In this document: one piece after another, positions 1 through 64,000 of the stretch
Position numbering within the stretch: position 1 is the stretch's first letter
Layout of the letters: each line of letters starts with the position of its first letter
DNA from: an uncultured Gemmatimonadales bacterium
GTDB taxonomy: Bacteria; Gemmatimonadota; Gemmatimonadetes; Gemmatimonadales; Gemmatimonadaceae
Assembly (NCBI GenBank): GCA_963851265.1
Contig: CAWKNZ010000006.1
Span: 96,001-160,000, forward strand
Length of the DNA: 64,000 nucleotides
Direction of reading: 5' to 3'
Notes under the pieces: model-generated
The model's database searches: none
Told to the model about the DNA's origin: nothing
What the model saw: the letters and a program-made list of their open reading frames with translations, nothing else
Translations under genes and position numbers: made by a program

Positions 1-1
1 G

Positions 2-364
2 CACCGCGCGGATGGCGCCGACGACGACCCGCTCGCGGGCGTCGCGCACGCCGACACGGTGGTCGTGCTCATGGGTGCAGCGCGGCTCGCCGCGGTCGCG
101 GACGCGCTGGTCGCGCACGGACGCGACGCGAGCACGCCGGCCGCGGTCGTCGAGCGGGGCACCCTCCCGGGGCAGCGCACCGTGCGCGGCACGCTCGGCA
201 CGATCGCCGTGCGGGCGGCGGCCGAGGACGTGCGCGCACCGGCCACGCTCGTCGTCGGCGACGTCGTCGCGCTCCCGGTCGTTCCGGTCGCGGCGGCGCC
301 GGGCAACGCGGTGGCGCGTTACGAAACGGGTGGCCTTCCGCGATCGCGGGAGGCCACCCGTTGA
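2..364 (+). CDS. cobA: Uroporphyrinogen-III C-methyltransferase (SUMT/CysG-like), C-terminal part; 5' end outside the window
   Basis: Frame is open from position 2 (HRADGADD...ADTVVVLMG...TPAAVVERGTLPGQRTVRGTL...APATLVVGDVV), typical of the tetrapyrrole methyltransferase C-terminus. Confidence 0.8.
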   Translation, partial: HRADGADDDPLAGVAHADTVVVLMGAARLAAVADALVAHGRDASTPAAVVERGTLPGQRTVRGTLGTIAVRAAAEDVRAPATLVVGDVVALPVVPVAAAPGNAVARYETGGLPRSREATR

Positions 365-400
365 CCGAGCCCGTGGGGGCCGGCTACCGCGCGCCCTGCC

Positions 401-3400
401 TCACGGGTCGTCGCGGTTCTCGTCCTCTCCGATCGCCGGCCCCGCGTCATCGCCCCCGCTCAGTCGCTCCACGCGCAGCAGCTGACGGTAGCGCTGCCCG
501 TTGACGGTGAGCGTGACCAGGTAGTCGCCGCTCGCGACCGCCGGCGCGGCCCCGCGCCCGCGCCCGCCGCCGAACAGCCCGAACCCGCCGCGCTCGACCG
601 GGCGTCCCGGAACGCGGAGCAGCTCGGTGATCGCTTCGGTGCCGCCCGGGAACGCGTTGATCGCGTCGAGTGGGCTCTCCTCAACACCGCCCGCGGCCGC
701 ACCCTCGCCGCCGGCGGCAGCGCCGGGACGCGCCGCGCCGGCGCCGACGAACGCGCCCTCACCCGGGCGGGCGACGAACGCGCTCCCCGTGCCGCCCCGC
801 TGGCTCGCGCGGAAGAAAGTCGCCGCATCGACCGCCCCCGAGGTGATCTGTCGGAGCGTCGCGACGATCTGGCGTGACGTGCCCGCCTTCTCGAGCGAGT
901 CGATCACGAACGTCGCGCGCTGCGCGCGCTCCACGCTGTCGCGCCGCTGCGAGGGCGAGAGGGGCGGGCGCGGTGCCGGGCGGCCGCGGAAGTCCCACAC
1001 GACGCGGTGCAGCCCGGCCGTGGCCGGGCCCGTGAGCGTGCGGACCGTGTCGCCGCGCGCGTTCGTGATGAGGATGCTCGCCTGCGGCCCGCGCGGGCCG
1101 CGCCGCCCGCCGCCGGGTCCGGCGGCTGCGTTGCCCGCCGCGCCTGGCGCGCCCGCGCCCTGCGTCGCCGCCACGGCGGTCGCGCTCGGCGGCGGCGGCG
1201 TGCCGGCGCGGGCGGCCGTCGGGCTCTCGTCCTGCGCCGTCGCGCCCGCGGCGGCCGCGGTGTTGTTCCCGACCACCGTCGTCGCCCCGCCGCCGTTGGG
1301 CGCGTCGCCGGGGCCGATGCGCGCCACCGCGGCGCCGGCCGCCGCACCCGCCACGCGGTACACGATCTCCGCGCCGTATCCCGGGCTCGGCGCCGCGAAC
1401 ACCTTCTGCCCCGAGCCGTTGGACGACTCACCCGTCGCCGGCCCCTGGCCGTACTCGTAGCCCGTCTTCGGCTCGAAGAGGTACGTCGGAGCGGCGGCGA
1501 CCGTCGCCATGCGGCTTCCCGCCATCTGCTGCAGCGGCGTCACGTCGACGATCCACAGCCCGCGGCCGTGCGTGGCCGCGATCAGCTCGCGGTCGCGCGG
1601 GTGCACCTTGAGGTCGAACACCGGCACGGTCGGCAGTCCGGCCATGAAGCGCTGCCACGACGCGCCGCGGTCGAGCGAGACGTACGCGCCTAACGACGTG
1701 CCGACGTAGAGCAGGTCGCGGTTGACCGGGTCCTCGCGGATCACGTGCACCTGGTCCGCGCTCCCCGTCGGCAGCCCCGCGGCGATCGAGCGGAACGTGC
1801 GCCCGCCGTCGGTCGTCGCGTAGACGTACGGCGTGAAGTCGTTCCAGCGGTGGTTGTCGAAGGTGACGTAGAAGGTGAGCGAGTCGAAGTGCGACGGCTC
1901 GATGCGGCTCACGTAGACGTCGCCGCGGGCCAGCCCCGGGAAGCGCGCCGCGGAGATCTGCTCCCACGACGCGCCGTCGGTGCGCGTCGTCCACACGTTG
2001 CCGTCGTCGGTGCCGGCGTACAGGAATCCGGGCCGCAGGTACGACTCCGCCAGCGAGACGATCGTGCCGTACGTCTCCGCGCCGGTGGCGTCGAGCGTGA
2101 TGCCGCCCGTCTTGTTGATGCTCGTGTCGATCTTGGCGCGCTGCTGCTTCGAAAGGTCGGGCGAGATGAAATAGAGGCTGTCGCCGCGCCGCGTGGACTT
2201 GAGCACGCGGTTGCCACCCACGTACACCACGTCGGGGTTGTGCGGCGAGAGGAAGAACGGCGTCTCCCAGTTGAAGCGCACGTCGAACGCGGCGGAGTCG
2301 GCGCGCTGGCGCTCGCGAATCGCGGTGACGCGCTCGCGAACGTCGCGCGTTTCCGGCCGCGTGGTGTCGCCCCGCGCGACGAGCACGGAATCCTCGAACT
2401 GCTGGTAGCGCGGCCGGAACGCGGGTTTGACCAGCGCGTTCCGCTCGCCGGTGCGCAGGTTGAGGCGCGAGATGTTGCCGCCCTGCGACTCGCCGAACAC
2501 CACCCACGATTCCTGGGGGTGCTGCGCCGTGTAGAACCCGTCGCCGCCGGCGATGGTGAACCAGTAGGCGTTGGTCACGGGCCCGCTCTTGCGCCGGCTC
2601 GGCCCGCACCACGAGCCGTTGTCCTGGGCGCCCGCGCACACGTTGTACGGCGTCTCGAAGTCGTAGCTGACGTCGTAGAACTGGGCGATCGGCAGGACGG
2701 CGCTGAAGTCGTAGTTGCCGCCGCCGTCCCACGTGATCGAGATGCCGCCGTCGTCGCCGACGACCATGTGCTCGGGGTCGCCCGGGTCGATCCACATCGC
2801 GTGGTGGTCGACGTGGATGCCCTGCGTGGCCGTGCGCGCGGTCCTGCCGCCGTCGCTGGACACGAGCACCGGCGTCGACGAGAACCAGACGCGGTCGGGA
2901 TTGCGCGGGTGCACGCGCACCTGCGAGTAGTAGAACGGGCGCGTGTCGGCGTCGTTCATCTTCTCCCACGTGCGGCCGCCGTCCTTCGTGCGGTACAGTC
3001 CGTTCCCGAGCTTCTGCTTCGGCGTCCCCTTCGGCACGGTGCGCCCGCGGACCGAGTCGGCCTCGACCAGCGCGTAGACGATGTTCGGGTCCTGCGGGTA
3101 GATCGAGAAGTTGATGCGTCCCTTCTGCGTCTCGGGGAAGCCGCCGCCGCGGATCTCGGTCCACGTGGCGCCGGCGTCGGTGCTCTTCCACAGCCCGGAG
3201 CCCGGCCCGCCGCTCGTCAGGAAGTAGGGGCCGCGGACGCGCTCGTAGCTCGACGCCCACACCGTGTTGGGGTCCTTGGGGTCGATCGCCACGTCCACGA
3301 AGCCGGCGCGCGGACTCACGAACTTGACGAGCTTCCACGTCGCCCCGCCGTCCTCGGTCTTGTAGAGCCCGCGCTCGGGGTTCGCCGCCCACGCCGCGCC

Positions 3401-3907
3401 CAACGCCGCGACGTAGACGACGTTGGGGTTGGTCGGGTGCACCGCGATGCGCCCGATGTGTTGCGTCTTCTCGAGCCCCATCGGCTTCCACGTCAGGCCG
3501 CCGTCCGTGCTCTTGTAGATGCCGTGGCCGGGCTCGATGGTGTTGCGCGAGTTCTGCTCGCCGGTGCCGGCCCACACCTGCTGCGTGTCGGAGGGCGCGA
3601 CGGCGAGCGCGCCCATTGCGATCACACGCTGGTCGTCGAAGACGGGGCGGAAGGTGGTCCCGCCGTTCGTGGTCTTCCAGATGCCGCCCGCGACCGACGA
3701 GACGAAAAACGTCTTCGACGGCGACGGGATGCCGGCGATGTCGGAGACGCGTCCCTCGAAGTTCGCCGGTCCGACGGTACGCCAGCGGAAGCCGGCGAGG
3801 GTGGCGGAGTCGAGGGCGGGGTGGGGGGCGGCCGCGGGCTGCTGGGCAGCGAGGGTGCCGCTCCAGCATGCGGCGAGGATCGCCAGAGAGGGGCGCGGTC
3901 GGGGCAT
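401..3907 (-). CDS. Secreted VPS10/BNR (Asp-box) repeat beta-propeller protein, putative glycosyl hydrolase (BNR1)
   Basis: Signal peptide; WRTVGPANFEGRV start; many S/T-x-D-G-G-x-T-W Asp-boxes; AATHGRG motif; Gly/Ala-rich C-terminal loops. Confidence 0.9.
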   Translation of the reverse strand: MPRPRPSLAILAACWSGTLAAQQPAAAPHPALDSATLAGFRWRTVGPANFEGRVSDIAGIPSPSKTFFVSSVAGGIWKTTNGGTTFRPVFDDQRVIAMGALAVAPSDTQQVWAGTGEQNSRNTIEPGHGIYKSTDGGLTWKPMGLEKTQHIGRIAVHPTNPNVVYVAALGAAWAANPERGLYKTEDGGATWKLVKFVSPRAGFVDVAIDPKDPNTVWASSYERVRGPYFLTSGGPGSGLWKSTDAGATWTEIRGGGFPETQKGRINFSIYPQDPNIVYALVEADSVRGRTVPKGTPKQKLGNGLYRTKDGGRTWEKMNDADTRPFYYSQVRVHPRNPDRVWFSSTPVLVSSDGGRTARTATQGIHVDHHAMWIDPGDPEHMVVGDDGGISITWDGGGNYDFSAVLPIAQFYDVSYDFETPYNVCAGAQDNGSWCGPSRRKSGPVTNAYWFTIAGGDGFYTAQHPQESWVVFGESQGGNISRLNLRTGERNALVKPAFRPRYQQFEDSVLVARGDTTRPETRDVRERVTAIRERQRADSAAFDVRFNWETPFFLSPHNPDVVYVGGNRVLKSTRRGDSLYFISPDLSKQQRAKIDTSINKTGGITLDATGAETYGTIVSLAESYLRPGFLYAGTDDGNVWTTRTDGASWEQISAARFPGLARGDVYVSRIEPSHFDSLTFYVTFDNHRWNDFTPYVYATTDGGRTFRSIAAGLPTGSADQVHVIREDPVNRDLLYVGTSLGAYVSLDRGASWQRFMAGLPTVPVFDLKVHPRDRELIAATHGRGLWIVDVTPLQQMAGSRMATVAAAPTYLFEPKTGYEYGQGPATGESSNGSGQKVFAAPSPGYGAEIVYRVAGAAAGAAVARIGPGDAPNGGGATTVVGNNTAAAAGATAQDESPTAARAGTPPPPSATAVAATQGAGAPGAAGNAAAGPGGGRRGPRGPQASILITNARGDTVRTLTGPATAGLHRVVWDFRGRPAPRPPLSPSQRRDSVERAQRATFVIDSLEKAGTSRQIVATLRQITSGAVDAATFFRASQRGGTGSAFVARPGEGAFVGAGAARPGAAAGGEGAAAGGVEESPLDAINAFPGGTEAITELLRVPGRPVERGGFGLFGGGRGRGAAPAVASGDYLVTLTVNGQRYRQLLRVERLSGGDDAGPAIGEDENRDDP

Positions 3908-3980
3908 GGGCGGTGGAGCGTGGGCTGGGGCCGTGGCACCACCGGGCCGGATCGCCGCACGTGGTGACGACGGCGCTACG

Positions 3981-4024
3981 CAGCGCGCCCGCGGAGCGCT
4001 GTGAGACGCTCCGCGGGCGCGCTG
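3981..4024 (-). terminator. Perfect 18-bp GC stem-loop downstream of PEP-CTERM gene 1
   Basis: CAGCGCGCCCGCGGAGCG - 8-nt loop - CGCTCCGCGGGCGCGCTG. There is no clear U-tract, so it could be a terminator or an mRNA-stabilising hairpin. Confidence 0.55.
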
Positions 4025-4049
4025 GGTACCGCCCGGGGGTGATCCCGCG

Positions 4050-4763
4050 TCAGGCCGTCGGTGCCGAGCGCCGGCGGCGCGCCGCGGCGGCCACGACGCT
4101 CAGGCCGGCGCCGAGCAGCGCCCACGTGGCCGGCTCCGGCGTCGAGACAACGCCCGGGATGGGGCTTCCGAACGTCACGTCGTCGAACACGATCTGGTTG
4201 GCGACGCCGGCGAACGTCACCGACTGCGCGACGCCCGCGAACGACACGCCGGCCGCCGCGAACGGGCAGAACCCCGCGCCGTAGCACGGCTCCGGGCCGG
4301 TCGGCGTCTGCGCGAGCGCGAGTGTGGCGAGCAGCGTTCCCGTACCGTTGAGGCCGCTCCAGACGTTGAACGAGCCTGCGTTATTGGGTGCGGCGTAGAA
4401 GAACGAGAAGCCGTTCGTGAAGCCGCTCATGCTGTTCATGTACGTGCTCGCGCCGGTGAGGAAGAACAGCCCGGTGTTCTGCGAGGCCGGGTCGCCACGC
4501 CCGCCGCGCGACGTGTTCGAGCAGCTCTGCGTCGGCGTGTTGAGGCAGAGCGCGAGCGCGTTCGGCGAGAAGTCGATTCCGTAGTTGGGACCGGCGCCGC
4601 CGTTGTAGAAGTTCCCGATCGGGGGTTCGGGATTCGTCGGGCTCGCGCCGATGCCCTCAAAGTTGAGCACCTGCGCGCCGGCGGGTGTAGCGACGAAGGC
4701 GGCGCCGACCAGCGCGGTCACGAGCGCGGTGGTGCGGGCTGCAGCGGTACGACGTGAGTGCAT
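4050..4763 (-). CDS. PEP-CTERM sorting-domain protein 1
   Basis: Signal peptide (..TPAGA|QV); C-terminal TPEPATWALLGAGLSVVAAAARRRR (PEP motif, TM helix, basic cluster); GGAG RBS before the ATG at 4763. Confidence 0.9.
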   Translation of the reverse strand: MHSRRTAAARTTALVTALVGAAFVATPAGAQVLNFEGIGASPTNPEPPIGNFYNGGAGPNYGIDFSPNALALCLNTPTQSCSNTSRGGRGDPASQNTGLFFLTGASTYMNSMSGFTNGFSFFYAAPNNAGSFNVWSGLNGTGTLLATLALAQTPTGPEPCYGAGFCPFAAAGVSFAGVAQSVTFAGVANQIVFDDVTFGSPIPGVVSTPEPATWALLGAGLSVVAAAARRRRSAPTA

Positions 4764-5359
4764 CGAGATCTCCGGCAACATTGAGTTCAGCATCCGAGCG
4801 CCAAACGGCGCGCCGCCGCGCGGGCTGACCGCCCACGCGTACGTGACGCGGACGTCACTGTGTCGCTAAACGGATGACTACGCCAGCATCTCGCGGCAAC
4901 GTTGCGAAATCTTTGCGAATAATTACGGTCGGGGAGCGGGATTGCTACTGTCGCTCGTCGGGGACGTCGTACTCTAAGTTCGGATTCCTCTCGCACGGTC
5001 GGCGGGCCATGTCGTTGCCTACCGCATGGTGCGCGGGGCCGGGCCGGGTCGGGATCGTCCGCATGCTGCCTTCGCAGGCACCGCCCCGCGCCCGGGCGAT
5101 CAAGGACCGAGTCCGCGGCCCCGCGCGCCGCGTCGGCGGCAGCCACGTCACGTTAGGCATCCCCTCCGACGCCGCGCGGCCCGCCCGACGTCGCGGCGCG
5201 CCGTCCCGATTGCGCGGTCGCCGGTCGACGACCCGCGAAACGTGCACGAGTGGCCCGACACGTCCCGCTTCGGGTCGCGCCGGGCGGCGATTGTTGTCGC
5301 TCGCCCCTACCGTTCGGGCGTCGGAGCAGCCCTGGGCCCCTCACCCACGCCGTCGCCAC

Positions 5360-5550
5360 ATGCGCGCGTCCATCGCCCGCCTCACGCTCGCCGCGCTCGT
5401 TGCCCCGTCGTCGCCCGCGCGCAGGCGCCCGGCCCCCCTCGCGACCTCGCCGTGTCCGACGCCGCGGCCGCCATGCACTGGCGCGAGATCGGCCCCACGC
5501 GCGGGCGGGCCGGTGCCGCCGCGACCGGCAGTGCCGCCGGCACCGCGGCG
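5360..5550 (+). pseudogene. Internally deleted, frameshifted copy of the 5' part of BNR2 (gene at 7279)
   Basis: Starts MRASIARLTLAA versus MRASLPRLTLAA. 5470-5503 is identical to 7402-7435 (34 bp) and 5504-5550 matches 8282-8328 with 3 mismatches. Confidence 0.85.
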
Positions 5551-5998
5551 CACGATTCCTGGGGGTGCTGCGCCGTGTAGAACCCGTCGCCGCCGGCGAT
5601 GGTGAACCAGTAGGCGTTGGTCACCGGCCCGCTCTTGCGCCGGCTCGGCCCGCACCACGAGCCGTTGTCCTGGGCGCCCGCGCACACGTTGTACGGCGTC
5701 TCGAAGTCGTAGCTGACGTCGTAGAACTGGGCGATCGGCAGGACGGCGCTGAAGTCGTAGTTGCCGCCGCCGTCCCACGTGATCGAGATGCCGCCGTCGT
5801 CGCCGACGACCATGTGCTCGGGGTCGCCCGGGTCGATCCACATCGCGTGGTGGTCGACGTGGATGCCCTGCGTGGCCGTGCGCGCGGTCCTGCCGCCGTC
5901 GCTGGACACGAGCACCGGCGTCGACGAGAACCAGACGCGGTCGGGATTGCGCGGGTGCACGCGCACCGTGGGCTGGGGCCGAGGCACCACCGGACCGG
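5551..5998 (-). pseudogene. Duplicated internal fragment and upstream flank of BNR1
   Basis: 5551-5967 equals 2505-2921 (417 bp, one synonymous mismatch seen). 5967-5998 matches 3919-3950 (2 mismatches). Confidence 0.9.
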
Positions 5999-6004
5999 CT
6001 GCGC

Positions 6005-6033
6005 AAACGGGGGCCCCGCTCGGAGCCCCCGTT
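6005..6033 (-). terminator. Probable intrinsic terminator of PEP-CTERM gene 2
   Basis: AACGGGGGC...GCCCCCGTT inverted repeat ending in a short T run on the minus strand, about 55 bp after the stop codon. Confidence 0.5.
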
Positions 6034-6089
6034 CGCGCCCCCGGCTCGATGGCCGGCTCGGGCGGCGCCCGCGATTATCCGGCGTGCGG

Positions 6090-6767
6090 TCAGCCCGTGG
6101 TCACCGCGCGACGGCGTCGGCGCGCGAGTCCCGCGAGAGTCACCAGGCCGCCGCCGAGCATGGCGTAGGTGGACGGCTCGGGCACGGTGGATCCGGCGTA
6201 GAGCGTGTAAGCGTGCTCGTTCCCGTTCGGCGAGAACCCGTCACCGAACGGCGCGACGTCCTCCTGATCATTCGCGGTCGTGTTGGCCGCCGTCGTTTCC
6301 CAGTAGAACTCTGCGCGGCCCGTGTTGCTCAGCGGTCCGTTGTGCAGGCCGAACCAGTACGTCCCCGCGCCGAGTCCGACGTTCGGCAGCGCGAAGTCGT
6401 ACCGCATCGTGGGGGTGGTACCCCCGTAGGGCGGGCCGTCCACGATCGCGGTGGGGACGACGTTGCCCGAGAAGAGCATGCTCCCGGGCGAGCCTGCCGC
6501 GTTCGAGTAGATCTGCCAGGTCACATTCCCGGCGTACGCGTTCGTGGCGAGACTGAATGCCCAGAAGCGCGCCGCCGTGAGCGTCGTCGCGGATCCGAGG
6601 GTGAAGTCGCTCGCCTGGATCCACTGGGTCATCTCGTTGCCGCTGACTCCGTTCGGGGCACCGTTGCTGTACACCGGGGACTGCGCCGACGCGGGCACGC
6701 TGGCGGCGAGGCAGAGCGTGGCGGCAAAGAGAGCGGATGCGGCGCTGCGGACGGCGGTGCCGAGCAT
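6090..6767 (-). CDS. PEP-CTERM sorting-domain protein 2
   Basis: Signal peptide (..VPASA|QS); C-terminal VPEPSTYAMLGGGLVTLAGLARRRRR; AGGAG RBS before the ATG at 6767. Confidence 0.9.
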   Translation of the reverse strand: MLGTAVRSAASALFAATLCLAASVPASAQSPVYSNGAPNGVSGNEMTQWIQASDFTLGSATTLTAARFWAFSLATNAYAGNVTWQIYSNAAGSPGSMLFSGNVVPTAIVDGPPYGGTTPTMRYDFALPNVGLGAGTYWFGLHNGPLSNTGRAEFYWETTAANTTANDQEDVAPFGDGFSPNGNEHAYTLYAGSTVPEPSTYAMLGGGLVTLAGLARRRRRAVTTG

Positions 6768-7278
6768 TAGAGCTCCTGTAAACAGATGTGGCGGCTCGGG
6801 GCGAGGTCGGTCGCGTGCTCCCTGGATTGGGCTGCCGACCGGACGAGGTGCTGCTCCGCTACGAGACCGTGGGTTCGTGACGGCGCAATCATTATCACGA
6901 AGGCCGAAAAGCGCAAGGCGAAGTCGTGTTGGTACGGCAGCAGGGTCGCTGCCGTCACGTTGCGCCCCGCAGTGCGCGATGGCGTGATTGCAGAACGTCT
7001 CCTGCGCGCGGAACGTCTCGTGCGCGCGGATGCTCGCGGACGGCGCGGCCACGACGCGGTGCGTCCGGCGACGTACTTCCGGCGGCGTGCTTCCGCCGGG
7101 GCAACGACCAGATCGAGAGGCAGGTGAGCCGGCCCAGACTGGTGAAGCGGAGCATGGACGGGCGCGCGAATGTGTGCACCCCGTGTGCTGGATGCGGTCA
7201 TGGGCCGCGCTCGCGACGGGCGGACGCTACCGTTCGGGCTCACGTCGTCACCCCAGGATTTCCACGTTGCGGGTACTC

Positions 7279-10200
7279 ATGCGCGCGTCTCTCCCTCGCC
7301 TCACGCTTGCCGCCGCGGTCGCGGTGGCCGCTCCGACGACCGGTCGCACGCAGGCGCCGGCCGTCGCCTCACCGCCGGGCGCCGCAGGTGATCCCGCCGC
7401 GGCCATGCACTGGCGCGAGATCGGCCCCACGCGCGCCGGCCGCGCGCGCGCCCTCGCCGGCGTGCCGAGCCGGCCGAACGTGTTCTACGTCGGCTTCGAC
7501 AACGGCGGCGTGTGGCGCTCGACCGACTACGGCTCCACGTGGCAGCCGATCTTCGACGCCGAAGGCACCGGCTCGATCGGCGCGATCGCCGTCTCGCCCA
7601 GCAACCCCGACGTGATCTACGTGGGCACCGGCGCGGGCATCATCCGCCCCGACCTCGCCATCGGCGACGGCGTCTACAAGTCGACCGACGGCGGCAAGAC
7701 GTGGACGCACCTCGGCCTGCGCGACTCGCAGATGATCGCGATGATCGACATCGACCCGCGCGACCCCGACCGGATCTTCGTCGCCGCGTTGGGCCACCCG
7801 TACGGGCCCAACGCCGAACGCGGCATCTTCCGCTCGACCGACGGCGGGCGCACGTTCGCGAAGGTGCTCTACAAGGACGAGTACACGAGCGGCAACGACG
7901 TGCGCATGGACCCGCGCGATCCGAACACGGTGTACGCGACGCTCTGGCAGCAGCAGCAGAGCTTCATCGAGGGGCAGGGGTTCAGCGGGGCGGGGAACGG
8001 CATCTACAAGTCGACCGACGGCGGGACGACCTGGCGGCAGCTGACGAACGGGCTGCCGTCCGTCATCCAGGCGAACCTCGCGATCGCGCCGAGCGACCCG
8101 CGGACGCTCTACGCGGCGGTCGCGGGCGCGGGGCCCGACGGCGGCGTCGGGCGCGGGGGCACGGGCGTCGTCGGCTTCTACACGTCGGGCGACGCGGGTG
8201 AGCACTGGCGCCTGGCCGTGCAGAACGTGACGAGCGGCAGCGGGCAGGGCACCGACGCGCACGATGCGCACGGCCCCGACCGGCGGGCCGGCGCCGCCGC
8301 GACCGGCGGTGCGGCCGGCACCGCGGCGGGGGCCGCCGGTGCGCCCGACGCCGCTCCGCGCGGAAGCGGCGGGGCGGGCGGCACGCGCGCCGACTCGGCC
8401 GGCGCGGCCGCGCGGGGCGACGCGCCGACGTTAGGCGATCCGCGCCCGATGATCCGCATCGGCGGCGGCGACCTGCCGACGCTCGCCGTCGACTCCCGGA
8501 ACCCGCGCGCGGTCTACAGCTCGTCCACCGTGCTCTGGCGCACCGAGGACGCGGGCCTCACGTGGACCGCGGTGCGCGGCGCGCCGGGCGGCGACGACTA
8601 CCAGAAGACCTGGATCAACCCGAACGACCCCAACGTCCTCCTCGTCGTCTCGGACCAGGGCGCGGTGGTCTCCGCCAACCGCGGCGCGTCGTGGAGCAAC
8701 TGGTACACGCAGCCCACGGCCGCGATGTACCACGTGTCGACCGATTTCGCCTTCCCCTACCGCGTGTGCGGCGGCCAGCAGGACTCGGGCTCGGCGTGCG
8801 TGGAGAGCCGCTCGATGGACGGCGAGATCACCTTCCACGACTGGCACCCCGTGAACATCCAGGAGTACGGGATCGCCGCGCCGGACCCCAGGAACCCCGA
8901 CGCGGTCTACGGGTCGATGCGGACCAACGTCTCGCTCTACGACCGCAAGACCGGGCAGACGACCTTCGTCGGCCCCGACGCGACGGCGCGCGGGACGGAG
9001 TTCGGGCGCAACGTGCGGACGATGCCGATCAACTGGTCGCCGCTGGACCCGAACACGCTTTACTACACGTCCAACGCGGTGTGGAAGAGCACGGACCACG
9101 CACACAGCTGGACGCGCATCAGCCCCGACCTCGCCCGGCCGACGTGGGCCGTGCCGGCGAGCGCGGGCAAGTACGCGGCGACCGTGACCCCCGCGCCGGC
9201 CGGCGCGATCACCGCGTTCGCGCCTTCGCCGCGCGACGCGCAGGTGCTGTGGGCCGGCACCGACGACGGCAACGTGCAGCGCACGAGCGACGGCGGCGCG
9301 CACTGGACTAACGTCACCCCCGCGGCCATCAAGCCCTGGACGCGCATCTTCAACCTCGACGCCGGGCACTTCGACGCGCGCACCGCGTACGCGGCGGCCA
9401 ACACGTTGCGAATCGACGACCGCGACCCGCACTTCTGGCGCACGCACGACGGCGGGCAGACGTGGACCGAGATCGACCGCGGGATCGCCCCCGGCGCGGT
9501 CGCCAACTCCATCCGCGAGGACCCGCGCACCCCGGGGCTGTTGTACGGCGCCACCGACACCCAGGTGTGGGTCTCGTTCGACGACGGCGACCACTGGCAG
9601 TCGCTCCGCCGCGACATGCCCGCGATCTCGGTGCGCGACCTCCAGGTCAAGGACGACACCACGTGCCTGTGCGCCGACCTCGTCGCCGCCACGCACGGGC
9701 GCGGCTTCTGGATCCTCGACGACCTCACGCCGCTGCGCCAGGCCGCGGCCCTGCGCGCGGCCGCCGCGTCGCGGTCGGCCTACCTCGTGAAGCCCGCGAC
9801 GGCCGTGCGCGTGCGCTTCGCGACCAACGACCCCACCCCCTGGCCGCCCGAACTTCCCGCCGGCGAGAACCCGCCGCCGGGCGCGATCCTCGACTACGCG
9901 CTCGCCGCCGACGCGGCGGGGCCGGTCTCGCTCGAAATTCTCGACGCGGCGGGCAAGGTGGTGCGCACCTACTCGAGCGGCGACCGCACGTCCGACCCCG
10001 ACCCCGCGCTCGACCCCGCGGCGTACGACCGCCTGTGCCAGCGCACGCCGTCCGCCCCGCACTGCGACGTGCCCCTGTACTGGCCCGCGCCGGCGATGCG
10101 CATCTCGACCGCGGCCGGGATGCACCGCGTGAGCTGGGACCTGCACTACCAGCCGATCGCGGGCGGCGCGGACGCCGGCGCTGGTGACGACGAGGGCGGC

Positions 10201-10806
10201 CAGGGGCCCGTTCCGCACCGCACCCAGCCGGACGTCAAGGCGCCGTGGGCGCCGCCGGGCGACTACACCGTGCGCCTCACGGTCGACGGCCGCCGCTACA
10301 CGCAGCCGCTCACCCTCCGCCTCGACCCGCGCGTCACCACGCCCCCGGCCGGCCTCGCGCAACTCGCCGCGGCGTCCACGTCCGCGTACGATGCGGCGCG
10401 CGCCGCGCACGCGGCGTACGTGCAGGCGCGCGCCCTCTCCGCGCGGCTGGCCGCACTCCGCGGCGACGACGCGGCCGCGTTCCGGGCGCAGGTCGACTCG
10501 CTCGCGCCCGCGGCCGGCGCGCGGGCGGGCGGTCGCGCCGCGCGCCGCGGCGGGGGCGCGGAGGGCGCGACCACCCTCGACGGCGCGAGCACGGCGCTCG
10601 TCGCCGCCGTGATGGCGATGCAGGGCGCCGACGTCGCGCCGACGGCGGGTCAGCTCGCGGCGTGCGAGCGCGCCCGCGCGCAGGCGACCGCGGCGATCGC
10701 CCGCTGGGACGCGCTCCGCACGGGCGCGCTCACTGGATTCAACGCCCGGCGCCGCGCGGCGGGTCAGGCGACGGTCGCGGCCGTCGAACCCGGCGCGGCG
10801 CCCTGA
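7279..10806 (+). CDS. Secreted VPS10/BNR repeat beta-propeller protein, putative glycosyl hydrolase (BNR2)
   Basis: Signal peptide MRASLPRLTLAA...; WREIGPTRAGR; multiple STDGGxTW Asp-boxes; AATHGRGFW. Confidence 0.9.
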   Translation: MRASLPRLTLAAAVAVAAPTTGRTQAPAVASPPGAAGDPAAAMHWREIGPTRAGRARALAGVPSRPNVFYVGFDNGGVWRSTDYGSTWQPIFDAEGTGSIGAIAVSPSNPDVIYVGTGAGIIRPDLAIGDGVYKSTDGGKTWTHLGLRDSQMIAMIDIDPRDPDRIFVAALGHPYGPNAERGIFRSTDGGRTFAKVLYKDEYTSGNDVRMDPRDPNTVYATLWQQQQSFIEGQGFSGAGNGIYKSTDGGTTWRQLTNGLPSVIQANLAIAPSDPRTLYAAVAGAGPDGGVGRGGTGVVGFYTSGDAGEHWRLAVQNVTSGSGQGTDAHDAHGPDRRAGAAATGGAAGTAAGAAGAPDAAPRGSGGAGGTRADSAGAAARGDAPTLGDPRPMIRIGGGDLPTLAVDSRNPRAVYSSSTVLWRTEDAGLTWTAVRGAPGGDDYQKTWINPNDPNVLLVVSDQGAVVSANRGASWSNWYTQPTAAMYHVSTDFAFPYRVCGGQQDSGSACVESRSMDGEITFHDWHPVNIQEYGIAAPDPRNPDAVYGSMRTNVSLYDRKTGQTTFVGPDATARGTEFGRNVRTMPINWSPLDPNTLYYTSNAVWKSTDHAHSWTRISPDLARPTWAVPASAGKYAATVTPAPAGAITAFAPSPRDAQVLWAGTDDGNVQRTSDGGAHWTNVTPAAIKPWTRIFNLDAGHFDARTAYAAANTLRIDDRDPHFWRTHDGGQTWTEIDRGIAPGAVANSIREDPRTPGLLYGATDTQVWVSFDDGDHWQSLRRDMPAISVRDLQVKDDTTCLCADLVAATHGRGFWILDDLTPLRQAAALRAAAASRSAYLVKPATAVRVRFATNDPTPWPPELPAGENPPPGAILDYALAADAAGPVSLEILDAAGKVVRTYSSGDRTSDPDPALDPAAYDRLCQRTPSAPHCDVPLYWPAPAMRISTAAGMHRVSWDLHYQPIAGGADAGAGDDEGGQGPVPHRTQPDVKAPWAPPGDYTVRLTVDGRRYTQPLTLRLDPRVTTPPAGLAQLAAASTSAYDAARAAHAAYVQARALSARLAALRGDDAAAFRAQVDSLAPAAGARAGGRAARRGGGAEGATTLDGASTALVAAVMAMQGADVAPTAGQLAACERARAQATAAIARWDALRTGALTGFNARRRAAGQATVAAVEPGAAP

Positions 10807-10867
10807 TAGGCACGTCGATCACTCGCGCACGGTATCCCGCAGGGCCGCCGAGTTGCTCGGCGGCCGG

Positions 10868-11455
10868 CTACCGCACCCGGCGCCAGACCTCGGTCGTCTC
10901 CGGGGGCCGGCCGTTGGCCGTGGCCGGGTCGTCGGGCCAGCTGTAGGTGTGGTACCAGCGGTCTCCCTCGGTCCGGCAAGTGGCCAACAGCGACTGCCGC
11001 TCCCGCCGGGGATCGAAAAAGTACTCCAGGTGCTCGGTGTAGACGTTGCCGGCGAGCGAGTACGTCCCCGAGCCGCCGGTGATCGGGGTCGTGCGCGTCG
11101 AGTCGGTGGAAGTGCCGGCGCCGGTCGCCCGCACCGGGACCATGGTCGACCGTCCGGATTCACTGATCCACATGAAGTGCCCACGGTCGACGAACTTCCG
11201 CTCCCGCCGCCCCTGGAGCGGCTGGTCCTTGCCGTTCACGGCGACCGAGGTGAGATCCCAGATCCCCTCGACGTGGCAGGCGCCGGCGGTCGATCTGGCG
11301 CCGGCGCGGGGGGCCGCGGCTTTGGGCGCCGCCGGAACCTGCGCCCGCGCGGCAGGCGGACCGCAGAGAACGGCAGCCGCGGCGATGGCGGCTAGCCGGC
11401 GGGCAACACGAGCTGAACTACCGAGTACCGCACAACGCGCAACACGTCGAGACAT
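10868..11455 (-). CDS. Secreted hypothetical protein, lipocalin-like beta-barrel
   Basis: GGGAGG RBS and ATG at 11455; signal peptide; VEGIWDLTS and GTYSLAGNVYTEHLEY motifs; C-terminal EVWRRV. Confidence 0.65.
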   Translation of the reverse strand: MSRRVARCAVLGSSARVARRLAAIAAAAVLCGPPAARAQVPAAPKAAAPRAGARSTAGACHVEGIWDLTSVAVNGKDQPLQGRRERKFVDRGHFMWISESGRSTMVPVRATGAGTSTDSTRTTPITGGSGTYSLAGNVYTEHLEYFFDPRRERQSLLATCRTEGDRWYHTYSWPDDPATANGRPPETTEVWRRVR

Positions 11456-11672
11456 TCTGGCCTCCCACGTGCTTGATCGGAACGGCCGGGGCGCCAGCCG
11501 CCCGCGATGACAGGACTGCTCGCCCGGCGCAAACATACGACCGGGTCCGATCCCCGCCAGAGTGGCGCGCCGGGCAATCGCGGTCCGACCGGGACGGTCG
11601 CTGGCCGTACCACATCGCCGTGGCGAGTACCTCGTCGGCGCTCGTGGCCCAGACGAACGGCCTCGGCGCGGA

Positions 11673-12397
11673 CTACCCGGGCGGCTGCCCGGGCGGCTGC
11701 ACGGCGGCTGCACGGGCGGCTGCACGGGCGGCACCGAGCGCGCCACGAACAGCGTGTGGCGCGGGCCGCCCGCGGCGTGCGCACGCACCCGTTCGACCTC
11801 GACCGCGAGCCCCGCACGCCGGAGCGCGGCCTCGAACGCGGGGTCCGCGCCCGCCGACCAGTAGGCGAGGCGACCGTTCGGACGCAGGGCCGCGACCGCG
11901 GCCCGGATGCCCGCGCCGCCGTACAACGCGGCGTTGGCGGCCGTAGTGAGCGACTCGGCGCCGTTGTCGACGTCGAGTAGGACCGCGTCGAACGCGGCGC
12001 GCGATTCCCTCAGCACGTCGGCGACGTCGGCGTGGCGCACGGTCACGCGCGCGTCGGCCAGGGCGTCGGCCGCGAGCCCGTACTCCGCGTTGCGGTTCCA
12101 GTCGATCACCGCCGCGACCAGCTCCGCGACGACGACCTCCGCGTCCGGCGCGAGCACCGCAAGTGCGGCCCGTAGCGTGAACCCGAGTCCGAGGCCGCCG
12201 ATGAGCACGCGCGCCCCCGCGACGTTGGCGAGCGGCGCGCACGCGACTTCGCCGAAGCGCTCCTCCGACCGGTGGCGCCGCGTCGACATCAGCTCGACGC
12301 CGCCCGCCTGGATGCGGTACGCGCCGTCGTGCCGCGTGAGCGTGAGCACCGTGCCGTCGGGCGCGGTGGCGGACGCGAGGCGCTCCGTGCGCTTCAC
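11673..12397 (-). CDS. Spermidine-synthase-like SAM-dependent methyltransferase; its natural stop at 11673 is out of frame by 1 nt
   Basis: VLIGGLGLGFTL SAM-binding motif, VAEL, FDAVLLDVDNG, LAYWSA; C-terminal (V/G)QPP repeats. Confidence 0.8.
11679..11734. repeat. 12-bp tandem repeat GGGCGGCTGC(A/C)C, about 4.5 copies, one copy of 11 bp
   Basis: Units at 11679-11690, 11691-11702, 11703-11713 (11 nt), 11714-11725, and a partial unit at 11726-11734. Confidence 0.85.
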
Positions 12398-12421
12398 GGG
12401 TCCGCCCTCACGGATCCGCCG

Positions 12422-13432
12422 TCACGACGGGCCGCCTTCGCGCTCGCCGCCTAACGGGACGCGCGTCCCCGCGCCCGCGGCGACGGCCTTCGCGTGGACG
12501 TGCACTGCCGCCGCGACGTCCTCCACCGCGAGGCCGAGCGACTTGAACAGCGTGACCTCCTCGGCCGAGCGGCGGCCCGCGATGCGGCCGAGCAGCAGCT
12601 CGCCGAGCTCACCCACGATGTGCGCGTCGTCGACGGCGGCTTCGGCCCTCGCCATCAGGAAGTCGCCCGCCTCGGCCAGCGCCGACTCGCGGCGGTCGAC
12701 GTAGAGCCGCGCGCGGCGCACGGCCTCGGCGTCCAGCTCGCGCGCGCTCGCGACGCTCGCGCCGACGGCGTTCACGTGCGCGCCGGGCGCGAGCCACCTG
12801 CCGCGCAGCACGGGCTCGCGTGACGCGGTCGTGGTGCACACCACCGCCGCGCCGTCCACCGCCGCCTCCGCGCCCGCCACGGCCACGACCGGGATCGCGT
12901 GCCGCTCGGCGGCCCGCCGTGCGAACGCCTCCGCGCGCGCGTACGTCCGACTCCACACCCGCACGCGCGCGATCGGCCGGACGTGGCACATCGCGTCGAG
13001 GTGCGTCGCGGCCTGCACGCCGGCACCGAGGATGGCGAGGTCGGTCGCGTCGGCGCGCGCCAGCGCCCGCGTCGCGATTCCCGAGACGGCGGCCGTGCGG
13101 ATCGCCGTGATCGCGCTCGCGTCCATCACGGCCAGCAGGCGTCCCCGTTCCGACTCGAAGAGCAGCACGGCTCCCTGGTGCGAGTCGAGCCGAGTGCCCT
13201 CGTTGCCCGGAAACACCGTGATCACCTTGACGCCGAGGGACGCCGGACGGGCGAGCGCGGCGGGCATCGTGGCGAAGGCGCCGTGGCCGTCGGCGAGCCG
13301 CAGGACGGTGCGCAGCGGGAGCGACGCCTCACCGGCGGCGAGCGCGCGCAACGCGTCGTCCATGACCTCGATGCACTCGCCCATCGGGAGCAGCGCCCCG
13401 ACCTCGGCCTGATTGACGACGAGGATGTCCAT
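12422..13432 (-). CDS. Ornithine cyclodeaminase / mu-crystallin family protein
   Basis: ITAIRTAAVS, ILGAGVQA NAD-binding motif, GAHVNAVG, TLFKSLGLAVEDVAAA. Confidence 0.92.
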   Translation of the reverse strand: MDILVVNQAEVGALLPMGECIEVMDDALRALAAGEASLPLRTVLRLADGHGAFATMPAALARPASLGVKVITVFPGNEGTRLDSHQGAVLLFESERGRLLAVMDASAITAIRTAAVSGIATRALARADATDLAILGAGVQAATHLDAMCHVRPIARVRVWSRTYARAEAFARRAAERHAIPVVAVAGAEAAVDGAAVVCTTTASREPVLRGRWLAPGAHVNAVGASVASARELDAEAVRRARLYVDRRESALAEAGDFLMARAEAAVDDAHIVGELGELLLGRIAGRRSAEEVTLFKSLGLAVEDVAAAVHVHAKAVAAGAGTRVPLGGEREGGPS

Positions 13433-13468
13433 CCCGCAGGATAGCGGGGCTCGCGAAGCGCTCCCGCC

Positions 13469-14170
13469 TCAGCGTGCCGCGACGATCTGCGCGCGGAGCA
13501 GCCGATCGAGCCGCGGGAACGCGCGGTCCAGGTACGCGTTGCCGAGCACGAACACCGAGTCCTGCTGACCTCCGCGCATGCCCCCGCCCGACCGCTCGCC
13601 GTAGCCGGCGTACAGACGATCGACGATCTCCATCCCGTCGACCACGCGGCCCAGCGGCGCGAATCCCTGGGCGTCGAGCCGCGCGTTGTCGACGAGGTTG
13701 ATGAACAGCTGCGTGGTGCGCGTGTCGGGGCCGGTCATGGCGTAGCTGATCGTGCCGCGCGCGTTCGTCTGCCGGACCGGATCGTCGGGGATCGCCGCCG
13801 CGCGCCACGCGGTGGCGACGGCCGGGTCGCCCGCGATGCCGAACTGCGCGACGAACGCACTCCGAACGCGGAAGAACCGCGAGTCGTCGAAGAAGCCCGC
13901 GCGCACGAGCTGGTACAACCGGTCGGCGCCGTGCGGCGCCCACGCGCGCCACACCTCGACGACGAAGGCGCCGCGCGTCGTCTCGACCCGCACCCGAAAC
14001 ACCGCGGGTGCCAGCGTGCGCCACCATGCAGCTGACGTGTCGGCGAGCGCGGCCCTGGCTTCCGCTGGCGCCGGCCCCGGGGCGGGGGCGCGCGCGCCCA
14101 CACAGCCCGCCGGCGCGAGCGAGACGGCCAGCGCCGTGACCGAAGCCACCGCGCGTACCGTCAGCGCCAG
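13469..14170 (-). CDS. Cyclophilin-type peptidyl-prolyl isomerase, probable lipoprotein (start uncertain)
   Basis: VETTRGAF, WAPHGADR, FFRV...FVAQFG, RGTISYAM, RTTQLFINL.DN..LD..GFAP.GRVV.GM; lipobox-like PAGC. Confidence 0.85.
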   Translation of the reverse strand: MALTVRAVASVTALAVSLAPAGCVGARAPAPGPAPAEARAALADTSAAWWRTLAPAVFRVRVETTRGAFVVEVWRAWAPHGADRLYQLVRAGFFDDSRFFRVRSAFVAQFGIAGDPAVATAWRAAAIPDDPVRQTNARGTISYAMTGPDTRTTQLFINLVDNARLDAQGFAPLGRVVDGMEIVDRLYAGYGERSGGGMRGGQQDSVFVLGNAYLDRAFPRLDRLLRAQIVAAR

Positions 14171-14234
14171 CCGCGCCCCGGCCGTAGACTGGGGAGCGGC
14201 CCTGCCGCCCCCCTCCCGCCCCGAGGAGTTCCGC

Positions 14235-16352
14235 ATGCGCACTCGTCGTCTCGCCTCGCTCGCGTTCCCGCTGTTCGTCATCGCCGCGTCGGCCGCCGCG
14301 CCCGCCGCCGCGCGCGCTCAGGTGCCGACGGCAATCTCGGCGCCGGCCGCCGCGCCGGCCACCGCCGCGCGCCCGAGCCGTCACCTCGCGCTCGAGCAGT
14401 ACCTCGACTGGACCGAGGTGCAGAACCCGCAGATCTCCCCCGACGGCACGCGGATCCTGTTCACGCGGCGCTGGGTCGACAAGATGAACGACAAGTGGGA
14501 GACCGCGCTCTGGATGACGAGCGCCGACGGCTCCCACGCCCGAGCGCTCGCGCAGGGCGGCGACGCCCGGTGGTCGCCCGACGGGCGGCGCGTCGCGTAC
14601 ACCGCCAAGGGCGAGCCCGGCGGCACCCCGCAGATCTTCGTGCGCTGGATGGACGCCGAGGGAGCGACCACCCAGATCTCGCACCTGACCGAGACGCCGT
14701 CCGCGCTCACCTGGTCGCCCGACGGGCGTACGATCGCCTTCACGATGAACGTGCCGGTGAAGGACGACTGGAAGATCGCCATGCCGGCGCCGCCCAAAGG
14801 CGCGAAGTGGACCGAACCGCCGAAAGTCGTCACGCGCCTCAACTACCGCGCCGACCGCGTCGGCTATACGGACGACTCGTACCGCCACGTGTTCGTGATC
14901 TCGGCCGACGGCGGCACGGCGCGGCAGATCACGACCGGCGACTACAACTATTCGCCGCCGAGCTTCTCGGGCGACGGCGAGTGGGTCGCGTTCTCGGCCA
15001 ACCGCGTGCCCGACTGGGAGCGCGCGTTCCGCCGCTCGCAGGTCTACGCGGCCAACATCCACACGGGCGAGCTGCGGCAGCTGACGACCGGCTCGGGCTC
15101 CAACGCCAACCCGCTCTTCTCGCCCGACGGCCGCTACATCGCGTACTCGGGCGCCGACTCGTCCGACCACTCCGCCTCGCCCGACACCAAGCTGCGGGTG
15201 ATGAACGCGGACGGCAGCAACCCGCACGTCGTCTCGGGCGCGCTCGACCGGCCGATCACCAACGCGTTCTGGGCGCTCGACGGCGACCGCCTGTACTTCG
15301 ACGTCGAGAGCGAAGGCTCGCGCAACCTGTACGTGACCACGCCCGCCGGGCAGCCGCGCGCGCTCACGGGCGGCGCGCACGTGCTCACCGTGGGCGGCGT
15401 CTCGCGCAACGGGACCGCCGTCGGCGTCCGCTCCACGCCCTCCAAGCCCAACGACCTGGTCGCCTTCGAGCTCCCCCGCGCGGGGACCGCGACCGCGTTC
15501 ACGCAGCTCACCCATGTGAACGACGACGTGCTCGCGGGCAAGCAGCTCGCGACCACCGAGGAGGTGTGGTACACCTCCAAGGACGGGCTCCGCATCCAGG
15601 GCTGGATCGTCAAGCCGCCGGATTTCGATCCGTCGCGCAAATATCCGCTGATCCTCGACATCCACGGCGGGCCGCAGGCGATGTACAACGTCGGCTTCAG
15701 CTTCGCGCGGCAGGACCACGCGGCCAACGGCTACGTCGTGCTCTACACCAACCCGCGCGGCAGCACCGGTTACGGTATGGCCTTCACCAACGCCATCAAG
15801 AACGCCTACCCTGGCAGCGACTTCGACGACCTCATGGCCGGAGTCGACACGGTGCTCGGCCGCGGCTACGTCGACCCCAAGTCGCTCTACGTGTACGGCT
15901 GTTCGGGCGGCGGCGTCCTCACGGCGTGGATCGTCGGACACACGCAGCGGTTCGCGGCGGCGGCATCGCTCTGCCCGGTCATCAACTGGATCAGCTTCGT
16001 CGGCCAGACCGACGGCGCGGTCTGGTACGACAACTTCGAGAAGCCGTTCTGGGAAGACCCGAGCGAGTACCTCCGCCGCTCGCCGATCATGTACGTCGGC
16101 CACGTCACGACGCCCACGATGCTGATGACCGGCGTGCTCGACCTCCGCACGCCGATTCCGCAGAGCGAGGAGTTCTACCGCGCGCTCAAGATGCGTGGCG
16201 TGCCCACGGCGATGATCCGGATGAACAACGAGTACCACGGCACGTCGAGCACGCCGTCCAACTTCCTCCGCACGCAGCTGTACGTGCGGAGCTGGTTCGC
16301 GCGCTGGGGCGACCGGGCGCGCGCGACGACGACCACCGCCGCCGCGCCATGA
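14235..16352 (+). CDS. S9 family (prolyl oligopeptidase-like) secreted peptidase
   Basis: GAGGAG RBS; signal peptide; WSPDG PD40 repeats; IHGGP; GCSGGG nucleophile motif; DLRTP; EYHG. Confidence 0.93.
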   Translation: MRTRRLASLAFPLFVIAASAAAPAAARAQVPTAISAPAAAPATAARPSRHLALEQYLDWTEVQNPQISPDGTRILFTRRWVDKMNDKWETALWMTSADGSHARALAQGGDARWSPDGRRVAYTAKGEPGGTPQIFVRWMDAEGATTQISHLTETPSALTWSPDGRTIAFTMNVPVKDDWKIAMPAPPKGAKWTEPPKVVTRLNYRADRVGYTDDSYRHVFVISADGGTARQITTGDYNYSPPSFSGDGEWVAFSANRVPDWERAFRRSQVYAANIHTGELRQLTTGSGSNANPLFSPDGRYIAYSGADSSDHSASPDTKLRVMNADGSNPHVVSGALDRPITNAFWALDGDRLYFDVESEGSRNLYVTTPAGQPRALTGGAHVLTVGGVSRNGTAVGVRSTPSKPNDLVAFELPRAGTATAFTQLTHVNDDVLAGKQLATTEEVWYTSKDGLRIQGWIVKPPDFDPSRKYPLILDIHGGPQAMYNVGFSFARQDHAANGYVVLYTNPRGSTGYGMAFTNAIKNAYPGSDFDDLMAGVDTVLGRGYVDPKSLYVYGCSGGGVLTAWIVGHTQRFAAAASLCPVINWISFVGQTDGAVWYDNFEKPFWEDPSEYLRRSPIMYVGHVTTPTMLMTGVLDLRTPIPQSEEFYRALKMRGVPTAMIRMNNEYHGTSSTPSNFLRTQLYVRSWFARWGDRARATTTTAAAP

Positions 16353-16365
16353 TCATCCTCCCGCC

Positions 16366-16393
16366 GGCACCCTCGCGAAAGCGGGGGTCCACC
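16366..16393 (+). repeat. REP-like palindromic element
   Basis: GGCACCCTCGCGAAAGCGGGGGTCCACC between convergent genes; similar to the elements at 51545 and 62740/62777. Confidence 0.65.
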
Positions 16394-16433
16394 CGTCACG
16401 GGTGACGGACGCCGGCCGACCCGCGCCAGCCCT

Positions 16434-17303
16434 TCACCGCTCGAAGCGCCACACCACCCCCCCCGCCTCCGCGTCCGGCACCGCACGCGCCCGGACGCGG
16501 AACACCCGCTCGAGCAGCGCGGGCGGCACCGCCGTCGCGTCCGCGCCGCGGTACGCGACGCGCCCCGCGTCCATCACGAGCACGTCGTCCGCGTAACGCA
16601 TCGCCACGTTGAGGTCGTGCAGCACCGCGACCACCGCGCCGCCGCGCGCCGCAAACTCGCGCGCGAGGTCGAGCACCGCGAGCTGGTAGTGCACGTCCAG
16701 ACTGGCGGTCGGCTCGTCGAGGAACAGCACGCGGGGCGTGCCAGCCGCGCCGCCAGCCGCGCCGCCAGCCGCCACGCCCGACGCTCCGCTCGCCGCGGTA
16801 CCGGGCGTCTCGTGCGGCGCGTCGGCCCACAGCTGGGCCAGCACCCGCGCGAGATGCACCTTCTGCCGCTCCCCGCCCGAGAGCGTCGGGTACGGCTGAC
16901 CGCGCTGCCCCGACATCCCCACGAGCGCGAGGGCGGCGTCCACCACCGCCCGGTCGCGTGCCGACGGCACCCGTGCGTAGTGCGGCGCGCGCCCCATGAG
17001 CACGACCTCGGCCGCGGTGAGCGCGAACGCGAGCTCCACGTGCTGCGACAGCACGGCGCGCGTGCGCGCGAGCTCGAGCGGCGCATAGGCCGCGAGCGGG
17101 CGCCCGCCGTAGGCGACCGCGCCCGCGCTCGGGCGCGCGAGCCCGGTCGCCACGCGCAGCAGCGTCGACTTGCCGGCCCCGTTCGGGCCGACGATCACGG
17201 AGAAGCGGCCGGCCGCGAACTCCGCGCTCACGCCGTCGAGCAGACGCCGGGCGCGCACGTCGTACACGACGTCGCGCAGGGAGACGGCGCCCGCGGCCGT
17301 CAC
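16434..17303 (-). CDS. hmuV: Heme ABC transporter ATP-binding protein
   Basis: GPNGAGKST, LSGGERQKVHLARVLAQLW, LFLDEPT; GTG start overlaps the permease stop. Confidence 0.88.
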   Translation of the reverse strand: MTAAGAVSLRDVVYDVRARRLLDGVSAEFAAGRFSVIVGPNGAGKSTLLRVATGLARPSAGAVAYGGRPLAAYAPLELARTRAVLSQHVELAFALTAAEVVLMGRAPHYARVPSARDRAVVDAALALVGMSGQRGQPYPTLSGGERQKVHLARVLAQLWADAPHETPGTAASGASGVAAGGAAGGAAGTPRVLFLDEPTASLDVHYQLAVLDLAREFAARGGAVVAVLHDLNVAMRYADDVLVMDAGRVAYRGADATAVPPALLERVFRVRARAVPDAEAGGVVWRFER

Positions 17304-18379
17304 GCGTCCGCCCCCGCCCGCCGCTGCCGCACGAGCAACGTCAGGAAGAGCGGCGCCCCCACGACCGCCGTGACGATCCCCACCGGCAGCTCCGCCGGCG
17401 CGACGATCACGCGCGCCGCCACGTCGACCACCTCCATGAGCGCCGCGCCTAACAGCGCGGCCGCCGGCAGCAGGAACGCGTGGTCCGCCGACCGCAACAG
17501 CCGAACCAGATGGGGCACCACGAGTCCCACGAACGCGATCACCCCGACCACCGACGTCGCCGCCGCGACGAGGCACGTGTTCACGACGAGCAGCCGCACG
17601 GTGAGTCTCGCCGGGTCGAGCCCCAGGAGCGCGGCCTCGTCCTCGCCGAGCATGAGCGCGTTGAGCGCCTTCGCGTCGCCGATCGCGAGCGGCAGCCCCA
17701 CCGCCGCCACCGCCGCGACCAGCAGCACCCCCGGCCAGCTCGCCGCGGTGAACGTGCCCAGGCTCCAGAAGGTGATGCTCCGCGCCTGCGGGTCGCGCGC
17801 CACGTACGCCAGCAGCCCGGTGAGCGCCGAGCACACCGCGTTCACCGCCACGCCGCCCAGCAGCAGCGTGAACACGTCCACCCGGCCGTACATCGACGCC
17901 AGCCGGTACACCACCCACGTCGCGGCGAACGCGCCGGCCGCGGCGACCAGCGGCGTCGCGGCCAGCCCGAGCAGCCCGCCCGCGGCGCCGGCCGCGCGGC
18001 CGGCGCCTAACACGAGCACCGCCGCGGCGCCGAGCGCCGCGCCGGCGGACGTCCCCGTCAGCCCGGGCTCGACGATCGGGTTCCGGAAGAGCCCCTGCAT
18101 GAGCGTCCCCGACACGCCGAGCACCGCGCCCGTGAGGCCGGCGAGCAGCACGCGGGGCAGCCGGAGCGTGACCAGTACGCCCCGCCGCAGCGCGTCCGGA
18201 TCGCCCGCCCCGGCGGCCCCGGCGCCCGCCCCGCCGCGCCCCACGATCGCGCCCGCCGCGAAGCGCACCACCTCGCCCGGCGTGAACGCGAACGCCCCCG
18301 CGCACGCCGACAGTAGCAGCGCCCCCGCGAGGAGCAGCGCGAGCGCGGCGTACGCCTCGCCCGCCGTGAGCCGCCGCAT
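17300..18379 (-). CDS. hmuU: FecCD-family heme ABC permease
   Basis: LRLPRV, MQGLFRNPIVEP, ITFWSLG, LGEDEAALLG, IAFVGLVVPHL, ELPVGIVT. Confidence 0.9.
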   Translation of the reverse strand: MRRLTAGEAYAALALLLAGALLLSACAGAFAFTPGEVVRFAAGAIVGRGGAGAGAAGAGDPDALRRGVLVTLRLPRVLLAGLTGAVLGVSGTLMQGLFRNPIVEPGLTGTSAGAALGAAAVLVLGAGRAAGAAGGLLGLAATPLVAAAGAFAATWVVYRLASMYGRVDVFTLLLGGVAVNAVCSALTGLLAYVARDPQARSITFWSLGTFTAASWPGVLLVAAVAAVGLPLAIGDAKALNALMLGEDEAALLGLDPARLTVRLLVVNTCLVAAATSVVGVIAFVGLVVPHLVRLLRSADHAFLLPAAALLGAALMEVVDVAARVIVAPAELPVGIVTAVVGAPLFLTLLVRQRRAGADA

Positions 18380-18399
18380 CCGCCGCGCGCCGGCCGCGC

Positions 18400-19407
18400 C
18401 TAACGCGCGCCGGGGTGCAGCAGCGCCGCGAGGCGCCCCACCGCGGCCGGCGTGCGCGGCCCGAAGTACATCACCTCGCTCTCGTCCGCGCGCACCACCC
18501 GCCCCGAGCGCCCGGCCGGCGTGAGTCGCACCCCAGGCAGCCCCGCGAACGCCGCCGCGTTCCCCACGCGGTCGAACCCGACGTCGGTCGCGACGATCAC
18601 GTCGGGCGCGGCCCGCGCGATCAGCTCCGGCGTGAGCCGCGTCATCCCACCCGTCGAGTCGGCCGCGTTCACCCCGCCGGCGAGCGCGACCACGTGGTCG
18701 GTCGGTCCGCCCCGGTTGACCGCGAGGTAGTCGTTCACGAGCTGCCCGAAGTGCATCACCAGCACCCGCGGCCGCGGGCCCACCGCCCACCGCGCGCTGT
18801 CGCGCGCGGCCGCCGCCATCCCGGCCGCCCACGAGCCGCGCACGCTGTCGGCCGCGCGCTCCCGGTGAAAGCGGCGCCCCAGCACGACCAGCGCCGATTC
18901 GGCCCCGGCGACCGTCGCCCCCGGCCGCACGTCCACCACCGGCACGCCCACCGCCTTCACCTGCGCGAGCACCGCCTCGGGCCCGACGTTGCCGTCCGTC
19001 AGCACCAACGTCGGCCGCATCGAGAGAATGCCCTCCGCGCTCAGCGCGCGGTGGTATCCCACGCTCGGCAGCGCGCGGATGGCCGGCGGGTACACCGACG
19101 TGAGGTCGCGCGCGACGAGCACCCCCTCGGCACCGATCGCGTACAGAAACTCGTTGAGCTGCTTCGACACTCCCACCACCCGCTCGCGCCGCGCGTCGTC
19201 CGCGCGCCCGCCGCACCCGGCCAGGACTCCGAGCACCGCGAGCGTGGCGGCCGCCGGAACCGTGCGTCGCAGCGAGTCACGCCGTCGGGCGCCATGACCA
19301 CGCGCGCGATCGGCTCGCGCGCCGTCGGGCGGCGTGCGTGTCGCGCCCAGCACGGCCGCAGCTGTCGGACACGATGAGAAACGGCGGGCGGCAGGACGAC
19401 GACGCAT
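18400..19407 (-). CDS. hmuT: Heme ABC substrate-binding lipoprotein (start uncertain, between 19272 and 19407)
   Basis: Lipobox LAGC; VARDLTSVYP; VGYHRALSAEGILS, the Tyr heme-ligand motif of the HmuT/ShuT family; FGPRT. Confidence 0.8.
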   Translation of the reverse strand: MRRRPAARRFSSCPTAAAVLGATRTPPDGARADRARGHGARRRDSLRRTVPAAATLAVLGVLAGCGGRADDARRERVVGVSKQLNEFLYAIGAEGVLVARDLTSVYPPAIRALPSVGYHRALSAEGILSMRPTLVLTDGNVGPEAVLAQVKAVGVPVVDVRPGATVAGAESALVVLGRRFHRERAADSVRGSWAAGMAAAARDSARWAVGPRPRVLVMHFGQLVNDYLAVNRGGPTDHVVALAGGVNAADSTGGMTRLTPELIARAAPDVIVATDVGFDRVGNAAAFAGLPGVRLTPAGRSGRVVRADESEVMYFGPRTPAAVGRLAALLHPGAR

Positions 19408-19629
19408 CGGCGCGGGCTGGCGGTGGTCGAGGCGGACGCGGCGCACCCGCCGCGGGCGAGCACGCCCCGCGGCGGGTGCGACGGCAGCGGAGGACGCACG
19501 CGTCCTTCCGCGCAGTCTACGCAGCACGGAACGCCGACGCTGCCGGCACGAACGCGCGGGCGGACCTGAACGACGCCGCACGTAGCGACGCCGCTCTTTC
19601 GGAATGTGTGCCCCCCCACATATTTGCGC

Positions 19630-21027
19630 ATGTTCCGCCGCATCGACGCGCGCGCCCGTGCGCATACCCGCGCGTCCCCTCCTTCGTCCGGCGCGTCGCC
19701 GCCCCCGCCTGCCATGTCGAGCGACGCCGAGCGCGCCTCCGGCGAGCCGCCGGGCGACGAGTTGCCGCGCGAGGAGTTGCCGCGCGACGAGCGGGCCGTC
19801 ACGGGCACGTACCCGACCGTGCCCGACCCGGATCTCGTCCCCGATCCGACGCGCCGCGACCGCCGCGCGAGCGACGGCGCGCTCCGGCGTGCGGCCGAAC
19901 GCCGCCTCGCGGCCGTCGTCGAGGGCATGTCCGAAGCGTTCCTCTCGCTCGACACCAACTGGCGGGTCACGTATGCCAACCGCGCGGCGTGCCTTCTGAA
20001 CGGGACCACGCGCGCCGCCCTCCTCGGCCGCGACCACTGGGAGCTGTGGCCCGAAACCCTCGGCAGCCAGGTCGAGCGCGAGTACCGCCGCGTCGCCGTC
20101 GAACACGTGCCCGCACGCTTCGACCACTTCTACCCGCGCGCCGCGGTGTGGCACGCCATCCAGGTCTACCCCGCCGAAGGCGGCGGCCTGGCCGTGTTCT
20201 ACCGCGACATCACCGCCGAGCGCGCCTCGATCATCGAACGAGAGCGCCTGCTCGCCGAGAGCGAGCGCGCACGCGCCGACGCGGAGGCGGCGCGCGCCGA
20301 GGCCGAAGCCGCGAACCGGGCCAAGGCGCAGTTCCTGGCGACCATGAGTCACGAACTTCGCACCCCGCTCAACGCGATCGGCGGTTACGCGGAGTTGATG
20401 GAGATAGGCATCCGCGGACCCGTGAGCGACGAGCAGCGCCACGACCTCGCCCGCATCCAGGCGAGCCAGCGGCACCTCCTCGGCCTCATCCGCGAGGTGC
20501 TCGACTACGCGAAGATCGAGACGGGATCGGTGCGCTACGAGATCGCCGAAGTCGGCGTGCGCGATGCGCTCACGGCCGCCGAAGCGCTCGTCGTCCCGCA
20601 GGTCCGGGCGAAGGCGCTCGCGCTCGCCGTCCGCGCGTGCACGCCCGACGTCGCGGTGCGCGCCGACGCCGAGAAGCTGCGCCAGATCCTCGTCAACCTG
20701 CTCTCCAACGCCGTGAAATTCACGGACGCCGGCGGGCGCATCGAGCTGACCTGTGCGCGCGACGCCGGCCGCGTGCGCCTCACCGTGCGTGACACTGGCA
20801 TCGGCATCCCGGCCGACAAGCTCGAAGCCGTGTTCGAGCCGTTCGTACAGGTGCGCACCGACCTCACCCGCGCCGCGGACGGCACCGGACTCGGCCTCGC
20901 CATCAGCCGCGACCTCGCGCGCGGCATGGGCGGCGACCTCGCCGTCGAGAGCACGCTCGGCGTCGGGTCGGCGTTCACCCTCTCGCTTCGAGCCGTCGCG
21001 GGACCGGCGTGCGACGCGCCGGAGTGA
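19630..21027 (+). CDS. PAS-domain sensor histidine kinase (start uncertain, 19630 or 19714)
   Basis: PAS (EAFLSLDTNWRVTYAN); MSHELRTPLNAI H-box; NLLSNAVKFT; DTGIGI; GTGLGLAIS. Confidence 0.9.
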   Translation: MFRRIDARARAHTRASPPSSGASPPPPAMSSDAERASGEPPGDELPREELPRDERAVTGTYPTVPDPDLVPDPTRRDRRASDGALRRAAERRLAAVVEGMSEAFLSLDTNWRVTYANRAACLLNGTTRAALLGRDHWELWPETLGSQVEREYRRVAVEHVPARFDHFYPRAAVWHAIQVYPAEGGGLAVFYRDITAERASIIERERLLAESERARADAEAARAEAEAANRAKAQFLATMSHELRTPLNAIGGYAELMEIGIRGPVSDEQRHDLARIQASQRHLLGLIREVLDYAKIETGSVRYEIAEVGVRDALTAAEALVVPQVRAKALALAVRACTPDVAVRADAEKLRQILVNLLSNAVKFTDAGGRIELTCARDAGRVRLTVRDTGIGIPADKLEAVFEPFVQVRTDLTRAADGTGLGLAISRDLARGMGGDLAVESTLGVGSAFTLSLRAVAGPACDAPE

Positions 21028-21056
21028 CCGCCCGGCGTTCGCCGGTCCTCCTAACG

Positions 21057-22207
21057 ATGCCCCCCAACTCGCGTCGCGACTTCCTGCAGCATCTCGCCAT
21101 CGGCGTCGGGTGTACCGCAGCCGGCCTCATCGCCCCCGGACGTCGCGCGGCGTCCGAGCCGCGCCAGCCGCGCGAACCGGGGGGATCGGCGAGCCGCGCG
21201 ATCCGCGCGGCGCGACCATCGCGGGCCGGACGTACACCAACCCCGTCTACGCCGGCTCGATGCCCGACCCCGGCGTGCTGCGGCACGACGGCGTCTACTA
21301 CGCGTTCGGCACCACCGGCGCCGAACGCACGCCCGACGGCCGCGTCTTCACCGTGCTCCGCTCGCCCGACCTCGTGACGTGGGAGCCCCTGGGTGGTGCG
21401 CTGCTCCCGCCCAGCGCGGACGCGCGATACGAGTATTGGGCGCCGGAGGCGGCCGCACACGACGGGCGCTTTTACCTCTACTACGCGATGGGCGGCGTCG
21501 AAGAATTGCACTTCGAGCTGCGCGTCGCGACGAGCGAACGCCCCGAGGGCCCGTACACCGACACGGGCACGCCGCTGCTCGACTGCGACCGCAATCGCTT
21601 CACCATCGACCCGCACCCGTTTCGCGACGTCGACGGGCAGTGGTACCTGTTCTACGCCCGCGACTACCCCAACACCGACGGCGGCGCGCTGCCCGGCACC
21701 GGGCTGGCCGTCGACCGACTCGTCGGCATGACGCGCCTCGCGGGCGAGTGCCGCACCGTGTTGCGCGCGCACTATCCGTGGACGCTGTACGAGGCCAACC
21801 GCCGCATGAACGTGTACGGCCGGACGTTCGACTGGCACACCATCGAGGGTCCGTGGGTGCAGCGGCACCGCGGCCGGTACTACTGCTTCTACAGCGGCTC
21901 CAACTATCAGACGGCGCGCTACGGGGTCGACTACGCCGTCGCCGAACACGTGACGGGGCCGTACACGGGGCAGGGGCGTGGAGCGCGAGTGCTCCACGCG
22001 GTGCCCGGCCACGTGCGCGGGCCCGGCCACCACTCGATCGTCGAGGGTCCCGACGGGCGCGACTACATCGTGTACCACGCGTGGAATGAGGCGATGACGG
22101 TGCGCCAGCTCTGCGTCGACCCGCTGGACTGGACCCCGGACGGACCGCGTTGCGCGGGACCGACCTACACGCCGCAGCCCGCGCCGGCCGCACGACGACG
22201 CGCGTGA
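21057..22207 (+). CDS. Glycoside hydrolase family 43 with a Tat signal; frameshifted near 21180
   Basis: Tat motif SRRDFL lies in the frame starting at 21057. The GH43 domain (YTNPV..MPDP, YWAPE, IDPHPF, IEGP, GPGHHS, YHAW) lies in a different frame. Confidence 0.82.
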
Positions 22208-22290
22208 CGGTGGGCCTGGGTCGGGGTCGCTAGACTACGGGGGTGCCGCCGGCGGGTGCCGGCCGGCCGATCGCCTCCTCGCCCATCCCG

Positions 22291-22917
22291 GTGTCCTCCG
22301 ACGCGTCCGCGCTCCGCTCCGTGCTCCGAACCGGCACGCGCGAACTCCACGAGCGCACCGAGACCGCCTTCGTCCTCGGCGCTGCGGATCTGACGCGCGC
22401 CGAGTACGAGGCGGTCATCGGACACCTCGCCATCCGGTACGCGGCGGCCGAAGCCGCGCTCGCGCCGTGGACCGACGCGCTCGCCGCGTACGGCCTCGAT
22501 CTCGGTGTGCGGCGGAAGGCGCCGCTCCTCCGACGCGACGTGGCGGCGCTCGGCGCCGACCTGCCGCCTGCGGAAATCGCGGCGCAGAGCGTCCCAACCC
22601 TCGCGCACGCGTTCGGCACACTCTACGTGCTCGAAGGCGCGACGCTCGGCGGCCAGCTTCTGCGCCGCCGCGTCGAGTCGACGCTCGGGCTCACGCCCGC
22701 GACGGGGCTCGCGTTCCTCACCGCGTACGGTCCGAAGGTGGGCGCCATGTGGCGTGCGTTCGTCGACTCGCTCGACCGGTTCGACGCCGCGCTCGGGGCG
22801 GGCAGCCGCGTAGCGGCGCACGCCGACGCGCTCGCGGGAGCGCAGGCGGCCTTTCTGGCGTTCGAGCAGGAGGTGGTCACGCCGACTGCCCGCCGCCCCG
22901 CCGGCGCCCTCGCCTGA
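22291..22917 (+). CDS. bphO: Biliverdin-producing heme oxygenase (BphO-like)
   Basis: LRTGTRELHERTE (proximal His), RRKAPLLRRD, GTLYVLEGATLGG, W..F; lies directly upstream of the phytochrome. Confidence 0.85.
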   Translation: MSSDASALRSVLRTGTRELHERTETAFVLGAADLTRAEYEAVIGHLAIRYAAAEAALAPWTDALAAYGLDLGVRRKAPLLRRDVAALGADLPPAEIAAQSVPTLAHAFGTLYVLEGATLGGQLLRRRVESTLGLTPATGLAFLTAYGPKVGAMWRAFVDSLDRFDAALGAGSRVAAHADALAGAQAAFLAFEQEVVTPTARRPAGALA

Positions 22918-22930
22918 CCACCGCACGCGC

Positions 22931-25258
22931 ATGACGTTGACCGTCCCGCCCGCCACGACGCCCGAGCACCTTCCGCACCACACCCCGGTTGATCTCGCGG
23001 CATGCGACCGCGAGCCGCTCCACATCATCGGTGGGGTGCAGCCACACGGCGCGTTGCTCGTCGTGGACGAGGGCGACGGGTGCCGCGTCGTGCAGGCCAG
23101 CGCCAACGCCGCGGCCACGCTCGGCCGCGCGGGCGAGACCGCGGACGTCGTGCTCGGCGCGCCACTGGCCGAACTCGTCGGCCGCGAGCACGCCGCGGCG
23201 CTCGCCGCCGCGGGCGCGGACGCCGCGCGTGACGACGCCGGGCGGGTGTACCACCCGGTCGCCCTCGATGTCGCGGGGCGCGCGTTCGAGGTCGTCGTGC
23301 ACCAGGGCCCGGCCGGCCTCCTGCTCGAGCTGGAGCCGGCACCCGCCGCGGATGCCGTCCTCGGCGCGACCGCGTTCCACGCCACCATCCGCCGCACCAT
23401 GGCCGCGGTCTCGCGCGGGACGAGCGTGCGCGCCGCCGCCGCCGCCGTGGCCGACGAGATCCGCCGCGTCACCGGCTTCAACCGCGTCTGGGTCTATCGC
23501 TTCCACGACGACTGGCACGGCGAGATCATCGCCGAGTCGCGCGACGCGCACGTCGAGGAGTCGTGGCTCGACCTGCACTATCCGGCGAGCGACATCCCCG
23601 CGCAGGCCCGTGACCTCTTCGCCCGACACTGGCTGCGCCTCATCGTCGACGTGCACGCCGACCCCGCACCGCTGCTCCCGGCGCGCACGCCGGGTACCGG
23701 CGCGCCGCTCGACCTCAGCGACTGCGTGCTGCGCGCCGTGAGTCCCGTGCACCTGGAGTACCTGCGCAACATGGGCGTGCGCGCGTCGATGAGCGTGTCG
23801 CTCGTGCGCGACGGGCGCCTCTGGGGATTGGTGTCGTGCCATCACTACGACGGCCCGCGCCAGGTGCCCTACGACGTGCGCGCCGCCTGCGAGCTCCTGG
23901 GGCAGGCATTCTCGACGCAACTCGGTCTGCTCGAAGAGGCGGAGGACCGCGACCTCGCGCTCCGCCTCGCCGCGGTGCGCACGACGCTCCTCGAGCGCAT
24001 CGCCGCCGAGCGCGACGTCGTCGACGGGCTGCTCGCCAACCCCGCGCTCCTCCTCGAGCTCGCCGGGGCGGAAGGCGCGGCCGTGTGTTTCGCCGATGCG
24101 GAGTGCGCGACCGTCGGACGCACGCCGCCTGCAGCCTTCGTGGGCGCGCTCGCCGCCTGGCTCACCGCGCACGGCCACGACACGTTCGCCACCGACGCGC
24201 TGGGCGTCGCGTACCCGCCCGCCGTGGAGCACGCCGACGTGGCGAGCGGCGTGCTGGCGGTGGCGCTGAGCCGGGTGCGGCCGTATCACGTGCTCTGGTT
24301 CCGGCCGCAGACCGCGCAGACCGTGCGCTGGGGCGGCGACCCGGGCGAGAAGCCCGTCCGGGTCGGCGCGGACGGCGTCGCTCGCCTGACGCCGCGCGGC
24401 TCGTTCGCGGCGTGGGAGGAGGAGGTGCGCGGGCGGTCGCGTCCGTGGCGCCGTGCGGAGGTCGACGCGGCGCGCGCCCTGCGCGGCACCGTCGTCGACG
24501 CTCTCATCACGCGCGCCGACGAGCTGGCCGCGCTCAACCGCGCGCTCGAACAGAGCAACCGCGAACTCGACGATTTCGCCTACGTCGCGTCGCACGACCT
24601 CAAGGAGCCCCTCCGCGGCATCCACAACTACGCCGCGATGGTCAGCGAGGACTACGTCGGCGCGCCGCTCGACGCGAGCGGCGTGGCGCGGCTCGACACC
24701 ATCCGGCGCCTCACGAAGCGGCTCGACGGCCTCATCGACTCGCTCCTCGACCACTCGCGTGTCAACCGGCTCGCGCTCGAGGTCGTCGAGGTCGACGCCC
24801 AGGAAGCGCTCGAGGATGCGCTCGACCGGCTCTCGGCGTCCATCGCCGAGCGCAACGCCGTCGTGCGCGTGCCGCGCCGCCTCCCGACGGTGCGCGCCGA
24901 CCGCGAGCGGGTCGTCGAGGTGCTCGCCAACCTCGTCTCGAACGCCGTGAAGTACGGCGGCGAAACGCCCGAGGTCGAGGTCGGGTATCTCGACGCGCCG
25001 CCGGGCAGCGCGGTCGCGCCGCCGACGTTCTACGTGCGCGACCGCGGCATCGGTATCGAGCCGCGCCACCACGCGGCCGTGTTCCGCCTCTTCAAGCGAC
25101 TGCACCCGCGCGACGCGTACGGCGGCGGCTCGGGCGCAGGGCTCACGATCGTCCAGAAAGTGATCGAGCGGCATGGGGGCCGCATCTGGCTCGAGAGTAC
25201 GCCGGGGCAGGGGACCACGTTCTTCTTCACCCTCGGCGAGTCCGACTTGAGCGCCTGA
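22931..25258 (+). CDS. bphP: Bacteriophytochrome (PAS-GAF-PHY-HisKA-HATPase)
   Basis: N-terminal Cys25 in CDREPLHIIGGVQPHG; RVWVYRF; HYPASDIPAQAR; SPVHLEYLRNMGV; LWGLVSCHH; WFR, WGG and PRGSF; SHDLKEPLR. Confidence 0.96.
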   Translation: MTLTVPPATTPEHLPHHTPVDLAACDREPLHIIGGVQPHGALLVVDEGDGCRVVQASANAAATLGRAGETADVVLGAPLAELVGREHAAALAAAGADAARDDAGRVYHPVALDVAGRAFEVVVHQGPAGLLLELEPAPAADAVLGATAFHATIRRTMAAVSRGTSVRAAAAAVADEIRRVTGFNRVWVYRFHDDWHGEIIAESRDAHVEESWLDLHYPASDIPAQARDLFARHWLRLIVDVHADPAPLLPARTPGTGAPLDLSDCVLRAVSPVHLEYLRNMGVRASMSVSLVRDGRLWGLVSCHHYDGPRQVPYDVRAACELLGQAFSTQLGLLEEAEDRDLALRLAAVRTTLLERIAAERDVVDGLLANPALLLELAGAEGAAVCFADAECATVGRTPPAAFVGALAAWLTAHGHDTFATDALGVAYPPAVEHADVASGVLAVALSRVRPYHVLWFRPQTAQTVRWGGDPGEKPVRVGADGVARLTPRGSFAAWEEEVRGRSRPWRRAEVDAARALRGTVVDALITRADELAALNRALEQSNRELDDFAYVASHDLKEPLRGIHNYAAMVSEDYVGAPLDASGVARLDTIRRLTKRLDGLIDSLLDHSRVNRLALEVVEVDAQEALEDALDRLSASIAERNAVVRVPRRLPTVRADRERVVEVLANLVSNAVKYGGETPEVEVGYLDAPPGSAVAPPTFYVRDRGIGIEPRHHAAVFRLFKRLHPRDAYGGGSGAGLTIVQKVIERHGGRIWLESTPGQGTTFFFTLGESDLSA

Positions 25259-25260
25259 CC

Positions 25261-25731
25261 GTGTCCCCAACAATCGCCAACGACGCCCCGCCGCTCCTCG
25301 TCGTCGAGGACAGCGAGGAGGACTACACCGCGCTCCGCTGGGCGCTACGCAAGGTCGGGATCGACCGCCGGGTGCTGCGCTGCGCGAGTGGCGTCGAGGT
25401 GCTCGATTACCTGCGCCATACTGGCGCATACGCCGGCGAACGTGCGGCGTACGCGCCTGTCCCCGCCCTCATCCTCCTCGACCTGAACCTCGGCGCCGAC
25501 AACGGGCGTGACGTGCTCGCCGCCCTCAAGGCCGACGCGGCGCTGCGCCGCATCCCGGTGGTCGTGTGGACCACGTCCGCGCACCCCGACGACGTCGCCC
25601 AGTGCTACGAACGCGGCGCGAGCGGCTACGCGACCAAGCCGGTCGACGTCGACCAGCTCGTCGAATCGCTGCGGAACGTCACGCGCTACTGGTTCGGGTG
25701 CGTGATCCTGCCCTCGCACGCGCACCCGTGA
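25261..25731 (+). CDS. Single-domain response regulator (Rcp1/BphR-like)
   Basis: LLVVEDSEED, LILLDLNL, IPVVVWTTS, GASGYATKP, C-terminal YWF; starts 2 bp after bphP. Confidence 0.9.
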   Translation: MSPTIANDAPPLLVVEDSEEDYTALRWALRKVGIDRRVLRCASGVEVLDYLRHTGAYAGERAAYAPVPALILLDLNLGADNGRDVLAALKADAALRRIPVVVWTTSAHPDDVAQCYERGASGYATKPVDVDQLVESLRNVTRYWFGCVILPSHAHP

Positions 25732-27515
25732 CCAGGTCCGACGCGTCACGCACCGTGCTCGTCGTCGACGACTCGCCGGAGGACGCCGAGATCGTCCGCC
25801 GCCATCTCCGTCGGGCCACCGATCGCGCGTACGTCGTCCGGCACGTGCAACTCGCCGCGGACGCGCTCGCCGCCATCCGTGACACCGCCACCCGGCCGGA
25901 CGTCGTCCTGCTCGACCACAGCCTGCCCGACATGACGGGGCTCGAGCTGCTCGACCTGCTCGCGGGCGAACCGGGGGGTACGCCGGTACCGGTCGTCATG
26001 CTCACGGGCACCCACGCCCAGGTCGACACCGCCGTGTCGGCCATGCAGCGTGGGGCGCTCGACTACCTGGCGAAGGACGCGCTCAACGCCGACGCGCTGC
26101 GGCGCGCGATCGACGGCGCGCTCGACCGCTTTGCGAGTTCCCGCCTCGTGGCGTCGCAGCGCGACGAACTCGAGCGCCGCCACCGCGCGCTCGACGCGGC
26201 CACGGCGCGCACCTCGCGCCTGCTCGCCATCGTCACCGCCCTCGGCGGTGCCCTCACGCCCGACGACGTCGCACAGACGATCCTCGACGAGGTGATGCCG
26301 GCCGTGGGTGCCATGATGGGGATGATGGTCCTCGTCCGCGCCCCTGCCGACCCCGCAGGGGACGGCGAACGCGCGTCGTCGCCGACGCTGGAACTCGTGC
26401 GGAGCGTGGGCCTGCCCGCTGACGCGCGGGACCTCTGGCGCCGCATCGCGCGCGACGCCGACCTGCCGCTGACACACGCCGTCCGGACCGGCGAGCCCGT
26501 CTGGGTGGCTTCGGTCGCCGACGCCGTCCCGGGCTCCGACGCGGTCGCCGGCCTCCGCGCGGCGGTCGGCTACCGTGCCGCGGCCGTGCTGCCGCTCCTC
26601 GTCGAGGACCGGGCCGTGGGCGCGGTCGCGCTCGGCTTCCCCGAGGTGCGCGCGTTCGGCGCACAGGAGCAGGCGTTCCTGCTCACCGTCGCGCGGCAGT
26701 GCGCGCAGGCGCTGGAGCGCGCGCGCCTCTACGCGGCCGAACACGCCGCGCGCGCGGAAGCAGAGGCCGCACGCGCCGACGCCGAGCGCGCCAACCGCGC
26801 CAAGGCGCAGTTCCTCGCCGCGATGAGCCACGAGCTGCGCACACCGCTCAACGCGATCGCCGGCTACGCGGAGCTCATGGAGATGGGCATCCGCGGCCCG
26901 GTCACGGCCGAGCAGCGCGAGGACCTCGCGCGGGTGCGGCGCGCGGGGCAACACCTCCAGTCGCTCATCAACGACATCCTCAACCACGCCCGACTCGAAG
27001 CCGGCACCGTGCGCTACGACCTGCAGACCGTGCTGCTCGACGAGGTCGTCGCAGACGTCGAGGCGCTCGTGTCACCGCAGCTCCGCGCGCGAGCCCTCAC
27101 CTTCTCGCACGACGGCTGCGCCACCGACACGCCCGAACGCCCGCACGCCGTGCGCGCCGACGGCGAGAAGGTCCGGCAGGTGCTGCTCAACCTGATGACC
27201 AACGCGATCAAGTTCACCGCGCCCGGCGGCCGCATCGAACTCGCGTGCGCGATCGATCGCGGGGCGGACGGGCGCCCGACGGTCGTCCGCCTGCGGGTGA
27301 GCGACACCGGGCGCGGCATCGCGTCGGGCGCGCTCACCCAGATCTTCGAGCCCTTCGTGCAGGTGGACCGACACCGCACGCACGAGAGTCAGCAGGGCGT
27401 GGGGCTCGGCCTCGCCATCAGCCGCGACCTGGCGCGCGGCATGGGCGGCGACCTCACGGCCGAGAGCACGCCCGGCGTGGGGTCCGCGTTCACGCTCACC
27501 CTGCCCTCCGCCTAA
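25728..27515 (+). CDS. Hybrid REC-GAF-histidine kinase
   Basis: VLVVDDS...VLLDHSLPDMTG receiver; GAF domain; MSHELRTPLNAI; NAIKFT; GVGLGLAIS; GTGA overlap with the upstream regulator. Confidence 0.9.
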   Translation: MTRSDASRTVLVVDDSPEDAEIVRRHLRRATDRAYVVRHVQLAADALAAIRDTATRPDVVLLDHSLPDMTGLELLDLLAGEPGGTPVPVVMLTGTHAQVDTAVSAMQRGALDYLAKDALNADALRRAIDGALDRFASSRLVASQRDELERRHRALDAATARTSRLLAIVTALGGALTPDDVAQTILDEVMPAVGAMMGMMVLVRAPADPAGDGERASSPTLELVRSVGLPADARDLWRRIARDADLPLTHAVRTGEPVWVASVADAVPGSDAVAGLRAAVGYRAAAVLPLLVEDRAVGAVALGFPEVRAFGAQEQAFLLTVARQCAQALERARLYAAEHAARAEAEAARADAERANRAKAQFLAAMSHELRTPLNAIAGYAELMEMGIRGPVTAEQREDLARVRRAGQHLQSLINDILNHARLEAGTVRYDLQTVLLDEVVADVEALVSPQLRARALTFSHDGCATDTPERPHAVRADGEKVRQVLLNLMTNAIKFTAPGGRIELACAIDRGADGRPTVVRLRVSDTGRGIASGALTQIFEPFVQVDRHRTHESQQGVGLGLAISRDLARGMGGDLTAESTPGVGSAFTLTLPSA

Positions 27516-27542
27516 CGATCGGCGGCGTCGGGCCGGGCCGCG

Positions 27543-27797
27543 TCACGCCGGCGACGCGGCCGCCCCCGGGGCGCGCTTGCCGCGGCTGAACAGGTCCGCC
27601 AGGATGAAGAACGTCGGCGCCCACAGCCCGATGAAGATCCCGAACCGCTCGGCGTGCGCGCGTTCGACTTCGGTGTCGCCGCGCGCGGCCGCCCACGTCG
27701 CGACGGAGCCGACGATCGACGCCGCGCCGAACACGACGCACGCGGTGCTGAGCTGTTCGAGGGGGGTGCGGGCCGGGACCAGGGACGACGAGGTCAT
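27543..27797 (-). CDS. Small two-TM hypothetical membrane protein
   Basis: 84 aa; two hydrophobic segments; AERFGIFIGLWAPTF motif; normal codon usage. Confidence 0.65.
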   Translation of the reverse strand: MTSSSLVPARTPLEQLSTACVVFGAASIVGSVATWAAARGDTEVERAHAERFGIFIGLWAPTFFILADLFSRGKRAPGAAASPA

Positions 27798-27927
27798 GCG
27801 GACTTCCGGGTTCGAGGATGGCGGCGCGCCGGACGTCCGCGCGCACGCCGGCAAAGCGTGCCCGGACCGCGTTCGTTCCCGACCGCCGCCCGCCCCGGGC
27901 GTGCGCGCCGCCGCCCCGCGCCGGACG

Positions 27928-30192
27928 TTAGGCGGTCGGGCGCGGGGCGGCGAGGAGCTCCGCGAACGCGGCGGCCGGGAGCGGACGCGCGAAGTGGTAT
28001 CCCTGTCCGTACCCGCAGCCGAGCGCGCGGAGCACGTCGGCCTGCGCGGCGCGCTCGACCCCCTCGGCCACCACGCGGAGCCCGAGCGCCGCGCCGAGCG
28101 CGACGATCGCGCGCGTGAGCACCGGGTCGTGCCCGTCGGTCGCGACCCCGTCCACGAAGCTCTTGTCGATCTTGAGCACGTCCACCGGGAAACGCTGCAG
28201 GTAGCTGAGCGAACTGTACCCCGTCCCGAAGTCGTCGACCGCGAGCGTGACGCCCAGCGTCTTCAGCTCGGTGAGGCGCGCGACCGCCGCGTCCGTGTCG
28301 GCGAGCATCGCGGTCTCGGTGATCTCGAGCGTGAGCGCGCCGGCCGGGAGCCCCGCCGCCGCGAGCGCGTCGCGCACCTCGGCGACGATGGACGCGTGGT
28401 GAATCTGCAGCGCGGCGAGGTTGACGCTCACCGACGGCCGCCGCCCGCCGGCCGCCGACTGCCACCGTGCCGCCTCGCGACACGCTTCCTCCAGCACCCA
28501 GCGCCCGATCGAGACGACGAGCCCCGTCTGTTCGGCCACCGGAATGAACTCGATGGGCGGGATCATCCCGCGCACGGGGTGCTGCCAGCGGACGAGTGCT
28601 TCCGCCCCGACGACGTGCCCCGTGTCGAGGTCGACGAGCGGCTGATAGTGCAGCACCAGCTCGCCGCGTTCGGCCGCGCCGCGCAGATCGTTCTCGAGCG
28701 CGCGGCGTTCCTGCGCGCGGTGGTGCATCGCCGGCACGAACAGCTCGTGGCGCCCCTTGCCACCGTGTTTGGCGGCGTACATCGCCACGTCGGCGAAGCG
28801 CAGCAGGTCCTCCGCTGCGAGGTTCGCGTTGGCGTCCTCGGGCGAGGCACCGCCGGCCGCGGCGGCGTCGGAGCCGAGTGCGATCCCGATGCTCGCGACC
28901 GGGCGCAGCTCGGCGCCCTGCACGCACACCGGGGCCGCGAGCGTCGAGGCGACGCGCTCGGCGGCGACCACGGCCTCGCCCGCGTCGTGCACGCCGCGCA
29001 GCAGGATCGCGAACTCGTCGCCGCCGAGGCGCGCGACGGTGTCGGAGCCGCGCGTGGCCCGGAGCAGGCGACTCGCGACTTCGATCAGGAGGACGTCGCC
29101 GGCCGCGTGCCCCAGCGCATCGTTCACCCCCTTGAAGTCGTCGAGGTCGACGTAGAGCACCGCCAGCGACGCCCGGCCGCCCGGGTCGGCCGCGGCGCGC
29201 GCGAGTCGCTCGCGGAAGCGCGTCCGGTTCGGCAGCCCCGTGAGGGCGTCGTGCCGCGCGTCGTGGACGAGTTGCTCCTCCGCCCGCTTGCGGTCCGAGA
29301 TGTCGGTCTGCGACCCCGCCATGCGGACGACCGCGCCCAACGCATCGACGACGCGGACACCGCGCAGGTGCACCCAGCGGTACGCGCCGTCGCGGTGCGC
29401 GATCCGGTACTCGAGTTCGAAGAGGCTGTCCGGCGCCGCTTGCGGCAGCAGCAGCTCGGCGCGTACGCCGGCGGCGTCTTCCGGGTGGATGCGCGCGAGC
29501 CACTCCGACGGCGTCGCGCCGACCTCGTGCTCGGCGTAGCCGATGATGTCCTTCCAGCGCGGCGAGAAGTAGACCGTGTTGGCCGACACGTTCCAGTCCC
29601 ACAGCCCGTCGTGCGCGCCGCGCGCGGTGAGCGCATACCGCGCCTCGCTCGCGGCGAGGTTCCCGGCGACCGTCCGTTCGCGTCGCGCCGTCATGTAGAA
29701 CACGAGCAGGACGGTGCTCAGGTTGCTGATGAAGAGCGCGGGGCTCAGTCGCGGGGCCGGAATCACGGCCGCGACCGCGACGACGCCCGCGACGGTGGCG
29801 ATCCCGTACGCCGCCAGCACGCGCGGGTCCTGGATCACCGCGCCGATCAGCGCGGCGATCATCATCAGCCCGATGTCGTACTCGCCGGCGAACGCGTTGA
29901 GCCGCAGCAGGTTGATCACCCAGACCGTGATCAGGATCAGGACCGCGTACAGCGCGCGACGGAAGCGGCGCCGGTTGGGAAGCTGCCCGAGCGCGACGAG
30001 CATCAGGCAGGCGCCGACGATGCACCACCGGTGCAGCCACGGGTCCACGGCGTTCGGCATGACGCGCGCGTAGACGAACCGGAACGCCACCACCGCGAGG
30101 GCGGCGAGCGCCGCGTAGCGCTGGAGCACCCGCACGTCGTCGGCGGCGGCGTCCGGCGTCGAGGCGCGTTTCGAGACCACGGCCGTCCTCAT
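27928..30192 (-). CDS. Membrane-anchored PAS-GGDEF-EAL c-di-GMP enzyme
   Basis: About 5-6 TM helices; PAS (DGLWDW, RIHPED); HDALTGLPNR; RGSD I-site with GGDEF; EAL; DDFGTGYSS; AEGVE. Confidence 0.92.
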   Translation of the reverse strand: MRTAVVSKRASTPDAAADDVRVLQRYAALAALAVVAFRFVYARVMPNAVDPWLHRWCIVGACLMLVALGQLPNRRRFRRALYAVLILITVWVINLLRLNAFAGEYDIGLMMIAALIGAVIQDPRVLAAYGIATVAGVVAVAAVIPAPRLSPALFISNLSTVLLVFYMTARRERTVAGNLAASEARYALTARGAHDGLWDWNVSANTVYFSPRWKDIIGYAEHEVGATPSEWLARIHPEDAAGVRAELLLPQAAPDSLFELEYRIAHRDGAYRWVHLRGVRVVDALGAVVRMAGSQTDISDRKRAEEQLVHDARHDALTGLPNRTRFRERLARAAADPGGRASLAVLYVDLDDFKGVNDALGHAAGDVLLIEVASRLLRATRGSDTVARLGGDEFAILLRGVHDAGEAVVAAERVASTLAAPVCVQGAELRPVASIGIALGSDAAAAGGASPEDANANLAAEDLLRFADVAMYAAKHGGKGRHELFVPAMHHRAQERRALENDLRGAAERGELVLHYQPLVDLDTGHVVGAEALVRWQHPVRGMIPPIEFIPVAEQTGLVVSIGRWVLEEACREAARWQSAAGGRRPSVSVNLAALQIHHASIVAEVRDALAAAGLPAGALTLEITETAMLADTDAAVARLTELKTLGVTLAVDDFGTGYSSLSYLQRFPVDVLKIDKSFVDGVATDGHDPVLTRAIVALGAALGLRVVAEGVERAAQADVLRALGCGYGQGYHFARPLPAAAFAELLAAPRPTA

Positions 30193-30434
30193 GTGCGCGC
30201 CGTCCGGCTGCGCGCGGCCGCTCGCAGGCGAACGCACGTCGCGGCGGACCGCTCGGCGCGGCGCACCTCGCGGAACGACGTCACGGACAGCATGGCGAGG
30301 AGACGAGTGGACGGGAGGGGCGCGGGGATCGCGCGGGGGTAGTGCCGTGTGGACGATCGAATGACGTGAATGCCACACGCCCGCGCGCCTGGGCGCCCCC
30401 GCCGCGCGCCCAGCCGGCGCGCCGCTTGGGTGCG

Positions 30435-32942
30435 TTACGCCGGCGCGCCCGCCGTGGGGGCCTCCTCCGAACCCTCGCCCGCGGCCCGGCCGGCAGCAGC
30501 GTGCGACCCGGGCCCGGGCGTCCCCGTCGTCACCCCCCACCGCCAGTCGCGGATCTCGGGCATGTCCTCGCCGCGCTCGGTCACGTACGCGCGGTGTGCG
30601 GCGAGCCGGTCGTGGCAGTATGCGGCGAGCGCCTCGCCCTCGGGCGACGTCGCCAGGTCCGGCACCCGCGCGATTACGTCGAGCGTGAGGTGAAAGCGGT
30701 CGATGTCGTTCAGCACGGTCATGTCGAACGGCGTGGTCGTCGTGCCCTCCTCCTTGTAGCCGCGGACGTGCAGGTTGGCGTGGTTGGTGCGCCGGTACGC
30801 GAGCCGGTGGATGAGGTACGGGTAGCCGTGGAACGCGAAGACGACGGGCCGGTCGGTCGTGAACAGCGCGTCGAACACCTCGTCCGTGACTCCGTGCGGG
30901 TGCTCCGTGTGTGGCTGCAGCGTCATCAGGTCGACGACGTTGACGACGCGCGTGCGGAGCCGCGGCAACCGCTCGCGGAGGAGCTGCGCGCAGGCGAGCA
31001 TCTCGAGCGTCGGCACGTCGCCGGCGCACGCGAGCACGACGTCGGGGTCGAGGTCTCCCGTCGTCCCGGCCCACTCCCACGACCCCAGCCCGGCGCGGCA
31101 GTGCTCGACCGCGGCGTCCATCGCGAGCCACTGCGGCGCGGGCTGCTTGCCCGCGACCACCACGTTGACGTAGCTGCGGCTCCGCAGGCAGTGGTCGGCC
31201 ACCGAGAGGAGCGTGTTCGCGTCGGGCGGCAGGTAGATGCGCACCACGTCGGCCTTCTTGTTCGCGATGTGGTCCAGAAAGCCCGGGTCCTGGTGGCTGA
31301 ACCCGTTGTGGTCCTGCCGCCAGACGTGCGACGTGAGCAGGTAGGTGAGCGACGGGACGGGCGCGCGCCACGGAATCCCGCGCGTCGTCTTGAGCCACTT
31401 GGCGTGCTGGTTGACCATCGAGTCGACGATGTGCACGAACGCCTCGTAGCACGAGAACAGGCCGTGGCGCCCGGTGAGCAGGTAGCCTTCGAGCCAGCCC
31501 TGGCACAGGTGCTCGCTCAGCACCTCCAGCACGCGACCGCCGTGGCCGACGTGCTCGTCGGTCGGCAGCGACGCGGCCTCGAGCTCGCGCCCGGTCACCT
31601 CGAACACCGCGTCCAAACGGTTGGAACTCGTCTCGTCGGGGCCGAAGAGGCGGAACGTTTCGGGGTTGGCGCGCATCACGTCGCGCAGCCAGGTGCCTAA
31701 CACGCGCGTCGCCTCGCCGTCTCGCGCGCCCGGGGCCGGCACGTCCACTCCGTAGTCGCGGAAGTTCGGGAGCGCGAGGTCGCGCGTGAGCAGCCCGCCG
31801 TTGGCGTGCGGGTTCGCGCCCATCCGGCGCGTCCCCTCCGGCGCGAGCGCGGCCAGCTCGGGGACGAGCGCGCCGTTCGCGTCGAACAGCGTCTCGGGCC
31901 GGTAGCTCCGCATCCAAGCCTCGAGCTGCCGCAGGTGCTCGGGTTCGTGCGCGAGGTTCGCGAGCGGTACCTGGTGCGCCCGCCACGTGCCCTCGACCGG
32001 GAGGCCGTCCACCACCTTGGGGCCCGTCCACCCCTTGGGTGTGACCAGCACGATCATCGGCCACCGCGGGCGCTCGGTCACGCCGTCCTCGCGGGCGCGC
32101 CGCTGGATGTCGCGCACCTCGCCGACCACCGCGTCTAACGCCGCCGCCAGCTGCTGATGCACGAGCACGGGGTCATCCCCCTCGACCACGCGCGGCGCGT
32201 AGCCGTAGCCGTGCAGCAGCTCGAGCAATTCGGCGCGTGGGATCCGCGCGAGCACGGTGGGGCCCGCGATCTTGTAGCCGTTGAGGTGCAGGATGGGCAG
32301 CACCGCGCCGTCGCGCGCGGGGTCGAGGAACTTGTTCGAGTGCCAGCTCGCGGCGAGCGGCCCGGTCTCGGCCTCGCCGTCGCCGATCACGCAGCAGACG
32401 AACAGGTCGGGGTTGTCGAACGCGGCTCCGGTCGCGTGCACGAGCGCGTAGCCGAGCTCCCCCCCCTCGTGGATCGACCCGGGCGTCTCGGGCGCGACGT
32501 GGCTCGGGATGCCGCCGGGGAAGGAGAACTGCTTGAACAGCCGCTGCATGCCCGCGGCGTCGCGCGAGACGTGGGGGTACACCTCGCTGTACGTGCCCTC
32601 GAGGTAGACGTTGGCGACCACGCCCGGGCCGCCGTGCCCCGGTCCGGCGATGTAGATCGCGTCGAGCCCGTGCCGCCGGATCGCGCGGTTCATGTGCGCG
32701 TAGACGAGGTTGAGCCCGGGCGTCGTGCCCCAGTGACCGAGCAGCCGCGGCTTGACGTGCGCGAGCGTGAGCGGCTCCCGCAGGAGCGGGTTGTCGAGCA
32801 GGTAGATCTGCCCGACGGACAGGTAGTTGGCCGCGCGCCAGTAGGCGTCGATCAGATGCAGCTCGTCCTCCCCGAGCGGAGCCGGCTGGGGCGGGGCAGC
32901 GGGCGTGCCGTCGGGCTCGGTGGGGTGGAGAACGGACGTCAT
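30435..32942 (-). CDS. xfp: Phosphoketolase (xylulose-5-P/fructose-6-P)
   Basis: [77 protein letters not shown]. Confidence 0.97.
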
Positions 32943-33060
32943 GACACTCCGGGTAGGGGGAACGCCGCAGGCCCGCCGCAGCGTGCGTGCCACCTGCACC
33001 CGTCGTGTACCTTCTGCCGCGGCCGATCGCGCGTCGTCTCCTCCTTCCGCTCTCTCGCCG

Positions 33061-34374
33061 ATGCTCGGATTTCGTCGCTTGCGTGTGTTTGTAACGATCG
33101 TGCTCGCGGCACCGTCGCCGCTCCTGGCCCAGCCCGCGACCACGGGCGGCTTCAGCGCGGCGCGGCTGGCGCGGATCGACAGCGTCTTCCAGGGCGCGGT
33201 CGATCGCGGCGAGATGGCCGGTGCGGTCGCGCTCGTTCTCCGCGACGGGCAACCGGTGTACGAGCGGGCAATCGGATGGGCCGACCGCGACGCGGGGCGG
33301 CGCATGACACCGTCGACGCTCTTCCGCATCGCGTCGCAGACGAAGGCGCTGACGAGCGTCGCGGTCATGATGCTCGTCGAGGAAGGCAGGCTCGGGCTCT
33401 CGGACCCCGTGGCGCGCTACATCCCGGCGTTCGCGCACACGACGGTCGCGGAAGGTACGGACGCCGGCCGCGCCGCGGTGCCGGCCCGCCGCGCGATCAC
33501 CATCCGTGACCTGCTGACGCACACGTCGGGGATCTCGTACGGCACCGACAGCGTCGTCGCCCCGCTCTACGCGGCGCGCGGGCTGGGGCCCGCCGCCGGC
33601 TTCGGCTGGTATCTCGCCGACAAGCCCGCACCCATCTGCGCGACCGTCGACCAGATCGCGTCGCTCCCGTTCGTCGCCCAGCCCGGCGAGCGCTTCGTCT
33701 ACGGCTACAGCACGGACGTGCTCGGCTGCGTGGTCGAGCGCGTGTCGGGCACGCCGCTGGACGCGTTCTTCCGCGAGCGCATCACGGGCCCGCTCGGCAT
33801 GCGCGACACGCGCTTCTTCGTCCCGCCGGCCGAGCGGGCGCGGCTCGCGACCGTGTACGCGAGCGCCGGGCCGGCGCCCGGCGGGACGCGCGCGGCGCCG
33901 GTGCGGCCCGCGCCGGCCGGCGCGCGCGGGCAGGGCGACTACGTGGACGGCCCGCGCGTCAGCTTCTCCGGAGGCGCCGGGCTCACCTCGACCGCGCGCG
34001 ACTACGCGCGCTTCCTCGAGATGCTGCGCAACGGCGGGGCGCTCGGGGGCGTGCGCCTGCTCGGGCCCAAGACCGTCGCGCTGATGACGACGAACCAGAC
34101 CGGGACGCTGTTCTCCGCGGGCGGCGAGGGATTCGGGCTCGGGTTCCAGGTATTGGAGCGCGCCGGTGCGAACGGGCGAGCGGAGTCGGTGGGTACCTTC
34201 GGTTGGGGCGGCGCCTACGGCAGCACGTACGAGGTCGATCCGAAGGAAGGGATCGTGCTCGTCGTCCTCACCCAGCAGCTGCCGAACGCGAGCGACGCGC
34301 TCGGCCGGTTCCCGATGCTCGTCTACCAGGCGCTCGTCGAACCGCGGGGGGGCGCTGACGCGGGCCGGCGCTGA
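33061..34374 (+). CDS. Serine hydrolase, beta-lactamase class C / esterase family
   Basis: Signal peptide; FRIASQTK (SxxK); [20 protein letters not shown]. Confidence 0.9.
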
Positions 34375-34473
34375 CGCCGGCGGGCCCGCGCCCTTGCGTG
34401 CGGGCTACGTCGGGGCGCACTGTGCGATGGTCGTTCCGTGCCTGTTCGCGCTCACCCGCCCGAGGTTGCTCGC

Positions 34474-37400
34474 GTGACCGCTCTCCCGCCTTCCCGTGCC
34501 CCCCGGCGCGCCCTGTGGCGCGTCGCACCCGCCGCCGTGCCCGCCGCGGTCGCCGCCCTCCTCACCGTGCTCCCCCCCGCGCGATCGACGGCGCAGGCCG
34601 CGGCCGCGCCCGGGGCGCCGACCGCCGGCTCCGACACCAGCGCCTTCGGCGCGCTCACGTGGCGCGAGATCGGCCCCTACCGCGGCGGCCGCTCGGTGAC
34701 CGTGGCGGGGAGCGCCGCCCGGCCGCTCGAGTACTGGATGGGCACGACCGGTGGCGGCGTGTTCAAGACCGCCGACGGCGGAATGACGTGGGCGCCCACG
34801 AGCGACAAGGCGTTCGGCGGCACGGTCGGCTACATCGGCGTGAGCGCGAGCAACCCCGACGTGGTCTACGTCGGCACCGGCGAGTACGCCATCCGCGGCA
34901 ACGTCTCGCACGGCGAGGGGGTGTACAAGACCACCGACGGCGGCAAGACGTGGAGCTTCGTCGGGCTGAAGGCGACGCGCCAGATCAGCCGCGTGCGCGT
35001 GCACCCCACCAACCCGAACGTGGTGTGGGTGGCCGCCCAGGGGGCGTTCTGGGGGCCGAATAAGGAGCGCGGGGTCTACAAGACCACCGACGGCGGGGCG
35101 TCGTGGCGGCAGGTGCTGTTCCGCAACGATTCGACGGGCGCCTGTGACCTCGTCGTGGACCCGAGCAACCCGAACGTGCTCTACGCCGCGTTCTGGCAGT
35201 CGTACCGCAACGCGTACGCGCTGTCGTCGGGCGGGGCGGGCGGTGCGCTCTACAAGAGCACCGACGGCGGCGAGCACTGGGCCGAGCTCACGCACAACGC
35301 CGGGCTCCCCGGCGGCGTGTTAGGCAACATCGGGCTCGCCGTCTCGCCGGCCAACCCGCGGCGGCTCTGGGCGAGCATCGAGGCCGACTCGGGCGGCATC
35401 TACCGCAGCGACGACGCGGGCGCGACCTGGCGGCGCGTGAACGAGGACCGCAAGCTGCGGCAGCGCGCGTGGTACTACTCGCGCATCTTCGCCGACCCCA
35501 AGGACACCAACACCGTCTACGCGCTCAACGTCGGCTTCTACCGCTCCGTCGACGGCGGCCGGACCTTCAAGCAGCCGATCGCGGTGCCGCACGGCGACAA
35601 CCACGACCTGTGGATCGCGCCCAACGACCCGCAGCGGATGATCGAGGGCAACGACGGCGGCGCCACGGTGTCGATGAACGCCGGGAAGACGTGGACCGAG
35701 GAGAACTTCGCCACGGCGCAGTTCTACCACGTGACGGCGACCAACGAGTTCCCGTACCGGGTCTGCGGCGCGCAGCAGGACAACAGCACGCTCTGCGGGC
35801 CGAGCCGGTGGCCGGGCGGCATCGGGCGCGAGCTGTGGGTGGACGCGGGCGGGGGCGAGAGCGGCTACATCGCCGTCGACCCGCTGCACCCCGAGATCGC
35901 CTACGCGGGGAGCTACGGCGGGCTGCTCACGCGCAAGAACATGCGCACCGAGCAGGAGACGCAGGTGAACCCGTGGCCCGACAACCCGATGGGGCACTCG
36001 TCGGGCGACCTCGCGTACCGCTTCCAGTGGACGTACCCGATCGTGTTCTCGCCGCACGACCCGACGGTGCTCTACGCCGGCGGTAACCACGTCTTCCGCA
36101 CGGCCAACGGCGGGCAGAGTTGGGAGGTGATCTCGCCCGACCTCACGCGCCACGACCCGCGCACGATGGGCGCCTCGGGCGGGCCGATCACGAAGGACCA
36201 GACGGGCGTCGAGACGTACGCGACGATCTTCTCCATCGCCGAGTCGCCGCGCACGCGCGGCGTGATCTGGACGGGGAGCGACGACGGGCTGGTCTACCTC
36301 ACGCGCGACGGCGGCCGCGCGTGGCGGAACGTGACCCCGCCGGGGATGGGCGAGCTGCCGCGCATCTCGCTCGTCGAGGCGTCGCCGCACGACCCGGCGG
36401 TGGCCTACGTCGCCGCGAACCGGTACCAGTTCGGCGACCTGCGCCCGATGTTCTACAAGACGGCCGACTACGGCCGCACCTGGACGCCGATCGTCAACGG
36501 CCTCCCCGCCGAGGAGTTCGCGCGCGCGATCCGCGAGGACCCCGTGCGGCGCGGGCTGCTCTACGCGGCGACGGAGCGCGGCGTGTGGGTGTCGTTCGAC
36601 GACGGCGGCCGCTGGCAGAACCTGCGCCGCAACCTGCCGCCCGTGCCGGTGCACGACCTGCTCGTGAAGGAGGGCGACCTCGTCGCGGCGACGCACGGGC
36701 GCTCGTTCTACGTGATGGACGACCTCTCCGCGCTGCGGCAGATGACGCCGCAGACCGCGGCGTCCCCCGCGCACCTCTACGCGCCGCGCGACGCCTACCG
36801 CGTGAGCTGGGGCGGCGGGTTCGGCGAGGGGCGCCGCCAGGCCGGCAAGAACCCGCCGAGCGGCGCGTCCGTGTACTACTCGCTCGCCCGCCCCAACCAG
36901 GACGTGACGCTCGAGTTCCTCGACGCGCGCGGCCGGGTCATCCGCCAGTTCACGTCGCGGCTCGATTCGTTAGGCGTGGCCGACTCGGTGCGCGCCGACA
37001 GCGTGCGCCGCGCGCGCGCCGACTCGGTCGCGCGCGCCGGCGGGCTCCCGCGCACCCCCAACCCGCAGCTCGGCACCGCGGCCCTCCGCGCGGAGAGCGG
37101 CGTGGGAAGCCCGGGCGGCGAGCCCGAGGTCGACTTCGAGGAGCTCGCGCGTCGCGGGCCGCGCGCGCCGCGGGTGCCCAACAAGGCCGGGCTCAACACC
37201 TTCGCCTGGGACCTGCGCGAGCCGGACGCCGTGCGCTTCGACAACATGATCCTCTGGGCGGGATCGACCAGCGGCCCGATGGTGCCCCCGGGCACGTACG
37301 CGGTGCGGATGACCGTCGCGGGGCAGCCCGCGCAGACGCAGCGCCTCGTCGTGCGCGCCGACCCGCGCTCGAAGGCGACGCCCGCCGACGTGGAGGCCAC

Positions 37401-37923
37401 GGTCGCGCTGCAGCGCCACGTGCTCGACCGCCTGAGCGAGGCGAACCGCGCCGTGCGCACCGTGCGCAACGTGCGCGCCCAACTCGCCGCGCGCGCGGCG
37501 CAGGTGCCCGCGGGCGAGCGCGCCGCGTTCGACGCGCAGGCGCGCCCGCTGCTCGCCGCGCTCGCGGCCGCCGAGGAGGAGATCTACCAGGTGCGGAACC
37601 AGAGCTCGCAGGACCCGCTCAACTTTCCGATCCGCATCAACAACAAGCTCGCCGCGCTCGCCGGCGTCGTCGCCACCGCCGACCCGCGGCCGACGCGCCA
37701 GTCGTACGTCGTGTTCGACTCGCTCTCCAAGCAGCTGCAGACCCAGCTCGACGCCCTGCACCGCGCGACAGGTTCGCAGCTGACGGCGGTAAACGCGGCG
37801 CTCCAGCGCCTCGGCCTCAAGCCCGTCGTGCCCAGCGACGCGGAGATCCGCGCCGGCGGCACGCCGCAGATCACGGCGGAGGAGGACGAGGCGGCCGGCG
37901 AGGGCGAGCGCCGCCGGTGGTAG
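34474..37923 (+). CDS. Secreted VPS10/BNR repeat beta-propeller protein, putative glycosyl hydrolase (BNR3; start uncertain)
   Basis: WREIGPYRGGRS; Asp-boxes; HGDNHDLW; AATHGRSF. Confidence 0.9.
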   Translation: MTALPPSRAPRRALWRVAPAAVPAAVAALLTVLPPARSTAQAAAAPGAPTAGSDTSAFGALTWREIGPYRGGRSVTVAGSAARPLEYWMGTTGGGVFKTADGGMTWAPTSDKAFGGTVGYIGVSASNPDVVYVGTGEYAIRGNVSHGEGVYKTTDGGKTWSFVGLKATRQISRVRVHPTNPNVVWVAAQGAFWGPNKERGVYKTTDGGASWRQVLFRNDSTGACDLVVDPSNPNVLYAAFWQSYRNAYALSSGGAGGALYKSTDGGEHWAELTHNAGLPGGVLGNIGLAVSPANPRRLWASIEADSGGIYRSDDAGATWRRVNEDRKLRQRAWYYSRIFADPKDTNTVYALNVGFYRSVDGGRTFKQPIAVPHGDNHDLWIAPNDPQRMIEGNDGGATVSMNAGKTWTEENFATAQFYHVTATNEFPYRVCGAQQDNSTLCGPSRWPGGIGRELWVDAGGGESGYIAVDPLHPEIAYAGSYGGLLTRKNMRTEQETQVNPWPDNPMGHSSGDLAYRFQWTYPIVFSPHDPTVLYAGGNHVFRTANGGQSWEVISPDLTRHDPRTMGASGGPITKDQTGVETYATIFSIAESPRTRGVIWTGSDDGLVYLTRDGGRAWRNVTPPGMGELPRISLVEASPHDPAVAYVAANRYQFGDLRPMFYKTADYGRTWTPIVNGLPAEEFARAIREDPVRRGLLYAATERGVWVSFDDGGRWQNLRRNLPPVPVHDLLVKEGDLVAATHGRSFYVMDDLSALRQMTPQTAASPAHLYAPRDAYRVSWGGGFGEGRRQAGKNPPSGASVYYSLARPNQDVTLEFLDARGRVIRQFTSRLDSLGVADSVRADSVRRARADSVARAGGLPRTPNPQLGTAALRAESGVGSPGGEPEVDFEELARRGPRAPRVPNKAGLNTFAWDLREPDAVRFDNMILWAGSTSGPMVPPGTYAVRMTVAGQPAQTQRLVVRADPRSKATPADVEATVALQRHVLDRLSEANRAVRTVRNVRAQLAARAAQVPAGERAAFDAQARPLLAALAAAEEEIYQVRNQSSQDPLNFPIRINNKLAALAGVVATADPRPTRQSYVVFDSLSKQLQTQLDALHRATGSQLTAVNAALQRLGLKPVVPSDAEIRAGGTPQITAEEDEAAGEGERRRW

Positions 37924-38357
37924 CCCCGTTCGTCCCGCCGGACCGCTTCCACGCGACCACGTCGACCGTCCTCGACGGCTACGACGTGGTCGAGGTCCTC
38001 GGCCTCGTCCGCGGCATCACCGTGCGGTCGCGTTCGGTGTTCGGGCGCATCGGCGCGGGCTTTCAGCAGCTCGTGGGCGGTGAGGTCACCATCCTCACCG
38101 AACTCTGCGAGCAGACCCGCGCCCGCGCGTTCGAGATCGCCGTCGAGCACGCGCGCACGCTCGGCGGCAACGCGCTCATCGCGCTTCGCTACGACGCCAC
38201 CGAGATCATGTCGGGCGTGTCGGAGGTGTTGTGCTACGGCACCGCCGTGCGCGTGGTCGCGCGCGGCGCGGCGCGCGACCACGCGCGCGATGCGGCGACC
38301 GTCGAGATGGGCAGCGTCGCGATCGGGTCCGCCGCGGCGGTGTCGCGCCGAGTCTGA
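37917..38357 (+). CDS. YbjQ/UPF0145 family protein
   Basis: LGLVRGITVRSR, LVGGE, GGNALIALRYD, EVLCYGTAV; start overlaps the upstream stop. Confidence 0.85.
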   Translation: MVAPFVPPDRFHATTSTVLDGYDVVEVLGLVRGITVRSRSVFGRIGAGFQQLVGGEVTILTELCEQTRARAFEIAVEHARTLGGNALIALRYDATEIMSGVSEVLCYGTAVRVVARGAARDHARDAATVEMGSVAIGSAAAVSRRV

Positions 38358-38491
38358 CGGCGTCGCCGGTCGCGACACGGCGGCCGGCACTCTTGACAGA
38401 ATGTGGCGCCGGCCGCCTTTTGGCGGCGGGGCGCGCGGTAGGTGCCGCGCCCTGTCCTCCCAGCCGTCTCCCCCCCGTCGTCCGCCGCGCC

Positions 38492-41299
38492 GTGCCCCGC
38501 CATCCCCTCCACGCGCGCCACGTGCGCCGCGCCGCCGCCCTCGCCGCGCTCTGCGCGGTCCCGCTCACCGCTCCCGCGCGCGCGCGGGCCCAGGCCGGGC
38601 GCGCCGTCCCCGCCTCCGCGCCCCCAGCGGCCGGCGCCCCGACCCGCGTGACCTCGGTCGAGGGCATCACGGAGTACCGCCTCGCCAACGGGCTGCGCGT
38701 GCTCCTCTTCCCCGACGCGTCCAAGCCCACCGCCACCGTCAACATCACCTACTTCGTCGGATCCGCGAAGGAGGGCTACGGCGAGACGGGGATGGCGCAC
38801 CTGCTCGAGCACATGGTGTTCAAGGGCTCGACGCACCACACGAACATCCCGCAGGAGCTGACGGCCCACGGCGCGCGGCCCAACGGTACCACCTGGCTCG
38901 AGCGGACCAACTACTTCGAGACGGTGCCCGCCGGCGACACGACGCTCGCCTGGGCGCTCGACCTCGAGGCCGACCGGATGGTGAACTCGTTCATCGCCGA
39001 CAAGGACCTGCGGAGCGAGTTCTCGGTGGTGCGCAACGAGTTCGAGATGGGCGAGAACAGCCCCTTCAACGTGACGATGGAGCGCGCGATGTCGGCCGCG
39101 TTCCTCTGGCACGGGTACGGGCGGTCGACGATCGGCAACCGGTCCGATATCGAGAACGTGCCGATTCCGCGGCTGCAGGCGTTCTACCGCAAGTACTACC
39201 AGCCCGACAACGCGATGCTCGTCGTCGCGGGCAAGTTCGATCCCGACCGCACGCTCGCCGTCGTGCAGGAGAAGTTCGGCCGGATCCCGCGCCCCGCGCG
39301 CACGCTCGACCCCTCGTACACCGTCGAGCCGGTGCAGGACGGCGAGCGCGGCGTCACGGTCCGCCGCGTCGGCGACGTGCAGCTCGCCTTCGCGCTCTAC
39401 CACATTCCCTCCGGCGCGCACGCGGACTTCCCCGCGGTCGACGTGCTCACCGAGGTGCTCGGCAGCGAGCCGTCGGGGCGCCTGTACCAGGCGCTCGTCG
39501 TGCCGAAGCGCGCGGCGTCCGCCGGCGCGTTCAGCTTCGAGACGCACGATCCGGGCGTGCTCATCACCTTCGCCCAGGTGCGGAAGGAGGACTCGCTCGC
39601 GGTGACGCAGCGGGTCCTGATGGCGACCCTCGACTCGGCTTCGCGCGCGGCGCCGACGGCGGCTGAGGTCGACCGCGCCAAGACGGCGCTGCTCACGCAG
39701 TGGGACCTCACGTTCAACGATTCGGAGCGCGCCGCGCTCGTGCTCTCCGAATCGGCGGCCGCGGGTGACTGGCGCCTGTTCTTCCTGCAGCGCGACCGCA
39801 TCAAGCAGGTGACGCCCGCCGACGTGCAGCGCGTCGCGGCCGCGTACCTCAAGCCGTCCAACCGGACGACCGCGCTGTTCGTCCCGACGGCCGCGCCCGA
39901 CCGCGCCGAGATGCCGCCGACGCCTAACGTCGACGCGCTGGTGGCGGGCTACAAGGGGAACGCCGCGCTCGCCGCCGGCGAGGTGTTCGACCCGTCGCCG
40001 ACCACGGTCGACGCGCGCACCGCGCGCACGCGCCTCGCGAGCGGCCTGCAGCTCGCCCTGCTGCCCAAGAAGACGCGGGGCGGCACCGTCACCGCCGCGT
40101 TCACGCTGCGCACGGGCGACGAGGCCTCGTTGCAGGGGCGCGCGACCGCGGCGGCGATGACGGCGCAGATGATCCTCCGCGGCACGAAGGCGCTCACGCG
40201 CCAGCAGGTCAAGGACTCGCTCGACAAGCTCAAGGCGAACGTGTCGGTGTACGGCGGCCCGACGCAGGTGAGCGGGCAGATCGAGACGACGCGCGCGAAC
40301 CTGCCGGCCGCGCTCCGGCTCGTCGGCCAGTCGCTCCGCGAGCCGGCGCTCGACGCGAAGGAGTTCGAGCTGCTCCGCTCCGACCAGCTCGCGCAGCTCG
40401 ACGACCAGCGCAGCGAGCCGACCGCACTCGGGTCGATCGCCTACCAGCGACTGCTCAACCCGCACGCGAAGGGACACCCGCTCTACATCCAGACCATCGA
40501 CGAGCAGGGGGCGGAGCTGCGCGCGCTCACGGCGGACGACGTGCGCCGCTTCCACCGCGACTTCTACGGCGCCAGCGCCGGCGAGCTGGCCGTGGTCGGC
40601 GACTTCGACCGCGCCGCGATCGCCGCCCTCGCCGACTCGCTGTTCGGCGGCTGGAAGAGCGCGACCGCATACCACCGCGTGCCCGTGCCCTACACGGCCC
40701 TCGCCGCCGGCACGCAGTCGATCCTCACCCCGGACAAGGCGAACGCGTTCTTCCTGGGCGGCACCAACGTCCGCCTCCGCGACGACGACCCGGACTACCC
40801 GGCCCTGCTCCTCGCGAACTACATGTTGGGCGGGGGATTCCTCAACTCGCGCCTCGCGACGCGCATCCGCCAGAAGGAAGGAATCAGCTACGGCGTGGGC
40901 TCGCAGTTCCAGGCGAGCGCGCTCGATTCGGTGGGCAGCTTCACGACGTACGCCATCTACGCCCCGCAGAACGTCGACCGGCTGGAGCGGGCCTTCCGCG
41001 AGGAGCTCGCCCGTGCGGGCAAGGACGGCTTCACGGCCGACGAGGTCGCGCAGGCCAAGGCCGGGTGGCTGCAGAACCGGCAGACGAACCGCGCCGAGGA
41101 CGCGGGGCTCGCCCGCGCGTTGGGCACCCAGCTCTACCTCGGCCGCACGACGGCGTGGGACGCCGGCGTCGAGGCGCGCGTGGCGGCGCTCACGCCCGAC
41201 CAGGTGCGCGCTGCATTCGCCCGCGCGGTGGACCCGTCGCACGTGGTGATCGTGAAGGCCGGCGACTGGAGCAAGAAGGCGCAGGGCGCGGTGCCCTGA
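38492..41299 (+). CDS. M16 family zinc protease (PqqL-like; start uncertain)
   Basis: LANGLRV; GMAHLLEHMVFKG (HxxEH); NGTT..RTNY; SRL..RIRQKEGISYG. Confidence 0.93.
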   Translation: MPRHPLHARHVRRAAALAALCAVPLTAPARARAQAGRAVPASAPPAAGAPTRVTSVEGITEYRLANGLRVLLFPDASKPTATVNITYFVGSAKEGYGETGMAHLLEHMVFKGSTHHTNIPQELTAHGARPNGTTWLERTNYFETVPAGDTTLAWALDLEADRMVNSFIADKDLRSEFSVVRNEFEMGENSPFNVTMERAMSAAFLWHGYGRSTIGNRSDIENVPIPRLQAFYRKYYQPDNAMLVVAGKFDPDRTLAVVQEKFGRIPRPARTLDPSYTVEPVQDGERGVTVRRVGDVQLAFALYHIPSGAHADFPAVDVLTEVLGSEPSGRLYQALVVPKRAASAGAFSFETHDPGVLITFAQVRKEDSLAVTQRVLMATLDSASRAAPTAAEVDRAKTALLTQWDLTFNDSERAALVLSESAAAGDWRLFFLQRDRIKQVTPADVQRVAAAYLKPSNRTTALFVPTAAPDRAEMPPTPNVDALVAGYKGNAALAAGEVFDPSPTTVDARTARTRLASGLQLALLPKKTRGGTVTAAFTLRTGDEASLQGRATAAAMTAQMILRGTKALTRQQVKDSLDKLKANVSVYGGPTQVSGQIETTRANLPAALRLVGQSLREPALDAKEFELLRSDQLAQLDDQRSEPTALGSIAYQRLLNPHAKGHPLYIQTIDEQGAELRALTADDVRRFHRDFYGASAGELAVVGDFDRAAIAALADSLFGGWKSATAYHRVPVPYTALAAGTQSILTPDKANAFFLGGTNVRLRDDDPDYPALLLANYMLGGGFLNSRLATRIRQKEGISYGVGSQFQASALDSVGSFTTYAIYAPQNVDRLERAFREELARAGKDGFTADEVAQAKAGWLQNRQTNRAEDAGLARALGTQLYLGRTTAWDAGVEARVAALTPDQVRAAFARAVDPSHVVIVKAGDWSKKAQGAVP

Positions 41300-41409
41300 G
41301 TCCGACGCCGCGCGAGGCGTGCCCGTTAGGCAGCTGCGCGGTCGTCGGCGCGCGCGTGCGCCAGACGGAGCGCCTAGCTGGGCGGCGCAGGTCGGCGGCG
41401 GGAACGCCG

Positions 41410-41830
41410 GTGGTCTGCTCGACGCGATCGGGCGTGTTGGGGCCACGGCGCCGGTCGAGCACGCGCATGCGGATGATCGTGTTCTGCGACGCGATGTTGT
41501 GCCCGCAGTGCAGGACCGCGTCGGTGGTGTCGAGGTCGCGTAGCCGGCCAGCTGTCCGTCGGAGCCGAACGACTTCTTTATCGCTTCGGCGGAGGTCGCC
41601 GTGCAGAGCCGCGTGTTGCCGTCCGTGTGCGGTGTGCCGAGCCCGGCGTTTTCCATCACGGCGAGCGTGTGGTAATCCTCGATGATCAACTGCCCGGCGT
41701 TGTAGAGGCCGACTCCATCGCCTCGTCCCAGCGCGCCTCTTCGAGTCTCGCGCGCCTGCCGCCGCGGTGCGGCGTGCGGGCTCCCCAGATGTCGGCGATC
41801 GAATCACGGGTCTGCATCGGCGTGCGGCGG
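41410..41830 (-). pseudogene. Degraded fragment of a molybdopterin oxidoreductase (assimilatory nitrate reductase / formate dehydrogenase-like)
   Basis: Motifs scattered over different frames: PVIR..LEEARWDEAM; GLYNAGQLIIEDY..TPHTDGNTRLCTAT..KSFGSDGQ; DLDTTDAVLHCGHNIASQNT..RVLDR. Confidence 0.75.
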
Positions 41831-42060
41831 CCTGGGCCGCCGAGCCGGGTGGTGTGAAGCGGACATCACGGATCCGGTCGCGCCGCGGGCGAGGACCGTG
41901 ACACGGAGACCAGACGATCGAATTGCAGTCGACCGGCGTTGCGACGCGCCGCCCGGGCGAGTCTGTTTCATACGTCGCACGCGTCGCTTGATCGGTTCGC
42001 GCCCGCGACGCGCGTCCGGCGCCGTCGTGCAGGGCCGCATTCCCCTCCAGGCCGCCCCGC

Positions 42061-44376
<2,316 letters not shown>

Positions 44377-44377
44377 T

Positions 44378-46090
44378 TCAGGCCACGACGGCGGCGTCGC
44401 GGAGCAGCGCCTCGACGAGCACCGCGCGCGCCGCGTGGTCGCCGTCGCCGATCGCCGGCGGGTCGATCAGCTCGGCGTAGCAGCGCGCCGCCGCCGCGGG
44501 CGCGGGATCACCCGCCGCGGCACCGCGCGCCGCATCCTCGGCGAGCAGCACGAGCGCGAGGCTCTGCGCCAGCCGGTGCAGCAGGCGGCGCGCGTACACC
44601 GGACCGGCGTCGGGCGACGCGGTGGTCGCGGCGTAGGCGCGCCGGTCCCCGTCGAGGCGGCCCGCGAGCGCCGCGCGCAGCCCGCCGGGTTCGTCAGGCA
44701 GCACGGCGAGCGCCCCGCCCGCGCGGCGCTCGTACGCGGCGAACCCGCCGTAGCGCGGGTGGAGCAGGCGCATGAGTTCGAGCGCCTGGATGTTGGCGGG
44801 CCCTTCCCACACGGTGAGCACCTGCGCGTCGCGCAGGAGACGCTCGACCGGGTAATCGCGCGTGTAGCCGTTCCCGCCGAGCAGTTCGAGCGCGGCGCGG
44901 CTCGCGGCCACCGCGTCGTCGGCGGTCAGGTACTTCGCGAGGGCGGTGGTCAGGCGCAGCCACGCCCGGCGCGCGGGGTCGCGAAGCGCGTCGTCGACCG
45001 CGCCCGCGGCCTCGAAGGCGAGGAGGGTGCCCGCGCGCCACCGCACCGCCAGCTCGGCGAGCGTCTCCTGCACCATCGGGTAGTCGGCGATCGCGCGGCC
45101 GAACGCGCGCCGCCGCGTCGCCCACGCGAGCGCTTCCGCGAGCGCCCGGCGCTGCACGCCGGCCGCGCCGACGGCGTTGTGCACGCGGCTGTAAGTGAGC
45201 GCCTCGAGCATCAGGCGCAACCCGTCCGGCGGCGCCGCGACCTCCACGGCTTCGGCGCCTAACAGCTCGATCTCGCCGGTCGGCAGGCCGCGCGTGCCGA
45301 GCTTCTCCTTGAGGCGGCGGATGAGGTAGTGGTTGACGCGCCCGTCGTCGAGGTGGCTCGGGACCAGGTAGAGGCCGAGCCCGGCGGAGCCCGGCGGGGC
45401 GCCCGCCGGGCGGGCGGTGGCGAGCGCGAGGCCGCCGTTGGCGTTGCTGGCGAACCACTTGAGGCCGTGGAGCGCGTGCGTCGCGGTCCAGCGACCCGCG
45501 ACATCCGGCTGAGCCGCGACCGGACGCGCCTCGGTGGTCGTCGCGCCCACGTCGCTGCCGCCGTGCATCTCGGTCGCCCAGGTGCCGCCGGTCTTGGCGC
45601 GCCCGTCCGTCCGGGTGAGGTCGGGCAGGAACCGTTCGCGCAGCGCGGGCGAGGCGAAGTGGCCGAGCACGTACGCGACCGCGCCGGTGAGGGTGACCGG
45701 GCAGTGCAGGCTGATGTCGGCCTGCGACAGCAGGTACCCCATCGTGAAGCTCAGCAGATGCGGCGCGCCGTCGTGGTACGGACGGCCGACGATGCCGCGC
45801 GCGTAGACCTCGTCGTGCTGGGCGGCGTAGGCGGCGTTGAGCACGATCCGGTTGACCACGCGCCCGTCGCGGTCGTACGTCTCGAGCCGCGGCGGCGCGT
45901 CGCGGTCCGTCGTTGCCGCCTGCGCGTCGACCTCGGTCCGCACCCAGCGGTGGAAGTCGCCGAGCTCCGCGCGGTACCGGTCGAAGCCGGGCACGCGCGC
46001 TTCGAGTCGCGGGGCGAGGTACGCGTCGTACGCGTCGTCGGCGTGACGCGCGGGCGCGGCACGCGGCGGGGCGTTGCGGTCGGTCGTCAC
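44378..46090 (-). CDS. Acyl-CoA dehydrogenase family protein (AidB-like)
   Basis: CPVTLT, TEMHGGSDV, GLKWFAS, RLKEKLGTR, RRAFG, LGGNGY, LRDAQVLTVWEG. Confidence 0.9.
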   Translation of the reverse strand: MTTDRNAPPRAAPARHADDAYDAYLAPRLEARVPGFDRYRAELGDFHRWVRTEVDAQAATTDRDAPPRLETYDRDGRVVNRIVLNAAYAAQHDEVYARGIVGRPYHDGAPHLLSFTMGYLLSQADISLHCPVTLTGAVAYVLGHFASPALRERFLPDLTRTDGRAKTGGTWATEMHGGSDVGATTTEARPVAAQPDVAGRWTATHALHGLKWFASNANGGLALATARPAGAPPGSAGLGLYLVPSHLDDGRVNHYLIRRLKEKLGTRGLPTGEIELLGAEAVEVAAPPDGLRLMLEALTYSRVHNAVGAAGVQRRALAEALAWATRRRAFGRAIADYPMVQETLAELAVRWRAGTLLAFEAAGAVDDALRDPARRAWLRLTTALAKYLTADDAVAASRAALELLGGNGYTRDYPVERLLRDAQVLTVWEGPANIQALELMRLLHPRYGGFAAYERRAGGALAVLPDEPGGLRAALAGRLDGDRRAYAATTASPDAGPVYARRLLHRLAQSLALVLLAEDAARGAAAGDPAPAAAARCYAELIDPPAIGDGDHAARAVLVEALLRDAAVVA

Positions 46091-46205
46091 GACGCGAATC
46101 CTACGGCGCGGTCCGCTGCGGCGTTATGGTTGCCGTGACGCGCGGCGTATGCCGCGCGGGGAAGCGCACCTGCGCGCGCGACCGAACGGTCAACGGAGGA
46201 TGGGC

Positions 46206-48239
46206 ATGGCGGGCCTACGGGGTCGAACCACGGCGGCAATCGGGCACGCGGCGCCCACGGCGCGGTTCGGCGGGCCCGCGGCGCTGGCCGCGCGGGTCGG
46301 CGCCGTACTCATGGCGGTCACGGCGCTCGCCCCGGCGCTCGCCCCGGCGCGCGCGCCGGCGCAGCCTGCGGCCGCGCGAGCCGCGGCCGCGCCGGGTGCC
46401 CCGACGGAGGGTCTCTACCTTCCGCGCGCGGTCAAGCGCGCATTCTCCCGGGGCACGCGCTCGCTCGACGGGCGACCTGGCCCGCGCTACTGGCAAAACC
46501 GCGCGCGCTACACGATCACGCTCACCACGCTGCCTCCCGACCGCGCGGTGCGCGGGACGGAGCAGATCGTCTACGCGAACAACAGCCCCGACACGCTGCG
46601 GACGCTCGTGTTCAAGCTGTTCGCCAACATCCACAAGCCGGGTGCACCGCGCGAGGCGCCGGCGAGCCCCGATTATCTCACGTCGGGCGTGCAGGTCGAC
46701 GCGTTCACGGTCGACGGCCGCGAGGCGCGCTGGGGCGACGACGCGCGCACCTTCACGGTGCACGAGGTGCCGCTCGCCACGCCGCTCCTGCCGCACGACT
46801 CGGTCCGCCTCGCGATCAGCTGGCACTACGACCTGTCGCGCGAGGCCGGCCGCGAGGGGATGCTCGACTCGACGACGTCGTACCTCGCGTACTTCTACCC
46901 GCGCGTGGCCGTCTACGACGACTACAACGGGTGGGACCGGATGACGTTCACCGACGCGCAGGAGTTCTACAGCGACTTCAACGACTACGACGTCACGCTG
47001 CGCGTGCCGGCCAACGACGTCGTCTGGGGCACGGGCACGCTGACCAACGCCGCGGCCGTGTTGCGCCCCGAGCCGCTCCGGCGCTTTCGGGCGTCGCTGA
47101 CGTCGGACACCACGATCCACGTCGCCACGCGCGCGGAGTTGGCCGCGCACAGCGTCACCGTCCCCGCGGCGGCCGCCGGCGCGCCGGTCGCGTGGCACTT
47201 CGCCGCGACCAACGTGCCCGACGTGACCTTCGCCGTGAGCGACCACTACGTGTGGGATGCCGCGAGCGTCGTGGTCGACACGGCAACGGGCCGGCGCGCG
47301 GGCGTGCAGGCCGCGTACAACGACACGGCCGTCGACTTCCGCTCCATGGTGCAGTTCGGCCGCCACTCGCTCGACTGGCTGTCGCGCCACTGGCCGGGCG
47401 TGCCCTACCCGTACGAGAAGACGACGGTGGTGCAGGGCAGCGCCGACATGGAGTACCCGATGATGGTCAACGACGGCAGCACGCGCGACACCACGTTCTC
47501 GCGCTTCGTCGTCGAGCACGAGATCGCGCACACGTGGTTCCCGTTCTACATGGGGATCAACGAGACGCGCTACGGCTTCATGGACGAGGGCTGGGCGACG
47601 ACGTTCGAGTACCTCATCGGGCTCGCCGACCTCGGCGCCGCGCGCGAGACGGCCTTCTACCAGCAGTTCCGCGTCGCGCGCTGGATCCGCGATCCGTCGC
47701 CGGTCGAGGACCTCCCGATCGTCACCCCGGGCGACGTACTCTCCGGCGCGGGACTCGGCAACAACGAGTACGGCAAGGCGTCGCTCGGCTACCTGGCCGT
47801 GAAGGATCTGTTAGGCGACGCCGTGTTCCGCCGGTCGCTGCACGCGTTCATGGACCGGTGGCACGGGAGGCACCCGATCCCGTGGGACTTCTTCGACACC
47901 TTCGACGACGTGTCCGGGCAGAACCTCGACTGGTTCTGGCGCGCCTGGTTCTTCTCCAACGCGTACATCGACCTCGCGGTCGACGGCGTGCGGGGGACGC
48001 CCGGCGGCTACGCCGTCTCGCTCCGCAACGTCGGCGGCATGCCGGCGCCCGTGAACCTCGTGCTGACCTACGCCGACGGCAGCACCGAGACCGTGCACGA
48101 GACGCCGGCGATCTGGGCGTCCGACCAGCAGCGCGCGACGGTCACCCTCCGCACGGGCAAGGCGCTCCGCTCGCTCGCGCTGGAGGGCGGCATCTTCATG
48201 GACGCGGACCGCTCGAACGACCGCTGGCAGGCGCCGTAG
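46206..48239 (+). CDS. M1 family metallopeptidase, secreted
   Basis: GGAGG RBS; YWQNRA.Y; MEYPMM; HEIAH..(18)..E (MDEG). Confidence 0.9.
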   Translation: MAGLRGRTTAAIGHAAPTARFGGPAALAARVGAVLMAVTALAPALAPARAPAQPAAARAAAAPGAPTEGLYLPRAVKRAFSRGTRSLDGRPGPRYWQNRARYTITLTTLPPDRAVRGTEQIVYANNSPDTLRTLVFKLFANIHKPGAPREAPASPDYLTSGVQVDAFTVDGREARWGDDARTFTVHEVPLATPLLPHDSVRLAISWHYDLSREAGREGMLDSTTSYLAYFYPRVAVYDDYNGWDRMTFTDAQEFYSDFNDYDVTLRVPANDVVWGTGTLTNAAAVLRPEPLRRFRASLTSDTTIHVATRAELAAHSVTVPAAAAGAPVAWHFAATNVPDVTFAVSDHYVWDAASVVVDTATGRRAGVQAAYNDTAVDFRSMVQFGRHSLDWLSRHWPGVPYPYEKTTVVQGSADMEYPMMVNDGSTRDTTFSRFVVEHEIAHTWFPFYMGINETRYGFMDEGWATTFEYLIGLADLGAARETAFYQQFRVARWIRDPSPVEDLPIVTPGDVLSGAGLGNNEYGKASLGYLAVKDLLGDAVFRRSLHAFMDRWHGRHPIPWDFFDTFDDVSGQNLDWFWRAWFFSNAYIDLAVDGVRGTPGGYAVSLRNVGGMPAPVNLVLTYADGSTETVHETPAIWASDQQRATVTLRTGKALRSLALEGGIFMDADRSNDRWQAP

Positions 48240-50037
48240 CGACGCCGCCCGCCTTCACCCGCGTGGTCCACTCGCGCACGCGCTGCTCGAGCACGTCCAT
48301 GGGCAGCGCGCCGGCGCCGAGCACCTCGTCGTGGAAGGCGCGCACGTCGAAGCGTGGGCCTAACGTCTGGCGGGCCTCGTCGCGGAGGCGCAGGATCGTC
48401 AGCTGCCCGACCTTGTACGCGAGCGCCTGACCCGGCCACGCGATGTAGCGGTCGGTCTCCGATTGCACCTCCGCGTCGGCCGCGCTCGAGTGCGCCCGAA
48501 AGAACGCCACGGCCTGCTCGCGCGTCCACCGCCGGTCGTGGATGCCGGTGTCGAGCACGAGGCGGATCGCGCGGAGCATCTCGTCGTCCAGGCGCCCGTA
48601 GTCGCTGTACGGGTTCTGGTAAAACCCGACCTCCTTGCCGAGCCGCTCGGCGTACAGCGCCCACCCCTCGACGTACGCGGTGTAGCCCGCCTGCTGGCGG
48701 AACGGCGGGAGCGACGGCAGCTCCTGCGCGATCGAGACCTGCATGTGGTGCCCCGGCACCCCCTCGTGGTACGCCGTCGACTCGTTGTTGATGGTGAGCT
48801 GGTGCGCGAAGTCGTAGGTGTTGACGAACACGTGCCCGGGGCGCGACCCGTCGGGCGTGCCCTGGTTGTACGCGGTCGACGCCTCCTTCTCGCGGAACGG
48901 CTCGACCGGCAGGATCTCCAGCTTCGCCTTCGGCAGCCGGCCGAAGAGCGTGGGGAGCTTCGCCCACATCTGCGCCGTGTAGCGGCGGTACTCGTCGAGG
49001 ATCTGCTCGCGCGAGGTCGGGTGCAGGGCCGGGATCTTCACGATCGAGTCGCGGAACGTGCGGACGTCGGCGAAGCCGAGCCGGCGCGCGATGGCGAGCT
49101 GCTCGCCCTCGATGCGCGCGACCTCCCGCAGCCCGAGCGCGTGGATCTCGTCGGGCGTCATGCGCGTGGTCGTCGTGCGGCGCACGGCGAGCGCGTACCG
49201 CGCCGCGCCGTTAGGCAACGCCCGCGTGCCGATGTCGGCGCGCCCGCGCGGCGCGTACTCGTCGCGGACGAAGGCGGTGAAGCGCAGGTACGCGGGCAGC
49301 ACGCTGTCGCGCACGGCGGCGAGCACGGCGGCGCGCAGCCGCGCCCGGTCGGCGTCGGAGAACTCCTTCGGCATCTGCGCGAGCGGCACCGCGAACGGCG
49401 TCGAGTCGGGCGCCTGGCCCGCGATGCCGCCCGCCTGCGTCGCCACCTGGGTGAGCAGGATCTTCGGCGGCATGAGCCCCTCCGCCATCCCCTCCCGCAT
49501 CACGGCGGTCACCTGCGCGAAGGCCCGCGGCACCGCGCGGAGTCGTGCGACGTAGTCGTCGTAGTCCTTGACGGTCGCGAACGAGAGCGAGGTGACGAGC
49601 TGTGGCAGGTCGATGTGCAGCCCCGACATCTGCGTGACCGGCATCTCCCACTCGCGGAAGGGCGCGGCCTCCAGCGCGGTGCGCAGGTTGAGCAGCATCA
49701 GGTCGCGGTTGAGCCGCTCCTGCTCGGGGAAGCCCGCCGTGTCGATAGCCGCGAAGCGCGCTTCGAACCGCCGTGCCGCGGCGACGTCGCGCTCGGCGGC
49801 GGCCGCCGACATGTCGCTGAGCTGGTCGTTGTAGCGCTTGTCGCCGAGCACCGACGCGAATTCGGGCGTCGTCCGCAGCGTGTACTCCCACTGCTCGTCG
49901 AGCAGGGCGTGGAGCGCGCGGACGCGGTCCTGAACGGCGGGGGAGAGCGTCACGGGCGGCGGAGCCACCTGTGCGCCCGCGCGGGCGCTGGCACAGGCGA
50001 GAACGAGCGCGGCGAGCAGCCGGGGAGTGCGCGGCAT
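48196..50037 (-). CDS. DUF885 family protein (putative metallopeptidase)
   Basis: Signal peptide; IHALGLREV; HEGVPGHH; YVEGWALYAE; RLVLDTGIH; RYIAWPGQALAYKVG. Confidence 0.92.
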   Translation of the reverse strand: MPRTPRLLAALVLACASARAGAQVAPPPVTLSPAVQDRVRALHALLDEQWEYTLRTTPEFASVLGDKRYNDQLSDMSAAAAERDVAAARRFEARFAAIDTAGFPEQERLNRDLMLLNLRTALEAAPFREWEMPVTQMSGLHIDLPQLVTSLSFATVKDYDDYVARLRAVPRAFAQVTAVMREGMAEGLMPPKILLTQVATQAGGIAGQAPDSTPFAVPLAQMPKEFSDADRARLRAAVLAAVRDSVLPAYLRFTAFVRDEYAPRGRADIGTRALPNGAARYALAVRRTTTTRMTPDEIHALGLREVARIEGEQLAIARRLGFADVRTFRDSIVKIPALHPTSREQILDEYRRYTAQMWAKLPTLFGRLPKAKLEILPVEPFREKEASTAYNQGTPDGSRPGHVFVNTYDFAHQLTINNESTAYHEGVPGHHMQVSIAQELPSLPPFRQQAGYTAYVEGWALYAERLGKEVGFYQNPYSDYGRLDDEMLRAIRLVLDTGIHDRRWTREQAVAFFRAHSSAADAEVQSETDRYIAWPGQALAYKVGQLTILRLRDEARQTLGPRFDVRAFHDEVLGAGALPMDVLEQRVREWTTRVKAGGVATAPASGRSSGPRP

Positions 50038-50196
50038 GACGGGAACGCAAGAGTGGGGCGTGAGGCGGCTCGCCGGGGCGGCCCGCCGTGCGGCGGAGGT
50101 GCGAAGGACGTGCTGAGCGGAATATGCGTCACGTCGCCAGCTTTCCACCGCGCCGCGCGTGTTCGACGTGCGGCACGCCTCCCCGCACGGCTTCTC

Positions 50197-51540
50197 GTGA
50201 CCACGCTCAACGCGCTCCGCGTCCTCGCCCGCGGCGCCTGTCTGGCCGCCCTCTGCGCGACGCACCTCGCCGCGCAGGCGCCGGTGGATTCCGCGCTCGC
50301 GGCGTACATCGCCGGCGTGCGCGCGATCGACGCGCACGCCCATCCCATGCGCCCCGTCGCGCCGGGCGCGCCCGCGGACTCGGAGTACGACGCGCTGCCG
50401 CTCGACGGCATCCCGCCCGCCCCCCTGCCCGCGCGCTTCCGGCCCGGGCACCCGTCGTGGCGCGCGGCGCAGCGCGCGCTCTACGGCGTCACGCCGGCCG
50501 ACACGACGGCCGCCGCCGCCGCGCCGCTCGCGGCCGCCGTCGCGCGCGTGCAGGCGGCACGCGGCGCGGCGTTCCCGGCCTGGGCGCTGGACCAGGCGGG
50601 CGTGGAGGTGATGCTCGCCAACCGCGTGGCGATGGGCCCGGGACTCGACGCGCCCCGCTTTCGTTGGATCTCGTTCGTCGACGCGCTGATGCTGCCGTTG
50701 GACGTCCGCGGCGAGGCGGCGCGCACGCCAGACGTGCGGTCGCTCTATCCGCGGGAGGCGACGCTCCTGCAGCGCTACCTCCGCGACCTGGGGCTGCGGG
50801 CGGTCCCGCCGACCCTCGACGCCTACGTGCGCCAGGTGGTCGCGCCGACGCTCGACCGGCAGCAACGCGCCGGCGCGGTCGGCGTGAAGTTCGAGGCGGC
50901 GTACCTGCGCCCGCTCGACTTCGACGACCCGGATCCGGCGCTCGCGCGCCGAGTCTACGCGCGGTACGTGGCGGGCGGCACGCCGACGCACGCCGAGTAC
51001 AAGGCCCTGCAGGACTACCTGTTTCGCGAGATCGCGCGGGCGGCGGGGCGGCGCGGGCTCGCCGTGCAGATCCACGTGCTCGAGCAGTTCGGCGGCTTCT
51101 ACTCCGCGCGCGGCAGCGCGCCGCACCTGCTCGAGCCGGCGTTCAACGATTCGACGCTTCGGGGCACGAACTTCGTCCTCGTGCACGGCGGCTGGCCGCT
51201 CGTCGGCGAGACGCAGGCGCTGCTCGCGAAGCCGAACGTCTACGCCGACGTCTCGATGATGGACCTGCTCGTGGAGCCGCCCGTCCTCGCAGGCGTGCTG
51301 CGGCCGTGGCTCGACGAGTGGCCGGAGAAGGTGCTCTACGGCAGCGACGCGTTCGACAACGGGCCCGCGCAGGGGTGGGAGCAGGCCGCCTGGGTCGCGT
51401 CCGCCAACGCGCGGCGTGCGTTAGGCATCACGCTCTCCGCGATGCTCGGCGACGGCGAGGTCGACCGGGCGGGCGCCGAGCGGCTCGCGCGGATGGTGTT
51501 GCGCGAGAACGCGCGCGCGGCCTACCCGCGGCTGCGCTGA
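50197..51540 (+). CDS. Amidohydrolase family (TIM-barrel) protein, secreted
   Basis: IDAHAHP; VGVKF..AY.R.LDF; VQIH; FVLVHGGWP; KVLYGSDA. Confidence 0.85.
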   Translation: MTTLNALRVLARGACLAALCATHLAAQAPVDSALAAYIAGVRAIDAHAHPMRPVAPGAPADSEYDALPLDGIPPAPLPARFRPGHPSWRAAQRALYGVTPADTTAAAAAPLAAAVARVQAARGAAFPAWALDQAGVEVMLANRVAMGPGLDAPRFRWISFVDALMLPLDVRGEAARTPDVRSLYPREATLLQRYLRDLGLRAVPPTLDAYVRQVVAPTLDRQQRAGAVGVKFEAAYLRPLDFDDPDPALARRVYARYVAGGTPTHAEYKALQDYLFREIARAAGRRGLAVQIHVLEQFGGFYSARGSAPHLLEPAFNDSTLRGTNFVLVHGGWPLVGETQALLAKPNVYADVSMMDLLVEPPVLAGVLRPWLDEWPEKVLYGSDAFDNGPAQGWEQAAWVASANARRALGITLSAMLGDGEVDRAGAERLARMVLRENARAAYPRLR

Positions 51541-51544
51541 GCGC

Positions 51545-51569
51545 GTCGCCCGCGACGGCGGGGTCCACC
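51545..51569 (+). repeat. Degenerate REP-like element
   Basis: GTCGCCCGCGACGGCGGGGTCCACC between convergent genes. Confidence 0.55.
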
Positions 51570-51586
51570 CGGCGGCGGCGCGTCAC

Positions 51587-53200
51587 TCAGCGGAGCGGCG
51601 GCGTGCTCGCCGGCGGCCGGCGGTGCCCGGTGGCCTGCTCGTACGCGTACGCGAGGCGGAAGAGGGTCGCCTCGCTCCACGCGCGTCCGAAGAGGGTGAG
51701 CCCCGCCGGCAGATTGCCCCGCGTGTAGCCCATCGGCACCTGCACGGCGGGCCAGCCGGTGGTCGGCGAGAAGATCTGGCTGTTGTCGCCCGCCGGCGTG
51801 TTCAGGTCGCCGATCAGCCGCGGCGGGTTGCTCCACGTCGGGTACACGAGCGCGTCGACCTTGAGTCGGTCCATCGCGGCGAGCACGGCCGCGCGCACGC
51901 CCGTGCGGAGCCGCTCCGTGGCGGCGCAGCCGGGGCTCGCCTCGGGCGCGACCGTCGCGCGCTGGGCGTACGTGAGGCGCGGCTCGATGGACGGGTGAAA
52001 CCGCCGCGAGCGGACGATCTCGTCGAGGGTGTGCACCGGCGTCCGCCCGCCCGTGCTCGCGAGCCACCGCTCGAGGTCGTACTTGAAGCGGTTACACTCG
52101 CCGGTCTCCGTGCGGAGCAGGGAATCGAGCCCCGCGATCGGCACGCTGTCGAGCACCGTCGCGCCGGCGCGCCGCAGGTCGGCCACCGCGCGGTCGAACA
52201 CGGCGAGCACCTCCGGGTCGGCCGACGGCCGCACGTACGCCTGGCGGAGAATCGCGAGCCGCGCCCCGTGGAGCCCGTCCCGCACGAGCGCGTCGGCGTA
52301 GTGCGGCATCGGGTGGGCGCGCGCTGCGTTCGTCGTCGAGTCGGCCGGGTCGTAGCCCGCGACGACCTGGAACACCGCGACCGCGTCGGCCACGGTGCGC
52401 GCCATCGGGCCGGCGATGTCGTAGCCGAGGTTGAGGGGGACGACGCCGGCGCGACTCGTGAGGCCCATCGTCGAGCGGATGCCCACGAGGGCGAGGTGCG
52501 ACGACGGGCCGCGGATCGAGTTCCCCGTGTCGGTGCCGAGTCCCACCTCGCCGAGGTTGGCGGCCACCGCGGCGGCCGTGCCCCCACTCGAGCCCGCGGT
52601 CACGCGGTCGAGGGCGTAGGGGTTCTTCGTGTAGCCGGGCAGAATGGAGCTGACGGTCTCGTACGGCGTGAACGCGAACTCCGCCATGTTCGACTTGGCG
52701 AGGACGATCGCGCCCGCGGCGCGCACGCGTTCCACCATCGTCGCGTCGCGCACGGGCACGTAGCCCGCAAGCGAGAGCGAGCCCGCCGTGGTGGCGAGGC
52801 CGGCCGTCTCGAAATTGTCCTTCACGATCACCGGTACGCAGTGGAGCGGCCCCACCGGCCCGGCCGCGCGGAAGCGCGCGTCGAGCGAGTCGGCCGTGCG
52901 CAGCGCGTCGGGATTCTGCACGATAAGCGCATTGACGGCCGGCCCGTTCTTGTCGTACGCGGCGGTCCGCTGCAGGTAGCGCGCGACGAGGTCGTGGCAG
53001 GTGAGCGTGCCCGCGCGCATCGCGGCGTGCACGTCGGCAATCGTCGTCTCCTCGAGGCGAAAGGGCGACGGGGCGACGGCCTGCGGCGCCTGCGCGGTCG
53101 CGACGCGCGCGCTCACGAGGGCGGGTCCACTCGCGAGCGCGGCGTGGAGGAGGGCGCGCCCCGATCGGGCACGTCGCACGGCAACACGGGATGTCGACAT
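51587..53200 (-). CDS. Amidase signature family protein
   Basis: VKDNF; GSSGGTAAAVAA; GTDTGNSIRGP; GPMARTV. Confidence 0.93.
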   Translation of the reverse strand: MSTSRVAVRRARSGRALLHAALASGPALVSARVATAQAPQAVAPSPFRLEETTIADVHAAMRAGTLTCHDLVARYLQRTAAYDKNGPAVNALIVQNPDALRTADSLDARFRAAGPVGPLHCVPVIVKDNFETAGLATTAGSLSLAGYVPVRDATMVERVRAAGAIVLAKSNMAEFAFTPYETVSSILPGYTKNPYALDRVTAGSSGGTAAAVAANLGEVGLGTDTGNSIRGPSSHLALVGIRSTMGLTSRAGVVPLNLGYDIAGPMARTVADAVAVFQVVAGYDPADSTTNAARAHPMPHYADALVRDGLHGARLAILRQAYVRPSADPEVLAVFDRAVADLRRAGATVLDSVPIAGLDSLLRTETGECNRFKYDLERWLASTGGRTPVHTLDEIVRSRRFHPSIEPRLTYAQRATVAPEASPGCAATERLRTGVRAAVLAAMDRLKVDALVYPTWSNPPRLIGDLNTPAGDNSQIFSPTTGWPAVQVPMGYTRGNLPAGLTLFGRAWSEATLFRLAYAYEQATGHRRPPASTPPLR

Positions 53201-53302
53201 TCGGGCGAGCGTACGCAGTCGGCCCCGCTCGCGCAACGGAGGCGCGGGCGGGGCCGAAGCGAACACGTGAGTGGAACCGCGGCGGGAACCCCGCCCGCGC
53301 GA

Positions 53303-54085
53303 TTACGCCGCGCGCGACCCGCGACGGCGTGCCACGAGGGCGATCCCCGCGAGGCTCGCGCCGAGCATCACGACCGCGGTCGGCTCGGGGGTCGCGGTCA
53401 CCGGGGTCTCGGTGATCAGCTCCTGGTACCCGTGGTAGTCGTCGAGTCCGAGGCCGACGCTATTCACGTCGGTGAGCACCGTGAACCGGCTCCAGTCATA
53501 GGCGGCGAACGCCGCCGTCCCGGCGAACGCGTCGGCCGCGGCCTCCCACGACGCGACCGCCCTGGCCTCGCTCGGCATCGCGTAATCGTATGGCGCGAGT
53601 GTCGGCGCGAACTGTAGCCACATCGCGCCCTGAATCCCGGCGGTGTCGGTGAGCGTGTTGACCGTCGAATACTGGTCGACCAGCCACGCCGCCTTGCGGT
53701 AGCGCGTGAGCGCGTCCGAGACCACGCCGCCCTCGCGGGTGTGCGCGACCGACGTGTCGGCGAGATTGTTCAGGTAGACGTTCCAGCCCGACGGGTTGAA
53801 GGTGACGTCGTGAAGCAGGTCGACGCAGAACGCGTCGATGGCTTGGTTGGTCGAGGGGGCGCCGGGTAGCGAGAGGAAGGTCGCCTTGAGGCGGCCGACG
53901 TCGGGCGGCCCGTACTGCGACGTGAAGGCGAGCATGCCCGCCTCGTCGAACCGGATCGTCGCCGTGCCGGGCGCCGTCTGGGCGTGAGCCGACGGTGCGG
54001 CGGTGAGAACGGCCACGCAGGCGGTCGCGGCGATCGTGGCGAAGCGGCGGACGCGGGAGGCGATGGGGAGAGAGAGCAGGCGCAT
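53303..54085 (-). CDS. PEP-CTERM sorting-domain protein 3
   Basis: Signal peptide (..SAHA|QT); FCVDL motif; C-terminal TPEPTAVVMLGASLAGIALVARRR. Confidence 0.88.
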   Translation of the reverse strand: MRLLSLPIASRVRRFATIAATACVAVLTAAPSAHAQTAPGTATIRFDEAGMLAFTSQYGPPDVGRLKATFLSLPGAPSTNQAIDAFCVDLLHDVTFNPSGWNVYLNNLADTSVAHTREGGVVSDALTRYRKAAWLVDQYSTVNTLTDTAGIQGAMWLQFAPTLAPYDYAMPSEARAVASWEAAADAFAGTAAFAAYDWSRFTVLTDVNSVGLGLDDYHGYQELITETPVTATPEPTAVVMLGASLAGIALVARRRGSRAA

Positions 54086-54459
54086 GACGAGTGGTTGGGC
54101 GGCGCGGACGTGGGAAACGTGTTTCGCCGACGACGTCGGCTCCGCGTCCTTTCCGAGGCAGACCGCATTCCGGCCACGTGCATCGGTCGCCCTCGAGTAT
54201 CGGCCTCCAGGCGCTGGCGCGTCCCGGCGTTGTAGCACGTTGCTGGACAACGCGTTACGTCAACGACGTCCAACCGGCGCCGCCGCGCGTGCCCCGCGGC
54301 GTGCGGCATCCGCGCCCGCGGCGCTGTGGCGGGACTGCTACGACTGCGTGGCGGCGCGGCCTCACTCGAGCGCGGCACGCCGCGGGGCGACGCGCCGCGG
54401 CGGGTCGTGCGGACCCGATGCGGCGGGTCCGCGCGGGGCGGCCGAGTGCCGGCGCCGCC

Positions 54460-55698
54460 TTACGCCGTGACGATCGCGCGCGGGGCGTTGAGCCCGGTCG
54501 GCTGACCGCGCCTGCCCTGCTTCAGGAGCACGCGCGGCGCGGGCGCGAAGAACTCGTTGATCGGGAGCGTGGCGACGCCGAGTGCGGCGGCGTCGGCGCC
54601 CGCCGTCGAGGGAAGGAGCGACGGGCCGGTGACCTTCCCGCCCATGCGCCGCGCGGGCAACTCCGTCGCGACGCGTTCGAAGAGTCCGGCGAGCATACGT
54701 TCGGGCAGCCGGCCGCCGATGACGATCGCCTCCGGGTCGAACAGGTACTCGACCGCGAGGAGGAGATACGTGAGGTGCGCCGCGCCGGTGTCCATCCACG
54801 CGAGCAGCTCGGAATCGCCGGCGTCGAACAACGCCGCGAGATCGGCGGAGGTGCGCGCGTCGGTCCCGCGTGCGCGCAATCGCTCGTACAGGCGGGGGAT
54901 GTTGAAGTGCACGCCCACGTGCTCGTCGGCGTGCGGGCCCGTGCCGACGCCCGAGAGCAGGTACCCCAGTTCGCCGGCGTTCCCGGTGGCGCCCGTGTAG
55001 GGCCGGCCGTCGATGATGAGCCCGCCGCCGAGGCCGCTGCCCACGAATACGTAGAAGAACGTGTCGATGTCGCGCCCCGCGCCGTACCAGCGTTCGCCGA
55101 CCGCGGCGGCGGTGGCATTGTTCTCCAACAGCACGGGCAGGTCGAGCGTTCGGCCGAGCCGCGACGCGAGCGGCACGTCGTGCCAGTCGGGGAACGCGGT
55201 CGGCGTGACGACGTAGCCCGTGCCGCGTGGCGACGGGTGCATGAGGCCCGGCACGCCCACCCCCACGCCGCACACGCGCTCGCGCGCGGCGCCCTGTCGC
55301 GCGATGAGCGACTCGGCCATCGTGGCCATCATCTCGAGGGCCTCGTCGGGCGTGGGCAGGTTGATCTCGATGTGGGCGCGCTGGCGCACCGTGCCTGCGA
55401 GGTCGACGAGGACGCCGGTGAGGTGGTCGCGGTTGAAGTCGAGTCCGATCGAGAACGCGCCGTCCGGATTGATGGTCAGGTCGGTCGACGGCGCGCCGCG
55501 CGCTTCGGAGCGGCGGGGGGTCTCGATCACGAGGCCCAGGTCGATGAGTTCGCGGACGAGGTTGGAGACCGTCTGCCCGGTGAGGGCGGTGTGCCGCGAG
55601 ACGTCGGCGCGTGAGAGCGGGCCACGCAGCCGGACCGTCTCGTGGACGATCCGGAGGTTGAACTGCTTGGTGTGGAGCAGGTTCGAACCGGTGAGCAT
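54460..55698 (-). CDS. ROK family transcriptional regulator
   Basis: wHTH (GPLSRADVS..TALTGQTVSNLVREL); ENNATAAAVGE; GSGLGGG; GNAGELG. Confidence 0.92.
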   Translation of the reverse strand: MLTGSNLLHTKQFNLRIVHETVRLRGPLSRADVSRHTALTGQTVSNLVRELIDLGLVIETPRRSEARGAPSTDLTINPDGAFSIGLDFNRDHLTGVLVDLAGTVRQRAHIEINLPTPDEALEMMATMAESLIARQGAARERVCGVGVGVPGLMHPSPRGTGYVVTPTAFPDWHDVPLASRLGRTLDLPVLLENNATAAAVGERWYGAGRDIDTFFYVFVGSGLGGGLIIDGRPYTGATGNAGELGYLLSGVGTGPHADEHVGVHFNIPRLYERLRARGTDARTSADLAALFDAGDSELLAWMDTGAAHLTYLLLAVEYLFDPEAIVIGGRLPERMLAGLFERVATELPARRMGGKVTGPSLLPSTAGADAAALGVATLPINEFFAPAPRVLLKQGRRGQPTGLNAPRAIVTA

Positions 55699-55790
55699 GG
55701 CGCGGTCGACGAGGGGGCCGCGGGAGCGATTTAGGCGGTCCCGTGCGGAAGTGGCTGCTTCCAACGCGGGGGTATGCTGCACACAAGGGA

Positions 55791-55811
55791 TTACAAAATC
55801 AACTTGACTAA
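55791..55811. promoter_or_regulatory. AT-rich imperfect palindrome, candidate ROK operator
   Basis: TTACAAAATCAACTTGACTAA, one of the most AT-rich stretches in the window, between the divergent ROK gene and the PUL. Confidence 0.5.
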
Positions 55812-55852
55812 TGGAGCGTGTCGTTCCAGCATTGTGACATCCCGAGCACGAT

Positions 55853-55884
55853 TGAACCGGTTCACGCCGTGTGAGACCGGTTCA
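55853..55884. promoter_or_regulatory. Two LacI-type palindromic operator candidates
   Basis: Perfect palindrome TGAACCGGTTCA (55853-55864) and a near copy, TGAGACCGGTTCA (55872-55884). Confidence 0.55.
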
Positions 55885-56069
55885 TCGCGGGCCGCACTGC
55901 CCGTCACACCTCCCGCCTGCCACACCCGCGCGTCGGCGCGCGAGCCGTCCCCTGTCGTCCCCGCCAGCCGTGCTCTTCCCCCCCGCGCGCCGTGCCCCGC
56001 AGCGCGCAGCCGTATCGCGCGTGCCGCTCGCTGCCGGCGCGCCGCCGGTCGCGCGTTCGCGCTGACGCC

Positions 56070-57572
56070 GTGCGACGGCTCGTTCTCGCCCTGGCGTCCG
56101 CCCTGCCGCTCGCGTCGGCCGCGACCGGCGCGCAGCCGCACGCGTCGTTACAACTGTCGCGGATCATCGGCGACGGCATGGTGATGCAGCGCGACGCGCA
56201 CGTGCCGGTGTGGGGCTCGGCGGCGCCGCACGCGCGCGTCGTGGTGGCGTTCGACGGGCGCGACTACGCGGCGACCGCCGACGCGGCCGGCCGCTGGGTG
56301 GCGACGCTGCCCGCCATGCCGGCGGGCGGCCCGCACGCGATGACCGTGGCCGCGGACGGCGAGCGCGTCGAGGTGCGCGACATCCTCGTCGGCGACGTGT
56401 GGGTCTGCTCGGGGCAGTCGAACATGGAGTTCGTGGTGCGCGACGCGGTGAACGGCGCGGCCGAGGCAGCCGCGGCGCACGACCCGCAGCTCCGGCACTT
56501 CAAAGTGCCGACCTCGTACGCGTGGTCGCCGAGCGACTCGCTGGTCGGCGGGGCGTGGGCGCCGGCCGACCCGCAGCACGCCGGGCAGTTCACCGCGGTC
56601 GGGTACTTCTTCGCGCGCGAGTTGCGCAAGTCGGTCGGCGTTCCGATCGGCCTGCTGCACACCTCGTGGGGCGGCAGCCGGATCGAGGCGTGGACGAGCG
56701 CCGAGGGGCTCGGGCTCGACGAGCGCGCCATCGCGCGCCTCGAGGCCGACGAGCGCGCGTACGAGGCGCGCACGCTCGACTCGTTGCGCGGCCGGGGGGG
56801 CGCGGTCACGGCCGGCGTGCCCGACGGGCAGCACATCAACAAGATTCCGACGCTGCTCTACAACCAGATGGTCCACCCCCTGCTGCCGTTCCCGGTCAAG
56901 GGCGTGCTCTGGTACCAGGGCGAGTCGAACGCCGACCGGTACGAGGATGCGGTCGCGTACCGCGCCCTGTTCGCCGGGATGATCCGCGACTGGCGCCGGC
57001 GCTGGGCGCTCGGCGACGTGCCGTTCCTCTGGGCGCAGCTGCCCAACTACATGCCGCCCGATACCGCGCCGGCGCTGCACAGCAACTGGGCGACGCTGCG
57101 CGAGTCGCAGGCGGCCGCGCTCGCCCTGCCCAACACCGGACAGGCCGTGACCGTCGACGTCGGCGAGACCGACAACATCCACCCGCGCGACAAGCAGGAC
57201 GTCGGCGCGCGGCTCGCGCTCGTGGCCCGCCGGCTGGTCTACGGCCAGGCGGTCGAGGCGTCGGGGCCGGTGCTGCGGTCGAGCCGGTTCGACGGCGGGC
57301 AGGTGGTGCTCGGCTTCGATCACGCCGAGGGGCTCACGGTGCGGCCGCGCGACCACGCGCCCGCGGTGCTCGGCGGGTTCGCCGTCGCGGGCGAGGACCG
57401 GAAGTTCGTGTGGGCGGGCGCGCGCGTCGAGGGCGGTCGCGTGGTCGTGTCGAGCGACCGCGTGCCGCACCCGGTCGCCGTCCGCTACGCGTGGGGCGAC
57501 AACCCCGACCGCGCCAACCTCTCCAACGCGGCGGGGCTGCCCGCGGCGCCCTTCCGCACGGACCGGTGGTAG
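56070..57572 (+). CDS. Sialate O-acetylesterase (SASA domain) family carbohydrate esterase
   Basis: GMVMQRD; GDVWVCSGQSNM; WGGS.IEAW; WYQGESN; NIHP.DK; VRYAW. Confidence 0.92.
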   Translation: MRRLVLALASALPLASAATGAQPHASLQLSRIIGDGMVMQRDAHVPVWGSAAPHARVVVAFDGRDYAATADAAGRWVATLPAMPAGGPHAMTVAADGERVEVRDILVGDVWVCSGQSNMEFVVRDAVNGAAEAAAAHDPQLRHFKVPTSYAWSPSDSLVGGAWAPADPQHAGQFTAVGYFFARELRKSVGVPIGLLHTSWGGSRIEAWTSAEGLGLDERAIARLEADERAYEARTLDSLRGRGGAVTAGVPDGQHINKIPTLLYNQMVHPLLPFPVKGVLWYQGESNADRYEDAVAYRALFAGMIRDWRRRWALGDVPFLWAQLPNYMPPDTAPALHSNWATLRESQAAALALPNTGQAVTVDVGETDNIHPRDKQDVGARLALVARRLVYGQAVEASGPVLRSSRFDGGQVVLGFDHAEGLTVRPRDHAPAVLGGFAVAGEDRKFVWAGARVEGGRVVVSSDRVPHPVAVRYAWGDNPDRANLSNAAGLPAAPFRTDRW

Positions 57573-57734
57573 GCCGCCGGGCACCATGTTAGGCACGACC
57601 CGCACGACCCGTAATCTCCCCGCGCGCGTCCTCGCACGCGCGCACGCACGCCCCGAGTTCCTCCCCACCGCCGTGCCGCTCCGCGCCACGACACGAGTGG
57701 TTGCCGCTCACTTCACCTGTTGGAGACGTACGTC

Positions 57735-60700
57735 ATGAAGTTCCGTAGGGAAGCAATCGTCTCGTCGGCGGTGGTCGCCGCGTGCATGGGTGCGACCGGG
57801 CTGCACGCCCAGGCGCCGACCGGCGTCGTGTCGGGGCGCGTCGTCGCGAGTTCGTCGCCGGCGGCCTCGCAGGCCGCGGCGGCCGCGTCGTCGAAGATCG
57901 CGTCGCAGGGTGCCCCTGTCTCGCAGGGCAACGCCAGCCAGTCGCCGCTCGCCGGCGCGCGCGTGTCGGTGGTCGGCACCTCGATCCAGACGATCGTGCG
58001 CGAGGACGGACGCTACGTGCTGCCGCGGGTGCCCGCGGGCCCGCAGCGAATCCGCGTCAACCTCGTCGGCTTCGCGCCGCAGGAGCAGGCCGTGACGGTC
58101 GTCGCCGGGCAGCCGGCGACGGTCAACTTCGGGCTGCAGGCGACCGCCGTCGCGCTCAGCAACGTCGTCGTCATCGGCTACGGCACGCAGCGCCGCGAGG
58201 ACCTCACGGGGTCCATCGCGTCGGTCAACTCGCAGGACATCCAGAAGACCGCGGTCAACACGCTCGAGCAGGGCCTGCAGGGGCGCGTGCCGGGCGTGCA
58301 GGTCACGCAGGGCGACGCGGCCCCGGGCGGCGGGATCCGCGTGCAGATCCGCGGTACGAACTCGATGAACCCGGGCAGCGCGCAGCCGCTCTACGTCATC
58401 GACGGCGTGCCGGTGGGCAGCAGCGGCACGAAGGACGCCGGCAGCACGAGCGACCCGAGCCTCGTCTCGCTCACCCAGACCAACCCGCTCGCCGAGATCG
58501 CGCCCGAGGACATCGAGTCGATCGACATTCTCAAGGACGCGTCGGCGACGGCGATCTACGGCAGCCGCGGCGCCAACGGCGTCGTGATGATCACGACGAA
58601 GCGCGGGCGCCGGAACAGCGGCGGGCAGTACACGCTCAACGTCTCGCAGGGCGTCGCGAGCACCGTGCGCGAGGTCCCGGTGCTCAGCGCGCCGCAGTAC
58701 GCGACGTACGTCAACCAGGCCTTCATCAACGCGTACGGCCCGGCGACGCAGTACCCGTACGGCGGCCGCCCGGGCTCGCTGACCCCGGACAGCATCCAGA
58801 AGGTGATGGGCTCCGGCACCGACTGGCAGAGCCTGATCTACCGCAACGCGCCGCTGAGCGACGCGAACATCGGCGCCTCGGGCGGCGACGACCGCGGCAG
58901 CTACGCGGTCAGCGGCAACCTGCTGCAGCAGCAGGGCGTGATCAACGGCTCGGAGTTCAAGCGCGGCGGCCTGCGCTTCAACCTCGACCGCAACGTCACC
59001 GAGCGGTTCCGCCTCTCGACGAACGTCACGCTCACGCGCTCCGTGAACAACATGGTGCGCACCTCGACGATCAACGGCTACAACGCGATCGGCGTCGTGC
59101 GCGACGCGATCACCTACACGCCGATCTGGCGCACCGACAGCACCAAGACCGACCCGCGCGCGGAGGACCCGACGACGCTGGCGAACTTCGGGTCGAACCC
59201 GCTGCGCTACACCGACGAGGTGAGCGAGAACGACCAGGTCACGCGCGGCCTCGGCGGCGTCCGCGGCACGGTGACGCTCGGCAAGGGCTTCTCGTTCGAC
59301 CAGAACATCGGCGCGAACTACGAGTCGCGGAACTACGGCGTCTACTACCCGAGCACGGTCAACGAGGGGCGCACGTCGGGGGGCGACGCGATCCAGGCGC
59401 CCTCGCTGTACAACAACATCCTGAGCGAGAGCTGGCTGCGCTACGCGGGCGGGCTCGGCGCGAACCAGCGCGTCGACGCGATCGCCGGCTACACGTTCCA
59501 GAACGACCGCAGCACCTGGAACCAGCAGGAGGTCCAGGGCTTCCCGAACGACATCCTCGGCGGGAACGTCCTCCAGAACGGCACCGTGCCGCTGACGCCG
59601 CAGAGCGGGATCTCGACGTCGCAGCTCGCGTCGTGGCTCGCGCGCGTGAACTACCAGCTCCTCGACCGCTACCTGCTCACCGGGACCGTGCGCGCCGACG
59701 GTTCGTCGCGGTTCGCGGCGAACAACAAGTGGGCGACGTTCCCCGCGGTGGCGTTCGCGTGGCGCGCGTCGGAGGAGCCGTTCCTCCGCGGCCAGCGGCT
59801 GTTCAGCGACCTCAAGGTGCGCCTCAGCTACGGCAAGTCGGGCAACCAGGCGATCAACCCGTATCAGTCGCTGCCGGCGATCGGCGGCATCACGGGCGTG
59901 ACGCAGAACGAGACGACGGTGCCGGCGTACGCGATCACGCAGCTCGGCAACCCGAACCTCAAGTGGGAGACCACCAACCAGTTCGACGGCGGCCTCGACC
60001 TCGGCGCGTTCAACAACCGCCTGACCGGCACGTTCGACTACTACCACAAGAACACCTACGACCTGCTGCAGCAGATCACGCTCGCGCAGAACACGGGCTT
60101 CGGGAACACGTGGATCAACTCGGGCAACGTGACCAACCGCGGCATCGAGTTCCTGGTGGGCTACGACGTGCTGCGCAGCGCGCGCAAGGGCGGCCTCACG
60201 TGGAACACGAGCATCAACGCGTCGCACAACGTGAACCGCATCGTGAGCCTCGGGAACGGCATCCAGCAGCAGTTCGCCACCCGGCTCGGCGCGGGCGGTA
60301 ACCTCGAGGCCACGCCGTTCATCCAGAAGGTCGGGCTGCCGATCGGCGCGATGTGGGGCTACACGACGGCCGGCATCGTACAGAACGCCGCCGACTCGGC
60401 CGCGTACGCGAAGGTCCTCGGCGCGGCGGCGCACATCGGCGACCTGAAGTACGCCGACATCAACGGCGACGGGAAGGTCGACGCCAATGACCAGCACGTG
60501 ATCGGCGACGCCAACCCGAAGTGGACGTGGGGGTGGAACAACACGTTCCGGATCGGGAAGTTCGACGCGAGCGCGCTCGTCATCGCGGTGAAGGGCAACA
60601 GCATCATCAACGCCGAGCGCATGCGGTACATCACGATGAACGGCAGCATCAACATCCCGACGTACTACCTGCAGAACGCGTTCGACCCGAAGACCAACCC

Positions 60701-61001
60701 GAACGGCACGTTCCCGATGATCCTCCAGAGCCGGCAGGCGGACACGCGGTTCTCGGACATCTACATCGAGGACGGCTCGTTCGTCCGCCTGAAGAACGTC
60801 CAGCTCGGCTACAACGTCAGCCTGCCGCGCGTGCACAGCGCGCGCGTGTACGTGAACGGCATCAACCTGCTCACGCACACGCGCTACACGGGCTACGACC
60901 CCGAGGTCAGCGCCTTCGGCGACCCGGCCCACCCCGGGGTGGACCTCGGCAGCTACCCGCAGCAGCGCACGTTCACGTTCGGCGTCAACACCTCCTTCTG
61001 A
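57735..61001 (+). CDS. SusC/RagA family TonB-dependent outer-membrane transporter
   Basis: VVVIGYGT; LQGRVPGV; PLYVIDG; DIESIDILKDASATAIYGSRGANGVVMITTK; GNPNLKWE; C-terminal F. Confidence 0.96.
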   Translation: MKFRREAIVSSAVVAACMGATGLHAQAPTGVVSGRVVASSSPAASQAAAAASSKIASQGAPVSQGNASQSPLAGARVSVVGTSIQTIVREDGRYVLPRVPAGPQRIRVNLVGFAPQEQAVTVVAGQPATVNFGLQATAVALSNVVVIGYGTQRREDLTGSIASVNSQDIQKTAVNTLEQGLQGRVPGVQVTQGDAAPGGGIRVQIRGTNSMNPGSAQPLYVIDGVPVGSSGTKDAGSTSDPSLVSLTQTNPLAEIAPEDIESIDILKDASATAIYGSRGANGVVMITTKRGRRNSGGQYTLNVSQGVASTVREVPVLSAPQYATYVNQAFINAYGPATQYPYGGRPGSLTPDSIQKVMGSGTDWQSLIYRNAPLSDANIGASGGDDRGSYAVSGNLLQQQGVINGSEFKRGGLRFNLDRNVTERFRLSTNVTLTRSVNNMVRTSTINGYNAIGVVRDAITYTPIWRTDSTKTDPRAEDPTTLANFGSNPLRYTDEVSENDQVTRGLGGVRGTVTLGKGFSFDQNIGANYESRNYGVYYPSTVNEGRTSGGDAIQAPSLYNNILSESWLRYAGGLGANQRVDAIAGYTFQNDRSTWNQQEVQGFPNDILGGNVLQNGTVPLTPQSGISTSQLASWLARVNYQLLDRYLLTGTVRADGSSRFAANNKWATFPAVAFAWRASEEPFLRGQRLFSDLKVRLSYGKSGNQAINPYQSLPAIGGITGVTQNETTVPAYAITQLGNPNLKWETTNQFDGGLDLGAFNNRLTGTFDYYHKNTYDLLQQITLAQNTGFGNTWINSGNVTNRGIEFLVGYDVLRSARKGGLTWNTSINASHNVNRIVSLGNGIQQQFATRLGAGGNLEATPFIQKVGLPIGAMWGYTTAGIVQNAADSAAYAKVLGAAAHIGDLKYADINGDGKVDANDQHVIGDANPKWTWGWNNTFRIGKFDASALVIAVKGNSIINAERMRYITMNGSINIPTYYLQNAFDPKTNPNGTFPMILQSRQADTRFSDIYIEDGSFVRLKNVQLGYNVSLPRVHSARVYVNGINLLTHTRYTGYDPEVSAFGDPAHPGVDLGSYPQQRTFTFGVNTSF

Positions 61002-61015
61002 GCAGCACCCGACCC

Positions 61016-62719
61016 ATGACTTTCTATCGGACAGTGACGCGGACCGCGGCGGTCCTCGCGGCCGCCGCCCTCGGGCTCGCGGGCTGCAAGGACGCCACGA
61101 GCCTTCCGGAAACGGCGCAGACCTTCGTCTCGCCCGACCGGTACTACCAGAACGACGCGCAGGCGGCGGCGGCCGTGAACGGCGCGTACGCGCCGATCAT
61201 GGGCTGGAACGGGTGGAAGTCGCCCGCCCAGTACTCCGTGATGTGCGACGACAACGAGATGACCTGCTGGAACTGGATGGCGGGCGGCTGGGCCGGGCAG
61301 CAGGGCGGCCAGTGGTACATGCAGGACAACAGCCTCTACATCGGCGACTACCAGATCATCGAGCGGGCGAACGAGATCCTGGCGAACGTGCCGAAGAGCA
61401 CGGGGATCACGGACGCGATGAAGAAGACGGCCACCGGCCAGGCGTACTTCGCCCGGGGGTACGCCTACTTCGACCTCGTCCGGCGCTACGGCGGCGTCCC
61501 GATCCGCACGGCGCAGTACACGCCCGACCCCCAGAACGGGGCGATGGCGCGGGCCGAGCCCGGGGCGGTGTGGAAGCAGGCCGCGAGCGACCTGCGCCAG
61601 TCGACGGCGCTGCTGCCGGCCACGTACACCACGCCTAACGGCCAGGGACTGCCGCGCCTCGCGACGGCGTGGGGGCTCCTCGCCAAGGTCTACCTGCACA
61701 TGGCCGGCGCCGAGGCGGTCGGCACGTCGCTCGCGTCGGCGAAATCGGCGTACATCGACTCGGCGCGCGCGGCGGCGCAGCTCGAAATGGCCGACGCGTC
61801 GGTCACGCTCGAGCCGGACTACATGGCGCTGTACGACATCAACAAGCAGAACACGAGCCCCGAGATCCTCTTCGCGGCGCAGGGCGCCGCGGTGAACAAC
61901 GGCGGCTCGCAGATCCCGGCGTTCCTCACCCCGCAGGGCGACTGCACGCTGATCGGCGGCTGCGGGATGGGGTTCCTCAGCATCCGCGAGGACTTCTACC
62001 GCGGCTTCGAGGCGGGCGACGCGCGCGTCGCGCCGAACAAGGCGGTCGCGATGTCGTGGGAGTACACGCGGAGCGCCGCCGGGAAGATCCGCGTCCTGCA
62101 GACCGACTCGCTCGCGAAGCTCAAGGCCTCGGGGCTGGTCGTCAGCGACAAGACGTTCAACTACGGCGCGTGGACGGAGGCGTGCGCGGCGTTCGGGACC
62201 AACCTCGACTCGCTCACCGTGCAGAACCCGTCCACCGGCGCGACGACCACCTCGGTGATCGGCGTGTCGCGGCCGCTCTACAGCCTCAAGTACATCGACC
62301 CGCAGCACCTCACGTCCGACCAGGCGGCGGCGAACAACTTCATCCTGCTGCGCCACGCCGACGTGCTGCTCGTGTTCGCCGAAGCGGAGAACGAGAAGAA
62401 CGGCCCGACGGCTGCCGCCTACAGCGCGATCAACAAGGTGCGCGCCCGCGCGGCCCTGAAGCCGCTCGCCGGGCTGAGCCAGGACCAGTTCCGCCAGGCG
62501 GTGTGGACGGAGCGCGAGCACGAGCTCTACGCGGAGTTCCAGGCGCGCTTCGACCTCGTCCGCGAGGGGCGCTGGCTCGCCCTGATGAACGCGCCGTCGA
62601 CCGTGTCGGACCTCGCGACCGGCCCGTGCCGCCCGCGGCAGTCGTTCCAGGTGCTGCAGAACATCCCGGGCCGCGAGCTGTCGGCCAACCCGCTGATGAC
62701 GCAGAACCCGGGCTACTGA
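61016..62719 (+). CDS. SusD/RagB family glycan-binding lipoprotein
   Basis: Lipobox LAGC; QAYFARGYAYFDLVRRYGGVP; LLAKVYL; RHADVLL; EREHEL..E..RFDL.R; QNPGY. Confidence 0.93.
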   Translation: MTFYRTVTRTAAVLAAAALGLAGCKDATSLPETAQTFVSPDRYYQNDAQAAAAVNGAYAPIMGWNGWKSPAQYSVMCDDNEMTCWNWMAGGWAGQQGGQWYMQDNSLYIGDYQIIERANEILANVPKSTGITDAMKKTATGQAYFARGYAYFDLVRRYGGVPIRTAQYTPDPQNGAMARAEPGAVWKQAASDLRQSTALLPATYTTPNGQGLPRLATAWGLLAKVYLHMAGAEAVGTSLASAKSAYIDSARAAAQLEMADASVTLEPDYMALYDINKQNTSPEILFAAQGAAVNNGGSQIPAFLTPQGDCTLIGGCGMGFLSIREDFYRGFEAGDARVAPNKAVAMSWEYTRSAAGKIRVLQTDSLAKLKASGLVVSDKTFNYGAWTEACAAFGTNLDSLTVQNPSTGATTTSVIGVSRPLYSLKYIDPQHLTSDQAAANNFILLRHADVLLVFAEAENEKNGPTAAAYSAINKVRARAALKPLAGLSQDQFRQAVWTEREHELYAEFQARFDLVREGRWLALMNAPSTVSDLATGPCRPRQSFQVLQNIPGRELSANPLMTQNPGY

Positions 62720-62739
62720 GCGGGCCGCCGCTGGACGAC

Positions 62740-62804
62740 GGACCCCCGCTTCCGCGGGGGTGACACCCCTCGTGCAGTCGCCCCCGCGCAGGCGGGGGTC
62801 CACC
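62740..62804. repeat. Pair of REP-like elements in opposite orientation
   Basis: GGACCCCCGCTTCCGCGGGGGTGAC (minus-strand copy) and GTCGCCCCCGCGCAGGCGGGGGTCCACC (plus-strand copy), 12 bp apart. Confidence 0.7.
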
Positions 62805-62837
62805 TCTCCCTCGCGACCGCGGTAGCCACAACGCCCC

Positions 62838-64000
62838 GTGAACCTTCATCCGGTCGACCTGCTCATCATCGGCGCGTACCTCGCGTCGACCGTCGCCGTC
62901 GGCTTCTGGATCTCGAAGCGCGCGTCGCGCAACCTGAAGAGCTACTTCCTCGGCGGCAACGAGATCTCGTGGTGGATGCTGGGCGTGTCGAACGCCTCCG
63001 GGATGTTCGACATCAGCGGGACGATGTGGCTGGTGTACCTGCTGTTCGTGTACGGGTTGAAGAGCGTCTGGATCCCGTGGCTCTGGCCGATCTTCAACCA
63101 GATCTTCCTGATGATCTTCCTCTCGGTCTGGCTCCGGCGGTCCGGAGTCATGACCGGGGCGGAGTGGATCACGTTCCGCTTCGGGCGCGGGCGCGGGGCG
63201 AACCTCGCGCACCTCAGCGTGGTGGCGTTCGCGCTCATCAACGTGATCGGCTTTCTGGCCTACGCGTTCATCGGCGTGGGCAAGTTCGCGGCGACGTTCC
63301 TCCCGTACCACCTCTCGGCCGACCCGGCGACTAACGTCAACCTGTGGGGGCTGCTGATCACCGCGCTCACGACGGTCTACGTGGTGAAGGGCGGGATGTT
63401 CTCGGTGGTGTTCACCGAGGTGTTGCAGGCGGTGCTCAAGACGATCGCTTGCGTCTGGATCGGGGTCATCGCCATGCAGCGCGTGAGTCCGGCGATGCTG
63501 CGCGCGGCGGTGCCGGCCGGGTGGTACTCGCCGGCGTTCGGGTGGAAGCTCGACCTCGACTGGTCGCGCCTGATGCCGGCCGCGAACGCACGGATCGCGC
63601 AGGACGGGTGGACGCTGTTCGGCGCGTTCTTCATGATGGTGGTGTTCAAGGGCGTGCTGCTGAGCCTCGCCGGCCCCGCGCCCAACTACGACATGCAGCG
63701 CGTGCTCTCGACGCGCACGCCGCGCGACGCGGCGAAGATGAGCGGGCTCGTGAGCCTCGTGCTCATGCCGTTCCGCTACATGCTCATCACCGCGCTCGCG
63801 GTGCTCGCGCTCGCGTTCTACAGCCCGCAGCTGCGCGCGATGGGCGACAAGGTGGACTTCGAGCTCATCCTCCCGTTCACGATGCGCAACTTCGTGCCGA
63901 CGGGGCTCCTCGGGCTGCTGATCGCCGCGCTGCTCGCCGCGTTCATGGCGACCTACTCCGCGACCGTGAACGCCGCGCCGGCGTACATCGTCAACGACAT
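62838..64000 (+). CDS. Sodium:solute symporter (SSS) family; 3' end runs out of the window
   Basis: GTG start VNLHPVDLLIIGAYL..; SYFLGG..ISWW; NASGMFDISGT; KGGMFSVVFTE; MQRVLS. Not in the ORF track because there is no stop codon in the window. Confidence 0.92.
   Translation, partial: MNLHPVDLLIIGAYLASTVAVGFWISKRASRNLKSYFLGGNEISWWMLGVSNASGMFDISGTMWLVYLLFVYGLKSVWIPWLWPIFNQIFLMIFLSVWLRRSGVMTGAEWITFRFGRGRGANLAHLSVVAFALINVIGFLAYAFIGVGKFAATFLPYHLSADPATNVNLWGLLITALTTVYVVKGGMFSVVFTEVLQAVLKTIACVWIGVIAMQRVSPAMLRAAVPAGWYSPAFGWKLDLDWSRLMPAANARIAQDGWTLFGAFFMMVVFKGVLLSLAGPAPNYDMQRVLSTRTPRDAAKMSGLVSLVLMPFRYMLITALAVLALAFYSPQLRAMGDKVDFELILPFTMRNFVPTGLLGLLIAALLAAFMATYSATVNAAPAYIVND

What the first reader, a model, noticed from the sequence alone, without database searches (positions are those of the whole stretch)
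1688..61639. Dispersed motif YGTTAGGCR overrides codon bias: candidate undescribed DNA signal
Seen in the sequence: 22 exact GTTAGGC cores counted by hand, about one per 2.9 kb, split 11 on each strand. All 22 are preceded by a pyrimidine and 21 of 22 are followed by a purine. Thirteen lie in genes as a TTA-Leu codon followed by GGC-Gly (e.g. 1688, 8430, 12449, 17447, 18005, 31695, 35319, 47810), although these genes otherwise use almost only CTC/CTG. Three are read as CCT-AAC (Pro-Asn; 39922, 49210, 61633), three supply stop codons (18398, 27510, 27927) and three are intergenic. One-mismatch variants occur near 9306, 21049, 32132 and 63328. A rough base-composition estimate at about 74% GC gives about 5 heptamers or 1-2 nonamers, and probably fewer because TA is depleted. 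Established knowledge: short motifs that are accommodated inside genes through rare codons include DNA uptake sequences (Neisseria DUS, Pasteurellaceae USS), cyanobacterial HIP1, Chi and KOPS. Inference: the motif is non-palindromic and has no strand skew, which argues against Chi, KOPS and HIP1. It fits better with an uptake sequence, a binding site for a nucleoid or segregation protein, or a methyltransferase/repair-driven motif. I do not know of such a motif described for this lineage.
Basis: partly seen in the sequence, partly recalled or inferred. Interest (0 to 1): 0.88.

Follow-up and report, generated by a model that had tools for sequence, protein, structure and literature searches.

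The report
Genome-wide DNA word matching integron core
A soil bacterium of the Gemmatimonadaceae has written the exact DNA word (C/T)GTTAGGC about 1,800 times through ordinary genes, stop codons and spacers against its own codon habits, and the word is spelled exactly like the core recombination site of its own integron gene cassettes, but what reads it is still unknown.

Summary
The window has 22 GTTAGGC against 2.5 expected. The genome has 1,762 against 126 (order-3 Markov). In genes there are 1,299 against 74 under synonymous shuffling. 998 of 1,327 TTA codons are TTA-GGC.

In word-poor relatives it occurs mainly in cassette arrays.

Enrichment is confined to one order of Gemmatimonadota and is scattered there (46 of 151 family genomes; at least 7 changes on a ComEC tree). 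The word is the same everywhere, with no dialects.

It shows no replichore polarity, depends little on orientation once coding opportunities are counted, prefers permissive places (3' ends, stop codons) and is commonest in the highest-GC3 genes. It is conserved above background. Each copy has a ~300 bp exclusion zone in two lineages.

IntI, ComEC, PilM, RecC and Vsr do not track it. G000's intI is interrupted.

My best reading (0.4) is a DUS/USS/HIP1-like transfer tag co-opted from attC. The main rival is an in-cell protein-binding array.

This scan found the same word earlier on other windows of this genome and in another genome.

The parts
1688..1694 (-). word copy, read as xxG-TTA-GGC (Leu-Gly) in a Sortilin/BNR-repeat gene (401-3907, -)
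5152..5158 (+). word copy, intergenic by my gene calls
8430..8436 (+). word copy, Leu-Gly in a Sortilin/BNR-repeat gene (7279-10806, +)
12449..12455 (-). word copy, Leu-Gly in an ornithine cyclodeaminase-family gene (12422-13432, -)
17447..17453 (-). word copy, Leu-Gly in a FecCD permease gene (17300-18379, -)
18005..18011 (-). word copy, Leu-Gly in a FecCD permease gene
18398..18404 (-). word copy that supplies a TAG stop (xGT-TAG-GC) of the periplasmic binding protein gene (18400-19236, -)
27510..27516 (-). word copy that supplies a TAA stop (GCC-TAA-C) of the hybrid histidine kinase gene (25728-27515, +)
27927..27933 (+). word copy that supplies a TAA stop (GCC-TAA-C) of the GGDEF-EAL gene (27928-30237, -)
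31695..31701 (-). word copy, Leu-Gly in the phosphoketolase gene (30435-32942, -). Kept in G001 and G004; CTG-GGC in G003
35319..35325 (+). word copy, Leu-Gly in a Sortilin/BNR gene (34474-37923, +). Kept in G001, G003 and G004
36969..36975 (+). word copy, Leu-Gly in the same gene. Kept in G004, not in G001
39922..39928 (-). word copy read on the other strand as CCT-AAC (Pro-Asn) in the peptidase M16 gene (38492-41299, +). One-letter variants in G003 and G004
41325..41331 (+). word copy, intergenic, just after the M16 gene's end
44358..44364 (+). word copy, Leu-Gly near the end of the ETR1_N/PAS histidine kinase gene (42061-44376, +). Kept in G003
45257..45263 (-). word copy, Leu-Gly in the acyl-CoA dehydrogenase gene (44378-46090, -). 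Kept in G003, not in G004
47810..47816 (+). word copy, Leu-Gly in the peptidase M1 gene (46200-48239, +). CTG/CTC-GGC in G001, G004 and G006
48358..48364 (-). word copy, Leu-Gly if the '-' ORF 48196-51186 is the gene (gene call unsure)
49210..49216 (+). word copy, Pro-Asn if the '-' ORF 48196-51186 is the gene (gene call unsure)
51420..51426 (+). word copy, intergenic by my gene calls
57588..57594 (+). word copy, intergenic, just after the SASA esterase gene's end (55992-57572, +)
61633..61639 (-). word copy read as CCT-AAC (Pro-Asn) in the SusD-family gene (61016-62719, +)

Best explanation
The word (C/T)GTTAGGC is a double-stranded 'self tag' that biases horizontal transfer of DNA between kin. 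Most likely it acts at DNA uptake during natural transformation. It has accumulated by molecular drive: fragments that carry it are transferred and recombined more often. It is therefore the same kind of thing as DUS, USS and, on recent evidence, HIP1. Its spelling was not free: it was co-opted from, or selected to match, the R-box core of the integron attC sites that this whole order carries, so every gene cassette carries two tags. Shown here: the abundance, the anatomy, the identity with attC, the phyletic pattern and the presence of a transformation gene set. Inferred: that a transfer step reads the word, that drive rather than per-site selection spread it, and which way the link to attC runs.
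For: 1. Scale and sharpness are like DUS/USS. G000 has 1,762 copies in 4.6 Mb. That is 13.9x over order-3 Markov for the 7-mer and 24x for CGTTAGGC, and 17x over synonymous shuffles. There is almost no excess of one-mismatch variants. USS and DUS also drop 92- and 82-fold between 0 and 1 mismatch (PMC1939737, passages).

2. It acts at the DNA level and does not depend on orientation. Occupancy is 7.8% of 12,831 Leu-Gly sites and 11.1% of 1,904 Pro-Asn sites on the other strand. It occurs in every frame class. It sits in 126 of 444 TAA stops and 82 of 762 TAG stops, and in spacers. There is no replichore polarity.

3. It sits in permissive places. Density is 1.15 per kb in convergent spacers and 0.33 in divergent ones, and 87 against 49 copies lie toward 3' ends in tandem spacers.

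4. One copy is enough locally. Pairs closer than 300 bp are depleted to 0.2-0.5 of expectation in G000 and to 0.41-0.51 in G049. Even spacing is reported for USS, and DUS spacing matches conversion fragments (PMC1939737, PMC2397512, passages).

5. It is commonest in the most 'native' DNA. Leu-Gly occupancy rises from 2.7% to 13.3% from the lowest to the highest GC3 quintile. Density rises with local GC (rho 0.38).

6. It is maintained yet turns over. 12 of 20 copies are kept in congeners against a 7-mer baseline of 0.322. New copies differ from the homologous sequence by 2-3 letters, as reported for new DUS (PMC2397512).

7. G000 carries ComEC, ComEA-like (next to PilB/PilT), DprA, PilM, PilQ and PilB/T.

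8. HIP1 is now linked to pilus and competence genes and is reported to raise transformation (PMC13756078, abstract and Discussion).

9. attC sites of this genome and of word-poor relatives carry the word on both arms, including the flanking C.
Against: No uptake or transformation has been shown for any member of this phylum (none found). The generic machinery does not track the word: ComEC is in 142 of 151 genomes and PilM in 146 of 151, in rich and poor alike. There are no dialects. The same word tops the list in four other rich lineages of 62-73% GC, and two word-poor genomes (200 kb each) have no other hyper-abundant word. By contrast, DUS is known for dialects (recalled; Frye 2013 seen only as a reference entry). 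The trait needs at least 7 changes on a ComEC tree, so a receptor of identical specificity would have to be gained or lost many times. Identity with attC needs an extra assumption. A 45-kb copy-free stretch around gidA-parAB-mnmE is not predicted. The exclusion zone looks step-like at about 300 bp rather than graded. The scan's earlier unchecked notes report similar words in giant viruses, where uptake cannot be the cause.
Confidence: 0.4

Rival explanations
1. The words are an array of in-cell binding sites. A protein with the DNA specificity of an integron integrase monomer binds the duplex word all over the chromosome. This could be IntI itself, a relative, or another attC R-box binder. The array would serve chromosome organisation, titrate the integrase, or bridge DNA, and selection would keep one site per roughly 300 bp or more.
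For: The duplex word is identical to the paired R''/R' box of the genome's own attC sites, including the flanking base. IntI1 binds double-stranded attI1 at four 7-bp-type sites (PMC12901181, passage). The exclusion radius of about 300 bp is the same in two lineages whose densities differ two-fold, which suggests a physical length. The largest copy-free stretch (45 kb; at least 12 copies expected, 0 seen) surrounds parA-parB-gidA, and the orthologous region is nearly copy-free in G004. That is what avoidance of roadblocks near a partition complex would give. The same word occurs in all rich lineages, as expected if an ancestral, order-wide protein sets the spelling.
Against: IntI does not track the word: 35 of 46 rich and 69 of 105 poor genomes have a match (Fisher p 0.25), and 60 of 105 poor genomes have a full-length one. 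G000's own intI is split by a 2.1-kb insertion, and G001 has only a fragment with a stop. Thousands of sites would each need a selective advantage. The large origin-proximal desert is not seen in G049, G150, G105 or G148. No candidate binder was identified.
Confidence: 0.25
2. The words are the footprint of a modification- or repair-linked bias, as long proposed for HIP1. A methyltransferase, or a nicking or repair enzyme, recognises GTTAGGC, and repair or restriction avoidance favours the exact word.
For: The word is an exact 7-mer with restriction-enzyme-like sharpness. The phyletic pattern is patchy, as expected of mobile modification systems. A continuous, non-palindromic 7-bp word with a central A is a plausible methylation target (my inference).
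Against: No Vsr was found in G000 or its genus, and Vsr occurs in 9 of 46 rich and 19 of 105 poor genomes (searches lists). The one-step precursors TTG-GGC (494; 3.85% of Leu-Gly against 4.16% TTG overall) are not depleted. Recognition sites of restriction systems are usually avoided, not enriched. This reading does not explain identity with attC. Methyltransferases were not surveyed.
Confidence: 0.12
3. The words are made or kept by integron integrase chemistry itself: secondary-site recombination, nicking and repair at near-cognate sites. They would be a by-product of high integrase activity, or seeds for new cassettes.
For: The spelling is identical with the crossover core GTTRRRY, where the crossover lies between G and TT (PMC12901181). 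Integrons are very common in this family (104 of 151 genomes).
Against: Insertion and excision at a secondary site restore the target and leave no word (inference from the published mechanism). attC-like hairpins are confined to the array: 6 of 9 hits lie in the C10/C6 array, and the other 3 are weak or inside genes. So dispersed words are not visibly used for integration. IntI presence does not track the word. intI is broken in G000 while the words are still sharp.
Confidence: 0.07
4. The word is a Chi-like signal. A helicase-nuclease other than RecBCD (AddAB or AdnAB type) recognises it, so that incoming or broken DNA carrying it is spared and recombined.
For: It is a short, exact, non-palindromic word over-represented in core genes, and it could also spread by drive on incoming linear DNA (inference).
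Against: There is no clear polarity. Occupancy on the presumed leading against lagging strand differs only 1.2-1.4-fold on one contig. No RecC was found in G000 or its genus, and RecC occurs in 19 of 151 genomes, mostly word-poor. This reading does not explain identity with attC. AddAB and AdnAB were not surveyed.
Confidence: 0.06

Closest known systems
DNA uptake sequences: DUS of Neisseriaceae and USS of Pasteurellaceae
   Same: Both are short, exact, non-palindromic words present in thousands of copies on both strands. Both are written into genes in tolerated frames and just past gene ends, are sharp against one-mismatch variants, are more evenly spaced than chance, are conserved yet turn over, and are richest in native DNA (PMC1939737 and PMC2397512 passages).
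   Different: This is a different phylum and a different word. No uptake has been shown. There are no dialects across scattered lineages. Inverted pairs are not enriched as terminators: opposite-strand pairs under 100 bp number 7 against 32 expected. The word is identical to an integron recombination core. The competence genes present do not track it.
Integron attC R''/R' core (RYYYAAC / GTTRRRY) and secondary (attG-type) sites
   Same: The spelling is exact, including the flanking C, and matches the attC sites of this genome and of its order. The attC of aadB has the same R'' (PMC12901181).
   Different: The dispersed copies are single half-sites inside ordinary genes. They lack a partner arm, hairpin or L boxes. 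Their abundance does not follow IntI.
HIP1 (GCGATCGC) of cyanobacteria
   Same: Both are hyper-abundant octamer-scale words. Both are conserved, quasi-regularly spaced and patchy within a phylum, with a reader long unknown and now tied to transformation (PMC13756078, abstract and Discussion).
   Different: HIP1 is a palindrome and a known methylation site. Here the word is not a palindrome and its methylation is untested.
Chi and KOPS/AIMS
   Same: Both are short over-represented words in core DNA.
   Different: Those are strongly polar about the replication axis. This word is not, and no RecC was found.

Membership tests
DNA uptake sequences (DUS/USS) | Word-bearing DNA is taken up or transforms preferentially | not testable with these tools
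   Needs uptake or transformation assays. No report for this phylum was found.
DNA uptake sequences (DUS/USS) | Hundreds to thousands of exact copies, far above composition- and codon-aware nulls | tested here: met
   1,762 against 126.5. Genes hold 1,299 against 74.
DNA uptake sequences (DUS/USS) | Both orientations, no replication polarity | tested here: met
   885 + and 877 -. Occupancy per coding opportunity is alike on both strands. The assembly has 12 contigs, so ori/ter are only inferred.
DNA uptake sequences (DUS/USS) | Steep fall from perfect to one-mismatch copies | tested here: met
   The fall is steeper than in USS/DUS, where one-mismatch copies keep some excess (PMC1939737).
DNA uptake sequences (DUS/USS) | More even spacing than chance | tested here: met
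   Gaps under 200 bp: 46 against 130 expected. An exclusion zone of about 300 bp is seen in G000 and G049.
DNA uptake sequences (DUS/USS) | Transformation machinery encoded | tested here: met
   ComEC, ComEA-like, DprA, PilM, PilQ and PilB/T are present. But the two components surveyed family-wide (ComEC, PilM) are near-universal, so they do not discriminate.
DNA uptake sequences (DUS/USS) | A dedicated receptor (ComP-type minor pilin in Neisseria; recalled) | not tested
   Six prepilin-like genes were listed in G000. None was followed across genomes.
DNA uptake sequences (DUS/USS) | Lineage-specific dialects | tested here: not met
   The same word occurs in all rich lineages sampled. No other word was found in two poor genomes.
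Integron attC / attI recombination site | Core GTTRRRY / RYYYAAC | tested here: met
   PMC12901181.
Integron attC / attI recombination site | Two inverted cores 50-150 bp apart that fold into a hairpin | tested here: not met
   There were 9 hairpin hits genome-wide, 6 of them in the array. The roughly 1,750 other copies are single.
Integron attC / attI recombination site | Co-occurrence with an integron integrase | tested here: not met
   Rich 35 of 46 against poor 69 of 105. intI is interrupted in G000.
Chi | Orientation bias toward the leading strand, and a RecBCD/AddAB reader | tested here: not met
   (no clear bias). No RecC in G000. AddAB not surveyed.
HIP1-type iterated palindrome | Palindromic word that is a methylation site | tested here: not met
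   The word is not a palindrome. Methylation cannot be tested here.
Very-short-patch-repair-driven word bias | Vsr endonuclease present, and one-step precursors depleted | tested here: not met
   No Vsr in G000 or its genus. TTG-GGC is not depleted.

The most novel reading that the evidence does not exclude
In part of the Gemmatimonadales the DNA-uptake (or other transfer) machinery reads the integron attC R-box itself. Gene cassettes would then be the original cargo of a 'cassette-fishing' receptor, and the chromosome has since been tagged thousands of times by molecular drive. Natural transformation and integron cassette capture would be mechanistically coupled through one 7-8 bp word.
Probability: 0.2. 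Interest if true: 0.92.

Novelty: new variant of a known kind. Interest (0 to 1): 0.8.

Why it matters
Hyper-abundant genome words are known from very few lineages (Neisseriaceae, Pasteurellaceae, cyanobacteria), and their origin is still debated. Here one occurs in a little-studied soil phylum. Three properties make the question testable.

- The spelling is tied to a known recombination site, the integron attC core.
- The trait is switched on and off many times within one family while the word stays the same. That is the ideal design for a phylogenetic-profile screen.
- The genus appears to include cultured relatives. Record titles name Gemmatirosa; that a strain is in culture is my recollection.

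If the link to integrons is functional, it would connect two major routes of gene acquisition. For annotation, it explains why TTA, TAA and TAG are used in these 73% GC genomes: 75% of TTA codons, 28% of TAA stops and 11% of TAG stops belong to the word.

Tried and rejected
- **Replichore polarity.** Motif strand follows gene strand only. Occupancy per opportunity differs 1.2-1.4-fold on the two arms of contig C2, from small numbers. I rejected Chi and KOPS.
- **IntI as the switch.** No association.
- **ComEC, PilM.** Near-universal and uninformative. The 8 good genomes lacking ComEC (3 genera) are all word-poor, but three genera are too few to count.
- **RecC, Vsr.** Not found in G000, and they do not track the word.
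- **Dialects.** None found.
- **Dispersed solo cassettes at words.** None found.
- **Origin-proximal desert as a general rule.** It is seen in G000 and G004. G049, G150, G105 and G148 have only 5-9 kb gaps at gidA and 0.6-0.9 of expected density over 80 kb, so I did not treat it as general. A parS consensus (recalled) with up to 2 mismatches found nothing in G000.
- **The duplicated 1.3-kb segment with an IS110-family gene.** There are only two identical copies, both in the array. It is not a driver.
- **ComEC tree.** 8 of the 81 rows sit on a very long branch and are probably mis-picked ORFs. I did not drop them, so the counts (13 changes, at least 7 forced) include them.
- **Literature.** Searches for the word, for Gemmatimonadota with integrons or uptake sequences, and for attC with uptake sequences found no description of this phenomenon.
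- **Not done.** A survey of methyltransferases, AddAB or minor pilins across genomes, and a whole-proteome phyletic screen.

Full report
**Observation**

The window holds 22 exact GTTAGGC, 11 on each strand, at the coordinates given. Dinucleotide-preserving shuffles give 2.5 on average, and none of 100 gave more than 7. All 22 are preceded by C or T, and 21 of 22 are followed by G or A. The window is ordinary chromosome of about 73% GC. It encodes peptidases, ABC transport, sensor kinases, phosphoketolase, and a TonB-dependent receptor with SusD.

The window lies in a 4.60-Mb assembly of 12 contigs. That assembly holds 1,762 copies, 885 on + and 877 on -. An order-3 Markov model expects 126.5. 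With the preceding C, the count is 1,396 against 58.3 expected. Every top-ranked 6- to 9-mer of the genome is a piece of this word. The information ends sharply:
- position -1 is C in 79% and T in 14% of copies;
- position +7 is G in 54% and A in 22%;
- beyond these only the codon periodicity of the flanks is visible.

**Codon-aware tests**

I called genes with a simple codon-usage model (3,766 genes, 90% coding). The 1,762 copies fall into these classes:

| Class | Copies |
|---|---|
| xxG-TTA-GGC (Leu-Gly) | 989 |
| CCT-AAC (Pro-Asn), other strand | 206 |
| GCC-TAA stop | 121 |
| xGT-TAG stop | 70 |
| other frames | 102 |
| intergenic | 274 |

- TTA makes up 1.0% of leucine codons, yet 998 of 1,327 TTA codons are followed by GGC.
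- Occupancy per opportunity is similar on both strands: 7.8% of 12,831 Leu-Gly sites and 11.1% of 1,904 Pro-Asn sites. The excess of 'sense' copies therefore reflects amino-acid opportunity, not strand.
- I shuffled synonymous codons within each gene, which conservatively keeps each gene's TTA codons. This leaves 42 + 32 copies against 1,014 + 285 observed. For the window's genes it leaves 0.6 against 15.
- 126 of 444 TAA stops are GCC-TAA-C, against 126 of 2,555 TGA stops in the same context. 82 of 762 TAG stops are xGT-TAG-GC, against 7 of 2,555.
- A tRNA-Leu(UAA) gene is present.
- One-mismatch variants are not enriched, except at the soft -1 position.

**Anatomy along the genome**

- *Strand.* Motif strand follows gene strand. 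After allowing for that, I see no replichore polarity. The assembly is fragmented and its GC skew is weak, so this rests on the gene-strand switch of one contig.
- *Spacers.* Spacer copies prefer 3' ends. Density is 1.15 per kb in convergent spacers, 0.53 in tandem and 0.33 in divergent ones. In tandem spacers 87 copies lie toward the 3' end and 49 toward the 5' end.
- *Position within genes.* Flat.
- *GC.* This A/T-containing word is commonest where the genome is most GC-rich. Leu-Gly occupancy rises from 2.7% in the lowest GC3 quintile of genes to 13.3% in the highest. Density per 10 kb rises from 2.7 to 5.0 across GC sextiles, while other TTA trinucleotides fall.
- *Spacing.* Each copy is surrounded by an exclusion zone. 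With the integron array left out, pairs closer than 300 bp reach only 0.2-0.5 of expectation in either relative orientation, and the ratio returns to about 1 beyond 300-750 bp. In 400 kb of G049, an unrelated rich genome with twice the density, the same zone is seen: 0.41-0.51 below 300 bp and 0.87 at 300-400 bp.
- *Largest gap.* It spans 45 kb (C1:182,876-227,962). At least 12 copies are expected from its Leu-Gly and Pro-Asn content, and none is seen. It is not an island. It holds gidA, parA, parB, mnmE and other core genes.
  - The orthologous stretch of congener G004 has 2 copies in about 40 kb aligned. It is also more diverged (73-83% identity) than the flanks (87-88%).
  - Four rich genomes of other genera show only 5-9 kb gaps at gidA.
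  - I leave this unexplained.

**The link to integrons**

In word-poor relatives the few hits lie in one-strand runs spaced about 550-650 bp apart at contig ends. When fetched, these prove to be classic cassette arrays. Their 88-105-nt attC hairpins begin GCCTAAC and end CGTTAGGC.

G000 has its own integron.
- A cassette array of small genes lies at the end of contig C10 and the start of C6. Its attC sites are 96-121 nt long and read GCCTAACGCC...CGTTAGGC.
- Its intI is split. HMM positions 2-265 lie at C6:5244-6044 and positions 260-313 at C6:3005-3166. A 2.1-kb insert carrying a large serine recombinase separates them.

The published consensus is R'' = RYYYAAC and R' = GTTRRRY, with the crossover after the G, and the aadB attC has the same R'' (PMC12901181, passages). 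Integrons are recorded in Gemmatimonadota (PMC8618304, passage).

So the genome-wide 8-mer is the attC core plus its flanking base, which cannot be chance. Yet the dispersed copies are single half-sites. A genome-wide scan for paired, folding cores found 9 hits, 6 of them in the array.

**Distribution among relatives**

I scored 151 genomes of the family (at least 85% complete, G000 included) as word-rich if CGTTAGGC reached at least twice the count of the reversed-word control. 46 are rich, at 2- to 34-fold. Most of the rest have 5-50 copies, below the control.

A wider sample covered 251 genomes of the phylum.
- Outside the family, only 2 of 113 genomes of family f2 are rich, both in genus g100.
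- G030 of family f3 is rich.
- None of 81 genomes of the other classes and orders is rich.

I built a ComEC tree of 81 genomes. The rich label needs 13 changes, and well-supported branches force at least 7. One clade holds 17 rich genomes and one intermediate; the other rich genera are scattered. This is a single-gene tree, and 8 probably mis-picked rows were not removed.

The word is the same in G049, G150, G105 and G148 (62-73% GC). Two poor genomes, G006 and G043 (200 kb each), have no other hyper-abundant word.

Within the genus the copies both persist and turn over.
- 12 of 20 site-by-genome comparisons are conserved, against 32% for arbitrary 7-mers in the same alignments (p about 0.01; the comparisons are not independent).
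- Relatives have copies where G000 has CTC/CTG-GGC and the like, mostly 2-3 letters away.

**Candidate readers**

| Family | Genomes with a match (of 151) | In G000 or its genus | Tracks the word? |
|---|---|---|---|
| IntI (TIGR02249) | 104 (rich 35 of 46, poor 69 of 105; Fisher p 0.25, not corrected for phylogeny) | present, but interrupted in G000 | no |
| ComEC | 142 | present | no |
| PilM | 146 | present | no |
| RecC | 19, mostly word-poor | none found | no |
| Vsr | 28 | none found | no |

G000 also has a ComEA-like gene beside PilB/PilT, plus DprA and PilQ. The hardware for transformation is therefore present but universal, and nothing I tested behaves as the switch.

**Interpretation**

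The anatomy matches point by point what is published for DUS and USS:
- a steep fall from 0 to 1 mismatch, and even spacing (PMC1939737, passages);
- spacing tied to conversion fragments, new copies many mismatches from their homologues, and enrichment in core DNA (PMC2397512, abstract and passages).

It also matches the current view of HIP1, which correlates with pilus and competence genes and is reported to raise transformation (PMC13756078, abstract and Discussion).

A transfer-bias tag spread by molecular drive is the only known process that needs no per-site advantage. It also fits the rise with GC3, if both follow recombination or residence time. I therefore put it first, at 0.4.

It does not by itself explain four things: why the word is the attC core, why there are no dialects, why the trait flickers while the word stays fixed, or the parAB desert. 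These fit better with an order-wide protein of integrase-like specificity that binds the duplex word in the cell (0.25). An unidentified variable partner would be needed in either case. Modification-linked bias, integrase chemistry and a Chi-like signal are less likely, for the reasons given under the rivals.

**Novelty**

I found no description in print. The searches covered the word itself; Gemmatimonadota with integron/attC; the word together with the core consensus; DNA uptake sequence with Gemmatimonadota; attC with uptake sequence; and Gemmatirosa with competence terms. Only open-access papers and bioRxiv were searched.

The scan's own earlier notes report the same word on other windows of this genome and in another Gemmatimonadaceae genome, with the same closest-known family, and two of them note the integron match. 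I re-derived each point here.

Record titles of GidA relatives name Gemmatirosa sp. (85% identity) and Gemmatimonadaceae MAGs.

Counts include genomes flagged as unpublished (G011, G045, G205, G232, G303), all word-poor.

Noticed in passing
L035:3005-6044 (G000 contig C6, outside the window): The integron integrase gene is split. HMM positions 2-265 and 260-313 lie 2.1 kb apart. The insert carries only a large serine recombinase (Resolvase + Recombinase + Zn ribbon, 561 aa). This looks like a minimal gene-interrupting element that might excise and restore intI.
   Followed up: partly
L030:1-20000, L031, L032:1-6000 (G000 C1:182,876-227,962): This is a 45-kb stretch with no copy of the word (at least 12 expected). 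It covers gidA, parA, parB, mnmE and other core genes. The orthologous region in congener G004 is nearly copy-free too and is more diverged than the flanks. It is not a large desert in four rich genomes of other genera.
   Followed up: partly
G000 genome-wide; L236-L255 (G049): Each word copy has an exclusion zone of about 300 bp for further copies in either orientation. The radius is the same in two lineages whose word densities differ two-fold.
   Followed up: partly
L033:14950-16062 and second copy at G000 C10:206483-207595: An IS110-family transposase gene (370 aa) lies in the cassette array, bounded on both sides by GCCTAAC. It sits inside a perfectly duplicated segment of at least 1.3 kb. 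It is possibly an attC-targeting insertion sequence that uses the word as its attachment core.
   Followed up: partly
window 401-3907 (-), 7279-10806 (+), 34474-37923 (+): Three paralogous genes of about 1,150 aa carry Sortilin/Vps10 and BNR repeats within 38 kb.
   Followed up: no
window 22243-27515: An operon of heme oxygenase, bacteriophytochrome histidine kinase, response regulator and hybrid GAF kinase. At 42061-44376 lies a histidine kinase with an ETR1-like (ethylene-receptor) N-terminal domain.
   Followed up: no
window 48196-51540: Two overlapping ORFs of about 1,000 aa lie on opposite strands (48196-51186 - and 48463-51540 +). The + ORF had no Pfam match, and the - ORF was not scanned. 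Which one is the gene is unresolved, and this affects how two word copies are read.
   Followed up: no
G000 C7:759936-763025: A ComEA-like HHH_3 gene lies directly upstream of PilB- and PilT-type ATPase genes.
   Followed up: no
G000 C8:143542/143554, 241284/241296, 305727/305739: Three pairs of word copies lie exactly 12 bp apart on the same strand (two pairs read as Pro-Asn). They are exceptions to the exclusion zone and are perhaps short peptide repeats.
   Followed up: no
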